A stretch of 64,000 nucleotides of DNA from assembly GCA_024137785.1 (NCBI GenBank), contig JAHRHZ010000087.1:5751818-5815817 (forward strand), given 5' to 3'. The DNA comes from Ginglymostoma cirratum (taxonomy: Eukaryota). This document shows, piece after piece, positions 1 through 64,000 of this stretch. The translations under genes were made by a program, and so were the position numbers. Below the pieces are notes generated by a model, which saw only the letters and a list, made by a program, of their open reading frames with translations, made no database searches and was not told the DNA's origin. Each line of letters starts with the position of its first letter. Within the stretch, counting starts at the first letter, position 1.

Positions 1-834
1 CAGTACAGTATCTTGAATGCGGGTGGAGAAATTAGAGAAACAAAAATCAAAACTGTGGGGATAGTGTGAGAGCATCACACGGTAAGGAGGAATTGTTGAG
101 AGTTATATTTAATATATCGAAATGGCAAAAGATCCTTTGCAAAAGCATTGTAAGACAAAATGATGTTGAACCACATGGGACTATGGGAAAGACTAAAAGA
201 TTAAACAAATAAAACTGAAGCAGCCAGAATTTTGATATATATGGAAGAAAACCAAGCACCATTCATAAAATTTATGGAAAGCACGTGTTTCCGATATTTA
301 TGATGGCTTCTGCAGAAAGCTAGTTAGATAAGACAGTAATGCATGTGTATTTAACAAAATTCATTTTCTATTTATTCATGTCAGCCACATTCTGAAACAC
401 AATTTCTATGTTATTTTCTTGGATACAGGCCCTAGTTACCAATGCTTTATCCATTTACTAATGATTGAGATAAAAGCTGAAAAACCACGCCTGACTATTT
501 ATCTATAGCTTTTTACTGCAGTTAAGAGCAGCTGGAATGGTCTGGAGTACATATATAGCATTTTAATGCTTTGAAACTTCTACAATTCAAAGAGAATATC
601 TTGAGCGTTAGCTGCAAACTGTAATGAGGAATAAATTAGAAATTGTGCCAAAACAGAGTGCTGGAGAAACTCAGAGATAAAAGGTACTGCAGATGCTGGA
701 GAATCCGAGATAACAAGCATGGGGCTGGATGAACACAGCAGGTCAAGCAGCATCATAGGAGCAGGAAAACTTGACGTTTCGGGCCTAAACCCTTCATCAG
801 AAATGATGATCATTTCTGAAGAAGGGTTTAGGCC

Positions 835-1234
835 NNNNNNNNNNNNNNNNNNNNNNNNNNNNNNNNNNNNNNNNNNNNNNNNNNNNNNNNNNNNNNNNNN
901 NNNNNNNNNNNNNNNNNNNNNNNNNNNNNNNNNNNNNNNNNNNNNNNNNNNNNNNNNNNNNNNNNNNNNNNNNNNNNNNNNNNNNNNNNNNNNNNNNNNN
1001 NNNNNNNNNNNNNNNNNNNNNNNNNNNNNNNNNNNNNNNNNNNNNNNNNNNNNNNNNNNNNNNNNNNNNNNNNNNNNNNNNNNNNNNNNNNNNNNNNNNN
1101 NNNNNNNNNNNNNNNNNNNNNNNNNNNNNNNNNNNNNNNNNNNNNNNNNNNNNNNNNNNNNNNNNNNNNNNNNNNNNNNNNNNNNNNNNNNNNNNNNNNN
1201 NNNNNNNNNNNNNNNNNNNNNNNNNNNNNNNNNN
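835..1234. other. Assembly gap (400 N)
   Basis: Run of N. All three gaps have the same length, which suggests a placeholder size. Confidence 0.97.
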
Positions 1235-1237
1235 ATC

Positions 1238-1273
1238 ATTTCTGATGAAGGGTTTAGGCCCGAAACGTCAAGT
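1238..1273 (+). ncRNA. Minimal type I hammerhead ribozyme motif (PLE family A)
   Basis: ATTT-CTGATGA-A-GGG(TTTAGG)CCC-GAAACGTC-AAGT: core CUGAUGA/GAAA, stem II GGG/CCC, stem I ATTT/AAGT, and palindromic ACGT in place of stem III. Confidence 0.7.
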
Positions 1274-2682
1274 TTTCCTGCTCCTATGATGCTGCTTGAC
1301 CTGCTGTGTTCATCCAGCCCCATGCTTGTTATGCTGGAGAAACTCAGCAGATCTGGTAGCATCTGAGGAGAGAGAAATGTGTTTCAATCCAGTGTGACTC
1401 TTCTTTGAAACTGTTCTAAGTAGAAGTGCCTTTTGACATCAATAGGCCAAAGATGGAAAGATTTTTATTTGAAAAAAATGAACAAAAGTAGCACAGAAAA
1501 TAGTGGAAATCTGAAACAAAAATAAAAATGCTTAAAAACACTTCGTGGATTGGGTGGCATTCGCAATGAGGAAATCTGCGATGCTTCACACATAACCACT
1601 GCTTCATACTGGAAGATATGATAGAAAACAAACTTCTAAGAATGGGCAGAGTGAGGATTAGTGGATGAGGAGTGATTGAGGTCTGAAAATGATAAAATCA
1701 ATGTCAAGGCCAAATGGATGCGAAGTACCTCTTAGAAAGGTGGTACCATTCATCAAACTTGTACTGAGATTCGCTAGAGAATTGTAAAAGATCAAGGACA
1801 AACTGTTAAAATGGAAGCGTGTTGGAGAATTGAAATGACAAAAGACTGCAACCAGAGGGTCATGCACAGAGGCTGAACAAAGATGTGCACCAAAGTGATC
1901 ACTTACTCTCAACTTAGTTTCCTCTTCATTGGGAGACCACACTGTGAGTAACACATACAGTAAACTGGGTTGAAAGAAGTATTAATAAATTGCTGTTCAT
2001 ACGAGGGGGTAGCTTGGTAAGTTGTGGAAATTTATTGATTATGAGGAATAGCTGGAGATGGGCCAAGTAAATAGAAGGGTCGAATTCTTCAGCAAATTTA
2101 ATAAAATTCTTCAGAATTCAATCATTGAAAAATTGAAAAAGGTGTGATATGTGTTAGTATTTTACTTGAGTTACTGTTGTTTTGTTTTTAGTTATCATGA
2201 CCCTTAGTCCAAGCCATTTAGTGATTAATTTTGCAGGCCTTTTGATGTGTCTGAAAACTCTGGTCTGACTTCACCACGTGTAAAGGTACAGAATGAGTCT
2301 GAGGGTGAAACATTGGGGTATTTGTATAATTTCTCGAAAATCTAGACTGTTGTCAGATGAAGGATGTCTGAATACATCGACAGTGCAATCAAATTGGCCT
2401 GTGTTGTCCTTGCTCTTTTCAGCTGGCTGACATTGGGAAATTTGATAGGTTTATCTTCCAGGTACAGTTGTCCTATTTGAGATCTCTCCATCAGGAAATT
2501 GCAATACTAGTGTGGGTCTTACATGTTCTTGAAGTTGTTGAACTGTAAGGAAAACAGCCAATTTAGACATGTATTAGGCTTCATTGTTTAAATTGATGGA
2601 AGTCTCACTACCAGTTTGTGCATAATTTTTATTTTAATTCTTCAGCTAAAAAAATTCAGATAACTTGAAGTTTAATTTCCAG

Positions 2683-3230
2683 GGTGTCTGGAATACTGTG
2701 TCCAGTTCTGGTTGGCCAGTTAAAGGAATAGTATTATTAAGCTGGAGACGGTTCAGGAGAGCTTTACAAGGATGTTGCTGGGTCTGGAAGGTTTGAGTTA
2801 TAAAGAAAGGCTGGATTGGCTGGGAATTGTCACTGGAGCATTGGAGGTTGAGAGGCAACCTTATAGAAGTTTATAAAGTAATGAGAGATATTGATAAAGT
2901 TAATGGTAGTTGTCTTTTCCCTAGGATGGGGGACTTCAAGAGTAGAAGGCACATTTTTCAAGTGAGAGGAGAGATTTTAAAAAAGACATAAAGGACAAAT
3001 TTTTCACATAAACGGTGGTTCGCGTGTGGGATGAACTTCCTGAGGAAGTAGTGGATGTGGGTACAATTACAACGTTTAAAAGACATTTGAATATGTACAT
3101 GAATAGGAAAGGTTTGGAGTGATATGGGCCAGGAGCGGGCAGGCGGGACTAGTTTAGTTTGGGATTATGTTCAGCATGGACTGAGTGGACGGAAGGGTCT
3201 GTTTCTGTCCTGTATGACTCTATGACTATA
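2683..3230 (+). mobile_element. CR1 LINE 3' fragment
   Basis: Encodes a decayed LEYCVQFW...RLRGNLIEVYK. The 3' UTR ends in the short tandem tail tatgactctatgactata. Confidence 0.85.
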
Positions 3231-3489
3231 ACATGTGTAATCAGCAGAAATCCCACTTTCTAAAACAACCCTTCACTGTTACATTGCCTACATCCCCATG
3301 GAAGCTTTCAATCAGCAACGCAACAACTCAGCTTGCTTGCACCCCTTCTGAAAAATCACAATGAGCTTCTTTTCTTTGTATCTGCTGACAAAGTAGTTTG
3401 TGGATTAGGTAGGCTTCTGTCTAAATGTCATGAATTCTAGTTGTGTCTGGAAGTTTAATCTGACTCTGATCTGGCCTTTGAAAGTGGTC

Positions 3490-3935
3490 CATAACTTTTG
3501 GGGCTCTTTGGTTATAATGAGACCATGCAAGGCACATTTCGGCAGCAGGAAGATGCCATTTGCATTGGTGGTACCACTCCAGACATCATAGGCATTGCCA
3601 ATCCTGGTATTAAAGAATTCTGTTCCTGGCATGCAGTGCAGTCTTTAAGATCAGAAGTGATTTTTTTTTTGTATGTGTACCTTGCCTTTAAAAGAGTAGT
3701 TACCGCCCATGCAGATGGCATCCTCCTGTTGATAGTATGTTCAGCATGGTCTCATTATAACAATAACTGCCTTCCGCCAGAGTAAATACAAAACCACACG
3801 GAGACATCCTAAATCAAAACACTGGTACTTCCTGGATTCTGTGTAGGTCACATCACAGAACTGAGATGTCTGTTCACTCAGTGCATGCAGAGGACTGATG
3901 CCAGCTGGACAGATCATGGAATTGTTGGAATTGTT
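3490..3935. mobile_element. RTE-clade LINE endonuclease remnant, with an inverted duplicated segment
   Basis: The + strand at ~3707-3930 reads approximately ADGILLL..C..HGLIIT..FRQSKYKTTRRHPKSKHWYFLD...WTDH. The - strand at ~3500-3630 reads FNTRIG..VWSG..NANGIFLLPKCALHGLIIT. Both resemble the RTE/BovB-type APE domain. Confidence 0.7.
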
Positions 3936-4849
3936 CAATTGGTAATGAGCACCCACTAAGTACCAAGGAATTGCAAGGTCCAGAGTCTGAGAGGGAGAAG
4001 TCAATGTCTCAGCCTAGAGCAGCGGAATCAAGAGATGACCTCCAAGTGTAGCTCACGGCCAGTCAGGAAATATTGTCCATTTCAGTACAGTAGGGTCAAA
4101 TAAAGTCAATCATACTGGACACCTGGGTCCAAGTTTTGTCATCATCAGGGCTAGTTTGATGAAAAAAATGCTGAAATTGGTGATCTTGACCAAAATGAAC
4201 AGGCTTAATTGCCTGGTAAGATTGCAATTCAAGAAGGCAGCATCCAACAACTCAAGGCTGGTGCCCAAAGGCAAATCCAGCTGATAAAGAGCGTGTTGGG
4301 TAGAGAGAGAGATATTACTGTGCTGTCATGATTTGCAGTCACTGAAGCTGGAAGTGCTATTGACAGATGAATGTCAATTGGAGAACATCCGCTTTGCTCG
4401 CAAGCTGATGTTTTTCTTCAGCCTTGTTTCAGTGCCCAGCTAATTCAACTATCTGACCAGACCCTTCCATTCCTCCATGTCAGCTTTGAAAGCTGCTGCA
4501 TCATCTTGTGAGGCCTCACTTTGACTAATATAACGGAGCTAACATTTTCCAAATAAGATGACTATTGCACAGTAACAGTTGATCCATTCTGCTTGATTTC
4601 CAATCCAATGTACTTAAAAGACTCAGAAGCCTGACTTTCAATTTGAATTCAGCTTTAAACCAATTTATGACAACGTTTTCAAAATTATTGCTTCCAATCC
4701 ATGAGAAAACTCATCTGCATGCATTATAAAGATGCCTAAAAGCTGTCCGTCATGATGCCAGTAAAGTATAGCAATGTCTACTTTTAACTGAAGGCAGCTT
4801 AATTTTTATAAGACAGAGCTTATTGATAAGTATCAAATTCAAGACCCCT

Positions 4850-5800
4850 CATTTAGACCATATACCCACTTATTTAACTTCCTCTGTGTCCCTACTACTT
4901 GTGGTCTCTCTTCTGAAGGACAAAGAAATACCTCCCTGTTGATCTGATATCTTTATAGAAATGCAGTTTTAATATTGATTTAATTCTTAAGCATCTGTGT
5001 CGAACAAAACCAAAAAAAATCGAAATTGATTTTTTCTCTCTTGGTGGAACTTATTCTGATATCTTGGTTACCCAAGTTTTTTTCCTCAACTTTGTGCCAG
5101 TAGTCTTGCTTTGATCTTGTATGTTCCATGATGGGATACCTTTTTTTTCCATGCATGTCCATCTATGTGGTGGGACTGGTTATATCTGGCATCTCTGTGT
5201 ATACTTCCAATTCTCTCCAGCTTTGTTCATTTGTTTGTTTATCAAGAATATTTTACCTTTTCTTCAAGTTTGTTCATCACCACTAAGACGTCCAAATCAC
5301 ATGGTTTTCTGCTCAAGTTAGTATTCCTGATTTGTACTGTACTTCTTTTATCCTTGTTAAACTGTGCCCTGTCTCTCATTTTCTCACTGCTATTGTCTAA
5401 TCTTTCTCTTCTATTAATGGGATTTGTTTCAATAGTTTTTGGACTCTTTCTTAGCACATGCTCATTCCCAGAGCTTACATTGAAGTTTCCTGCATTCCAT
5501 CTTTGTACTTCATGTTCCCAATCCATGGACCTAGCCTCATCCTCTACATTCATCCATTTTATATTTTCCAGTGGCTTTCCCTACTTAAAATGATTGCTCT
5601 TCTCTGTTGACTAGCCCCATCCGATTTTTATTTGACTTCAGTGCCTGCTTCTGATAGTTGTCCTTACCAACTGAAATGTCAATCAATTTCAGCCCGAGCA
5701 TTTCTGGGATTCCCTCACTTGTTGTAAATCCCAAATTCTCTTCATTTTTCAATTTTCAATCGCGTTTCTGTCCTCATTTCTATCAGTTATAGTTCTCTTT
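4850..5800 (-). mobile_element. Highly decayed CR1-like LINE remnant
   Basis: The minus-strand peptide CDLDVLVVMNKL resembles the RDLGVxVDxKL motif, and the strand is purine-rich. Weak evidence. Confidence 0.4.
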
Positions 5801-6859
5801 TCATAGTGAACCAGCAACCTTTAACTAGATGGACTAGTCAATTGGTTAACATTGTGTCCTCCATTTTCTGTCATTTCGCCTATTGCTTGCTTTGTGCTAC
5901 GAATGCTGCTGGACAGGAATGCTTCCTTTGGAATTTTCTATCGGTGCTTCTGATATTTCTTCGACTTGTGTGTGCAGATAAACATATTTGACTCGTGTTA
6001 AAACGAGAAATCTGCACTTATCTGATATTTTGGCATGGTCCAAGAACTTAAGTGCCATCACAGGTTGGTGAATTTCCAAATGAAATTACTGCAGTCTTGC
6101 ATGCAATCTATTGAATTACATTATGTATTTTTCCATAGCAGTATCCTTCATTTTTCTAAATATGTCAAATTTTGACAGTTCCTCTTAAGCAGTCCATAAA
6201 TAACCTTTTTAATAAATTTTATCCACAAAAATTAAGAATCTGTCTAAACCTTAATCCCTGTTCAAAATCATCAGGCTCCTATTTGCTGTTTAACCTGCTG
6301 CTGTATGGTAACAAAAGTGCTAAGGTCATACTTGCTTCCTATCTGATAGACATTGTAACTTTATTATTCCACTGGTCATAAGGCTCATTTTCAAGGAATG
6401 GGGTGGGTAATCATATCCTGAAACTCTATATTTTGACTCAACAATACTCAGCTACCAATGTTATGCTCCAAAAGATGACCAAATTTGAATAGAATTTACG
6501 CCTATACTTCTGGTGAGAGCTTCATTTCAGTTAATTACAGTCCTTAAAGCCCTCACCCCACCAATTACTGGCCACCCGTATTTGTGCAACCAAGTCATAC
6601 TCTACTAATTCAATTAACTTACCATCACCTGTTCTGTCGTGCTATTTCCGTCATTCCTTCAGACCGTTTTTGATATTACTATTAGACTAACTTCAGAAGA
6701 GGTCACCTGATTCCCTCTATTTTTAAGCTAAGCCTTAGCTGTGTGTCTCTAATTATAACCTTCACATTGTAATAGATTGAACGCCAAGCCAATGCAGAGC
6801 AGCATTCAGCATGGTTGCATTAATGTTGAATGATACAGCTTAAAATATAGAATATGACA

Positions 6860-7315
6860 GTGAAGGTGATGATCAAACTGCATTGTGTTCTGACTAGACT
6901 GCATCTTGAACATTGTCCAGTTCTAGCCTCCAGGAAACATTGATATTTAAGTGCTGCAGACAGCATGTTAAGGGGTTTTGCTTCATTTGTGAGGAGATAT
7001 TGATTAGGTTGATGCTTTAGCTATGAAAACTTATCTGAGAAAGAATACATATAATGAGAAAAATCACTGGTAATGTTAAGCTACAGAGATAGAACTAGGG
7101 AGCTAAGGTTCAGGCATCTAATAGCTATTTTTAGAATGATATCAGGAAATTCTTTTTTATCCAAAATGAGAACAACATATGGAATAGATTTGCAACTGGC
7201 GTAGTGAAGGCAAAATGCCTGGAATATTTTAGCAAGTGATTGGATGTTGAATTTGGGCTGGGGTAGGTTCTAACTTGATGAATTAGGACGGGCTGAATAG
7301 CCTTCCTTGTATATA
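6860..7315 (+). mobile_element. Old CR1 LINE 3' fragment
   Basis: Contains gactagactgcatcttgaacattgtccagttct (RPHLEYCVQF-like) and the 3' UTR motif ggacgggctgaatagccttcct. Confidence 0.6.
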
Positions 7316-8558
7316 ATTACTGTATTCCACTGTTTTGGTAGCCCCTGTGGGAAAAATATTTCAACATATGAGGATTGTTTAGAGGCGAATTATTGTGGGG
7401 AATTTCTGCAGAATGACTTTGCTTGGAATTCTGCCCTGGGGAAGGGTCCATTTTTATATGTAAGTGAATACAGCATAAAACTGGTTTTGTTTAAGTAAAA
7501 AAAAAACTCTTATGATTTTGAATTCTATTAGATTTTTGCAGGTAAATAAATAAATAATGAAAGAAATATACTCTGTACAAATAATTTAGTTGCATGCTGT
7601 TCGTCAGTCTATGCAGTGTGAGTTCAAATTTAGCCTCTTTCTAGTCAATTGTAGCATTGATGGGTTACTTCTAGGTTTACACAGAACAACACCCATTAAT
7701 TTGCTGGGAATATTCAATTACCAACTGAAATCAATGACAGGTTTGGAGCTGCCATGTCATATATACAAGCAAAATCTGTTTCCGATGTCTGGAAACTGCG
7801 GACACAAAGGGTGGGAGTTTTAAATGGAAAATCCCATCCTTTTTTTGTTAAAACTTCTATATATTTTATTACCAAACAATTATTAGCCAGGAATGCATAT
7901 TTGCATTAAACCTATTAATTGCATCTTCCCCATTGGTATTGCTTACTGTGCTACTGAATTGTACAGGTCAGGAAGGTGACAGGTCTGATGGGCCACCAAT
8001 GTTGGGTTAATTGACCTCAGTTGGAGTGGTAATAACCTGTGAGAGTGCACCAGGAGCTGGAGGAACTGGAAGAAGTAAAATTAGATGAAGCTCATTTTAT
8101 GGACCAGATCAGACCCCCTCAAAATATTTTGGGAAGATAGCCTAGACTCTAACATCATCTTATTTCTAAAGGCAAATGTGAAATGCCTGTTCCAGATGCG
8201 ATGCAACTGGGCAAACTACTCAATGTTAAGCAATACACAATTGATTTAAACAGTGTAGTTAAAATACAATCAAAGAGGAATTCAGAATAACAACCATATT
8301 GGAAACTTAACAGAATAAGAGATACAGTAACATTACAAATTAACTGTTTCAATATAGTAATATCCCATAAACACACTCGTTGGCAAAAAAGGAAAATTCA
8401 GACACCGATTCTTACATGCAGTTCTCCAATCCAGGAGGGATAAAACATCAAGAGAAAGTTTGGAGACAGTAGCAGCCAGGCAACATTTATTTAATCTTCC
8501 AACTCTTTCGAGACTCCAAATAGCTTCTGATCCTACTGAAAAAACCAAAACACAGAAA

Positions 8559-8791
8559 ATAAAAACCGAACGAACGGTGGGTGCTGTAAATCAGGAACAA
8601 AAACAGAAGTTGCTGGAAAACACCAGCAGGTCTGGCAGCATCTGTGAAGAAAAAAAATCAGAGGTAACGTTTCGGGTCTGGTGACCCTTCCTCAGAACTG
8701 AAGGGTCACCAGACTCGAAACGTTAACTCTGATTTTTTCTTCACGGGCGCTGCCAGACTTGCTGAGCTTTTCCAGCAACTTTGTTTTTGCT
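8559..8791. mobile_element. PLE family B 3' fragment, inverted pair (hairpin)
   Basis: 8559-8700 and 8701-8791 are reverse complements over ~95 bp. An imperfect TSD, CCAAAAC(A/C)CAGAAA, lies at 8545-8558 and 8792-8805. The terminus is the same as that of the long PLE at 51085. Confidence 0.85.
8662..8699 (-). ncRNA. Minimal hammerhead motif (PLE family B)
   Basis: The minus strand reads AGTT-CTGAGGA-A-GGGTC(ACCA)GACCC-GAAACGTT-ACCT, with one stem I mismatch in this copy. Confidence 0.62.
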
Positions 8792-9054
8792 CCAAAACCC
8801 AGAAATGTGGATCTGTGAGCGCTGGCCACATCCATTCAGGATGCATATTAAAAACAAAGGCCTCCCTAGCTGTTCATGTTACCTCAAACTGCTCAGCACC
8901 TCTGCTTTATAACCTCTGTTCAACAAAAGACAGGACAAAATAACCTTTTTAAACTCACAGTATTGTCTCACTCCTATTCCTGGCTTTCAACCCCAGATGA
9001 CAGCCAGGTTTACGAAGTAAGCAACATTCATCCCCTTAGAAGGTCAAGGAATAA

Positions 9055-9230
9055 AGCTCCACTTTAGAACTTGAACATAATGTAGGCTGACATTTCAGTG
9101 TGGTGTTGAGAGATTGTGCTTTGTCAGAAGTGACACCCTTTGCGTGATTCAATAAATTGATGCATTGTGTATGGAGAAGTAGAAAGGTCCCATATGTTAT
9201 TTGAAGAATTACTTGAGATGTTCTAAGATA
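9055..9230 (+). mobile_element. Decayed Deu-domain SINE (SacSINE1/AmnSINE1-like) fragment
   Basis: gaacttgaacataatgtaggctgacatttcagtg resembles the copies at 16490-16560 and 61300-61370. Confidence 0.5.
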
Positions 9231-10539
9231 TAGGGAGCTATATATCTCTGTCTCCTTCTCTCATGTGTGAAATATTTTCAAAATTAGGTCTCTGAAAACT
9301 GTTGAATTCATATCACAGTATCATCTTTGAGGTGAGGTGAAAATTGGACTGTGAAGGAAGAAATGATTAATGTTTATGAATACTTCTGTACGTGGTAACT
9401 GCATAAAGTCCCTTCTATTATTACAAGATTTATATGTCCATTTATGACCTGTAACCAACTATAACACTTACCCCCTCTGCATTTTCTCTACCTATTCAGT
9501 GACTTTATTCGTTTTTCGCTTTATTCATTTCAATGGCCTTTCCTGCAAACCTCAATCTTCTCCTGTTTTGGCTTTACTCCATCATGAAATCGTAGCTTTT
9601 TGCAATCTTCTCAAATCTATTATGATTTTTCTTGTGTTACAACAGCTATTTTTTTGTAAATTTATGCTTATAACACCATTTCTACCAACTGGAAGTGTTA
9701 GGTCAAACTTTTGGGGATAATTTTAACCCCCAAGAAGAAGTGTTTTTGGGTTGGGTAGAATGTAATTTTTTTTAATATTTCAAACTCAAACTCAACTCTC
9801 CTGAGATCCTGCCCATTCACATTTCAATGAAGATTGAGGAGGAAAGAAGTAGCTGGATGACTAACTTTGCTCTCAGAAGATAGTTCACTCCTTTTAAATG
9901 TTTTAATGAGGTTGTATGCTTCAGTTTTGTTTCTAATCCAACTTTTTAATAATAGCCATTTGGATTTCCTATACTTTGGAAAATGTAGCAACTGACTCAA
10001 GGTGATGACATTTGCATTTGAAACTGGTGAGAGCTTTTCTAGCACTGCTTAAGGGCCAGGAAGAGCAAGAGTGTTGCTTGCACTATTCCCTCACCTTGGC
10101 CCACATCCCTTATGGAGTCACTCAATTCTCTTACCTCCCTGAATCTTTCCAGTCCCTCATCATCACTGGTTCTCGGAGTTCTGCAACAATCCCATCCCAC
10201 CAACACTGGCAAAATACCCCTTCCACAGCACCCCCAATCTTCTGTCCCTCCTCTCTGTGCTCCTGGTTATGGCCTGGTTCCAGAGGTCAACAGATCTGAA
10301 AGCCAGCTGACTATTAAAAATCGTAATCTGATTCCACCATTAAATTTGGCATGATCTGAGGAAAACCTGCTCTTCCTGATGCTAAAACTATTAACATCAG
10401 GGTCTCTATTTCTGCTTATTTGTACTCAACATACCTTTTCTTCTAAATAAAAGCTTGGACTCATACAATATTCCATTATTGCTTAGACAGTAAACATCTG
10501 AGCAGTGACATTCTTTCCTCCATTTTACCAATTTAACAT

Positions 10540-10727
10540 CAGAAGTCACATGATACCAGGCTATAGTCCAGCAGGTTTATTTGAAATCACAAGCTTTCAG
10601 AGTGCTGTTCCTTTGTCAGGTGAAGAGGAGGGGTGTTTCCCTCTGTTTCACCTGTTGGACTATAACCTGGTGTCACTGTGATTTCTAACTTTGTCCACCC
10701 CAGTCCAACACCAGCATCCCCACATCA
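10540..10727. mobile_element. PLE-type family E 3' fragment, inverted pair with a decayed hammerhead
   Basis: accaggctatagtccagcaggt (~10555-10576) is mirrored by acctgttggactataacctggt (~10650-10671). The minus strand at 10587-10623 reads TCAC-CTGACAA-AGGAACAGCACTCT-GAAAGCTT-GTGA. Confidence 0.7.
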
Positions 10728-13481
10728 TGGTTACCAATATAACAGCGAACAACCTCCTCTCAATAATTGTGCATGGAATCCAGTTTTCATTGGTCTGCTG
10801 CGCATGCCAAATCACTCCTACTGCTATTCCTCTGTAGACTCTGCAAAACAAAATTAAGGTTAGATGCAATATTAGACAGCAAGATTTATTTAAATATTAC
10901 TTTTAAAGTTTGTTTAAGCATTGTGATACCCAACTGACATTCAATTATCATGTACTATTTCTTGAACCAGACTTCCAATCCCACAGAAAAGGTCCACGTT
11001 GCTGATTCATTCAAGCAATATTTTGTTCTTATAATATTGATAAATTATGTTGAGGTAATCATTTCTGAAATGTAAATTAAATCATGCATTTCTGCTTTAG
11101 TGGACATGCTCTTGATGATTCTTACAAACATTATGCACAGAGTTTAATGACAATTTTGTGTTAGCTCTATTGGTACTGAAAAAAAATTTACCTCAGTGTA
11201 GAGCCAACTTCTCCCAGGAGAAAATAATAATCAATACCTCTCCTGAGGCTGTACCCTAAGCTGTAATTGTTTTAGACTGCAATTATACAGCCTGTGTTTA
11301 AGTTTGACAGTTACCTGTTGTCCAGATTTGAATGTTAACTGCGTATTGCAGTAACTTATTTGTACCAAGAACCTTAGATATTTATTAGTCTCTGACAATA
11401 TATGTTTTTCTCAATTTGGTATTTAGGTTACTAGTTTTGCATATTTAATTTGCAAAGTCGTCAATTGTACGTAGGGTTTATAAGCTGTTTATTTTTAACA
11501 AGTGCAAGAAGAGAAAGGTCATTCTGCTGGGAAAAATGAATTGAATTAAGTTCAGAATCTAACTCTTGGACTGCACCATTGGAATTGTAATACGTGTCTT
11601 GGCAGTACTCCATCAGCTTAGCTATAAGCTGTAGTGCTAGATTTTGGATTTGGCAGGGTATTCTAACAAAACCCGTAGTTAATCATTTGAGAATACATCC
11701 ACAAAATTGATACACACTGTTCTCTGTTGGAAGATTTTCTAGAGTCAGGTTTCAGTCTGGCAAATGTCTACCAAGAAAGCGGAAAAGTTGTTTGAGAGGT
11801 TTGATCTTATTCGAACAGTGTGAACAATTAAACAAAGCTTTGCACTAACCAAGACTGCAGAACTGACCAAGTGAAGATTTAGAACATGAATGGATTTTAA
11901 TAAAGCTATCAAGCAAGTGCTATATTATGTAACTATGAGAGCACAATTTTGTAAACGGTTACCACCTCTTGTGGAGATTGTTGGTTGGAAATGTTATGCT
12001 GGTTGAGGTGCATGTACTCCGTGACTGTCAGCAAGGATGATGGAAAAGATACTTCCCTTACAATGCTGCATTTAAATTGGTGACCATTGGGTGGCACAGT
12101 AAAATTGCACAACACTCAATGAACTGGGAGATCTGGTTTCAAACATTAACTATGGCTGATATTCGAATCCTGGCTTGGTCCCAAATGGTGAGTTGCTGAT
12201 CTTATTGAGCACAGACCTGAACAGGATCAAGGGTACGTATCCAATGGAAAGGAGGAGAACTTGATAGGGGTTTGGCTACCAGTCAGACCTCAGTCCCCAC
12301 TAGGTGGCCACACAGCAGCATTGGCAAAGACTGCGAAGAGCCCTTATGGTTAGAACTGCTTCTGGATGCAAGCTCCGAAGCAATGAAAGGGATAAAATGG
12401 AATAATCCATGAAAAATTGTTGAATTAGTGGAGGAGGTAGGGAAACGGAGGACTCTGATATTGGAGGTTTGAGTGCTTCATTATTTTAAGTGTAGCAGGT
12501 GTCACAGGGCAGTGATGCTCCAGTAAACTTTTTTTTAACAAATTGCTACAATTTATTTGTAAGTATATTCACCTTGCAGTTTCCGCAGATGTTAGATGCA
12601 GATTGGACAACTGACTTTATTTTAATGAATTTTGTAACTATTTCACACAACTGAAACAGATACTTGACTATGTTTGGAAAGAGTAACAAACCTCCAAATT
12701 TCAATTTTATTTGGACCTATTAAGAACTAACAAGACTAATTCCAAATCTCCCCAGTAGAAACAGTTGTTCCCAGTAAGCTATGCTATTCATTAATAGGCC
12801 TGGGCACTCTGCACCATGACCAGCTGAATGATGGTACTGATAGAGATCAGAGAGAAAGTCACCTCCCTGCCTTTCAAGATGATACAAGCTGATGAAAGAA
12901 AGCATTTTGTGTGGTTTTTTTGTACGAAACTGTGATATATATCTGAACTTCAAATTAATACCTCATCTAGCTAACTCCATTTAATTGTGATTAGGCAGTG
13001 AACAGTTGATTCATGGTGGCTGCAAATCATGAACCTAATTACCAGCCTCTGCTGAGTCGGCTAATCTTAGCCAGGGCGGTGGTGCAATTTGATACAATTT
13101 GCCTCAGTAGCTTGGACTAGAAAGAAATTTGCTTGAGTTCCTGATGCTTATTGTTACTCTGGCTCCTTCTGAGATTGAGTATTGGGTTAGCACAAGGTCA
13201 GGTTCGGCAGTGACTTTTGTCATAATCAAGTAGCCCGCTGACATTCATTTTAAGACTGTAAATAGTGAATGCCTTTTCTCGTCGCCAGAATCTGATCTGA
13301 TCCCAGTCATCCTTTGCAGGTTTTGGGGGTAGGGCATTGATAGTTGAGGAATGGAGAGGTAACTTGTGTACAAAACTGAGAGCAGTGTCAACAGTAGCTT
13401 AGTGAAAGCACTCTGATGACATAACCCATATTTGGGAATGATCGTGCTGTATGCATTTTAATGAGCAGCAGACATTTTCAT

Positions 13482-13484
<3 letters not shown>

Positions 13485-13527
<43 letters not shown>
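13485..13527 (+). repeat. (GT)n microsatellite, about 21 units
   Basis: Perfect dinucleotide run. Confidence 0.97.
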
Positions 13528-13528
<1 letters not shown>

Positions 13529-15756
13529 TTTTTGCTGGTCTGGACTATGGTTGCTATTGTTCATACATTTTACAATTAAAAAATTCTGAAGAAAATTACA
13601 ATATAGTATGTGGTCAATGATGAAGATACAAGGTCAGCTTTTTAGAATCTTGATAAACTACACATTCAGTCTCGTATGGAACATGCACTCCTGTAAATTT
13701 TCCCCAGTAACTTATAGGCTTGCATTTTGATCATGCTGCTTATTCAACTTTATATCTCACTACTTTTAACACAATTAATTATTCTTCCTTCTCCAAACAC
13801 TTGAAGCTCTCATATTAAACGAAGAACTAATCTGAAATTTTATAATTGCCTTGAGTTAAAAGTTCACTAAATTCAGAAGTCATTCAGGAATTCTTTTATT
13901 TAAAAGGAAGTGGGCCCATCAGCTTTCTCATTGACCTAAAGCTTTATTTTGATTTGTTGCTGGTTTTTAAGTCACTACTCCCCAGTATAATTTTTTTAGC
14001 CTCCACATTCTTTTGCCACTTTTCACCATTCTGACCTCACAACAAACTCCCACTATTGTATTATTCATCTTCTACGTTTTCTGGCTCTCAAACTACCATT
14101 AGATTTTTAGTCTGCCTCCAGCAATCTATTTTTTTCCCCCTGCATTCATCCCCTTCACAACCCCCAACATAAAAATACAAGACTTTCTGAGAAAGTTCTT
14201 GACTGTTTCTGCTATTATATTGCACTAAGATTCTGACCTCTACCTCCAGTTTCTGGTGATCACATCTTGTGCAGCCAGTTGTCCACTGAATATGCTGAAC
14301 ATTTTTGTAACGTGGTTGTGTGGGAGGAATCTAATGTCACACATAACTTACGGGCATGAGCCCCGTGTAGAATATAAGTAACTACTGAGCCATTATGTTC
14401 ATATTCATTCACTCAATATTTGAGTGCTTGAGAACTTCTTTAGGTCAATTGAAAAGAATAGAGAGGATGTTTTTTGGGTGCATATTTGCATTGTTTGGAA
14501 GTATGCTCATTGAAAGCACCACTGCGAGAGGCCAGAGGAATGAAAGGTTAGACTTCTGACCCTTCCGCTATTCATTTAGTCGTCCTTTAGACTGATGTCA
14601 TTAATTGAGGCCATCTGTGGAAAGCAACTGGAGTTCCTGATTAGCCTCAGGGTTTTACAGATTCACAATACCATGCTGTTTTTCACCTTAAGCCTGGACA
14701 GAGAAACAGTAACTCTAATAGCTCAATGAATGTTATTAACCTTAGAACTGCGGTTACTCCATTTATTATACAAACTAAGTGGCACTTTTGTTTTGCAACA
14801 GCAGGCTTTAGTGACAGAGGAAAAAAATAGCCTCGTGTCTCTATTACGTTTAACAGGGTTTTAAAGTGTTTATTGTGAAGCCATGGTTTTTATACTGTTA
14901 GGACTATATCTTTTTTTATTTTTCCATACTTGTGGCTGTAGACCTGAAAGTGGAAATAACTGTTTTAAAAACCAGGGGTCATTGGAGGATTATTGCATTT
15001 TTTAAAAGCTGAGTTACTGATGCTCATTATAAGTGCTGTTTACACACTGAAGCAGTGGGAAAGGCCGAGTTACAGATAAGCCAGAACTGGGGAAGAGGCA
15101 GTATGTGAATGGAGATTTGGCCAGCAATAAGTAGCTGAGTGGTCTATGAAATGGTGACGAGTTATTGATAACAAAGGCCTTCTGCATGCTAACAATTATA
15201 TGATTGGTTCCCAGGTAGTCTTGGGGGTGTGAATGTATGGTCAGAAGCCATCTAGTCCCTGGATGGGAAGAAACTTTTCTTTTCTCTGGTTTAAAAAAAA
15301 GTCTCCCAAGGCTTTGAAAATAAGAGGTTATTTCCCCTCATCAGTTGCTGTAAGCTTTGACTTTGAACTAATAAGTCAGAAAACTTTATAAGTGTGAACC
15401 AGTTACCCTGTGCTTCCTGCAAATAAATTAATGTACCTGAAGAAAGAAAATTGAAGCAGTGTTCTGATCAGCAAAAGGATGACCTTAGAAAACCCTGTGG
15501 GCAGGGTGCACTGACCTGCTTCACAGTTCTTTCTGTCAACCCAATAACATCATTTTTTTTTGTTATCCGTCTATATGTCTGCATGGAGCGAGTTTTATAA
15601 GGGGGTCAGTGTTTCAACTAGTCGACATATATGCTGACTGTTCATATTTTTCATCTGTAGCTAGCAAATATTTATTTGTAATAGATAGTAATTCTTAAGT
15701 ATAGAAACCTGGCTGGTACGTTCTGTACCTAAGTATAACAAAACAGGTAAATTGGG

Positions 15757-15886
15757 GAGATAAAAGGTACTGCAGATGCTGGAGAATCCGAGATAACAAG
15801 CATGGGGCTGGATGAACACAGCAGGTCAAGCAGCATCATAGGAGCAGAAAAACTTGACGTTTCGGGCCTAAACCCTTCATCAGAAA
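15757..15886 (-). mobile_element. PLE family A solo 3' fragment with hammerhead motif (15852-15886)
   Basis: Near-identical to 674-803. A 14-bp TSD, GGTAAATTGGGGAG, lies at 15746-15759 and 15899-15912. Confidence 0.88.
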
Positions 15887-16424
15887 AAATGAAATTGGGG
15901 TAAATTGGGGAGTTCTGTGTGCTTTTTGTACAATCTTTAACTTTTGTGCTAACTCTGAGACTCGTGGGGTTTGATTTCCAATGCACTACCCCAATGAGGC
16001 AAGGCTATACTTTTAACAATCAAATTCAAGGGCAAATGGTTGACATGTTTTGACAATCACACCTTTTAAATGGTTATTAAACTGATTCTGATTTAAAACA
16101 ATAAATATTTATGCGGCATTTTTCATTAGATATTACATCAGGATCACAAAGCACAAAGTACGGGCATCTAATGAAGGTGTACACTGCCAGATATACATTA
16201 ATCATGTGCAACACCGTAATCTGACTGAACACTTGTGTTTTTTCATTATTCACTTCTTAATTCTTGAGAGTTGACAGTTCTCCCACAATCTTTAACAAAA
16301 TTTTTCACCCAATGCACTCCAAAATCTGGTCACTTATATTTTTGGTTATGAAAACATAGTGTCCAAGAAGTCTATTATTTCTGCCTTTCGTTAAGTTTCA
16401 TTCAGCACTACTTAAGCTCAGTGA

Positions 16425-17215
16425 TGACATTCATACCTCTTCAGTGTGAAAGCAATGAATTTAAGTCCCACGAAATGGCAGAAATCCAAGACTCATCCAG
16501 GCTGACATTTCATTGGAATATTGAAAGCATTCTACACTGCTGGAGGTGCCACCTTTCAGGTGAAATCTTAAACCAAAGGCCCTCTGTCTTCTAAGGTGGA
16601 TGTAAAAGAGCACATGACACTATTCAGAGAGTAGAGAAATTCTAGGTAACTGAGGAAAAAAGAACTTGCATTTATATTTCACTCTTAACAACTACTGGAT
16701 GTTTCAAAGTGCATCTTGAAAATACAGGAAATACAGAAGTTAATTTGCACACATCAAATGCACTCTATGACAATATAATAAAATCCAGACACTTTTGTTC
16801 TGTGATTTCTATTTGAGGAATTAACATTGACTAGGACATGCAGTTAGCTTCACTGTCCTTGCATTCACAAAGGAAGACAGGGTTTCAATTTACAGCCTTA
16901 CCCAAAAAAAAACAGCTTCTCCTATCTATGCAGCACACTCTCAATACTGCACTAGAATGCGCTCAAGCCCTGAAGTAGGACTTAAAGCTTGAATCTTGTG
17001 ACTCAGAGGTGAAAGTACTACCAGCTGGCCCAGACATTACACCCCAGAGGCCAATATTTATTACTTAACCAACATCACCAAAATTAAAAGATTTGATCGT
17101 TATCTCATTCGTGGAGAAGCACATTGCATTTGATTATATTTCAGCTGTAGCTGGCTATGAAACTCTTGGAACAGCTTTAAGTTATGAAGGTGATCTTTTA
17201 TAAAAATGTATAATC
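16425..17215 (+). mobile_element. Deu-domain SINE split by a second, antisense Deu-domain SINE (about 16655-17030, - strand)
   Basis: The sequence ccaggctgacatt...ggaggtgccacctttcagg...taaaccaaaggcc...ggtggatgtaaaaga resumes at ~17040 with ggccaatatttat...aaccaacatcac. The intervening sequence is a reverse-complement copy starting aaagaacttgcatttatat. Confidence 0.65.
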
Positions 17216-17344
17216 TTGTTAAGTTCTAAAATTGTGTTGAATTCAAAATTGTTAGCTTTTAGTATATCCCAGTAAGTTAGTGAAGGAAGTAGTCATTTTC
17301 TATGGTTAATTGAAATTCCAAGTATAAACTATTGCCATTTCTTT

Positions 17345-17893
17345 TAAGGGCTTTGGTTAGGCCACAGTAGGAGTACTGTGTCCAGTTATGGCCACCGCAC
17401 CACAGGAAGAATGTGACCAAACTGGAAGGCATGCAGAGAAGAGTCACTAGGATGTTGTCTGGAATGGAACAACTTAGCTCTGAAGAGAGGCAGGATATAC
17501 TCAAATTGTTTTCTTTAGAGCAAAGAAGGCTGAAAGAGAATTTATAAATGTGTATAAGATTGAGAGGCATGGACATGGTGGAAAGAAAGCAGCTGTTCTC
17601 TTTAGTTGAAGGATCAGTAACAAGGGGACCTAATTTTAAGGTGAAAGGCTGGAGGTTTAGAGGAAATTTGAGGAAAATTTCTTTCACCAGAGAGTGGTGA
17701 GAATCTGGAATACGCTGCCTAGGAGGGTAGTTAAGGCAGGAAACTTCACAACCTTTAAGAAGTACTTCGATGAGTACTTGAATCATAATAACATTGAAAG
17801 CCGGCACTGGAAAGTGGGACTAATGTAGATTTAGTCATTTTTGTTGGTGCAGACTCAATGGACCAAAGGGCCTTTTCTGTACTGTATGATTCT
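17345..17893 (+). mobile_element. CR1 LINE 3' fragment
   Basis: Contains LVRPQ*EYCVQLW-like codons and the 3' UTR ggaccaaagggccttttctgtactgtatgattct. Confidence 0.85.
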
Positions 17894-18744
17894 CATTTCT
17901 ATACTTGAAGTATAGAAGTGCTTCGTGTCTCCATTTCCCCTACCAGCCCCACAACCACAACTCACTGTGCAGTTTTCCTTTGCTAAAGCACTTTTTAATG
18001 TAGTGAAACACCCATTAACAATACTTTAAAGTTCTATAATTGTAAGGGAATTGAACATCGTAGTTGTACATTTCTTAAAAGAAAACGATCTTTTTAAGTT
18101 ATTTCATTTTATTGTGTTGACCAGTTTCAGTAGGGTGGAATTTGAGTATGTGACAATTTGACCCTTGTCAATTTCAAAATCTGAGAGAGGACACCCAGTA
18201 ATGCAAGTCCAGAAATCATCTGCAAAAACAGAGGATGACAGAGGACTCAGAACTAGGGTGTAGCTAGCTCTTGCATATTTTAAAGTTTAACTTGTATGTC
18301 AGCTGTGATGTTCTTCAGCTTTAAATAATCCAATTTTACCTTTCTCTTAAAGGAAGTTTTACACATATCAAACTAATGTTTTTACTGAACTGTTGCAATA
18401 TACTGGTATTGACATAGAAGTTGCACTAATGTCAAACAATGTTTCATCCTCGTGTGGGTTTTAATTGCTCCAACCACCAGTGAACATTAGTACTTCACTG
18501 TAGTATTGTGGAAATCACAGTTCTGTCTGCTCTTGATCACTGGAATATTGTTACAATTACGAGCTTTATAAAACTTTTGGGAGCAGTGTCTTTGATTTAA
18601 GATAAAACTGAGGGAATCATGTAACCTTTCTGAAGTTTGCTTAACGACAGGCCTGGGGCAGTTAAAAAATCAAAGGGAGGTCTAGAGTGTGTTACATGAG
18701 CCCTGGTGTAATGTGTTCATGGTTAGACACAGATGTACGTACAA

Positions 18745-19010
18745 ACATATGAATTAGGAGAAGAAGTAAGCCTCTAGTCTGCTCTGTCCACCAGTTAATA
18801 AGATCTTGGCTGATCTGATTATGCCCTCATCCTCATTCCTGTCTACTCCCTTGCAAATAAAGAACCTAGCTCTTGCCTTAATGATCTTGCCTCCACAGCT
18901 CTCTGAAGGACTGAATTCCAAAGATCCAAGACCCTCTAAAGAAAAAAAATCCTCCCCTCTTCCATCTTAAATGGGAGATCCTTTGGTTTTAAAATGTTTT
19001 CCCTTATTCT
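18745..19010 (-). mobile_element. CR1 LINE 3' end fragment
   Basis: Resembles the CR1 3' ends at 43985 and 57602 (acatatgaattaggag...aagatcttggctgatctg...gaattccaaaga). Confidence 0.6.
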
Positions 19011-19210
19011 CATTCTAGACAATGGCAGTACTCTGAGCTCACTGTGGTTGGACTCTTCGTCATCCAGCATCCCAGAAAGGGTTTGAAAGTATCAGGTTCT
19101 AAATAGTTGTTCTCGTAAATGGTCCATTTACTTCTAATACGAAGGAGAGTTGAAGACAACAATAACTAATCAACATTTTTAGCTGACTGTAAAGCTCGCA
19201 TGTTCCATAA

Positions 19211-19424
19211 TATAACACAGTGTGGAGCTGGAGGAACACAGCAGGTCAGGCAGCATCAGAGGAGCAGGAAAGTTGACTTTTCAGGTCGGCACCCTTCCTC
19301 TGAAGAAGGGTACTGACCCGAAATGTCAACTTTCCTGCTCCTCTGATGCTGCCTGACCTGCTGTGTTCCTCCAGTTCCACACTGTGTTATCTCTGACTCC
19401 AGCATCGGCAGTTCTTACTATCTC
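19211..19424. mobile_element. PLE family C 3' fragment, near-perfect inverted pair with a hammerhead motif at ~19300-19332 (+)
   Basis: The arms are ~19212-19297 and ~19305-19391. The motif reads CTGAAGA-A-GGGT(ACTG)ACCC-GAAATGTC. TSD ATGTTCCA lies at 19200-19207 and 19427-19434. Confidence 0.85.
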
Positions 19425-20939
19425 TGATGTTCCAAAGAATGTTGCCTTGGGGAAGGGAGCAGAGAGGAAACTATCTTTGCGATCAGGCTTCATGCTTCTC
19501 TACAAATCACACAATATCACAGAGGCAGAAGTTTCGTCTGGTCAGCAGAGAAAGCTGCTGCTTGGCTTTGCAAACTATATTGCTGGATATGGGAAAAAAG
19601 CAGTAGTTATTCAAAGAGACACATCCTGCCGCCATTGTAGGATTCCACAAAATGTAGCCCAGTGTGTTAAGAAGGGAAAAGTCATTGGGACAGGCTTTAC
19701 TGCTGATGGTAGATTTAGGAACATCTGCACAACTAAGTGAAACACGTGGGAGTAACTATTCAAAATTACAACTCCACAAAATTGAGAAAGGCAAACTAAT
19801 TGGAAGTAGGCAGTAACGAGAACTGTTTTTCTATAAGGATTACCCCAGAGTGTGGATACTGAATAAATTTAAAGAGGAGATAGACCTTTACTTAGTAACA
19901 ATTTGAAGAGTTATTGGGACCGAGCAGCAAAGTGAAGTTGAAGCTGGGATGTGATCAACCATGATCGTATTAATTGGTAAGGTAGGGGCTGAATTGTCTG
20001 CTCCTGTTCCTAGTTCTTATAAACCAGCCTCAACTAGTTGGGTCAAATGGCCTTTTGTATGCTGTAAATTCAAAGTAATATAGGATTTAATGGTAAAATA
20101 TGTGCATTTGTAGAATTCAAACATTTCATAAACCCAATAAAACACAACATGGCATTCATAAACTAGGAGTTTTACAACAAATGATAGTGTATATGCAAAC
20201 ATGTTGCTGTACATGTTGGCAGTTGACTGCAGAATATGTACATTTTGATTTTTTTTCGGCAATATACAAAGAATGAGAGGTTTGAAGCTCCAGTCTGATT
20301 GAAAGATGATACAGGTAGGCCACCACCTGAGCTGGGCCTCTAATTCCAATGATGATTCAAAACTATTGAGTATGTGTGGGTCGTTTATTGTGCCAAGTGT
20401 ACGTCATATTTTGGGGCAAGCCCAAGCTGCTTTAGCTAATATAAACTGAGGTATTTCGTCATCTTTTGCACACTGTTTGCAGTGGCTTTGTTCCTCTTTT
20501 TCCACAATCTCTGCTTTATCTCTTCCTGGTCTCCACTCAGTCTGTGTCCTGATCTGAATTCCTTTTCACAATTATTTTTTCCCCTCTGAAGTTGATATTA
20601 AATGACAGTTGCAAATTCTATTTAAATGTTGCAAGTGAATTTCTTCCAGTTCAAAGTGGGAGACACACTTCTCCCAGTGCCAGTTTCAAATCACAAATTT
20701 TTGCAATTGGCTGTGAATGGACGTTTTGGAATTTTCGCTGCTGAACTGAATGGAATATATGAAGGAGATAAAAGGTACTGCAGATGCTGGAGAATCCGAG
20801 ATAACAAGCATGGGGCTGGATGAACACAGCAGGTCAAGCAGCATCATAGGAGCAGGAAAACTTGACGTTTCGGGCCTAAACCCTTCATCAGAAATGGGGG
20901 AGGGGAAGAGGGTTCTGAAATAAATAGGGAGAGAGGGGG

Positions 20940-21339
20940 NNNNNNNNNNNNNNNNNNNNNNNNNNNNNNNNNNNNNNNNNNNNNNNNNNNNNNNNNNNNN
21001 NNNNNNNNNNNNNNNNNNNNNNNNNNNNNNNNNNNNNNNNNNNNNNNNNNNNNNNNNNNNNNNNNNNNNNNNNNNNNNNNNNNNNNNNNNNNNNNNNNNN
21101 NNNNNNNNNNNNNNNNNNNNNNNNNNNNNNNNNNNNNNNNNNNNNNNNNNNNNNNNNNNNNNNNNNNNNNNNNNNNNNNNNNNNNNNNNNNNNNNNNNNN
21201 NNNNNNNNNNNNNNNNNNNNNNNNNNNNNNNNNNNNNNNNNNNNNNNNNNNNNNNNNNNNNNNNNNNNNNNNNNNNNNNNNNNNNNNNNNNNNNNNNNNN
21301 NNNNNNNNNNNNNNNNNNNNNNNNNNNNNNNNNNNNNNN
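20940..21339. other. Assembly gap (400 N)
   Basis: Run of N. Confidence 0.97.
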
Positions 21340-21442
21340 CTTCGACTTGTCTGCCTCCTCTCCACCTATCCTCTCCTCTATCCATCCTCTATCCGCCTCC
21401 CCCTCTCTCCCTATTTATTTCAGAACCCTCTTCCCCTCCCCC

Positions 21443-21478
21443 ATTTCTGATGAAGGGTTTAGGCCCGAAACGTCAAGT
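21443..21478 (+). ncRNA. Minimal type I hammerhead motif (family A)
   Basis: Identical to 1238-1273. Predicted cleavage follows GUC at 21474. Confidence 0.7.
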
Positions 21479-22278
21479 TTTCCTGCTCCTATGATGCTGC
21501 TTGACCTGCTGTGTTCATCCAGCCCCATGCTTGTTATCTCGGAATATATGAAGTGCAATTTTTTATGACAGGAAAATTTTAACTTTATCTGTGACACGAT
21601 GACATACCTGCTTTTCTCTAAATCAATTACCCAATTTATTTTGGCGTTCGGAGCAAAAATAAAACAAAGCAAAAATGTTTCTTGATGCTCAACTGCTAAT
21701 TTCACTTCGGTTCCTTGAATTAGAATGCTGTCAGTTCTGTTAGAACATATTTTTATAAATGTTTTCACCAAAAAGAATTCAGTAAATCAGATGTCTCTAG
21801 AAAATTGGCAAAAAGAGATTTGTATCTTAAAGAAAGCTGACCCTTTGAACAGCCCCGATAGTATGGCTTTAACCAGCAATAGGGTATGATGTTCCAAATA
21901 AGCTGTAAGGCTTTGAAAAATGCTTCACTTGTATTGCAGGATAAATGCAAAGGCAGATAATTACAATTCGGCAGAGTAGCAGGCTCAGTAATTTCTTAAG
22001 GAGTCCACAGGCCCAAGTATTTATTTTCATACTTTTTATTTATCCATTTTCAGAGGATGAGATCCATTACCTAATGCAGGTGATTCACAGCCCATTATTT
22101 AACAAGTAGAGGCAAAAAAAGTAAAGGGACATTTTATTAAGTAACGCAATACTATTAGTATTGGGTGTCATCTGGAGTTTTAAATTCTAATAGACAAAAT
22201 TAATGTGAATGTACAGGATTATATACATATATTCAAGAAGCAATGAGGTGAAATATTTAAAACATATGTATGTATCCT

Positions 22279-22408
22279 TAATAAAAACCGAAAGAACTGC
22301 GGATGCTGTAAATCAGGAACAAAAACAAAGCTGCTGGAAAAGCCCAGCATCTGGGAAGGTAAAAAACAGAGTTAACATTTCGGGTCCAGTGACCCTTCCT
22401 CAGAACTG
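22279..22408 (-). mobile_element. PLE family B solo 3' fragment with hammerhead motif (22370-22407)
   Basis: The minus strand reads AGTT-CTGAGGA-A-GGGTC(ACTG)GACCC-GAAATGTT-AACT. An imperfect flanking repeat is atgtatgtatcctt / atatatatatcctt. Confidence 0.82.
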
Positions 22409-24414
22409 ATATATATATCCTTGCCTGCCCTCGCTCCATATTAGATTGCCTTTTTTTTTGCAAGGTCTGGAGGAGCCTTTCTCTTACTCATTTTGCACAA
22501 AATTATAACCTTTCAAAGATTATCGCCTTCTTCCCTTTCAAAATATGTGTAATTACTATATCAGTCAACTTCACTCATTGCGATTCCAGAGAAATTCAGA
22601 ACTAAAACTCATTCAACTTTTCCCCATCCCTCTGGCACCTGCCCTTACAATGTGAGAAAACATTTTGCAAAAATATTAACCACCTATGTTTACAAATCTG
22701 CAGATGATTCACTTTTTCTGGTGTAGCTTATAAAATCTACCAAAAATATTGTAAATTCAAATTAGCTCATTGATGGGCTCACCACCTAACTTCTGTGACC
22801 TCTTGCATGAAACATGGGCCCCACATGAACTTGCGTCAATGAACTAGGAAACGCTGACTGTTATGGCAACATGGTAGTACGTTTATGTTGATTCTCAGTA
22901 GAAAATCTAGATCAGCAAATGGGTACATCAGTATGGCAACTGTCTGTAAAAATTTATTAGGGTTCATATACTATTAAAGTATTATGCCTTATGCTGTCTA
23001 TTGGCAGAGCTACTGGATTTAACATCACTGTAACTGCTTCATGAACGAAAGACTCACTCATGAGCTCTCTTTCTATAAGAATCGTGTGCAGAAATCAGAG
23101 TTCCATTGACTCATTGAATAGAACGTTTACATTTCTTTGTTTTAACAATCTCAGAAATGGGCATTTGAAATGCATTGCATGCAAAGGACTTCAGATTCAC
23201 ACAAGGATTTGTGTGATTTGTCTCCAATCAACCAAATTATTTCTCCGAATTTTCAAAGGCTTTTTGTCTCTGAATCTGAGAGAGAGGGGAACTGGAGAGT
23301 GAACAACCTTTGCCAAGTTTTCTTTGAATCAAGGACCAGGGGATCTATGAGGTTTACTTGCCTATCTCTTCTACTTTAGATGTCCAACATGATGCAGAGA
23401 AACAACCGGCATAGAGTGGACCCAATCATGTGACTAGATAGAGTGGTGCATTATGTATTTTAGCTACTTGTGAAGCATCAGCACCATTTGAAATGCTGAA
23501 GCACTTCAGGTATTGCTGAGATCTTGTTCCATGTGTGATACATGGGTAAGTTTATGACACCTTCCGACTAACTTGGAACATCATTGAAAATGGCTATGGA
23601 AAATTCTGAAAGTCATTAGATCCAAATTCATTTGTCATTGTTATAGCCTGAGTGAGGTCATTGGCATTTTCTTCTTCTCTGGCTTTCTTTTGAGATTCTC
23701 TCTCTTTGCGTCTCAATGTCACCCACCCATCCAATCTTTGTACTTCCTCACCTGCTTCTCCTCTCAGTTTCTTCCTCAGTTGTTCCCAGGAGAAGACTGT
23801 CTAAGAAAGCATGGCAGTAGGAATCCAAAGAGTTGAGAGGAAAGTAGTGTAGAAATTAAAGCAGCAATGAGCATAGTGCTACAAATGCTGTCTTTTAAAA
23901 TAAAGTGCCTGTGAATGTGTTGGTATAACCATGTTCAGCATATCAATATGAGGAACATCTGTAATGCAGAAATATTTTGTTTGAAATTTGAATATCTAAT
24001 TAGTTGTCTGTAATGTTCTGGACGCTTGATGTTTAGAAGAAAATGAACTTTTTCCATAAACCTTCGATTACCAAGATCTTTCGAAATGTTAAAATGTTTT
24101 AAATATGTCGCATTTAACACAGTCACATTTACTTTAAACTGCAAAAATGTCTACTTCCTTATGTATAAACAAACATAGAGAAAACTTCATCTCTCACCAT
24201 TATCTGCCCTAACACTTCTAGAAGACCCAGAACAATGGTATTATTCCATGATGCTGCACTGCCAGCAGTGTAACCCTAATCTTCTGACCTTGCTTCCCCT
24301 GGGCCTGGTGTTAGATGAAATAGGGGTCCAATGAATGTGTAAGCAGTTTCAGCTCATGGACTGGGGGGGAATGGTAGCACTGGGGAGTCATCACCTTCAA
24401 TTACTGTACCTCAA

Positions 24415-24732
24415 GGGGCAGCATGGTGGCTCAGTGGTTAGCACTACTGCCTGATAACACCAAGGACCCAGGTTCAATTCCAGCCTTGGGTGACTGTCTG
24501 TGTGGAGTTTGCACATTCTCCCCGTGGCTGTGTGGGTTTCCTCTGGGTGCTCTGGTTTTCTCCCACAGTCCAAAGATGTGTACGTTAGGTGGATTGGCCA
24601 TGCTAAATTGCCCTTAGTGTTCAGGGATGTGTAGATTAGGTGGGTTGTAGGGGGATAGGTCTGGGTCGGATGCTGAGGGTCAGTGTGGAGTTGTTGGGCC
24701 GAAGGGCCTGTTTCCACACTGCACAGATTCTA
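24415..24732 (+). mobile_element. tRNA-derived SINE (elasmobranch HE1/V-SINE-like), full length
   Basis: A box TGGCTCAGTGG at 24427 and B box GGTTCAATTCC at 24471, then tgtggagtttgcacattctccccgtg and a CR1-like tail gggccgaagggcctgtttccacactg. Confidence 0.88.
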
Positions 24733-25040
24733 ATACCTGGTGTCACACAGGTAGATTATTGCGAAGCTCCCTTTACGTCAGTCTTGGTTTCCATCTTTCA
24801 TAGGACATATTCATAGTGACTTCATCACATGACCTCAGATGCCCTCGCATATACTTTCAGCATTGGTCGTCCAACATCTATCCTCATGGTGCACCATCAT
24901 CCCAAACCAAACTGACAAGTAGGTAGACACTTCATTTAGTGGATTGGATGATTTTTGCCTGTACATCAAGCAACTATTTATCTCCAAATCTCTCTGTGCC
25001 CAGTTCATGAAATTACACAAATATTTTAATACATTTTTAC

Positions 25041-25560
25041 ACAGAATCACAGAAATATTATGGTCTGGAAGGAAGCCATTTGGCCCATTGTGCCTGCGTA
25101 GTTCCATTTTCTCGTGTGAATCTCCTGCCTTTTCCCATATCCCTGCACTATTACTATTCAAATAGCCATCCATAATTGCATCAATTAAACCTCGCTCCAC
25201 CACAGTTCCAGTCAGTGCATTCCATATGCTAACAATATGCTTTGTGAAAATGTTTTCTCACATCACCCTGGTTTCAGATCACTTTAAATCTGTATCTTCT
25301 TGTTCTTGTTTTTTTCCTTAAGCAGAAACACCTTCACCCAATTTACCGTATCAAACCCACTCATGACTTTGAAAACCTCAATCAGATCTCCTCTCAACTG
25401 CCTTCTTTCCAGCAAGCACTGTCCCAACCTCTACAATCTATTCTCACCTATGCCCATTTTAGCACTCTCTGCAATGCATTCGCATCTTGTCTCTCATGTG
25501 GCACTCACACCTGCACTCCAACTGAGATCTAGCAAGTATCTTGTACAAGTTTAACATACT
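25041..25560 (-). mobile_element. CR1 LINE 3' fragment
   Basis: The tail acagaatcacagaaat...ggaagccatttggccc is present, and ttgaaaacctcaatcagatctcctctcaac is the antisense of LRGDLIEVFK. Confidence 0.8.
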
Positions 25561-26039
25561 GCCCCAGTAACTTTGTTTTTCCTTGATTTACTTCTGGCGG
25601 TTATCCTAGAGATTCGTCTTTAATTGCTGAAGATTTTGTAGCAATCTTGACAATATCCTCAGCCGAATCTAGATCCACCTAATTTATATTGCGTATTAGA
25701 CCATTTTATACTGTAATGCTATTCCTGTTAGGAACTTAAAGTGTTCAAACTCATTTCAACTCAAACCTTTTGACAGCCAAAACCTTTATCCCAGCAGTTT
25801 GGTTTGGATTTGAACTTGGGCTCCTCATGTGAAATATCTGTTTATTATCCACTGCACCACTCCATTCCTGATTGAAATAGCTTTTATCAAAATACAATGG
25901 GTGAGCTCTTTCAGTGGTTCAAAGGGTAAATACACATTTTGTAAGGTGGTACAGTAATAAAAAATGTTCAGTGTCAGACAACAAGTGTCCAGATACGGTA
26001 ATTAAGAGCCTCTGCTCAGGTTGGCAATGCAATCTAAGT

Positions 26040-26570
26040 TGCAACTGGAATGTTGAGTACTATTACAAAGAGCACTGGAATACAAAGGGAATAAAAGGTT
26101 ATGCTTCAGTCATACAATGTATTGGTTAGGCCTTTCTGGATTGCTGTGCTCAGGTTAGAACACCACCAGTTAGAACAAAACACTGGCCTATGGGGGGATA
26201 TAGTGCAGAATGATACTAAGCCTCAAAAAGCTGAGTCGTGAAGATGACATAAATAACTTGATTTGTATTCCTGTGAGTTTAGAAGATTTAGGGAAGGTTT
26301 TGGTGGGGCAAATAGAAACAGGAAAAATATTTTCTTAAGTGGGGGAACTCAGAACAAGGGATATAACCTTAAAAATTAAAACTAGACCAGTTAAGAGTGA
26401 AATCAAGAAGTACTTCTTCACACGCAAAGAGGAAATCTAGGTTTCCAACCCTTACCTTCACCCTGCCATGACAAGCTTTGGTCGCTGGTAGCACTGATAT
26501 TTTAAGATTGAAATCAATGCCTTTTTGTTTGTCAATTGTAATAACAGCAATTGGACTTGAGGTGCAGAAA
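26040..26570 (+). mobile_element. Old CR1 LINE fragment
   Basis: Contains LVRPFLDCCAQ-like codons and agaacaaggggatataaccttaaaa (RTRGHxLK-like). Confidence 0.65.
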
Positions 26571-26824
26571 ATTATTAGGACTGGCTCCTATGCTTCAGAC
26601 ATTGTTAGATGTTATCACAACCTCCTGGTATATGTATTCTGTGTGAGGCATGTCTTTCAACATTCTGTTGGATTTAACTATTTCTACTTCAACATATGGA
26701 ATATTATGTCACTCAGGGCTCTCTCAATTTCATCCTTGGCTATTTCAATACCATTCTTGGAGCGTATTGTCATCCATGTTTCCATTACATTTGGCTTGCA
26801 GTAAAGTAAATTTCTTTAATCAAT

Positions 26825-27137
26825 CCTGGGCTGAAGACGTCATTGGCTAGTCCAGCATTTATTGCCTGGAAGGCAGTTAAGATGCAACTACATCACTATG
26901 GGGCCTAGAGTCACAGGTAGGCCAGATCAGGTAATGGTGGCAGATTTCCTTCCCTACAGGATATTAGTGAATCAGATGTGTCATGACAATCAGTAATTAT
27001 ATTGTCTCCATTAGGCTGGCTCTCCCTTTTTTAGATTTTATTGAATTCTGTCATGATCAGGTTTGAACCCACATTCCCAGAACTGGGGTTCTGGATTGCT
27101 TGTCCAGTGACAGTACCGCTACAACACTGCCTTCCCA
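26825..27137 (-). mobile_element. SINE family 2 (tail shared with LINE family 2)
   Basis: Reverse-complement similarity to 61406-61726 (cagcatttattgcc, ggcagttaaga, ggcagatttccttcccta). Confidence 0.75.
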
Positions 27138-27237
27138 CTTGCTAGTATTTTGGTCACTCATCTATTTTCTCTTTCTACAATTGTCTTAGATACTACTGCC
27201 CTGTTTTACATCCGCTTTGCTCCAAGATTTAAAAAAG

Positions 27238-28275
27238 AATCATTTATGGGATATGGGTGTCACTCGCTGAGCAAGCATTTATTGCCCATCTCTAGTTGTC
27301 CGTGAGAGGTGGTGATGAGCTATGTTCTTGAACCACTGCAATTCAAATGCTATGGGTACACCCACAATGCTGTGAGGGACGCAGTTCTGGGAATTTGACC
27401 CAGTAACACTGAAGGAATGTTATATATTTCCAAGTCAGGATGGTGAGTGGCTTGGAGAGGAACTTGCAGGTGGCGGTGTTTCCATGTATCTGCTGCTGTT
27501 GTCCTTCTAAATTCAAGTAGTCACAGGTTTGGAAATTGCTGTATAGGAAACCTTTGTGAATTACTGCAATGCATCTTGTAAATGGCAAATACTGAGCATC
27601 AGTGGCAGAGGAAATGAATGTTTGTGGATATAGTGCCAATCAAGTGGGCTGTTTGTCCTGGACTATGTCAAGCTTCTTGTATTGTTGGAGTCGCATTTAT
27701 CCAGGCAAGAGGGGTCTACTCCATCACATTTTTGACTTGTGCCATGTAAATGGTAAACAGGCTTTGAGGAGTCATGAGGGCAGTTACTTTCTCCAGGATT
27801 CCTAGCCTCTGATGTGTTCTTGTGGCCATTTATATAGATAGTTCCGTTCAGTTTCTGGTCAGTGGTAACCCCCAGGATGTTGATTGTGGAGGATTCGGTG
27901 ATAATAATGCCATTAAATGTCAAAGGATGATGGATAGATTCTATCTTGCTGGAGGTGGTCATTGTCTGGCACTTGTGTGGTGTGAATATTATTTGCCACT
28001 TGTTAGGCCAAACCTAGATATTGTCCAGGTCTTGCTGCATTTGAACATGGACTGCTTCAGTATCCAAGGAGTCACAGATGGTGCTGAACATTGTGCAATT
28101 AACAGAAAACATTCCCATTGCTGACATTATGATGGAAGAAGGTCATTGAAGTAGCTGAAGATGGTTGGACCTAGGGTATTAGCCTAAGAAGCCCTTGCAG
28201 AGATGTCTTGGAGCTGAGATGACAACAATCACAACTATCTTTCTTTAGTGCCAGGTATGACTCCAATCAGGCACA
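27238..28275 (-). mobile_element. Non-LTR retrotransposon family 2 (CR1/L2 group), 3' ~1 kb
   Basis: The minus ORF peptide reads PLTFNGIIITESSTINILGVTTDQKLN. The region is homologous to 42713-43680, and its 3' end is gggcaataaatgct...cccatatccc. Confidence 0.8.
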
Positions 28276-28329
28276 AGTTGCCATCACCTGCAAGTTTAAC
28301 TGATTTTCTTTGAATTTCTGAATCTAGGT

Positions 28330-29750
28330 TGTATGTACCTTTGAAACAACAGTGCTTTCAATGCTGAGCTATGAGGCATCTCTCTTCTTGCTTCTTCCTC
28401 ACTGTAAGTGTGTCCATTGCTTTATCCCTTTCAGCTACTTACTTTATTTGTTTGATAACCTTTCTGTAACTGGGCACCATGTTGAGTATTTTCTATTTGA
28501 GCCTCTCTCTGATTTCTAGTAACTTTTTGAATGTATTTTTGTGTGATACTTTATTCACCTCAGTGAGGCCTTTCTTGCATGATTTATGGAGATCATTCTT
28601 CCTCCTTAAATCTGTTGATGTTCCCCAGCGTTCATTGATTTCTGCCTCCTTTAATGTGCCTATGTCTCTCCGATCTCTTTCCTAGTCTTTCTACCCTCCA
28701 AAATTAATACCAGATCTCTGAGGGTTTATTTTCTTAAGCTTTTGAGGCTTGTCTTGGATGTCCAGCTTATTTATATCAGAGTCCTGAATTTCAACTGGGA
28801 TAGTTTTTATTTGTGGAGAACATATTGTTCTTTTCTTCATGAATACTTGGAGAAAGAATTCTTTCAAGTTGTTTTAATACCTTGTTGGCATCCTTATTTC
28901 ACTCAAGTTTGCACTTTTAAAGTTCTGCTGTCTGTTCTTGGTATTGTAATATTGAAAGACTAGTATACTATACCTGCTTGCCTCTAAGTATTTTCTTTCC
29001 AGGCCGCTCTCTGCTTCCTAATATACTTTTAAATGTATCTCTGCATGACACTCCACTACCTCAAGGAGCCCCTTCTCTTACTCCAGGATTTGCAGAGTTG
29101 AATTTTTCTCTTAATTTGTTTGGTAATCCATTTAAAATGAAATAGTGTGTGCTTGACAGTCTAGATTTGTTCATTTAGAGTATTCTTTTGAAAGTGGCCC
29201 ATTGTTGTTCTACCAACATTTATTGTGAAACATTTTCATTCCATCTACTTACTTTAAATCTTCCTGATCTCTTTTAAAGCTATAACCTTTCTCGGGGTCT
29301 TGAGTTTACTTGAGTCACAGATGCACAAAAACTTTAACATTCTGTTCTCGCTATCCCCAGGAGTGCCATGATCTCCATTTCCTGTATTCTGTCTGAGTCA
29401 TTTACAAATTATAGGTTAAAATCAGCGCTGTCTCTTGTGACTTTCTTTGTGATGATTCATTTACAAAATTTACCCACTAGAAATTCTAGTGTTTTTCCAG
29501 TTTACATTGAGTTGATTTAAATCACTGTTTACAAGAACTTGGCTGTTCTATCAAATGCTGCTTTATCTCTTTATCATCCTTCTTCTGCTGTTTCGGTGAT
29601 CTATTGCACACGCCCAGTACTAGTTTGGACTTTTCCATTTGTGGTTTGTATGTTATAATGCTCCATTTAAGGTGCAAACTGAATCCTTTGCTATGTGATA
29701 TCACTTAAACGGAGTACTTCAATAAATTGCTAAGATAACAGTCAATCTTC
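28330..29750 (-). mobile_element. Ancient CR1-like LINE remnant (endonuclease region)
   Basis: The minus peptide KLVLGVCNRSPKQQKKDDKEI resembles the APE motif lGvcYRpP. Heavily decayed. Confidence 0.5.
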
Positions 29751-30092
29751 CAGAAACCTTACAATACGTTCCGCTGCAGTGAACTAGAAAAAACAAGGAG
29801 TTCCTTCTCAATTCTGATCGTCTAAATGCACAACTTCGTTGGAAGATAAGAAGCCGGAATTTGTACTGCAATTTCTGCCTTTTGCCGTGTACTAAGTAAC
29901 AATGTCTCTATTATTCAGTACGTAAATTTTTGATGAGAAGGACGATCTCAAATGGGTACATGAGTCTTTGAATTAGAACTGACGTGGAATCAAATAATGC
30001 TGGAAAGTGATGCGGGATAGTATACTGTGAAGTAATGAGTAATGGTTTGTAAGAAAGATAAACTGTCCATAACCTAAATCTAGCTAAGAGAT

Positions 30093-30222
30093 TTTCTGAT
30101 GAAGGGTTTAGGCCCGAAACGTCAAGTTTTCCTGCTCCTATGATGCTGCTTGACCTGCTGTGTTCATCCAGCCCCATGCTTGTTATCTCGGATTCTCCAG
30201 CATCTGCAGTACCTTTTATCTC
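30093..30222 (+). mobile_element. PLE family A solo 3' fragment starting at its hammerhead motif (30093-30127)
   Basis: Identical to the other A copies. A 13-bp TSD, TAGCTAAGAGATT, lies at 30081-30093 and 30225-30237. Confidence 0.9.
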
Positions 30223-31317
30223 TATAGCTAAGAGATTAATAGGCATTTAAGAAATTCTGGAAAATTTATGCATATGTGTAGGCATTTAATAATTTTTTTT
30301 GAGTCAATAATTTCTAATTTAATGATATATCTGGCCAGATAGCAACAGAATGGTTTTGTCTGGCCGAGAGATTCAGATTGATCGATTTATTGGCAGTGTC
30401 CAAAGTTTGGAATGTTCAGTATGCTATTTTTCCTTGGTGGTTTTAATAGTGAAACAAAAGAAATCTATTTATTTACATTGTATTTCTAAAAACAAAGCCA
30501 GCCTTTTGTCTCTGATGCACTTCAGGATGACCAATTTGTAGCAATTACACTAGAAATGCTCAACCCTTGCTTAGCTTTATATCAGTATATTATTCCAAAA
30601 TGATTTAGAAATGATATTGGCACAAATCTTCAACTCTGGGTTGGATTCCTTATTCCCAGATCAGACAAAAGGTTACCAGCTTCCTTGCCAGAAATTTTTA
30701 GTCCTAACTTCCCGAAACAGCATCTATCGCAAAAGACGCAGTGAAACAAACCACACAGACAGCCTTAGGGGTGTGTTTGCACAGAAACCACTTCCCTTTT
30801 TTTGATGTAATATCTGCCATATTTAACTAAATATCCTGCAGGTTAAAATATCCCAAATCCTCTTGAACAATGACTGAAAAAATGTGTAAGGAAAATGGGT
30901 GAGGAGATAAGGCACCAAGTAAGTGATTGAGAAATGAATTGGGAGTCAATTTGAGTGAATGTGAGGTCAATTTTATAGTTTTCCAGAGGTTAGAGTAAAT
31001 TTTAATCCATTTAGATTTCCTAGGTAATTATTAAGATGAGCGAGTCGGAACCCAGCAAAGTCTCTGACTCTAACTCTGAATTGGGAATGTTTTTAGAGAG
31101 TTACAGACTCTAAGGAATTGTCTGTTGGAAGTGTTAAATTCCTGGTTAATTGTTGGATCAGTGCGATAATCCCTCTGAGAGGTTGTGAAGTACATCTTTT
31201 ACAATATATCCAGTCTCTAACTAGACCTGAAGATCTGGGCCGTTATTTCATGCACGTGTACATGTATATCCAGAATGCCTCATCACTCATGACTGCACTA
31301 CAGTACTAAATTAATAC

Positions 31318-34300
31318 AATACAGTACAACATAGGAATAGGCATTTTGGCCCACCAAGCCTGTGCCGATTCCTAGTCCTTATTTGAACCTGCTATTTATT
31401 GTCCATGCAGAGTTTCTATGCCTCTGTTCAACTCCTGTTCATGTGTCTATCAAGATATGCCTTAAAAATAGCTAACGTGTCTGCTACTACCATCTCCACA
31501 GGCCGTGTGTTCCAGGCACCCACCATCCTCTGTGTGAAAAATTTTCCACTAAACTTCTCCCCTAAACCTTCCCGCTTACCTTGCACTGGTGCCCTCTTGC
31601 AGTTGACTTTTCCACTCTGGGACAAAACCTCTGACTATCTACCCTATCTATGCCTGTCATAATTTTGTAGACCTCTATCTGGTTGCCCCTCAGCCTCTAT
31701 CTTTCAGTGAAAGCAGTTTGAATTTCTCCAAGCTCTCCTTATAATTAAAACCCTCCAGACCAGGCAACATCCCTCTGAACCTTCTCTTCACTCTCTCCAG
31801 AGCATCCACGTCTTCTGGAGTGTGGCAACCAGAACTGCGCACAATATTCCAAATGTGGCCTAACTAAAGTTCTGTACTGCTGTAACATAACTTGCCAACT
31901 TTTATATTCAGTGCCCTGGATGGTGAAGGCAAGCATGCTGTTTGCATTCTTGACCACCTTATCCACCTGTGTTGTCACTTTCAGGGATCTGTGGACCTGT
32001 AGCCCAGATCCCTGTGTATAGATTACAGAATCCCTAAAGTGTGGAAACAGGCCCTTTGGCCCAACAAGTCCACACTGACCCTCAGAGCATCCCATCCAGA
32101 CCCATCACTCTATACCCCACCTAATCTACACATCCCTGAACGCAGCAGGCAATTTAACATGGGCAATCCACCTAGCCTACACATCTTTGGACTGTGGGAG
32201 GAAAATGGAGTACCTGGAGGAAACCCACGCAGACACAGGGAGAATGTGCAAACTTCACACGAACAGTCACCTGAGGGTGGAATTGAACCTGGGTCCCTGG
32301 CACTGTGAGGCAGCCATGCTAACCACTGAGCCACCATGCCACCCTGTGTCAATGGGTTCTGCCATTTATTGTATAATTCAGACCTGAATTTGATCTTCCA
32401 AACTACATCACCTCACATTTGTCCAGACTAAACTCAATCTGCCATTTCTTTGCCCAAATCTGTAATCTATCTACATCCCGCTTTATGCTTTGACAATCCT
32501 CCTCACTAGCTGCAACTCCACCAATTTAGGTGTAATCCACAAACTTACTAACCAGACCACCTACGTTTTCCTGCAGATCATTTATATAAATTATAAAGGT
32601 CCTAACATTGATCCCTGTGGAATACCCCTAGTTACTGATCTCCGTTCTGAAAAGCACCCTTCCACCACTACTCTCTGCCTTCTATGAACAAGCCAGTTCT
32701 GTATCTATCCAGCTAGCACACTCCAGATCCCATGAGACTCAACCTTTTGTATCAGCCTGCCATGATGTTTCTTATCAAATGCCTTACTGAAGTCCATGTA
32801 GACTACATTTACTGCCCTTCCCTCATTAATCACTCTCATCACCTCCTCAAAAAACTTAATCAGGTTGGTGAGACATGACCTTCCCAGCATAAACCCATGC
32901 TGCTTATCACATAAAAGTCCATTTGCTTCTAAATATGAATAAATCCTATCTCTTAGTATCTTCTCCAACAACATCCCCACCACTGACGTCAGGCTCACCA
33001 GCCTGTAATTACCTGGATTATCTCTATTTCCCTTCCTAAACAAAGGAACAACATTGGCTATTCTCTAGCCCTCTGGAACTTCGCCTGAGGCCAAAGAGAA
33101 TGTGAAGATAGCTGTTAAGGCGCTAGCTATTTCTTCCCTTGCCCTTACAGTAGACAAATCCCATCTGGCCCTGGAGACTTGTCTAGCTTAATGCATTTCA
33201 AGACAACCAACACTTCTTCCTTCATTATATTGACCTGCCTGAGAATATTCACACACCTTTCCCTAACCTCAACATCCCTCATGTCTCTCTGTTTGGTGTA
33301 TAACAATGTAAAGTACATATTAAGGATCTCAAACATTTCCTCTGGCTCCACACTTAACCTCCCTCCTTTTATCTTCAAGTGGGCCTACTGTTTCCTTAGC
33401 TACTTTCTTGCTACTAATATATGGATAAAATGCCTTGGGATTCTCCTTAAGCCTGTGGCCAAGGGCATTTCATGGTCCCTTTAAACCCTCTTAACTCCCC
33501 ATTTGAGTTCCTTCGTGGTTTCTCTGCATTCTTCAAGGACTTTGTTCTTCATTGTCTAGACCTTAGATATGCTTTCTTTTTTTTGACTTAGCTGATAATT
33601 TCCCCTGTCATTCCAAGGTTCCTGAATCCTGTCATTCCTGTCCTTCATTTTTACAGGAACATGCCTGTCCTGCACTCTAATCAACTTGTCTTTAAAAGAC
33701 TTTCACCCATGTCAGATGTGGATTTACCATCAAACGGCCGCTCCAAAACCACATTTTCCAATTCTTGCCTAGTTCGGAAATTGGCCTTCCCCCAATTTAA
33801 CACTTTCATCCAAGGTCCACGCTTGTCCTTATCCATAAGTAGCCAAAAACGTATGGAATTAAAGTCACTATTCCCAAAATACCCATCCACTGAAACTGAT
33901 CACCTGGCTGGGCTTATTTCTCAATATCAGTATGGCCCTCCTCCCTCATTCAAAAAGCCCTCCTGCACACACATAACAAATTGCTCCCCATCCAAACCTT
34001 TGGCAGTAAGGAAGTCTCAGTCAATATGGGGGAAGTTATAATTATGCGCCACACCAACCCTGCTATTTTCACATCTTTTCAGAATCTGATGACATATCTC
34101 TTCCTCTATCTCCTGCCAGCAGCTGGGAGGACTGTAGTACGATTGCACCTTTCCTATTCTTGAGCTCTACCCATTATGCCTCGCTGCAAGATCCCTCCAG
34201 GGTGTCTCCCTCAACACAACTGTGATATGCTCCGTAACCAGTAATGTAACTAGCACACTTCTTTTACTTCCTCCTCTTTCTCGTCTAAATATTGATATCC

Positions 34301-34585
34301 TGGAACGTTAAGCTGCCACTCCTGTCCCTCATTCAACCATGTCACTATGATGGCAACAACATCATAATTGCATAAATTAATCCAGGCTCTAAGTTCATCT
34401 GTTTTACCTATGATACTAAGTACACTGAAGCAAATCCAGCCCAAGCCTTCAGTTCTGCTGAGCTCAGTAACCTCTCCCTGACTGCTCTTCCTCTTAGCTA
34501 TATTTGCCTTAGTCTTAAGCTCTTCATCAGTCTCTATACTTACTGCTCCGCTGCTCTGGTCCCCAGGTCTGTCACACTAGTTTAG
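31318..34585 (-). mobile_element. CR1 LINE, decayed ORF2 (APE + RT) with 3' UTR, interrupted by a SINE
   Basis: Peptides include IIGKTDELRAWI..YDVVAI..TWL, DKSPGPDGI, NPGNYRLVSLTSVVG...QHGF...VVYMDFSKAFD and LVRPHLEYCAQFW. There are many frameshifts. Confidence 0.92.
32018..32341 (-). mobile_element. HE1-like tRNA-derived SINE nested in CR1
   Basis: Reverse complement of the 24415 family. An 8-bp TSD, CCCTGTGT, lies at 32010-32017 and 32342-32349. Confidence 0.9.
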
Positions 34586-36124
34586 GATGTTGTTTTATCA
34601 CACATATAGAGATGAAAATGTACACTAAATAAGGTCAGTACTTGAGAAAACATGGTGATTATTTCAGGTTTCTGGTAACCACAAGACGTAACAAGCAGCA
34701 CAGGATGCATTTGATCTCATGATCTGTCACTTTATCCATACAAAACAGTTTGTATTCCTTTGAGTTCCTGTGGCCAACTCCTTGGGTGATCCACTTTATG
34801 ATTTACAAATTTGATTATAATCAGGTTTGTGAAAATATTACGTGCTTATTTTCAGCCTTCATTTATATATCATAATAACTGCAGTCATAACATTGTCAAG
34901 TCCAAATTGAGACTTTGGTAAGATGAACCAAAGTATAAAATTGTTATCTGACCTGGTTTCATTCCTGTCAGGATCATTAACTTAAATTCAGGATGATTTA
35001 ATGTGTCAAAATGAAAATGGACTTTGGAAAATTTAGTTAAAGTAAGTATTTTTGCGAATTTGGTTTGCATTATTTAAACATGTCAATTGTAAATACAATG
35101 CACTTTCCAACCCAACAAATGGCAAAAAATATTCTTTTTTCTCATGTTTCCTTCAGATTCTCACTAGTTCCTTTACAGCGTGATGCAGACATGTAGTCAC
35201 ATAACCTTCTCTATTTGTGTTGATACATAATGTATTTGAAGTCTCTCAGAAGCAGATTTAGAAGAATTCATCGTTTACTTGATAATTATCAACCTCATTA
35301 AACATAAAGCCGTAACACACAGGGGAAGTATTAATTTTGTGGAAACCACACTTCTTAAATTGGCACGACAGGCATATGTTATTAACAAAAGTTTTTTTTT
35401 TCAAAATAGCTGACACATACTTCTGCACAAAAGAAAACCCCATCACCCAAAACATACCTTCTGCATATACACAAAGCTGGAATATTTTAACCAAGCAGCT
35501 GCTACCCATTTTACTATATCTCTGATCTCAATCTCTCATTGTTAAATTTAACGCAGCATTTATTACAATAACTCCACTAAGTTTTCCCCATACATCTCCT
35601 GAACAATAAAGTCTAAAATTAGAGACACTGCATTTATTTGTAAAACATTAATTAGCTCAGTGATTTAAAGATATCCTAGCTTCTAGTTAGCAGTGTGTTC
35701 CTTTTTGACAGATATGAAACTGTTCTCTCTCCTGTTACAGCCTCCCTGTCACTTCCCTGCACTTTCAATCCACTTCTCTCTTTCAACTCCTGTTGCAGCT
35801 CGCCACTGCGATTCCCCCCCGCCTTGCCCCCGACAACCTTCCCACTCTCCTTCCTGTCCATGCAGTCTCCCTTTCTCATCCATCTCCAATTGCAACACGT
35901 CCCCACTTTTCTCTCCTACTCATCTTGATATCTTCCAGTTCACCCCAGGCTCCCCCATTACCACTCAGCCCCCCTACATCTCCCTATCTGTGTCTGTCTT
36001 GGAACCAATTTAATCAGACTTTCTGCGTTCAAGAAAGAGTGAACTTATCAGCTGCTAAAACATGAGAAAAGAAAACATGGCACATATACACACAGATTAG
36101 AAATGAGAGGCAAGTCAAAGAAGT

Positions 36125-36413
36125 TATCTCCTCCCTACCCCCCTACCTACACTCACCTTTACTGGCTCCATCCCCGCCTCTTCGACTTGTCTGCCTCCTC
36201 TCCACCTATCCTCTCCTCTATCCATCCTCTATCCGCCTCCCCCTCTCTCCCTATTTATTTCAGAACCCTCTTCCCCTCCCCCATTTCTGATGAAGGGTTT
36301 AGGCCCGAAACGTCAAGTTTTCCTGCTCCTATGATGCTGCTTGACCTGCTGTGTTCATCCAGCTCCATGCTTGTTATCTCGGATTCTCCAGCATCTGCAG
36401 TACCTTTTATCTC
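36125..36413 (+). mobile_element. PLE family A solo 3' fragment (longest A copy) with hammerhead motif at 36283-36318
   Basis: A pyrimidine-rich leader matches 21340-21445. A 10-bp TSD, TCAAAGAAGT, lies at 36115-36124 and 36412-36421. Confidence 0.9.
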
Positions 36414-38709
36414 AAAGAAGTAAAAGTTGTTTTTTTCAAATGTTGACTCAGTCTTTGGCATATCAAATACATTGTGAAACTTTGCGAACATTAAGTTGGG
36501 TGATTCCAGCTTTGATGACTTTGGTAGTTGAACAGTTGCTTGAAGATTCTTGGATTCTTGGTTCTGCAGTTAGCTGCAAGTAGTTTGTCCAGATTCTTTC
36601 AATAGTGACTTTTCTAGCTTGACTTGTGTTCAGCAATCAGAGAGTTTTATTTCATTTTGGCTGTGCATACAGGATGTCCAGTGTGAGTTCATAGCATTGC
36701 CACTTTTATCGCACACCTTTTAGCCCAGTGGAACTTGAACCATAAGCTACTGCATTAGCACACTGGCTGTCTAAGACGCTAGCACACACAGATTAGAGGT
36801 CACAGATATTTTTAAATGCCCTCTCTCTTTTAGCCCTGACAATGTAAAATAGAAAAATGTCTTTTGTGCAGAAATGGCTTTCATTTAATTTGTATCATGT
36901 TTTCAGTCTGAGACATGACCTAAAGGAGATCATAGCTTAATGTTTTGAATGGCATCTCTCCCTTTGAAGTGTTGTTGTCTGAAGTTCTGTTGATACTCTC
37001 CAAGTGCAATACTCCATGATTTCTCTCAGGACTTTATAATCCGTACAAGTGATGTTACACAACCACTGAATTTACATCCTTTATCATCCTTTGGCATGTA
37101 TGTCTTTCTTTGTAAAACAAAGCAAGTATTTGAAATTCAGTGCAGGCATGAATAATTTGGGGTTATGATCTGTTTTCATGATACAAGCAGTTAAAAAGAT
37201 TTTTTTAATAAAAGAAAAAGATGTAGTCATCCAATGAGATGATGAAACAAAAATAGGGGAGGACTCTGCTATTGACAGTGAAGCAGATAGAGGCGATGCT
37301 AAAGCTGAAGGACCAAAATATACAAAGTAGAATGTAGGATAGATGGAAGTCTCAGTGGTAGGTTGTGGAAAGATATTTTTCCCTGAGACTGAGAACCACA
37401 GAAAGAAGTGCATAAATGCCACAGCAGAATAGGAACCAGATTTGATTTACACATTCTGCATAGTTGCAAGCAGGTATTACATTGGAAGGGTGGCCATTTC
37501 CTCCTCATGAATGAGAAGGGAAAAGGGATGGAAGGAAATTAGAGGCAAGTGTTTTGTCAGCCGTATTTATGCACCTCTTAGCGCCTAACTCAGTTATTTT
37601 GACAGCTGCTTGAAATTGGGCTGCTTCACCATGCCGGCATTGTATAAGTGAGAAAATGGGATGGTTGTGATTTGGGAGATGAAGAGTTAGAAACAAATTC
37701 AAGATAAGATTTGGTCCTGTAACTATTGTGTGTTCAGATATTGTGTGCTTCAAATAAAAGTGCAAGGATTCTGTCTGTCAGTTTTATGTCTCCATTGATT
37801 TAAATGGGACCAGCTGCAGGAACACATTCCAATCTTTCTGTCAATGTTATCAAACGGATTTTTAAAATAAATCTAAATTACCTTAGATATGAATTATGAA
37901 GTAAAGCTTTTAATTTTTGAGAATTTCAAAAACAATTGGTCTAATGTTCATAATTATAAGCCCGGGAAGGAAGCAGAGCGTTATGTATTACTTGCAGAAT
38001 CCACACAAATCTCAGCATTCCATTCCCCTGATGAGTTCCAGCAACTGCACACAGCACTATTACAATTGGCTTCTGACAGCCAGGGCCCTTCTCCAGCCTC
38101 ATTTGACTGCATTTTATGTATTGGTTTGGGGAATGAAAGACAGTGGTTTGGTGGGAGGGAGGTGGGGTGGGGGTAGGGGGGAGGTAGAAGATGAATAATT
38201 CAAAGAATATGCGCATAATTTCTCTGAAATGTGGTACTTTCATTGCAGTCATTTATTTATTTTTTGTTCTTAGAAGATTGCTTTCAAATCGCAGATGGTA
38301 TTCAGTTCCAGAAACAGCCAGGGCTGGAAAACCCGTGTGAGCGGGTCATAAATTACGGCAATAGTTGAAGCGTTCAGCTGTTATGGCACTTGAGAAATCT
38401 GTGTGCCTCCGACCTAATAAAACCTCTTGGAGTTTTCAGAGTGCATATGAATCCCATTCAGTAAACAACCTATATATTACATAACTCTTTTTAAGATTTA
38501 AAAAGATTTGATATTAAGAAGCTTGACTGGTTGCTAAATTTTAAAGTAAGATATATTGCTTAAACGGATTGAGTTTGGTAATCTGCAGTTGTTGAACAGG
38601 ACTGCTATCGGTTTTTGAGAAACATGAAAATATTTAATTCACCCCAATCCCCAACTCCACAGCGTTGTTTACATGAGATTGCTCTCAGCAAAGCTGACCT
38701 ATTTCCTGC

Positions 38710-38968
38710 GATTTACATCTACCATTAACACCTATTCTTCATGGATGTCACTTCTCTCCTCCCATTAGTGTACTCCCTTTGTCTTTTGCTTAAGAACCCA
38801 CATCATCTGTTGCATTTACTCCTCCTCCTCCTTTCACAATAGCATAAAAAAACACCATTTTCCATCCCTTTCAGTCCTGAAGAAGAGTAATTCGGGACTG
38901 AACGTTAACTCTGTTTTCTCTTCACGGATGCTGCCAGACCTGCTGAGTTTCTCCAGCATTTTTGTTCA
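38710..38968 (+). mobile_element. Older PLE 3' fragment with a decayed hammerhead
   Basis: Reads cagtcCTGAAGAagagtaattcgggactGAACGTTaactctg...gatgctgccagacctgctgag. Confidence 0.7.
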
Positions 38969-39328
38969 ATTTGCACCTAAATATTAGGTATCATCTCAAT
39001 GAAATTGGCTCGCAGGATAACTTGTATGCCAAACAGCAGAAACAGCAAGTGATGGGTGGTGCTAAGCAATTCCACTACCAAAAGAGCACATCAAAGCTCT
39101 GCTGTCCTGCCATATCCAGTTGTGAGTGGTTGTGGCCAAGTAAATGTCGCACTAGAGGAAGACATTCCACAAACATCTCCATCCTCAATGATAGGGAACC
39201 CAGTACATCAGTGTGAAAGATGAGGCTGAAATACTTGCAACAATCTTCAGCCACAAGTACTGAGTGGATAATCCAAGTTTGCCCCCTCCAGAGGTCCCCA
39301 ACATCACAGATATCAGTATTCAGCCAAT

Positions 39329-39487
39329 CTGGTTAGGTAGATTGGCCATGCTAAATTGCCCATAGTGTTCAGGGAGGTGTAGATTAGGTGGGTTATAGGG
39401 GGATGGGTCTGGGTGGGATGCTCTGAGGTTCGGTGTGGACTTTTTGGGCTGAAGAGCCTGTTTCCACACTGTAGGGATTATATGATT
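39329..39487 (+). mobile_element. HE1-like SINE, 3' half
   Basis: gttaggtagattggccatgctaaattgccc...gcctgtttccacactgtagggatt matches 24584-24732. Confidence 0.85.
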
Positions 39488-40007
39488 AATCCACCTGATG
39501 TCAAGAAATAGCTGAAGGCATTGTGTATTGAAAATGCTATGGACCCTCACAATATTCCAGAAATAATAATGAAGACCTTGGCTCCAAGTCTTACCATGCC
39601 CCTACCCAAGCAGTTCCAGTACAGGTGCCATTCTGGCACCTAGTATCAATAATTAAAAAGTTACTGATCATTAATGAAGTGATAAAAAGGGCCATCAATA
39701 GTAGTGCAAAAACCACTCACTTAGCAAAAACCTGTTTTGTGATGTTCAGTTTAGATTCTGCCAGGACCACTTAGCTTCTGACCTCATTACAGCCTTATTT
39801 TGATCATGGAGGAAAGACCTGAATTCAAAGATGAGGTGATAGTGATCACCCTTCACATCAAGGAGCAGCATGGGCATCAAGTCGCCTGAGCAAAGTTGCA
39901 GTCAGAGGGATTTGCAGGTTGAGGGGTAACTGTCCACTGATTGGAGTCATACTTGGCACAAAGGAAGATGGTTATGATTGTTGTAGGTCAGCCATCTCCA
40001 CGCTAGG

Positions 40008-42712
40008 ATATAGAGTCATACAGCGTGGAAACAGACCCTTCAGTCCAACGAGTCCATGCTGAACGTAATCCCAAACTAAGCTAATCCCACCTGCCTGCTT
40101 CTTGCCCATATCCCTCCAAACCTCCAGACCAATTACCTTTTAAATGTTGTAATTGTACCTGCATCCACCACTTCATCAGGAAGTTCATTCTATATGGCAA
40201 TCATGCTCTGTGTAAAAAATTTGCCTCATATGTCTTTTTTAAATCTCTCTCCTCTTACCTTAAAAATGTACCCCCTAGTCTTGAAATTCCCCATTTTAGG
40301 GAAAAGACAACTACCATCAACTCTATCTATAACTCTCATTATTTATAAACTTCTATCAGGTCACCTCTCAACCTCCTATGCTCCAGTGAAAAAAGTCCCA
40401 GACTATCCAGCCTTTCTTTATATCTCAAACCTTCCATACCCAGCAACATCCTGGTTAACCTTCTCTGAACCTTCTTCAGCTTGACAATATCCTTCCTATA
40501 ACTGGGCGACCAGAACTGGACACAGTATTCCAGAAGAGGCCTCACCAATGTCCCGTACAACCCCAACTTAATGTCACAACTCCTATACTCACAGGACGGA
40601 GCAATGAAGGCAAGTGTGCCAAATGCCATTTTAACTATCCTGTCTATATGTGATGCAAACTTTAAAGGATTATGTACCTGCACCCCTAGGTGCCTCTGTT
40701 CTACAACCCTACCCAAGGTCATACCATTAATTTTATAAGCCCTACCCTTGTTTGTTGTACCAAACTGGAATGCCTCACACTTATCCAGGTTGAATTCCAT
40801 CTGCTGTTTTTCAGCCCATTGACCCATTTGATCAAGATCCCTTTGTAATCTTAGAAAACCTTCTTCACTGTCTACAATGCCGGCAATTTTGGTGTCATCC
40901 ACGTACTTACCAACCACGCCTCCTATATTCTCATCCAAATCATTTACATAAATGACAAACAAAAGAGGACCCCGAACCGATCCCTGTAGAACACAGTTGG
41001 CCACAGGCCTCCAGTCCAAAAAGCAACCTTGTACCATTACTGTCTGTCTCCTGTTGTTAAGCCAATTATGTATCCAATCGGCAAGCTCACCCTGAATCCC
41101 ACATGACCTATCTTTTCTAATTAGTCTTCAACGTGGAACCTTGTCAAAGGCTTTACTGAAATCCAAATAAACAACGTCTACTGCTCTGCCATCATCAACC
41201 TTTTCCTCAAAAAACTCAATGAAGTTTGTGAGACGATTTTCCTCACACAAAACCATGTTGACTATCTCTAATCAATTTTTGCTTTTCTGAATGTCCATAA
41301 ATCTTGTCTTTTATAATTGCCTCCAACAATTTACCCACAGCCAAAGTCAGACTCACAGATCTATAGTTCCCCGGTTTCTCCTTATAACCTTTCTTAAACA
41401 AAGGTACAACATTAGCCACCCTCCAGTCATCAGGCACCTCATCTGTAGTTATAGATGATGCAAATATTTCTGCAAGGTGTCTCGTAATTTCCTCCCTTAC
41501 TTCCCACAACATTCTGGGATACATTTGATCAGGTTCTGGAGATTTATCCTCATTTATATTCTCTAACACCTCCCAGATGTCCTATTCTGTAATGTGAATG
41601 GTTTTTAAGACATCACAGTTTATTTCTCTGCATTCTCTAGATTCTATTTCATTCTCCACAATAAAAACTGATGCAAAATATTCATTTTGTATCTCTCCCA
41701 TCTCCTGGGGTTCAACACAAAGTTGACCTCCTTGCTCTTTAGGAGCCATCCCTCTCTTTAGTTACCCTCTTAGTCTTAATGTACTTGTAGAATTGCTTTG
41801 GATTATCCTTAACCTTATCTGCCAATGCTACCTCGAATCCTCTCTTTGCCTTCCTGATATCTCTCTTCAGAATGCCCCTACACTCTTGATATTGATTAGA
41901 GATTCAATTGAACCAAATTGTCTATATCTAAAAGAAATTCTGTTTTGTTCCTGACTTGAACCTCAATATCTTTATTCGTCCATTGTTTCGTAATCTTACC
42001 AGCCTTACCCTTCACTCTAACAGGAATAAAATGCCTCTGAACTCTCGTCATCACACTTTTGAACGTCTCCTACTTGTCAGACATCCTTTTACCTCTGAAC
42101 AGTCTATTCCAATCAACTTTTGAAAGTTCTTGTCTCAGAACATTGAAATTTGCCTTACTCCAACTAAGAACTTTAACATTCATGGAAGGCTTATGCTTTT
42201 CCATAACTCTTTATAAAGTAATAGAATTATGAGCTCTAGACCCAAAGTGTTCTCCCACTTTTACTTCAGTCACCTGCCCTGCCTTACTGCCCAAAAGAAG
42301 GTCTAATTTTACTCCTTTTCTAGTAGGAGCATCCACATATTGATAAAGAAAATTTTCTTGAGCACATTTGACAAATTCTTCACCATCCAAACCTTTAACA
42401 CTATAATAGTCCTAATCAATGTTTGGCAAATTAAAATCTCCCATTATTACAACCTTATTTTGTATACATTTATCCAAGGTCTCCCTACATACTTGTTTCT
42501 CATTTTCTCTCTTACTACTGGGGGGCCTATAGTACAATCTCATCAAAATGATCTTTCTTGTTTGTAATTCCTACCCATATATTTTCACTGGACGATTTTG
42601 CAGAAGTATCTTCCCTTGTTACAGCAGTAATGTACTTCTGAATCAAAAACACCACCACCCCCTCCTTTTTTGCTTCCTTTTCTATCCTTCCTATGACATC
42701 TAAAACCCTGTG
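40008..42712 (-). mobile_element. CR1 LINE, decayed ORF2 (partial APE + RT) with 3' UTR
   Basis: ORF 40339-41037 reads QGSVRGPLLFVIYVNDLD...YVDDTKI...RRLRGDLIEVYK. ORF 41243-41569 reads DWRVANVVPLFKKG..PGNYRSVSLT. The 3' UTR matches 3120-3230. Confidence 0.93.
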
Positions 42713-43984
42713 CACAAGTTTTTAAAGGGAATGTCTTAGGCACGAACATCATCAGCTGCTTCATTAATGAATGATCTTCCCTTAATCATAAGGCCAAGTG
42801 GGAAAGTTTGCTGATTGTGCAATGTTCAGCACCATTTGTGATTCCTCAGATACTGAAGCAGTCTATTTCCAAATGAAGCAAAAGCTGGACAATATCTAGG
42901 TTTAGGCTGAAAAGTGGCAAACAACATTTGTACCATATAAGTGCCAGGCACTGACCATCACCAGTAAGAGAATCTACCTTTGTTCTTTTACATTCAATGT
43001 CATTACAGTTTTGAATTCCTCAATATCAACATCCTGGGGGTTACCACTGACCAGAAACTAAAAGCCATGCAAATATAGTGGCTACAAGAGTAGGTCAGAA
43101 GCTGGAAATAATGCAGTGAATAACTCACATACTGACTCTCCAAGGCCTGTCCAGCATATACTAGGTAGATGTCAGGAGTGTGATGAAATACTCCACACTT
43201 GTCTGGAAGAGTGCAGCTACAACAACAGCCAAGAAGCTTGACACCATTAGGATGAAGCAGCTGTTTGATTGGCACTACATCCCCAAATACTTACTGCCTC
43301 CACCACTGATATTCAGTAGCAGCATTACGTTCTATAAAGATGTGCTATGCAAATTCACTAAGGTACCGTAGATAACACCTTCCAAACCCACAATCGCTAT
43401 CATCCAGAAGGACAGGGACAGAAGGTACATGGGAACACCTCCAACACCAATTTTTTCTCCAATATGCTCACCATCCTGACTTGGAAATATATCACGATTC
43501 CTTCAATGCCACTCGGTCAAAATCATGCAGCTCCCTCCCCAATAGTAATGAAGGTATACCAATTCCATATGGACTGCAGCAGTTCAAGAAGGCAGCTCAC
43601 CACCACCTTTTGGAGGGTAGGTGCAGATGGACAATAAACACACCCAGCCAGCAATGCTCACGTCCACAGAATTAATTAATAATATCCAAGGTATAATCTT
43701 TAGAATTAATGTGCTATCTACCAGCAAATTGTAAAGGTTTGTGCATGTAAATACTGGATGAGGATATGATGGAGCTGAACCGTTATGTCCTGTCCTTCCC
43801 ACAATAACAGAATTCATTGTCAGGGTAGCAGAATCTCCATATCTTATCTTCCTGAAAGAAGAAAATAAACAGATGCTGTAAAAATCCATTATTTGAATTG
43901 TGCCTTTGCACAAATGTTTATGGCCTATCAACTGGAGATCTTGAGGTGAAATGTGTTCTTGGACAGCAGTTTCATTGTTAGGCG

Positions 43985-44125
43985 ACCATAAGGCATAGGA
44001 GCAGAATTAGGCCATTCAGCCCATTAAGTCTGGTCCACATTCAATTAAAGCTGGTTTATTTCTCAATCCCATTCTCCTGTCGTCGCAGCCGTCTGCGGCA
44101 ATGAGTTCCACACATTCACCACCAG
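43985..44125 (-). mobile_element. Short CR1 3' end fragment
   Basis: accataaggcataggagcagaattaggccattcagccc matches 57602-57650. Confidence 0.75.
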
Positions 44126-45864
44126 TAACTGCCCATTGAAGGAATGTCTACAACCCTCTGCTTTTCTACTTCTCACTTTCTGTTCTTAAAATCTTGGTCA
44201 GAGGTATTTTGTTACCTTGTCGAATATCTCCTCCTTTGACAGTGTTTATGATTATATTTCTGAAATGTCTTGTGATTTTGTTCCATGTTGAAGGCAATGT
44301 ATGAATGTAAATTATTGATGCATTTAGGAGTACTGTTTAAAATGAAAACAATGTTTGTGTTTTGCTTTATGCAGGAAATGTTATAATATAGCTGAGACAG
44401 ACAGCTTGTACATCAGTGACATCCCATGTCCATTACAGATTGAATTCATTAGTTAAAACTCTGCAAGATGAGAACCCCTCTTGGGGGGTATGTTTTGCAA
44501 AATACCTTAATTGGAATAATGTTGTTGTTTTGAACTTGTATTCAAGATTAAATGGAATAGCATAACTCTTTAGTAAGATTTGAATCAACTTTATACTTAG
44601 CTATCGCAGTTCAAGTTTCAGCAATCACTTAACTTGTAGTCCTTGGAGTAATCTTGATGAAACCCAATTAAAATACCTTTGAATGACACACTCAATTTGA
44701 TGAGACATTTTGACGCAGAATTGTATTTCTACACTAGGTCTCAATGTAAATGAATGAAAAACCAGATGATCTATTTTGGTGGGTGTCAGTTAAGTAAGAA
44801 CTATTTGCCTGAACAACAGAATACTCCCCACTTATCAAGTACATAATACCATGGAAATTATTTTCATCTGTCCAAACAGGCCGACTGTTAGGAAGGGAGT
44901 TCCAGGACTTTTACCATCAAAGCCCCACCCTTTTTTGAGGTACCCCCATGTGCTACCAACTAAGCTATGATGATGAATTAAAGCTCAGCTCCTTTTGACA
45001 GACTTGAATCTCATGCAGGAACAGTTTTATTATACTTTAGCATTGCCATGTTGCTTATTTTCGCGTATGGTTTGGTCACATTCCATTTCCGAAGATTTTA
45101 ACTAGTTTGCTATAAGTCTGTGAAAATGTCGTTTAGTTGAGTGCCCGAATTTTTTTTTTGGGAGGGTGGTGGGGGGAAATATGCTATTTCTGAAGTAACG
45201 GTAGAAATTGCTTCACAAGTTAACAATTTCAAATTCAAATTTAATAACTGTGTACCTGGTTCCAAATTTATTATAGTAGTAACTGCATCCAACCTGGAAA
45301 TGCCTTTCATCTAACAATGGTATGTGTAAGTGAAATGGAATCTTGTAAAGGGATTTTTTTTTGTTAAAGAACCTCAATTCTAATGATCCATTCTTTTCAT
45401 TTGATTGGATGGGCTGTACTGTAACAGCCCCAATTGTTAATCTGCAATATATTCAGTTTCCAAAGGAAACTGCTAGAATTTGTTGCCCCATCAAACCATA
45501 TTTGTTTAAAAATAAAAGAAAAACTTTATAGTAGCTAATTTGCTTGTAAAAGAAGCTTGACTTATTAAATATGCTATGTCAGCAGGGAGTTGGCTTTGTT
45601 ATTTGGATTCTGGAGTGCTCAACCTAAAATTTTCCCTCTTGTTGGAAATAGGTGTTTATAGTATGGTCAGTCACTCACTTTTCTAGCATTTATGTACTTA
45701 GAAGAGATCTTAATGGCAGATGTACTGCTGAAATAATGACTGGAACTTTGGAGTCAGAAATGATTGAGTAAAGGCATTCGCCATTGACCTTGAGAAAAAC
45801 CTCACTAAAATCTACAGAGGTCTACTGTGCAGCATGTGGCAGAGCAGTGAGTTTTGTTTTGGTT

Positions 45865-46020
45865 TTAATGGGATGTGGATATTATTGGCAAGTCCAATAA
45901 TTTTCGTCCATCCCAAATTGCCCCCAAACTGAATGGTTTGCTTGGCTATTTCGGAGTTGAGTTAGGACTCAACAACATTGTGGATCTGAGTGACAGTCTG
46001 GAGTTGATAGGCCATTAGTG
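45865..46020 (-). mobile_element. SINE family 2 3' fragment
   Basis: gggatgtggatattattggc...gttaggactcaacaacattgtggatctgagtgaca is an antisense match to 61630-61725. Confidence 0.55.
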
Positions 46021-46197
46021 AGCAGAGTGAAGATGATGGAGAGTGACTGGGACACGGTGACAGTGATGAGGGAAACAGGGCCAAGAGTAAACAGGTACTG
46101 GGGAGACGGAGCATCTTTACCGGTGGCCTGGGCCCAGGCCCTGACACCTGTTTTAATGGCTAGCTCCGGGAGGAGTCACAGCTGGTACACATTCACC

Positions 46198-46482
46198 CAG
46201 GGCACTGAGGCCAGTGACTGACGCCCCTACACCCCCCAGAGGCACTGAGGACAGTGACTGATTCCTCTCCCCCCCCCAGAGGGCACTGAGGCCAGGGACT
46301 GATGCCACCTCCCCCTCAGAGGGCACAGAGGCCAGTGACTGATGCCAAGAAGGCAATGAAGCCAGTGGCTGATGCCCCTCCCCCCCTAGAGGGCACTGAG
46401 GCCAGTGACTGATTCCCTTCCCCCCCAGAGGGCACTGAGGCCAGTGAATGATGCCCCTCCCCCCAGGGCACTGAGGCCAGTT
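46198..46482. repeat. GC-rich minisatellite, about 7.5 units of ~30-40 bp
   Basis: The unit is AGAGGGCACTGAGGCCAGTGACTGATGCCCCT followed by a C run of variable length. Confidence 0.92.
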
Positions 46483-47574
46483 GCTTTCTCCCAAGGGCCC
46501 TGTCAGTTGTGCCATATTTCAGATGTCGTGCTCCCTCCCATTCTTAGACACTGATGTGGGATAACATTGAGATTGAATTGTCTGGGACCAATTGACCCTG
46601 AATTTGCAACTGTTTTTGTCCCTTGTATGTTTATACTGTCATCTCACAGCTGACTTTATGATTCCTGTTGCCTGATTTCAGCAGCAGACTTATCAGCTTT
46701 CAATTGTTGTGTTATTTGTTGGTGTGAGCAAACTTTTTTTCCCATCATACAAAGCAAAAAATTCCAGGAGAGTTACAGCATGGATGATATGCTGTCAACG
46801 CCATAATTGCTGGAAGTTTACACCTAAGCTTGGCTCTTACTTTTCATCCTTTAGGCTGCTCCTCAGAAACTCCATCATTGGCCATCCATTTGGCAACCTA
46901 TCCTCATATTTCTTCCCGTGTCTTAGTTTTAATTGTTATTTAATGTTTATATGAAATGCATTTGACATTGATAAAGATGCTGCATAAGTAATTGTTTCTC
47001 TTGATGCAGAGTAAAGCTTCTCCACATTGTATCTATCAAACACTCCCAGGACAGGTTAGATACAGAACAAGGCTTACTTGATGTTATCCCAACGGTGTAT
47101 CTTTGTCATAATGATATCCTCTGATCACGCATCCAGTTACTCGATCAGGCATCTATTCCCCTCACAGTTGGAGGCGGTCTTGTTGCATCACTCTGCACCA
47201 ACCAGGAATAGAATGGATCCTGCCACAGTCCATTGAGTCATCCTTAGCCAAGTTTCAATCGTGTCTTCACTGACTGTATCTCATTGTCTCATTTTGTACT
47301 TTAACCCCTATTGAGGATGGTTGACGTGCTTCCTGAAACTTGGTGATATTTTCTCCTGATGCCTAAGCTTGTGCAATCCTATCTGTTCTATAGTAATAGA
47401 CTAACACAGTCCCAACACTGTCCCAATGTCATTGCAGAGACAGATCTGTGTCCTCCAGTATTGTACCACAGTGTTACACATAGGAGCTTGTATTCACAAT
47501 GCTGCAACTTCTTTTATTTCTGAATTTAAAGAGGGTGCAGAAAAGAATCCTGCAGGTTTGAGGGAGTTCTCGAA

Positions 47575-48190
47575 CAGAGATAAATTGGAGTAGTTGTGCA
47601 GTTTTCTGGGAGAGAACATTGAGAAGAGATTTGATCGAGGTTTTCAAAATTGCGATGGGTCTGGACAGAACGGTTAGGGAGAACCTGTTCTCACTGGGGG
47701 AAGGACAAGCGGGCACAGATTTCAGGTGATTTACAAATGCATTAAGGGTATGAAAATGCATGAAAGCCCATTTTTACCCAGTTAGTGTCTGTGCTGTGGA
47801 AGGAACTATTGATAGTGTGATGAATTCAAATTCCTGGGGATGCGGGACTGATGTATGAGGAGAGATTGACTAGGTTAGAATTGCTTTCACTGGAGGTCAG
47901 ATGAATGAGGGGGATCTCAGAGAGACTTAAAGTTCTAACAGAACTAGATAGGGTAATGTTCCCGATGGTGGGTGTGTCCAGAACCAGGGGTCATAGTATG
48001 AGGATTCAGGGTAGACGATTTAGGACAGAGATGACGAGACATTCCTTTACCCTAAGAGTGGTGAGCCTGTGGAATTCATTACTACAGGAAGTAGTTGATA
48101 CCAAAACATTGAATGTATTCAAGAGGGGACTAGATATAACACTTGGGGCGAATGCGATCAAAGGTTATATGGAGAAGGCAGGATTAGGCT
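47575..48190 (+). mobile_element. Two adjacent CR1 3' fragments (about 47575-47830 and 47835-48190)
   Basis: Contains LRRDLIEVFKI codons, and ORF 47905-48240 reads SRTRGHSMRIQGRRFRTEM..F.LRVVSLWNSL. Confidence 0.8.
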
Positions 48191-48198
48191 GTAGAAAT

Positions 48199-48515
48199 AG
48201 ATGGCACAGTGGCTCTGTGGTTAGCACTGCAGCCTCATAGCACCAGGGACTTGGGTTCAATTCCACCCTCAGGTGACTGTCTATGTGGAGTTTGCACATT
48301 CTCCCCGTATCTGGGTGGGTTTCCTCCAGCTTCCTCCCACAGTCCAAAGATGTGTAGGTTAGGTGGATTGGTCATGCTAAATTGCCCATGGTGTTCAAGG
48401 ATATATGGATTAGGTGGGTTATGGGGTGATGGGTCTGGGTGGGATGCACTGAGGGTTGGTGTGGACTTGTTGGGCCAAAGGGCCTATTTCCACACTGTAG
48501 GGATTCTATGATGAT
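48199..48515 (+). mobile_element. HE1-like tRNA-derived SINE
   Basis: An A-box-like tggctctgtgg, B box GGTTCAATTCC, and the same body and tail as 24415. Confidence 0.88.
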
Positions 48516-51084
48516 TAGTGAACCAGTTGATCTTTACCACAGTTGGTGAATTTCATGGTCGCCAGATGAAATTTATCTTCCAGATTTTTGAATTAATTTA
48601 AACTTTCACAAGCCGATGTGGTCAGACATGTGCTTATTATCCCAAAACCTGGGTTCTTGAATTAATAGACCAGTGGCACCATCTCCCCTGTCAGACTGCA
48701 CCTTCAGAATTTCTGTGTTAATCTGCATTGTGCTCAATCTCGAAGTTGTGATCAACTTCAGGGGGCTTAGGGTGGGAATTATCAATTCCAAGCCATTAAT
48801 GTAAGGGTGGTAATTTTACTCTAGTTGGAAACAGAATTAGTCCAAATGACAACATTAATGTCTGTTCAAGTCACAATAATGCCAGAGGGGCTGAGTGGCC
48901 TAGTTCTGCTCTTAATTCATATATTCTTCCATCCTTCAACTTTCATGGGGCCATAGAGTCTCTTTGGTGTTAGTAAGTCACTGCCACTTTGCTCACAGGA
49001 GAATAATGTGCTGATGCCTGTACCAGCTGTGCCAGTATGCCTTGAAACATCCCATACCAACACAGCCAAGGAGAGGCAATAAAACAATGTGCCAATATGG
49101 GGAAAAAAAGTTCTGAAAAGTTTCTCTCCGAACATCTTCACCAGTCAAAACCAATTTGAGTGAGCAGAGAGATCACATGTCTATTATCTGTTAATCCAAT
49201 TACTTTCTGATTTCTTGCCCAGCAATGAACCGGTTCAGCTCACTGTCTTGAAGGGCACATAGAGAATCAGTACACAAAGCAGCAATGCTTTTCTGAGGAC
49301 AGCCATGTTCTGGAACAAAGAGACACACTGAACATTTCGCCTGTTTTGCACTTGCATAATTTGGTCCTCCAATCTGTGATCCTCCAAACTTATTTTATCA
49401 GTAGGCACGTATCCAGTTCTTTCATTATTGTACGCTATTGCTGTAAATGGTTTATAGTTGCTCGCTTGTTATATTTTTAGTGAAACTGGACACAAAGTCC
49501 AGCTAACCCCAGTGGAACATATTAAGTTTCTATGACCCACATTTTATTTTTAGCAATACTTAGCTGACAGGGAAGTTATTGTATGTTTTGCAACACAATC
49601 CCTTGTTAGAATATCTTCTTGAAGATTAAAAACCTGAAATATGGACTCTGCACCAATTTGAATGACTGAGGCTTTTCAACTCACTGAATGAAAGATAAGA
49701 TCAGAGACAAGGTTTGTGGCTGGCTATCTTTTGAACAGGAACACCATATAGTCTCAGTTATTGAAGTTTTGGAAACTTTGGAGTTTAATTGGTTGCCTTT
49801 GGCAGATCTTTCAGCAAGGATTAAGATGACATAGTGGAAAATGGAACATTTTCTGTATATGGTATAAGAAAACATGCCTGCCAGACTGTGTATTAAAATG
49901 CAGTACTTGAATGTTTACAAGGACTTAGAATGTTTGATAGCTGCTTCAAACATCATTAACAAGCTATTTGGGAAAAAAAAACAAATTTGTGAGCTCTGGA
50001 AAATTTTACTGTAGCTATTTACACAAAACCAGCACCAGATAAAATAAAGCAAAATGGTTCATTCAGCAGCACTGCAGGAATCACAAGATTTATCTTTGAG
50101 CTGCATGCATTATATCCATGCGTAATGACTAAACTTATTATACTGCTACATTTTATGTTCTGTGTTTCTCTTTTCACAACCAGTTCTTGCCACTGGGCTT
50201 GGTTTCCTTTTACCCTCCTATGCAGCAAAATCTGGTGAGAATGCAGGGGAGCTTAGCCATTCTGCTCCAAATCCAAACTGCTGAGTGCACTTTAAAATTG
50301 GATGTGGTATGGTCATCTGCTGGAATTGTTTCTAGTTTAATACCACAACCATGGTAGCTAAACTAATTTCAACCAACAAAGTAATGGAGTTATTACAGTG
50401 TCCCCATGTTAGATGGAAGAATTCCATCTTATTTCACTTCCTGTTTGCTGTCCTCTGGCCTCACTTCCTCAGATATTGTGTGTCTGTGAATATTGATAAG
50501 GACAAATGCCCTGCAAAATTGTTGCATGGTGTTGCCTAATTATGGTCATACGTGTAACATTGACTTATTCAAACCTAGAGTCATCATAATTGTGTTGAAT
50601 GGAACATGCATATTTTTAACCCCAGTAAAGACATCTCTGATGAAATTTCTAAGTTGTATGGCCTTTCCCTTTTAAATGCTTAGACCAATGGATAGACCAA
50701 CTTCATATTTAAGTAGATTTGGCAGGTAGTGGATCATAGCCCTTGTAACAGGATGGCCTTAAAAATAAATACTTTTTTAAGGATTCTTTTAGTTTTGACA
50801 ACAGATGTTTATGCAATATGCATGGCTTCCAGTCATATATCACGTGCCAGTTAGTTTACAGCAGTGTACAGAATTTATTTACGTCCTTGTGAAACTCTTA
50901 TGACATTTCTTACAATAAATTGACTTGGATATTACCAACACTCCCAATATAAAACATACAATTCTGCCGCTGAGAAATGTATTGAATTTAGCTGGTACCT
51001 TTTTAAGCGTTAAAAAGCTCATTTTAATTCAGGCGCTAAGATTAAATGGACTTCAGCTGGCAAAGCAGGCAGATTAAAATATGT

Positions 51085-53262
51085 AAAATAAAAACCAAAA
51101 GAACTGCAGACGCTGTAAATCAAACACAAACAGAAATTGCTGGAAAAGCTCAGCAGGTCTGGTAGAATCTGTGATGAGAAATCAGAGTTAACATTTCAGG
51201 TCGAGTGACCCTTCCACAGAACTTATGGTAGCTAGGAAAACGTCGGTTATATGCAGAAGACAGGGTGGGGGGAGGTGTAAGGAATAAACAATAGGTGGGG
51301 ATGGAGCCCAAAGAGAAGAACAGTTGGACAGACAAAGAAGTAGATAATGATCTGCAGGAGGGTGAATAGCTACTAATGGGTACTGTTAGTTACTAACAAT
51401 AGGTAGTGTGTAATATAAGACTATGTGATAACAAGCCCTGATATGTGGGAGTAGGGGTAAAGGACATAGGAGAGCTCAAGCCCTAAAATCATTACACTCA
51501 ATATTGAGTCTAGAAAGCTACAGGGTCCCCAAGTGGAAAATGAGGTGTTGTTCTTCCAGCTTGCACTGAGCTTCGCTGGAGCACTGCAGCAAGCCTGAGA
51601 CAGAGATGTTGGCCAGGGAATAAGATGGTGTGTTGAAGTGTCAGGCAACTGAAAACTCAGGATCTTTTTTGCGAACAGAACATAGGTGGTCTGGAAGTGG
51701 TCACCCAGTCTGTGCTTCATTACTCCAATGTAGAGGAGACTACATTGTAGGCAGCAAATGCAGTAGACTAGATTGTGGGAAATGAAGGTAAAGTGCTGCA
51801 TCACCTGGCAGGTATGTTTCGGCCCCTGGATACTGAGGAGGGAGAAAGTAAACAGACAGATTTGGCTGCAGGGGAAGGTGCCATGACGCTGTAGGTGGTT
51901 GTAGGGAGTAAAGGAAGAGTGGATCAGGGTGTCAAGGGAATGGTCCCTGTGGGAGGCTGACAAGGGAGGGGAGGGGAATTTGTGTCTGGTGGTGGCATCT
52001 CACTGGAGGTGGTGGAAATGGCAGTTAATGATCCTCTGGATGTGGATGCTGGTGGGATGGTAGGTGAGAATAAGGGGCACCCTATCGCTGTTGTGGGAGG
52101 GAAGAGAGGGGGTGAGGGCTGAAGTGCTGGGTGAGACCCGGCTGAGGGTTCTGTCAACAATGGTGCTGGTGTATCCTCAGATGAGGAAGAAGGTGGACAT
52201 TTTGGAGGCTGCCTTGTCAAAGTTAGCATCATCAGAACAGATGAGACGGAGGAACTGCAGAATGGAATAGAGTCTTTACAGGAGGCATGCTGTGAGAATG
52301 TATGGTCAAGGTAGCTGTGGGAATCAGTGTGTTTATATGAATATTGGTGGCCAGTCAGTCCCCAGAAATGGAAACAGAAATGTTGAGGAATGTCGATATA
52401 TTGGAGAAAGAGTTGTGGGTGGTGACTGGAATAGGACTGGAACAAGGAATGTTCCTTGCACCCCACAGAGACAGGCATAACTAGGGCCCATGTGGGTACC
52501 CATGGCCACCCCTCTGATCAGAAGAGAATGAGAGAAGTTAAAAGAAGTGTTTTTCAGGCTGAGGATGGGCTTGGTCAGGCGGAGGAGGGTGGTGGTGGGT
52601 GGGGACAGTTCAGACCTTTATTCCAAGAAGAGGCGGAGAGCCCTAAGACCATGCTGGTGGGGGATGGAAGTGTAAAGGAATTGCTCGTCCATGATAAAGA
52701 GGAGGTGGCTAGAGACTGCAAACTGGAAATTCTGAAACTGGTGTAAATTGTTAGAAGAGTCACAGATGTAAGAGGGAAGCAACTGGACCAGGGGAGAAAA
52801 GACCGAGTCATGATAGGAAGAGATGAGTTCTGTGGGGCAGGCGCAGGCAGAAGCAATGGCTCTGCGTGGACAGTCCTGTTTGTGGATTTTGGGAAGGAGG
52901 TAGAAGCGAGCTGTGCAGGGTTTGGGAACTATCAACTTGGAGGCGGTGGAGGGAAGATCACCAGATGAAATGAGGTTGGTGACCGTAGTTGACACAATGG
53001 CCTGATGTTCCATCATAGGATCATGGCCCAGGGGAGATAGGAGATATTTGAGAGCTGGTGCTCAGCCTCTGTGATGTAGAGGTCATTCCACCAGACAACA
53101 ATAGCACCACCCTTATCAGCAGGCTTAATTACAAAGTCAGGGTTGGATCTGAGAATGTGGAGTGCAGTCAGTTCCTGGGAGGATAGTTTGGAATGGTTAA
53201 GAGGGACAGAGAAATTGAGGCGACCTATGTCACATAGACAGTTCTCAATGAGCAGGGAGAGT
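51085..53262 (-). mobile_element. Penelope-like retrotransposon (family B parent), 5'-truncated, with decayed RT, GIY-YIG endonuclease and 3' UTR
   Basis: RT peptide ARFYLLPKIHK...FIMDEQFLYTSIPH and GIY-YIG peptide NLVYCICCLQCSLLYIGVMKHRLGDHF. The 3' terminus (51085-51222) matches the family B short copies. TSD GCAGATTAAA(A)TATGT lies at 51069-51084 and 53263-53277. Confidence 0.93.
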
Positions 53263-54206
53263 GCAGATTAAATATGTTTCAGTTTCAGGCTGCAGCTCAG
53301 GGCATAGCAGTTCAAGGTCCTTTGGCATCCTTTCACAGGAGTGTGCTAGGTCAATGTCTATAATCTAAATTTTTTATAAAATTACTTGGAATTAATTGGA
53401 TAATGTGCTGTTTTATAAGGGGACGCGTGTCTTGCCATGTAATGAAAAAAAATGGCATTGTAGTGATTACATGTGTTTGTGACAAGTTATTGCAGTAGAA
53501 CTGGCTTTGATATCTTATGTTTGTCAGTTGTTTGATGCTACGAACCACTTAGAAGCCACGTTGTATATAAACTGGAGTAGTTCTTTTTAAATCCTTTCTG
53601 GAATAGTATGTATGATCCTGTGATGAGAAGTTATCTCCAAAATTAGAGCAAAGTGTATAAAACTATATCCTTCAGAATGAGTATCATCAATCTGATTGAG
53701 AAACTAGCCCTGAAATATTATCAGCTTTGACAGAGCAGTGAGTCAACAGATTAGAACTTCAGGTGGACTAAATAGAAAAGAGAAAGCCTGTCATTGGATG
53801 GAGAACGATTGAGAGTTGAAAGGAGATCCTACAGACCAGATTTCCAATGCGACTGTTGAGTCCTGTAATAAGAAGGAAGCAGAGTGGCATTCAGGAAAAT
53901 TGAGTCCAAATGGCTTCTCAGGGAATGTATTTTGTGACTGTATGGACCAATGGGAATCTGAGGGACTTGTGTAAACCTTTTTTTCAATGATTTGTTTGAA
54001 GAATGTAGATGATTGACTTTGGTCATTTATGCATTGCCTTGACAAAGTGCTGGGTTTTCACCTTTTGGAACCACTACAATCCTGGGGTTACCTGGGTGTT
54101 AGGTAATGAATTCCAGCACATTGACCCAGCAACAATGAAAGAAAAAGCTGGTGAATGTTTATCACAGTGATATATCACATGTAGTTCCATGATATTACTG
54201 CTCATT

Positions 54207-54990
54207 GGGCTGGATTTTACGTTCCCTCAGCAACAGGTTTGAAGGCGGGGTCATGAACGATCCAGTGTTAGCCTTTTCTCCGCCTACCTGCTGCCTCTCA
54301 GTTTTACAAGGCAAGTAGTGGATGGTCTCCCTGCTTTATGGACAAAGGAGCTGTTAAGTGGTTAATTAAGCAAGTTGGGGGATAAGTTTAGCGGAGATGT
54401 GAGAGGCAAGTTTTTTTTTACACAGAGGGTGGTAAGTGCCTGGAATGCACTGTCGGAGGAGGTAGTGAAGGCAGATACAATCGCAATGTTTGAGGCATCC
54501 TGACAGATATATGGATAGGCAGGAAATAGAGGGGTGCAGACCATGTAGTGGCAAAAGGTTTTTAGTGTAAAAAGGCACCATGTGTTGACGCAGTCTTGGT
54601 GGGCTGAAGGTCTTGTTCTTGTGCTGTGCTGTTCTTTGTGTCTTTATATTCTTGTAAGTGCCAGTTAATGGCATTTGTTCCAACTTCCTCCGTCCGTGCC
54701 TCCAAAAACAAGGGCCAGGCAACATTAGCCATTCCATTTTTGAATTTCCAGGGCAGCCTCACTTCCCCACCATCAATTGTCCATTCCTCTTAATCCTTCA
54801 ATCTTTATTGCCAGAAGCTTTACAAGGCAAGAGACATCCTCCCAAGTGTGGAAACCTCACCGTTAAAGGGACAGACACTGTTCTGTGTGAAATTGCTTCT
54901 GTGTAGCTGTTAGGATCATGGGCTGGTGGCCCTGCCCCAGGCTTTTTTAGCCACATGGCTGGGAACATGCAAGCTCATAAAATCCAGCCA
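54207..54990. mobile_element. Putative non-autonomous DNA transposon (MITE) with 12-bp terminal inverted repeats, containing a CR1 insertion
   Basis: GGCTGGATTTTA at 54208-54219 pairs with TAAAATCCAGCC at 54978-54989. No clear TSD. Confidence 0.5.
54365..54640 (+). mobile_element. CR1 3' fragment
   Basis: Contains FFTQRVVSAWNAL codons and the 3' UTR gggctgaaggtcttgttcttgtgctgtgctgttct. It is homologous to 31320-31560. Confidence 0.82.
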
Positions 54991-55506
54991 GTATTCTTTG
55001 TGGTAATGTGACTAGGAAGTGCTTTTGAAGTAGGTTTATTAGTTTTTTCGCTATATATTGGTGATAAATGAGATGATTGTTGAATTCACCTGGGGAAACA
55101 CTGATCATTTGAACTGTCATGTCCTGAAATGGTGTTGAGTTTTTTCAGATCATCAATGTCGCTTGTATTATTTTTCCACTGTGAAGAGCCTATTCGTTTC
55201 AGTGTCGGGAAGCTGTGATTTTTTTTTTCATGGTTGCCTTCATACCCAAATGTAAAGGGGCTGATTTCTTCTCTGTCTGTGTGGAAACTTCGGGGTTGTT
55301 GCTTGGCAGTATAAAATGGAGGGGGCATGGGAGGCCATTCAGGTAGATGATGAATTTTAATCCCACTCCTGATGTGAGCATTGTGGAGGGGCTTTCAGAG
55401 ATCAGAAGGTGAGTCCTTAATGGATTATCACTACCCTCAGTCCTATTCTGTGACTGCAATGATGTAGCTGGTCCAGCTGGGTTCCAACAAACTCAATTCT
55501 TGGACA

Positions 55507-56059
55507 CAATAAGGACTGCAGATGCCGGAAGCCAGAGTCAATAGGTGTGAGGCTGGAAAAGCACAGCAGAGCAGACAGCATCCAAGGAGCAGGTAAGTCA
55601 ACGTTTTGGGCAGAAACNNNNNNNNNNNNNNNNNNNNNNNNNNNNNNNNNNNNNNNNNNNNNNNNNNNNNNNNNNNNNNNNNNNNNNNNNNNNNNNNNNN
55701 NNNNNNNNNNNNNNNNNNNNNNNNNNNNNNNNNNNNNNNNNNNNNNNNNNNNNNNNNNNNNNNNNNNNNNNNNNNNNNNNNNNNNNNNNNNNNNNNNNNN
55801 NNNNNNNNNNNNNNNNNNNNNNNNNNNNNNNNNNNNNNNNNNNNNNNNNNNNNNNNNNNNNNNNNNNNNNNNNNNNNNNNNNNNNNNNNNNNNNNNNNNN
55901 NNNNNNNNNNNNNNNNNNNNNNNNNNNNNNNNNNNNNNNNNNNNNNNNNNNNNNNNNNNNNNNNNNNNNNNNNNNNNNNNNNNNNNNNNNNNNNNNNNNN
56001 NNNNNNNNNNNNNNNNNATGCTGTCTGCTCTGCTGTGCTTTTCCAGCCTCACACCTACA
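55507..56059. mobile_element. PLE-type family D 3' fragment, inverted pair spanning a gap
   Basis: taggtgtgaggctggaaaagcacagcagagcagacagcat is mirrored at 56018-56058. A 16-bp TSD, TCAATTCTT(G/A)GACACA, lies at 55493-55508 and 56065-56080. The hammerhead region is mostly inside the gap. Confidence 0.8.
55618..56017. other. Assembly gap (400 N)
   Basis: Run of N. Confidence 0.97.
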
Positions 56060-57003
56060 GATTTTCAATTCTTAGACACACAGCTCCATTTATAACGAAA
56101 GTGAAATCTAATTGCTGTGTGTTCTTTTTAAATTAATATTTTGCCCTGTCTGAATATCATATTATATGGTTGAAATAACCTTTTTAAGACAATGGCACGC
56201 TGTACGGTCGCTAATTTATTGACTGTTTATTGGGCAGGAGACAAGGGTTATTGCAGCTGTGCACAAGTCTGATTGCTATCCAAAGAACTCTGGTGTAAAT
56301 CAAGGAAATCCTATCCATAATTTTTTTTCCATTTGCCTTGCTTTCTACACCCCTTTCCTGCCCCATCCCCTTTCCCCGCCCCCTCCAAAAAAAAGGAAAA
56401 GACATTCTCACAGCAATTGACTCTTAGCTGATATCAGCTATCTTCAGTGCAGCAAGTGAATTCAGTGTAAGGTGTACTGGCTAGGCAACTCATTAGGTAA
56501 ACATAACGATGTGAACCATTATGATAATTAGCATTATTTAGTTACTTGTATTCCATTTGTGAATTAATATGCAAACAAGAAGAACAAAATAGTATTTTGC
56601 AATTTGTTTCCAGTTGTCTCGTTCTCACGGAATAAGTAGAATACTACAAAGTGTTGGTGACATTTTATGCATGTCAAAGAATATTTTAAAATCAGAACTC
56701 TGTCATTCATACAATAGGATCTTTTTCGGCTGCAATATATAATCTCTAATAAGAGCCAGCTGCCCGTTCCATATGTTGGGGAATTCAGTATAAATGAGTT
56801 GATTCCTTATCCAATCAAATCCTTGTGCTTGTTTACCAAACATCCAATGGTCTTGACCAAACCTACCTTTTCCACCTCCCTCAGCTTCACATTTCTAAAT
56901 GCGCTGTTCACTCGTTTGATTTATGACAGCTTTGTATAAACTTCTGTTAATGTTGCCTTTGCCAGTTGGGGCTGGCCTTCTCCAAGTACCCAAGCCTGTT
57001 CTG

Positions 57004-57092
57004 AAAACAAAAAAATGCTGGAAATCACAGTGAGTCAGGCAGCATTGGTGGAGTCTACTGTTTTGAGTCTAACTAATTCTTTATCAGAGCTG
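57004..57092 (-). mobile_element. Old PLE 3' terminal fragment
   Basis: aaaacaaaaaatgctggaaatcacagtgagtcaggcagcat resembles the termini at 650 and 8597. Confidence 0.55.
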
Positions 57093-57104
57093 CTCAGTAT
57101 CAAA

Positions 57105-59110
57105 GAATCAAAATGATACAGCATTGGAGGCCATTCAGCCCATTACGACTGTGTCAGCCTTTTGATTTGAATTATCCATCTAGTCCAAATTACTTGCTCT
57201 TACTAATATTTTTTTCCTGGAAAATATTTGTCCAATTTCCTTTTGAATGTTTTTTTTTTGTTGAATCTGCTTCCTTTTTTTTTTTTAGAGATTGCATTCC
57301 AGATAGCACAACACTCATTGTACTGAAATTTCTTTCCTCTGGGTCTTTGGCCATTCATCTTAAATTTACTTCCTTTGGTTACGAAACATTCTGCTGCAGA
57401 ATGTATTTAATCAGAAGTAACTATTCCAGCAAAGACCTAACCAGGGTTTTGTAAGGATTTAGTGGAACCCCCTGTTTTTCTTTGCTGTGTTTTGTTTATA
57501 AGTCAAGGATTCTAATGGTCTCAGCAGCCTTCTTAATTTGTCCTGCCACCTTCAAATATTTCTGTATATACTTCCCTGGTCTATTTCTGCATCTCCATGA
57601 AACCATAAGACATAGAAGCAGAAATTAAGCCATTCGGCCCATCAAATCTGCTCCGCCATTCAATCAGGACTGATAAGTTTCTCAACCCCATTCTCCCATC
57701 TTCTCCCCTTTCATCCCCTTAAATAATCAAGAACCTATCCATCTCTTTCTTAAATACACTCAATGACTGGGCCTCCACAGCCTTCTGTGGCAATGAATTC
57801 CATAGATTCGCCACTGTCTGTTTGAAGGAGTTTCTCCTTATCTCCATTCTAAAGCATCTTCGCTTTACTCTAAGTCTGCGCCATCAGATCCTAGATTCTT
57901 CTGCTAATGAGAACATCTTCCTAACAACCACTCTGTCCAGGCATTCGGTATTCTGAAGTCTCAATTAGATCCCCTGTCATCCTTCTAAACTCCATCGAAT
58001 GTAGACCCAGAGTCCTCAAATTTTCCTCGTATATTAAGCTTTTTATTCCTGAGATCATTCTCATGAATCTCCTTTGGATCTGCTGCAGGGCCAGTGCGTC
58101 CTTCCTAAGATATGGGGCCCAAAATTGCTCTCAATACTCTAAAGATGATATGACCTGAGCCTTATAAAGCATCAGAAGTACATTCCTACTTTTATATTCT
58201 GGCCCTCTCAAAGTAAATGCCGACATTGTATTTGCCTTCCTAACTACGGACTCAACCTGCAAGATAACCTTAAGAGAATCCTGGACTAGGACTCCCAAGT
58301 CTCTTTGAACTTCAGATTTCTGAATTTTGACCCCATTTTAAAAATAGTCTATGCCTCTATTCTTCCTACCAACGTGCATGACCTCACACTTTCCCACGTT
58401 GTATTCCATCTGCTACTTCTTTGCCAGCTCTCCTAACCTGACTAAAACCTTCTAGAGTCTCCATGCTTCTTCAATACTACCTGTCCCTCCACCTATCTCT
58501 GTAGCCAGAATTTAACCAGAATACCCTCAGTTCCTTCACCTAAATCATTAATGTACAAAGTGAAACATTGTGGTCCCAAAACTGACCTTGCGGAACATGG
58601 CTGCCATCCTGAGAAGGTCCCTTTTATTCCCACTCTCTGCTTTCTACCAGACAGCCAATCTTCTATCCATGCTAGCACCTTGCCTTTAACACCATGGGCC
58701 CTTATCTTACTCAGCAGCCTCCTGTGCAGCACCTTGTCAAAGGCCTTCTGCAGGTCCTAGTAGATAACATCAATTGGCTCTCCTTTGTCTAACTAATCTC
58801 CTTTAAAATTGTCCAATTATATTGCCTCTCATTCTTCCTACCAAAAATTATCACTTCACATTTCTCTGAATTAAATTTCTTCTACCTTGTGTTTACCTAT
58901 TTAACCAGTCTATATGTCCATTGAAATCTGTTTCTGTTCTCTTCATTATTTGCTACAGTTGTGAGTTGCATGTCATTTATGAACTTGAAATTATGCCCAG
59001 TGTATCTAAGTCTATATCATTTAACAAATGTCAGAATGACAGGTAGTCCTAATTCACTGTGGGACATCACTGTATACTCACCTCCTGTTTGAAAAAAAAC
59101 TGTTTGTCAC
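57105..59110 (-). mobile_element. Older CR1 (57105-57597 and 58795-59110) interrupted by a younger CR1 (about 57602-58792)
   Basis: The inner copy has ORF peptide HRRLLSKIRAHGVKG..WIEDWL..RKQRVGI...SVLGP..F..YINDL. The outer copy resumes after a short ATCTCC duplication. Confidence 0.82.
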
Positions 59111-61254
59111 AAATGGAAATGCTGCTAGAGGGAGAATCCATAATAACTTCTGAAAGAGAAGTAGATGAATTTAAGGAAATTGAGATAGATTGAGAGAATG
59201 CAACTAAAAAGGGCTCTTTCAGAGATCTATACACAATGGGCTGAATGCTGCTGTCCCCATTCCACCACCCCAATCCCTGCTGTAAATTCTACAAGAGCCA
59301 ATTTTAACCTTACTCAACCAAAGAAAATGGAGCAGACAGGTGACTAAATTAGCCAGGGAATACTTATCAAAGGAGTATCAGTCACCATCATCTTATCTGT
59401 ACAGTTTCAGCACAGAAGTGAGTCCAGGTAAATCAGCATCCACTGATCCCAGGGCCATTTTTGCAAGAAATGATGGACACTGGTCAACAGTAGTGAGGAA
59501 CTGGAGGAAGATGATATGACTAATTATGTTCAAAGGTACAGCAAGAATAATGAAGGATAATTTAAATTTTGTCGCAAAAATATTGTGACTGATTGAAAAG
59601 ATTTAAATCATGAGTTGCAAGAAGGGTGCTGCAGGCATTTGGGAGATGTGTGCACCTTCAGGACTTTGGAAAGGAAAGCTGGTGGGATTTTTTTAGGATA
59701 TGATTGTAAGAGAGGAACATTTTCATGAGTAGAAAAACAAAATAGAGGGAGCTGAATAGATGACCTTTATCCGTTAATTCTTTAACTTCTTTGAAGGGAA
59801 ACAATATCATGAATTGAGATGTTTGGTAACAAAGAAAATAAGTCAATGCTTGTCTTTGCCCTTCAAAATAAATCTAGAGGACCAGACAACTTGTATAGAG
59901 GGGCATGAGGCAAGGTAGAAATTAATGTTGCGCTACTACATTTAATAATGGGTTACTATTCCTGATATGTTCAAGATTTCCTCCCCTTTAACATGAGCAA
60001 GACAAGAATTCCCAGAGGAGTGGCCTTCATAGAACTCAGGAAAGATTTCCTGAGGTCAGTGGCATTGAAATTGGTGTTGAATTGCTCGCCAAAGCAGTGG
60101 CCGGTGGGTCTGTGATATATGGATATTCCACATTTGGGAATTTACAAGTCTAGTTGTGAGAAACTTAGAGAGTTTGTTTTCTTTCTGGATATGGATACAG
60201 AATGCTTTTGAATAGGGATTCACTTCGGCAGAAAGTGGAAAGAATATAGTGGAGGAACTCTGGGTGGGGCTTGAGATAATTTTGCAAAGACTTCAAAGGA
60301 AATGCAAGAAGTGTTCAAAGGTGCCAGTGGAGTACAAGTGAGAGACCAAGGTGAGGTTTAGTAATGAGATTACACTGTTATAATGAGAGTTTGTGTTGGG
60401 AAGCTGGTGAAAAGCATAGCCAGGCAACAAGGCTTCATTAAGAACTAACGTTTCAACACTTGTGATGGAACTTCACTTAAAACTGTGCAGAAGGATAGTA
60501 AAAAGGAGAGTTTAAGCCCTTGATGTTGCTTTAGTCATGCTTACAAGCAGGGAACAGCAAAATGGAGATTATTCAGCAGTGGAGAAGCAACATCTAGAGC
60601 AAGATGAAACCAGCGGGCCGCAGAGAATGAATAATGCTGGCCCCGTGGGAGAAAGTCAAGTTGTTAAACTGAGGTCATCCAGCACAGAAAATAATCACAG
60701 TAAATGGTTAAACTGAAGATGGAGGTTGCAATTCTATCTGGAAGCCAGCATAGGAGGGGGATTTAGCCCAAGAGAATATAGATTAGTATTTGGCACCCAA
60801 CATTGTATGGTGCAAAAAAGTGGAAGGAAATTTTTAAAAATTAAGATTTTTAATAGAAAAGAAAAAATATAATAGTTGTCATATCCCTGAGCAATGTTGA
60901 GGAACATGTACACAGTTCATTATTCCATTTGCTATGCATAACTAAATTATAAACACATCCATTTTAAATATATTTATGCATCATCCATGTTGTCAGTAGT
61001 AACCTTCAGACATATGACAAAGACAAGTGACCTTTCAAAATCTGTGGTTCTTCTGTTTCATTGATTTCTGCAGCCCACATTGGTGAGTCATTTGGCCAAT
61101 TTGAAAGATAATTGACCTCTTCTGGAAAGGTGAAATTGATTTAAAACAGCCTGTTAGGTAATGTTGGTATTGAAATTACTATTTTTATAACTGAGACAAA
61201 ATTTAGATTAATTGTAAATCTGTTGACTGCTGTGGTTGAATTGGAAAGTGTCTT

Positions 61255-61402
61255 GCCTCTAAATAGTCCAATTATAGGTTGAAGTCACACTTCAGCACCT
61301 AAACACACAAATTAAGGCTGATACTCTATTATGTTACTGAAGGAGTGCTGTATTGTCAGACATTTTGTCTTTAAATGAAATAATGGCGCTATTTTGAAGA
61401 GG
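61255..61402 (+). mobile_element. Deu-domain SINE 5' fragment
   Basis: Reads aaggctgatactct...tactgaaggagtgctgtattgtcaga...ggcgctattttgaaga. Confidence 0.55.
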
Positions 61403-61405
61403 CGT

Positions 61406-61726
61406 GGGAGGCAATGCCTACTGGTATTATTGCTGGACTATTAATCTGGAAAGTCAGTTAATGTTCTGGGGACCCGAGTTCAAATTCTGCCATGGCAGAT
61501 GGCGGAATTTGAATTCAATAAAGAATCTGGAATTAAGAGTCTAATGATGACCATGGAACTATTGTCAATTGTTGGAAAAACCCAATTGGTTCGCCTGTGA
61601 CCTTTAGGGAAGGAAACTGCCATCCTTACCTGGTCTAGCCTCCAGACACACAGCAATGTAGTTGACTCTTAACTGCCCTCTGGGCAATAAATGCTGGCCT
61701 AACCAGAAATGCCCATATCGCGTGAG
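61406..61726 (+). mobile_element. SINE family 2, near full length
   Basis: A tRNA-like head with B-box-like gagttcaaattc, body ctttagggaaggaaactgcc, and tail gggcaataaatgctggcc...gcccatatc shared with LINE family 2. Confidence 0.78.
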
Positions 61727-61960
61727 ACATCTTTTTTAAAAAAAGATTTGGGTGCAGGACTCTAAATTCATTCATCCAAGATTAATATCTGTTGTGAAGA
61801 TTTTGAACAGATTCCTGAAAATGCTACTTGTCATGTCCTACTAATCATGGGACAGATTTTGTCTTCACCTTGTCTCTCAACTAATTTCCTACTGTTGGCT
61901 CCAATACCGTGTGCTTTTCCTAATATTTTCTCAATGGCCAAAATGTGGTGGAATTTCAGT

Positions 61961-62100
61961 GAATGAGGAAGGGTCACCATACCCAAAACGTTAACTCTGA
62001 TATTTTTCTTCACAGATGCTGCCAGACCTGCTGAGCTTTTCCAACAACTTCTGTTTTTGTTCCTGATTTACAGCATGCGCAGTTCTTTTGGTTTTTTTTA
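61961..62100 (+). mobile_element. PLE family B solo 3' fragment with a mutated hammerhead, just upstream of the exon
   Basis: Reads aatgaggaagggtcaccatacccaaaacgttaactctg...gttcctgatttacagcatgcgcagttcttttggttttt. Confidence 0.85.
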
Positions 62101-62157
62101 AAAAAACGCTTCTTCATTTGTTTAAAGTAAACAAAGTATGTTTTTCATTTATTGCAG

Positions 62158-62229
62158 GGATCTACGGTTCAATCGTATTAAGGAAATTCGCCCAACAGCC
62201 TTCAAGAGACTGAGGAATCTGAACACTTT
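62158..62229 (+). CDS. PXDN: Peroxidasin (PXDN or paralog PXDNL) internal 72-bp LRR exon, probably exon 2
   Basis: The acceptor is tttttcatttattgcAG (AG at 62156-62157) and the donor is GTAAGT at 62230. The exon is 72 bp, phase 2-2. It translates as (L)[23 protein letters not shown](L), which matches the first LRR of vertebrate peroxidasin (recalled as [24 protein letters not shown]). PXDN and PXDNL cannot be separated from 24 aa. The exon is not in the ORF track. Confidence 0.88.
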
Positions 62230-63112
62230 GTAAGTTTAAGAAATGCCTTGTTTTCCAGAACACACTTATTCTCTCCACGTAGACTAACATTAGATTTTGT
62301 AACATGGGAACTTAAGTTGGCAGTTAAACCATCTGAATGTTTTGTGTACTTGGGATTGGTTCCAAGATGTGGTCAATGCAAAATCATAGTGTGACATTTA
62401 ATGTTCTGGCAGAGTTTGGATTCTCTCCTGACTGGTGAGGGAGTACCGCTTATTAGTAGCAGTTGCCCAGATGGCGGTAAGACTAGCAGCTTTGAAATGT
62501 TAATAGGCTTGTAAACGCTGTTCCTTTCTCACAAGCTTTTCTGAACAACTAGTGAATTTGATTTGGCCGGCTCCATGGATGTAGCAATTACTATCTCCAT
62601 GACCTTTTTGAAGTTCACATTGCTGTAGATATCAATTGACCTAGAGAACCCTAAACTGTATCATATGAATTGTCAGGTTATGTTCTATTGTAGCTTCTTA
62701 GAAAATATTATCATTGGCAATTTCGCAAAGAATCTTTCTTAAAGCACTTTTTCCAAAGAATGTTGTTGCTGTTTATCAAATCAAATGTTTGCATTTCCAG
62801 TGGAATGGGTACTATCTTGTACCGACTAGGAGTTGATTGATGAAGTTTCCTGGGAATACAAGCAGCCAACTTCTTCCTGTTCCTTCATTCTTCCTCACAG
62901 TTATGTGTGCTTTCTGTTGGACAGTTCAGACAATGTCACTAATTGCATATTCATTTAGGACCATTATATATTTGTTATGGTCTGAGATGTCTCTTATTCT
63001 CCATTTTGTTTTCTCCTTGGGCCTTTCATCTTAAGGTAGTAGGAAGCTTGCAAAAGTAGCCCCCGTGCCTCCATAATCTCATGTCATACCAGGGTCACGT
63101 TCAAGAACTTGG

Positions 63113-63410
63113 ATCATAGAATCCCTATGCTGTGGAAGCAGGCCATTCAGCCCATTGAGTCCACACTGACCCTCCAAAGAGCATCCCACCCAGACCTGCC
63201 CCCCACTTCCCCTTTCCCTGTAACCCTGCAATTCCCATGGCTAATCCACCTAACCTGCACATCTTTGGATGGGCGGAGGAAACCACAGCACCTAAAGGAA
63301 ACCCGTGCAGACATGGGGAGAACGTACAGAGAATCACCTGAGACTGGAATTGAACCTGGCTCCCTGACGCTGTGAGGTGGCAGTGCTAACCATTGAGCCG
63401 CCATGCCACC
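63113..63410 (-). mobile_element. HE1-like tRNA-derived SINE
   Basis: Reverse complement of the 24415 family, including ggaattgaacc (B box) and gctaaccattgagcc (A box). Confidence 0.88.
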
Positions 63411-64000
63411 TTGATGTAGTAAGGTAAATAATCCTGCCATCCAGACTACATGGTAATACATCTTCTACAATTAGTGTGTGATTAGCCATTTAGCTATCTA
63501 AAATACCCATTTTAAAATCAATCCATAGTGTTAAACATTTTTGATAATTTTCATAATTTGACAAGGGTGAACAGATAGACCTAATAAGCCAGCTTTTTAA
63601 AACCATTATTGAAATTCAAAGGGGAAGAGTAAATTTATGAATGTACTCTCTCAAAGCAGAACCTTGGCAGTCAGAAACAAACTACAGCAATTCATCATGT
63701 GGTGATCACCAAGTAGTATTAGTTATGGGTCACGATTAATTTATTTTTCCCCACCTAAAGAACATAATCCTGCTCTGTTTTGGATCACATCTTTGTTGCA
63801 AATCATATAATTGTCATACCTTGATTTTAGTTTTTCACCCCTCGAATCCAATGCAGCTGGACAACAAAGGAGAACATTTGGAGGGCAATAGATGGTTAAC
63901 TGTGTCACAGGCTAGATGGTTGAGAAAATAAGGAAGGATGGTGTACCACAGACACAGCCACGAAGATGTCATTTATGGTTTTTATTAGGGCAAACATGTT

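Follow-up and report, generated by a model that had tools for sequence, protein, structure and literature searches.

The window, that is the whole 64-kb stretch of Ginglymostoma cirratum DNA analysed here, contains short repeat copies of several families and one broken Penelope-like element (PLE). Family A forms two head-to-head pairs. The first comprises a pLTR copy with a 33-nt tail and an intact hammerhead motif at 769-804 (671..805, minus strand; recognised by the motif descriptor and by comparison) and a tailless partner (807..1332, plus strand), which starts with 807-834, continues through a run of N (835-1234) and carries its motif at 1238-1273; a 16-bp target duplication, identified by direct reading of the sequence, surrounds the pair, which is inserted in an older pLTR. 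The second comprises a copy with a tail, 3' UTR and an intact motif at 20860-20895 (20765..20939, minus strand) and a tailless partner with an intact motif at 21443-21478 and a predicted cut after 21474 (21340..21543, plus strand), bounded by a 13-bp target duplication. Two solo copies begin at the edge of stem I and have a tail, one on the minus strand (15757..15886) with a target duplication of 12 bp and one on the plus strand (30093..30223) with one of about 11 bp, and a further plus-strand copy (36125..36413) has about 160 nt of 3' UTR, an intact motif at 36283-36318 and a tail.

Family B is represented by a tailed copy (8558..8704, minus strand; motif 8662-8699, 3' strand of stem I mutated) with an inverted partner truncated within the 5' core (8700..8790, plus strand), a solo copy in which the C of the palindrome has decayed to T (22280..22410, minus strand; motif 22370-22407), a decayed B-type copy (38842..38966, plus strand) and a tailed copy truncated within the 5' core (61964..62099, plus strand). 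The broken PLE is a 5'-truncated element of the family B type on the minus strand (51087..53272), with remnants of reverse transcriptase (RT) and GIY-YIG endonuclease, a 3' UTR and a decayed motif at 51186-51223. Family E contributes a copy on the minus strand (10539..10625; motif 10587-10623) and an inverted partner without a motif (10650-10733, plus strand), family C a fold-back pair (19212..19428), and the related family D an inverted pair around a run of N with a partial motif (55500..56060). A heavily decayed related copy has the approximate bounds 57005..57092 (minus strand). Among these, the copies at 807-834(+), 8700(+), 19301(-), 38876(+), 51219(-), 55617(-), ~57087(-) and 61963(+), all partial or decayed, are absent from an earlier note on this DNA.

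A descriptor that demanded the full minimal type I hammerhead core and at least 3 bp in stem I and in stem II matched eight copies in the window, seven of family A and one of family B (22370), compared to a mean of 0.01 and a maximum of 1 in 100 shuffles. The core elements CUGANGA, GAAA and UH are present in eight window copies, and their columns are invariant in the alignment. The unpaired residue that separates position 9 from 10.1 is A in families A, B, C, D and E and U in family G, and the pair G10.1-C11.1 is G-C in eight and G-U in two of ten copies. Stem III lacks loop III and consists of a palindrome (15.1-16.1/15.2-16.2), ACGU in 143 of 164 copies of cluster A and AGCU in family E, while the remaining cluster A palindromes mostly reflect CpG decay. 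The motifs lie at the coordinates named in the earlier note, which had also proposed the 4-nt palindromic stem III, suited to pairing in a dimer, and a cut after the C at 21474; this position is the predicted scissile C of the copy at 21443-21478. An Rfam scan of the window matched no hammerhead family at E<=1, probably because stem III is absent. At this threshold it yielded eight weak miRNA or scaRNA matches, all below gathering; the miRNA matches at 19237-19365 are the family C fold-back pair. The sequence evidence supports the earlier reading in part: the repeats are minimal type I hammerhead motifs in the pLTRs of PLEs, with predicted and putatively dimer-dependent cleavage.

Families A and B lie downstream of Penelope-like RT/GIY-YIG ORFs. 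In the fetched stretches a motif on the same strand followed the ORF, judged by eye, at 15 of 15 long ORF loci of family A and three of five of family B. The distance from the stop codon of an RT plus GIY-YIG ORF to the motif is about 250 nt. In tandem or full-length copies a motif is also found in front of the ORF, with the AUG 139 nt after the cut site. One long copy (L151) has an intact single frame of 1,049 codons encoding RT (RVT_1, E 4.7e-6, below the Pfam cut-off) and then a C-terminal GIY-YIG domain (E 5.6e-5), and its translation contains a zinc finger-like CxxxxCxxC linker between the two. In the window, Pfam matched none of the three broken frames at 51421-53061, and they were identified by comparison with intact copies (over 107 aa they share 50% identity with family A's intact endonuclease region). 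The PLE location of families C and D is suggested by pLTR similarity only. The earlier note had counted four families, the independence of which was overstated: family C is 82-83% identical to family A, and the downstream pLTR is common to A, B and C, while family E indeed represents a separate lineage. Family A is present in at least 20,320 exact copies in the genome, and a downstream-anchored family A pattern has 56,607 genome matches. The elements share with the endonuclease-bearing PLEs of the Neptune clade, as far as the accessible part of the source describes them (PMC8557442), the RT, a CX2-5CxxC linker, the C-terminal GIY-YIG domain, a pLTR with an inverted 5'-truncated copy, also seen in the window pairs, and a one-sided tail of 30-40 bp; here only one arm is tailed in 11 of 12 head-to-head pairs. 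Based on these features they are likely members of that clade, although the linker is common to Neptune and Nematis.

The earlier note had further described compensatory stem differences. For ten hand-picked copies of six families, chosen for intactness and representing about three independent lineages, 93.8% of 80 cells were paired, seven of eight pairs and 29 cells were changed on both sides, and the covariation score was 0.989, compared to 0.305 in shuffles, which ignore the relatedness of the copies, and at most 0.164 in slid controls. With one copy per family 23 of 24 cells were paired in stem I and likewise in stem II, and 4 and 24 of 720 arm permutations, respectively, were as good. Compensation across families is supported, but the commonest form of family C (a 26-copy cluster) has a non-compensatory U-C mismatch at the third pair of helix I. 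Details of individual copies also differ from the earlier description. The 5' strand of stem I of family A, given as ATTT, is TTTT with 3 bp in the copies at 30092 and 15852, and the AACT of family B is ACCT in the copy at 8662, where stem I is broken. The family C motif at 19300 exists, but it lies on an inversion junction (~19301) within the 5' core, and both arms lack stem I. The core of the family E copy is mutated, as had been claimed, with G8 changed and an imperfect stem II. In folding predictions the lowest-energy monomer of family A joins the two core halves (-9.3 kcal/mol, versus -3.4 for the hammerhead fold), and the lowest-energy dimer exchanges stem II instead of pairing the palindromes; five stretches gave unremarkable folding z-scores, between -1.7 and 0.8.

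Motif and covariation are confirmed but largely known, and in this respect the contribution is a new taxon only. The extra nucleotide, the palindromic stem III, covariation across families and weak cleavage as dimers have been reported for PLE hammerheads of fish, lamprey, coelacanth, frog and reptile, and the motifs described there agree with those found here also in the core, the G10.1-C11.1 pair, a short helix I, several co-varying families per genome and mostly lone or opposite-strand copies, as far as the accessible part of that paper extends (Cervera and De la Peña, 2014; PMC4209133). Its Table S1 and Figure S3 contain no cartilaginous fish, and the copy number of family A (>20,000 exact) exceeds the 4,000-9,000 reported in the part available. 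Dimer cleavage is reported for small PLE hammerheads whose stem III is palindromic and very short, as it is here (Lunse, Weinberg and Breaker, RNA Biol 14:1499, as cited in the part of PMC6765202 available).

The ends of the insertions matter more than the motif itself. Of 100 downstream-anchored family A copies, taken from the first contigs and not at random, nine were N-censored and 91 were used. Forty-one of them start at -34..-20 relative to the cut site, six at -19..-1, six at +1..+11, ten at -134..-35 and 28 beyond, which differs strongly from a uniform distribution (p 1.6e-25). Genome-wide, 3,987 copies start at -32, the first base of stem I, and 523 at the cut site (+1), compared to 163 at +3 and 175 at -5; the patterns exclude different letters, so these counts compare approximately. 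The letter before A(-32) is G in 66, A in 30 and T in 4 of the 100 matches listed (read by eye; 28% G expected, p 8e-15), and G in 31 of 45 stored copies. In many family A copies a T replaces A(-32) at the start (43 of 47 in that class). The genome search sets left 10 of 100 places and 10 of 40 matches out of the fetched sequences. Family B has the same edge: among 30 anchored copies, 24 retain the 5' core and none the upstream UTR. A splice acceptor behind this edge is unlikely, as many copies keep the AG. Copies of family G retain sequence upstream of stem I. On the other side, the insertion ends put the start of reverse transcription chiefly at 65-69 or 99-103 nt past the cut. The family A 5' ends rule out run-off at the cut site as the source of short copies, and they argue that most family A copies were made from RNA spanning the cut site, i.e. 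from uncut templates. An extra G marks capped full-length L1 insertions (accessible part of PMC11702581), and a G in front of a fixed 5' end is the mark that a capped start of transcription leaves. For family A, the capped RNA start is likely the base that opens stem I. The part of PMC4209133 available does not place the start there, and a literature search with partial coverage, which included sharks, retrieved no paper placing a capped start at stem I.

Could the accumulation of ends at stem I instead reflect stops of the reverse transcriptase or microhomology, caused by a C-rich UTR, fold-back self-priming and possibly an antisense template as proposed for rotifer PLEs? Such self-priming has been proposed for palindromes of this type (PMC3846280), inversion joints account for 16 of the 41 edge ends, a sub-peak at -23..-20 is compatible with a 3-nt microhomology, and the G excess is missing in family B (14 of 52 non-C letters, by eye; one of nine with plain flanks). 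However, in family A the excess persists in copies with plain flanks (12 of 18, p 9e-4), at three loci a target duplication of 6-7 nt ends one base before the G, families A and B share the edge despite different upstream sequences, and paired arms differ in their 3' ends while a single target duplication encloses the pair, so that we regard this explanation as unlikely. A rival explanation, which Cervera and De la Peña (2014) modelled and which takes up the dimer dependence of the earlier note, makes protein-free dimer cleavage the main processing step: two motifs would excise the element from transcripts of the read-through or tandem type, and the normal template would be the cut RNA, possibly as a circle. 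In its favour, core, extra nucleotide and palindrome are retained in all six families, two of ten long copies reaching the leader (L151 and L181) begin exactly at +1, starts at +1 are about three times as frequent as at +3 or -5, 35 of 41 plain-flank breakpoints between -8 and +8 lie after and six before the cut, and copies with 3' UTR upstream could derive from circles. Yet only about 1% of the anchored copies start at +1 (523 versus 56,607, from different patterns and hence approximate), of 30 such loci about 12 are plain-flanked, the majority of the rest being fold-back joints at a local palindrome, ends at +6 and +7 (13 and 19 of 92) are comparable to those at +1 (17), none of three new leader-reaching copies of a second sample starts at +1, and the same step would result if synthesis stalled where stem I begins to pair, at its base. 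We consider this model quite unlikely. The +1 excess is not proof of cleavage, because it is inflated by fold-back microhomology and by the differing excluded letters of the three patterns, and the genomic ends give weak hints of occasional cleavage.

A motif that no longer cuts and persists as a promoter or as a structure for protein binding is, in our view, very unlikely. The 5' strand of stem I overlaps the putative start and what we take to be an initiator-like motif, which favours this possibility, but a downstream promoter element is out of register by eye. Family C multiplied despite its stem I mismatch, while the two-sided changes elsewhere indicate RNA structure. The core varies less than loop II (0.8% versus 6.5% in family A, 4.3% versus 9.8% in family B), in alignments of the copies that extend to stem I (all but 29 of 141 and 48 of 136), the filter of which favours intact cores. 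The rates give no clear sign of selection on inserted copies: the core of family A is no less variable than the adjacent spacer (0.5%), and family B, with 8.3% variation downstream and 32% of CpG sites changed, mixes subfamilies. Naiad PLEs thrive without hammerheads (PMC8557442, in part), and catalytic mutants of the anole element do not block insertion in vitro, but the same anole hammerhead cuts, with rescue by C3/G8 exchange (PMC11167929, in part). The very high copy number and the target duplications might also suggest that the short copies are an independent non-autonomous family, a SINE or a non-LTR retrozyme replicating as a unit; such retrozymes originate from the pLTRs of PLEs, and one chondrichthyan genome contains them (bioRxiv 10.64898/2026.07.22.740005). 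This seems highly improbable, as the short copies match the full-length element's leader with 96-100% identity, some of them running into the ORF, and the window contains no tandem array of hammerhead units, a trait of these retrozymes.

We therefore favour, with fair confidence, the view that the repeats are pLTR pieces of endonuclease-bearing PLEs, that the motif with its co-varying stems probably cuts only weakly, as a palindrome-paired, protein-helped dimer, and that the majority of family A copies extend across the cut and start with the opening base of stem I, the putative capped RNA start. Transcription would start from an internal polymerase II promoter, at the A that is the first base of stem I and lies 32 nt ahead of the cut. 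Reverse transcription would begin inside the RNA, as the insertion ends indicate and by a mechanism borrowed from the anole element; starting in the leader, it would pass the uncut ribozyme and run off at the cap, and the abundant solo and head-to-head copies of 100-135 bp with the added G would arise in this way. Cleavage would be occasional or later and remove the 32-nt capped leader, or else free a unit-length RNA with a downstream copy as the dimer partner, and inserted copies would decay afterwards. A more specific version is tentative and perhaps doubtful: the hammerhead would be the first 36 nt of a capped mRNA with stem I as transcription start, the protein would prime in the leader and copy uncut RNA to the cap, and rare, protein-gated cleavage would remove the cap and turn a translatable mRNA into a unit-length template. 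If so, tens of thousands of insertion ends record both RNA forms.

The role of PLE hammerheads has been described as unclear (PMC8557442, in part). Should the RNA begin 32 nt ahead of the cut, freeing its 5' end from read-through transcripts would require no ribozyme, and decapping, 3' processing or circle formation would have to be the task of the motif. With intact ORFs and >56,000 copies, this young family is a ready system for testing this role.

The only purified vertebrate PLE system in the accessible part of the source is anole Poseidon (PAc, Anolis carolinensis; Frangieh, 2024; PMC11167929), the hammerhead of which requires the element's protein for activity and is not needed for insertion in vitro, with uncut RNA as the template. 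By analogy, the earlier reading of the candidate ribozymes as dimer-dependent may be incomplete, and protein help is likely a second need. As described there, PAc and the present families also share the pLTR hammerhead, two internal RT start sites giving the tail, extension of both strands, an uncut RNA template and no RNA-seq ends at the cut. With about 24% of one RNA-seq run (X21) read, the ends of the reads accumulated neither at -32 nor at the cut; the 42,057 and 35,228 placed reads were equal in both directions and about 90% continue into unlike sequence, and a second run (X22) gave 15 reads only. This signal looks like passive transcription of genomic copies, which carries no information on cleavage. 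The start codon of PAc lies at stem II, in contrast to its position 139 nt after the cut in the present families, the protein of which has the zinc finger-like linker. In D. virilis Penelope the promoter is internal and TATA-less, and an intron that begins 46 nt after the start site runs up to stem I; the overlap of start and stem I is thus not general.

A descriptor comprising the hammerhead core plus at least 3 bp each in stems I and II matched eight copies in the window, seven of family A and one of family B, compared to 0.01 per shuffle in 100 shuffles. An Rfam search of the window gave zero hammerhead matches. Motifs are present where the earlier note had placed them, but several of the copies that it cited as examples are damaged: stem I is broken in the copy at 8662, the copy at 19300 lacks stem I because it sits on an inversion joint, the family E copy of the window lacks G8, and the copies at 30092 and 15852 are altered, the 5' strand of stem I being TTTT. 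Eight more partial or decayed copies had been overlooked. The motif was already defined by Cervera and De la Pena (PMC4209133), and the accessible text of that paper names four hallmarks, i.e., families rich in compensatory changes, a nucleotide lying between position 9 and position 10.1, G10.1-C11.1, and the palindrome. Assignment to this known class, the minimal hammerheads of Penelope-like elements (PLEs), is nearly certain, and the motifs of G. cirratum are fresh members of it. The hosts listed in the same portion of the paper are fish, lamprey, coelacanth, frog and reptiles, with cartilaginous fish absent; one chondrichthyan is included in the available text of a 2026 preprint (bioRxiv 10.64898/2026.07.22.740005), and that of PMC6155905 contains nothing further on sharks.

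The covariation of the stems across families that the earlier note had described is real; it is carried by intact copies from about three independent lineages (A/B/C/D, E, and G, the last missing from the window and found elsewhere in the genome). From the stored loci 326 distinct intact-core copies were clustered, and ten copies were picked from six families. In these ten, 93.8% of 80 stem cells pair, both sides change in 7/8 stem pairs, and the covariation score is 0.989, versus 0.305 for shuffled and at most 0.164 for slid controls. With one copy per family, 4/720 permutations equaled stem I and 24/720 equaled stem II. The usual stem I of family C has a U-C mismatch. Variation in family A amounts to 6.5% in loop II, 3.8% in the 3' strand of stem I and 0.8% in the core, and family B differs by 4.3% in the core, 8.3% downstream and 32% at CpG sites, a pattern that fits constraint on the source elements followed by decay. 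In lineage G the extra nucleotide is U and stem II has 7 bp (L061:9223-9264, L086:2150-2281, L167:8107-8148, loci from the rest of the genome); several copies are preceded, about 50 nt upstream, by a TATA-like stretch rich in AT.

In the 4.36 Gb genome, exact matches number 20,320 for the family A motif, 56,607 for the 37-mer downstream of it and 15,029 for a family B 38-mer; backward controls gave 0 matches. The exact family A 36-mer occurs five times in the window, where the genome-wide total predicts about 0.3; the window is rich in this young family. Twenty genomic loci with long frames were selected, and the motif, scored by eye, lies downstream of the ORF in 15/15 of family A and 3/5 of family B. 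Locus L151 has an open frame of 1,049 codons with reverse transcriptase (RT), a CxxxxCxxC linker and GIY-YIG, and the carrier element agrees with the description of the Neptune clade in the accessible part of PMC8557442. In the window, remnants of RT and GIY-YIG survive in a broken family B-type element (51087-53272, minus strand), and the motif downstream of them is decayed.

Among 100 family A copies selected solely by a downstream anchor, 3' ends fall at two sites, with (49/100) or without a 33-nt tail. Head-to-head pairs have the tail on one arm in 11/12 cases, which is a known PLE signature (PMC8557442, PMC3846280, in the parts available), and according to the available text of Frangieh et al. 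(PMC11167929), on the PLE of Anolis carolinensis, such a tail arises from internal RT starts. Family A has more clusters of 3' ends within the ORF (L172-L200), near +465, +593 and +735 relative to the cut site; these are probably additional internal RT start sites. Target duplications of 11-16 bp surround pairs and solo copies of the window. An older pseudo-LTR (pLTR; 655-670 and 1333-1375) hosts an inserted family A pair, and PLE-into-PLE insertions were also seen in L081 and L230. Three runs of exactly 400 N (835-1234, 20940-21339, 55618-56017) each lie between inverted pLTR arms, as is common in the other genomic loci examined. Around the first run 26 letters repeat with one difference, so that 807-834 and 1235-1260 may be a single copy read twice.

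For family A it is fairly probable that a capped RNA starts at stem I, the first base of which, an A, lies at -32 from the predicted cut site. Of 91 uncensored copies 41 have their 5' end at -34..-20, six at -19..-1, six at +1..+11, ten at -134..-35 and 28 beyond. Whole-genome start counts are 3,987 at -32, 523 at +1, 163 at +3 and 175 at -5. G precedes A(-32) in 66/100 among the matches listed (by eye; 28% expected), in 31/45 stored copies, and in 12/18 copies with plain flanks; capped full-length L1 insertions bear an added G (PMC11702581, accessible part). Thirty copies anchored in the first 300 nt of the ORF comprise 11 starting at -34..-20, two at +1, five with upstream UTR, nine starting further in and three cut by N. 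Family B shares the stem I edge (5' core in 24/30, upstream UTR in 0/30), a G excess in front of its copies starting there was not found, and these are often preceded by a short C run, also with plain flanks (L433-L458, genome list). About 12/20 family E copies start near stem I (by eye); family G copies lack such starts.

Cleavage would leave ends at +1, and two of ten long copies begin exactly there; plain-flank breakpoints (35 after the cut site versus 6 before) are likewise a weak hint of cleavage. Against it, the +1 class represents about 1% of copies, half of them fold-back joints, +6 and +7 ends are as common as +1 in the breakpoint set, and predicted folds prefer inactive forms. RNA-seq revealed no end pile-up, with reads swamped by passive copies. 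In the accessible text of PMC4209133 no monomer cleavage was seen and dimer cleavage was low, and that of Frangieh et al. (PMC11167929) reports for the anole hammerhead that it cleaves only with protein present and that RNA left uncleaved serves as the template. The ribozyme studied here probably acts infrequently, cutting as a dimer with the assistance of protein.

Most likely, the RNA start at stem I would be driven by an internal promoter, as demonstrated for D. virilis Penelope (PMC2377424, available part). Priming by the element protein would take place either within the leader or in the downstream pLTR: the former, with run-off at the cap, would give the short copies, solo or head-to-head, and the latter the long ones. 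It is speculative that the hammerhead serves as a switch, with cap removal turning mRNA into unit-length template. Within the family A core, an AUG that cleavage would remove opens a frame of 14 codons (21449-21494, plus strand) upstream of the main ORF.

The window also harbors a LINE-type reverse transcriptase fragment (40339-41127, minus strand; RVT_1, E 2.5e-12), with related pieces at 2687-3223 and elsewhere, a degenerate tandem repeat of eight copies of an approximately 40-nt unit (46190-46500), and a dispersed SINE-like family in both orientations, 81-88% alike (24416-24738, 32014-32346, 39331-39494, 48202-48512, 63112-63413).
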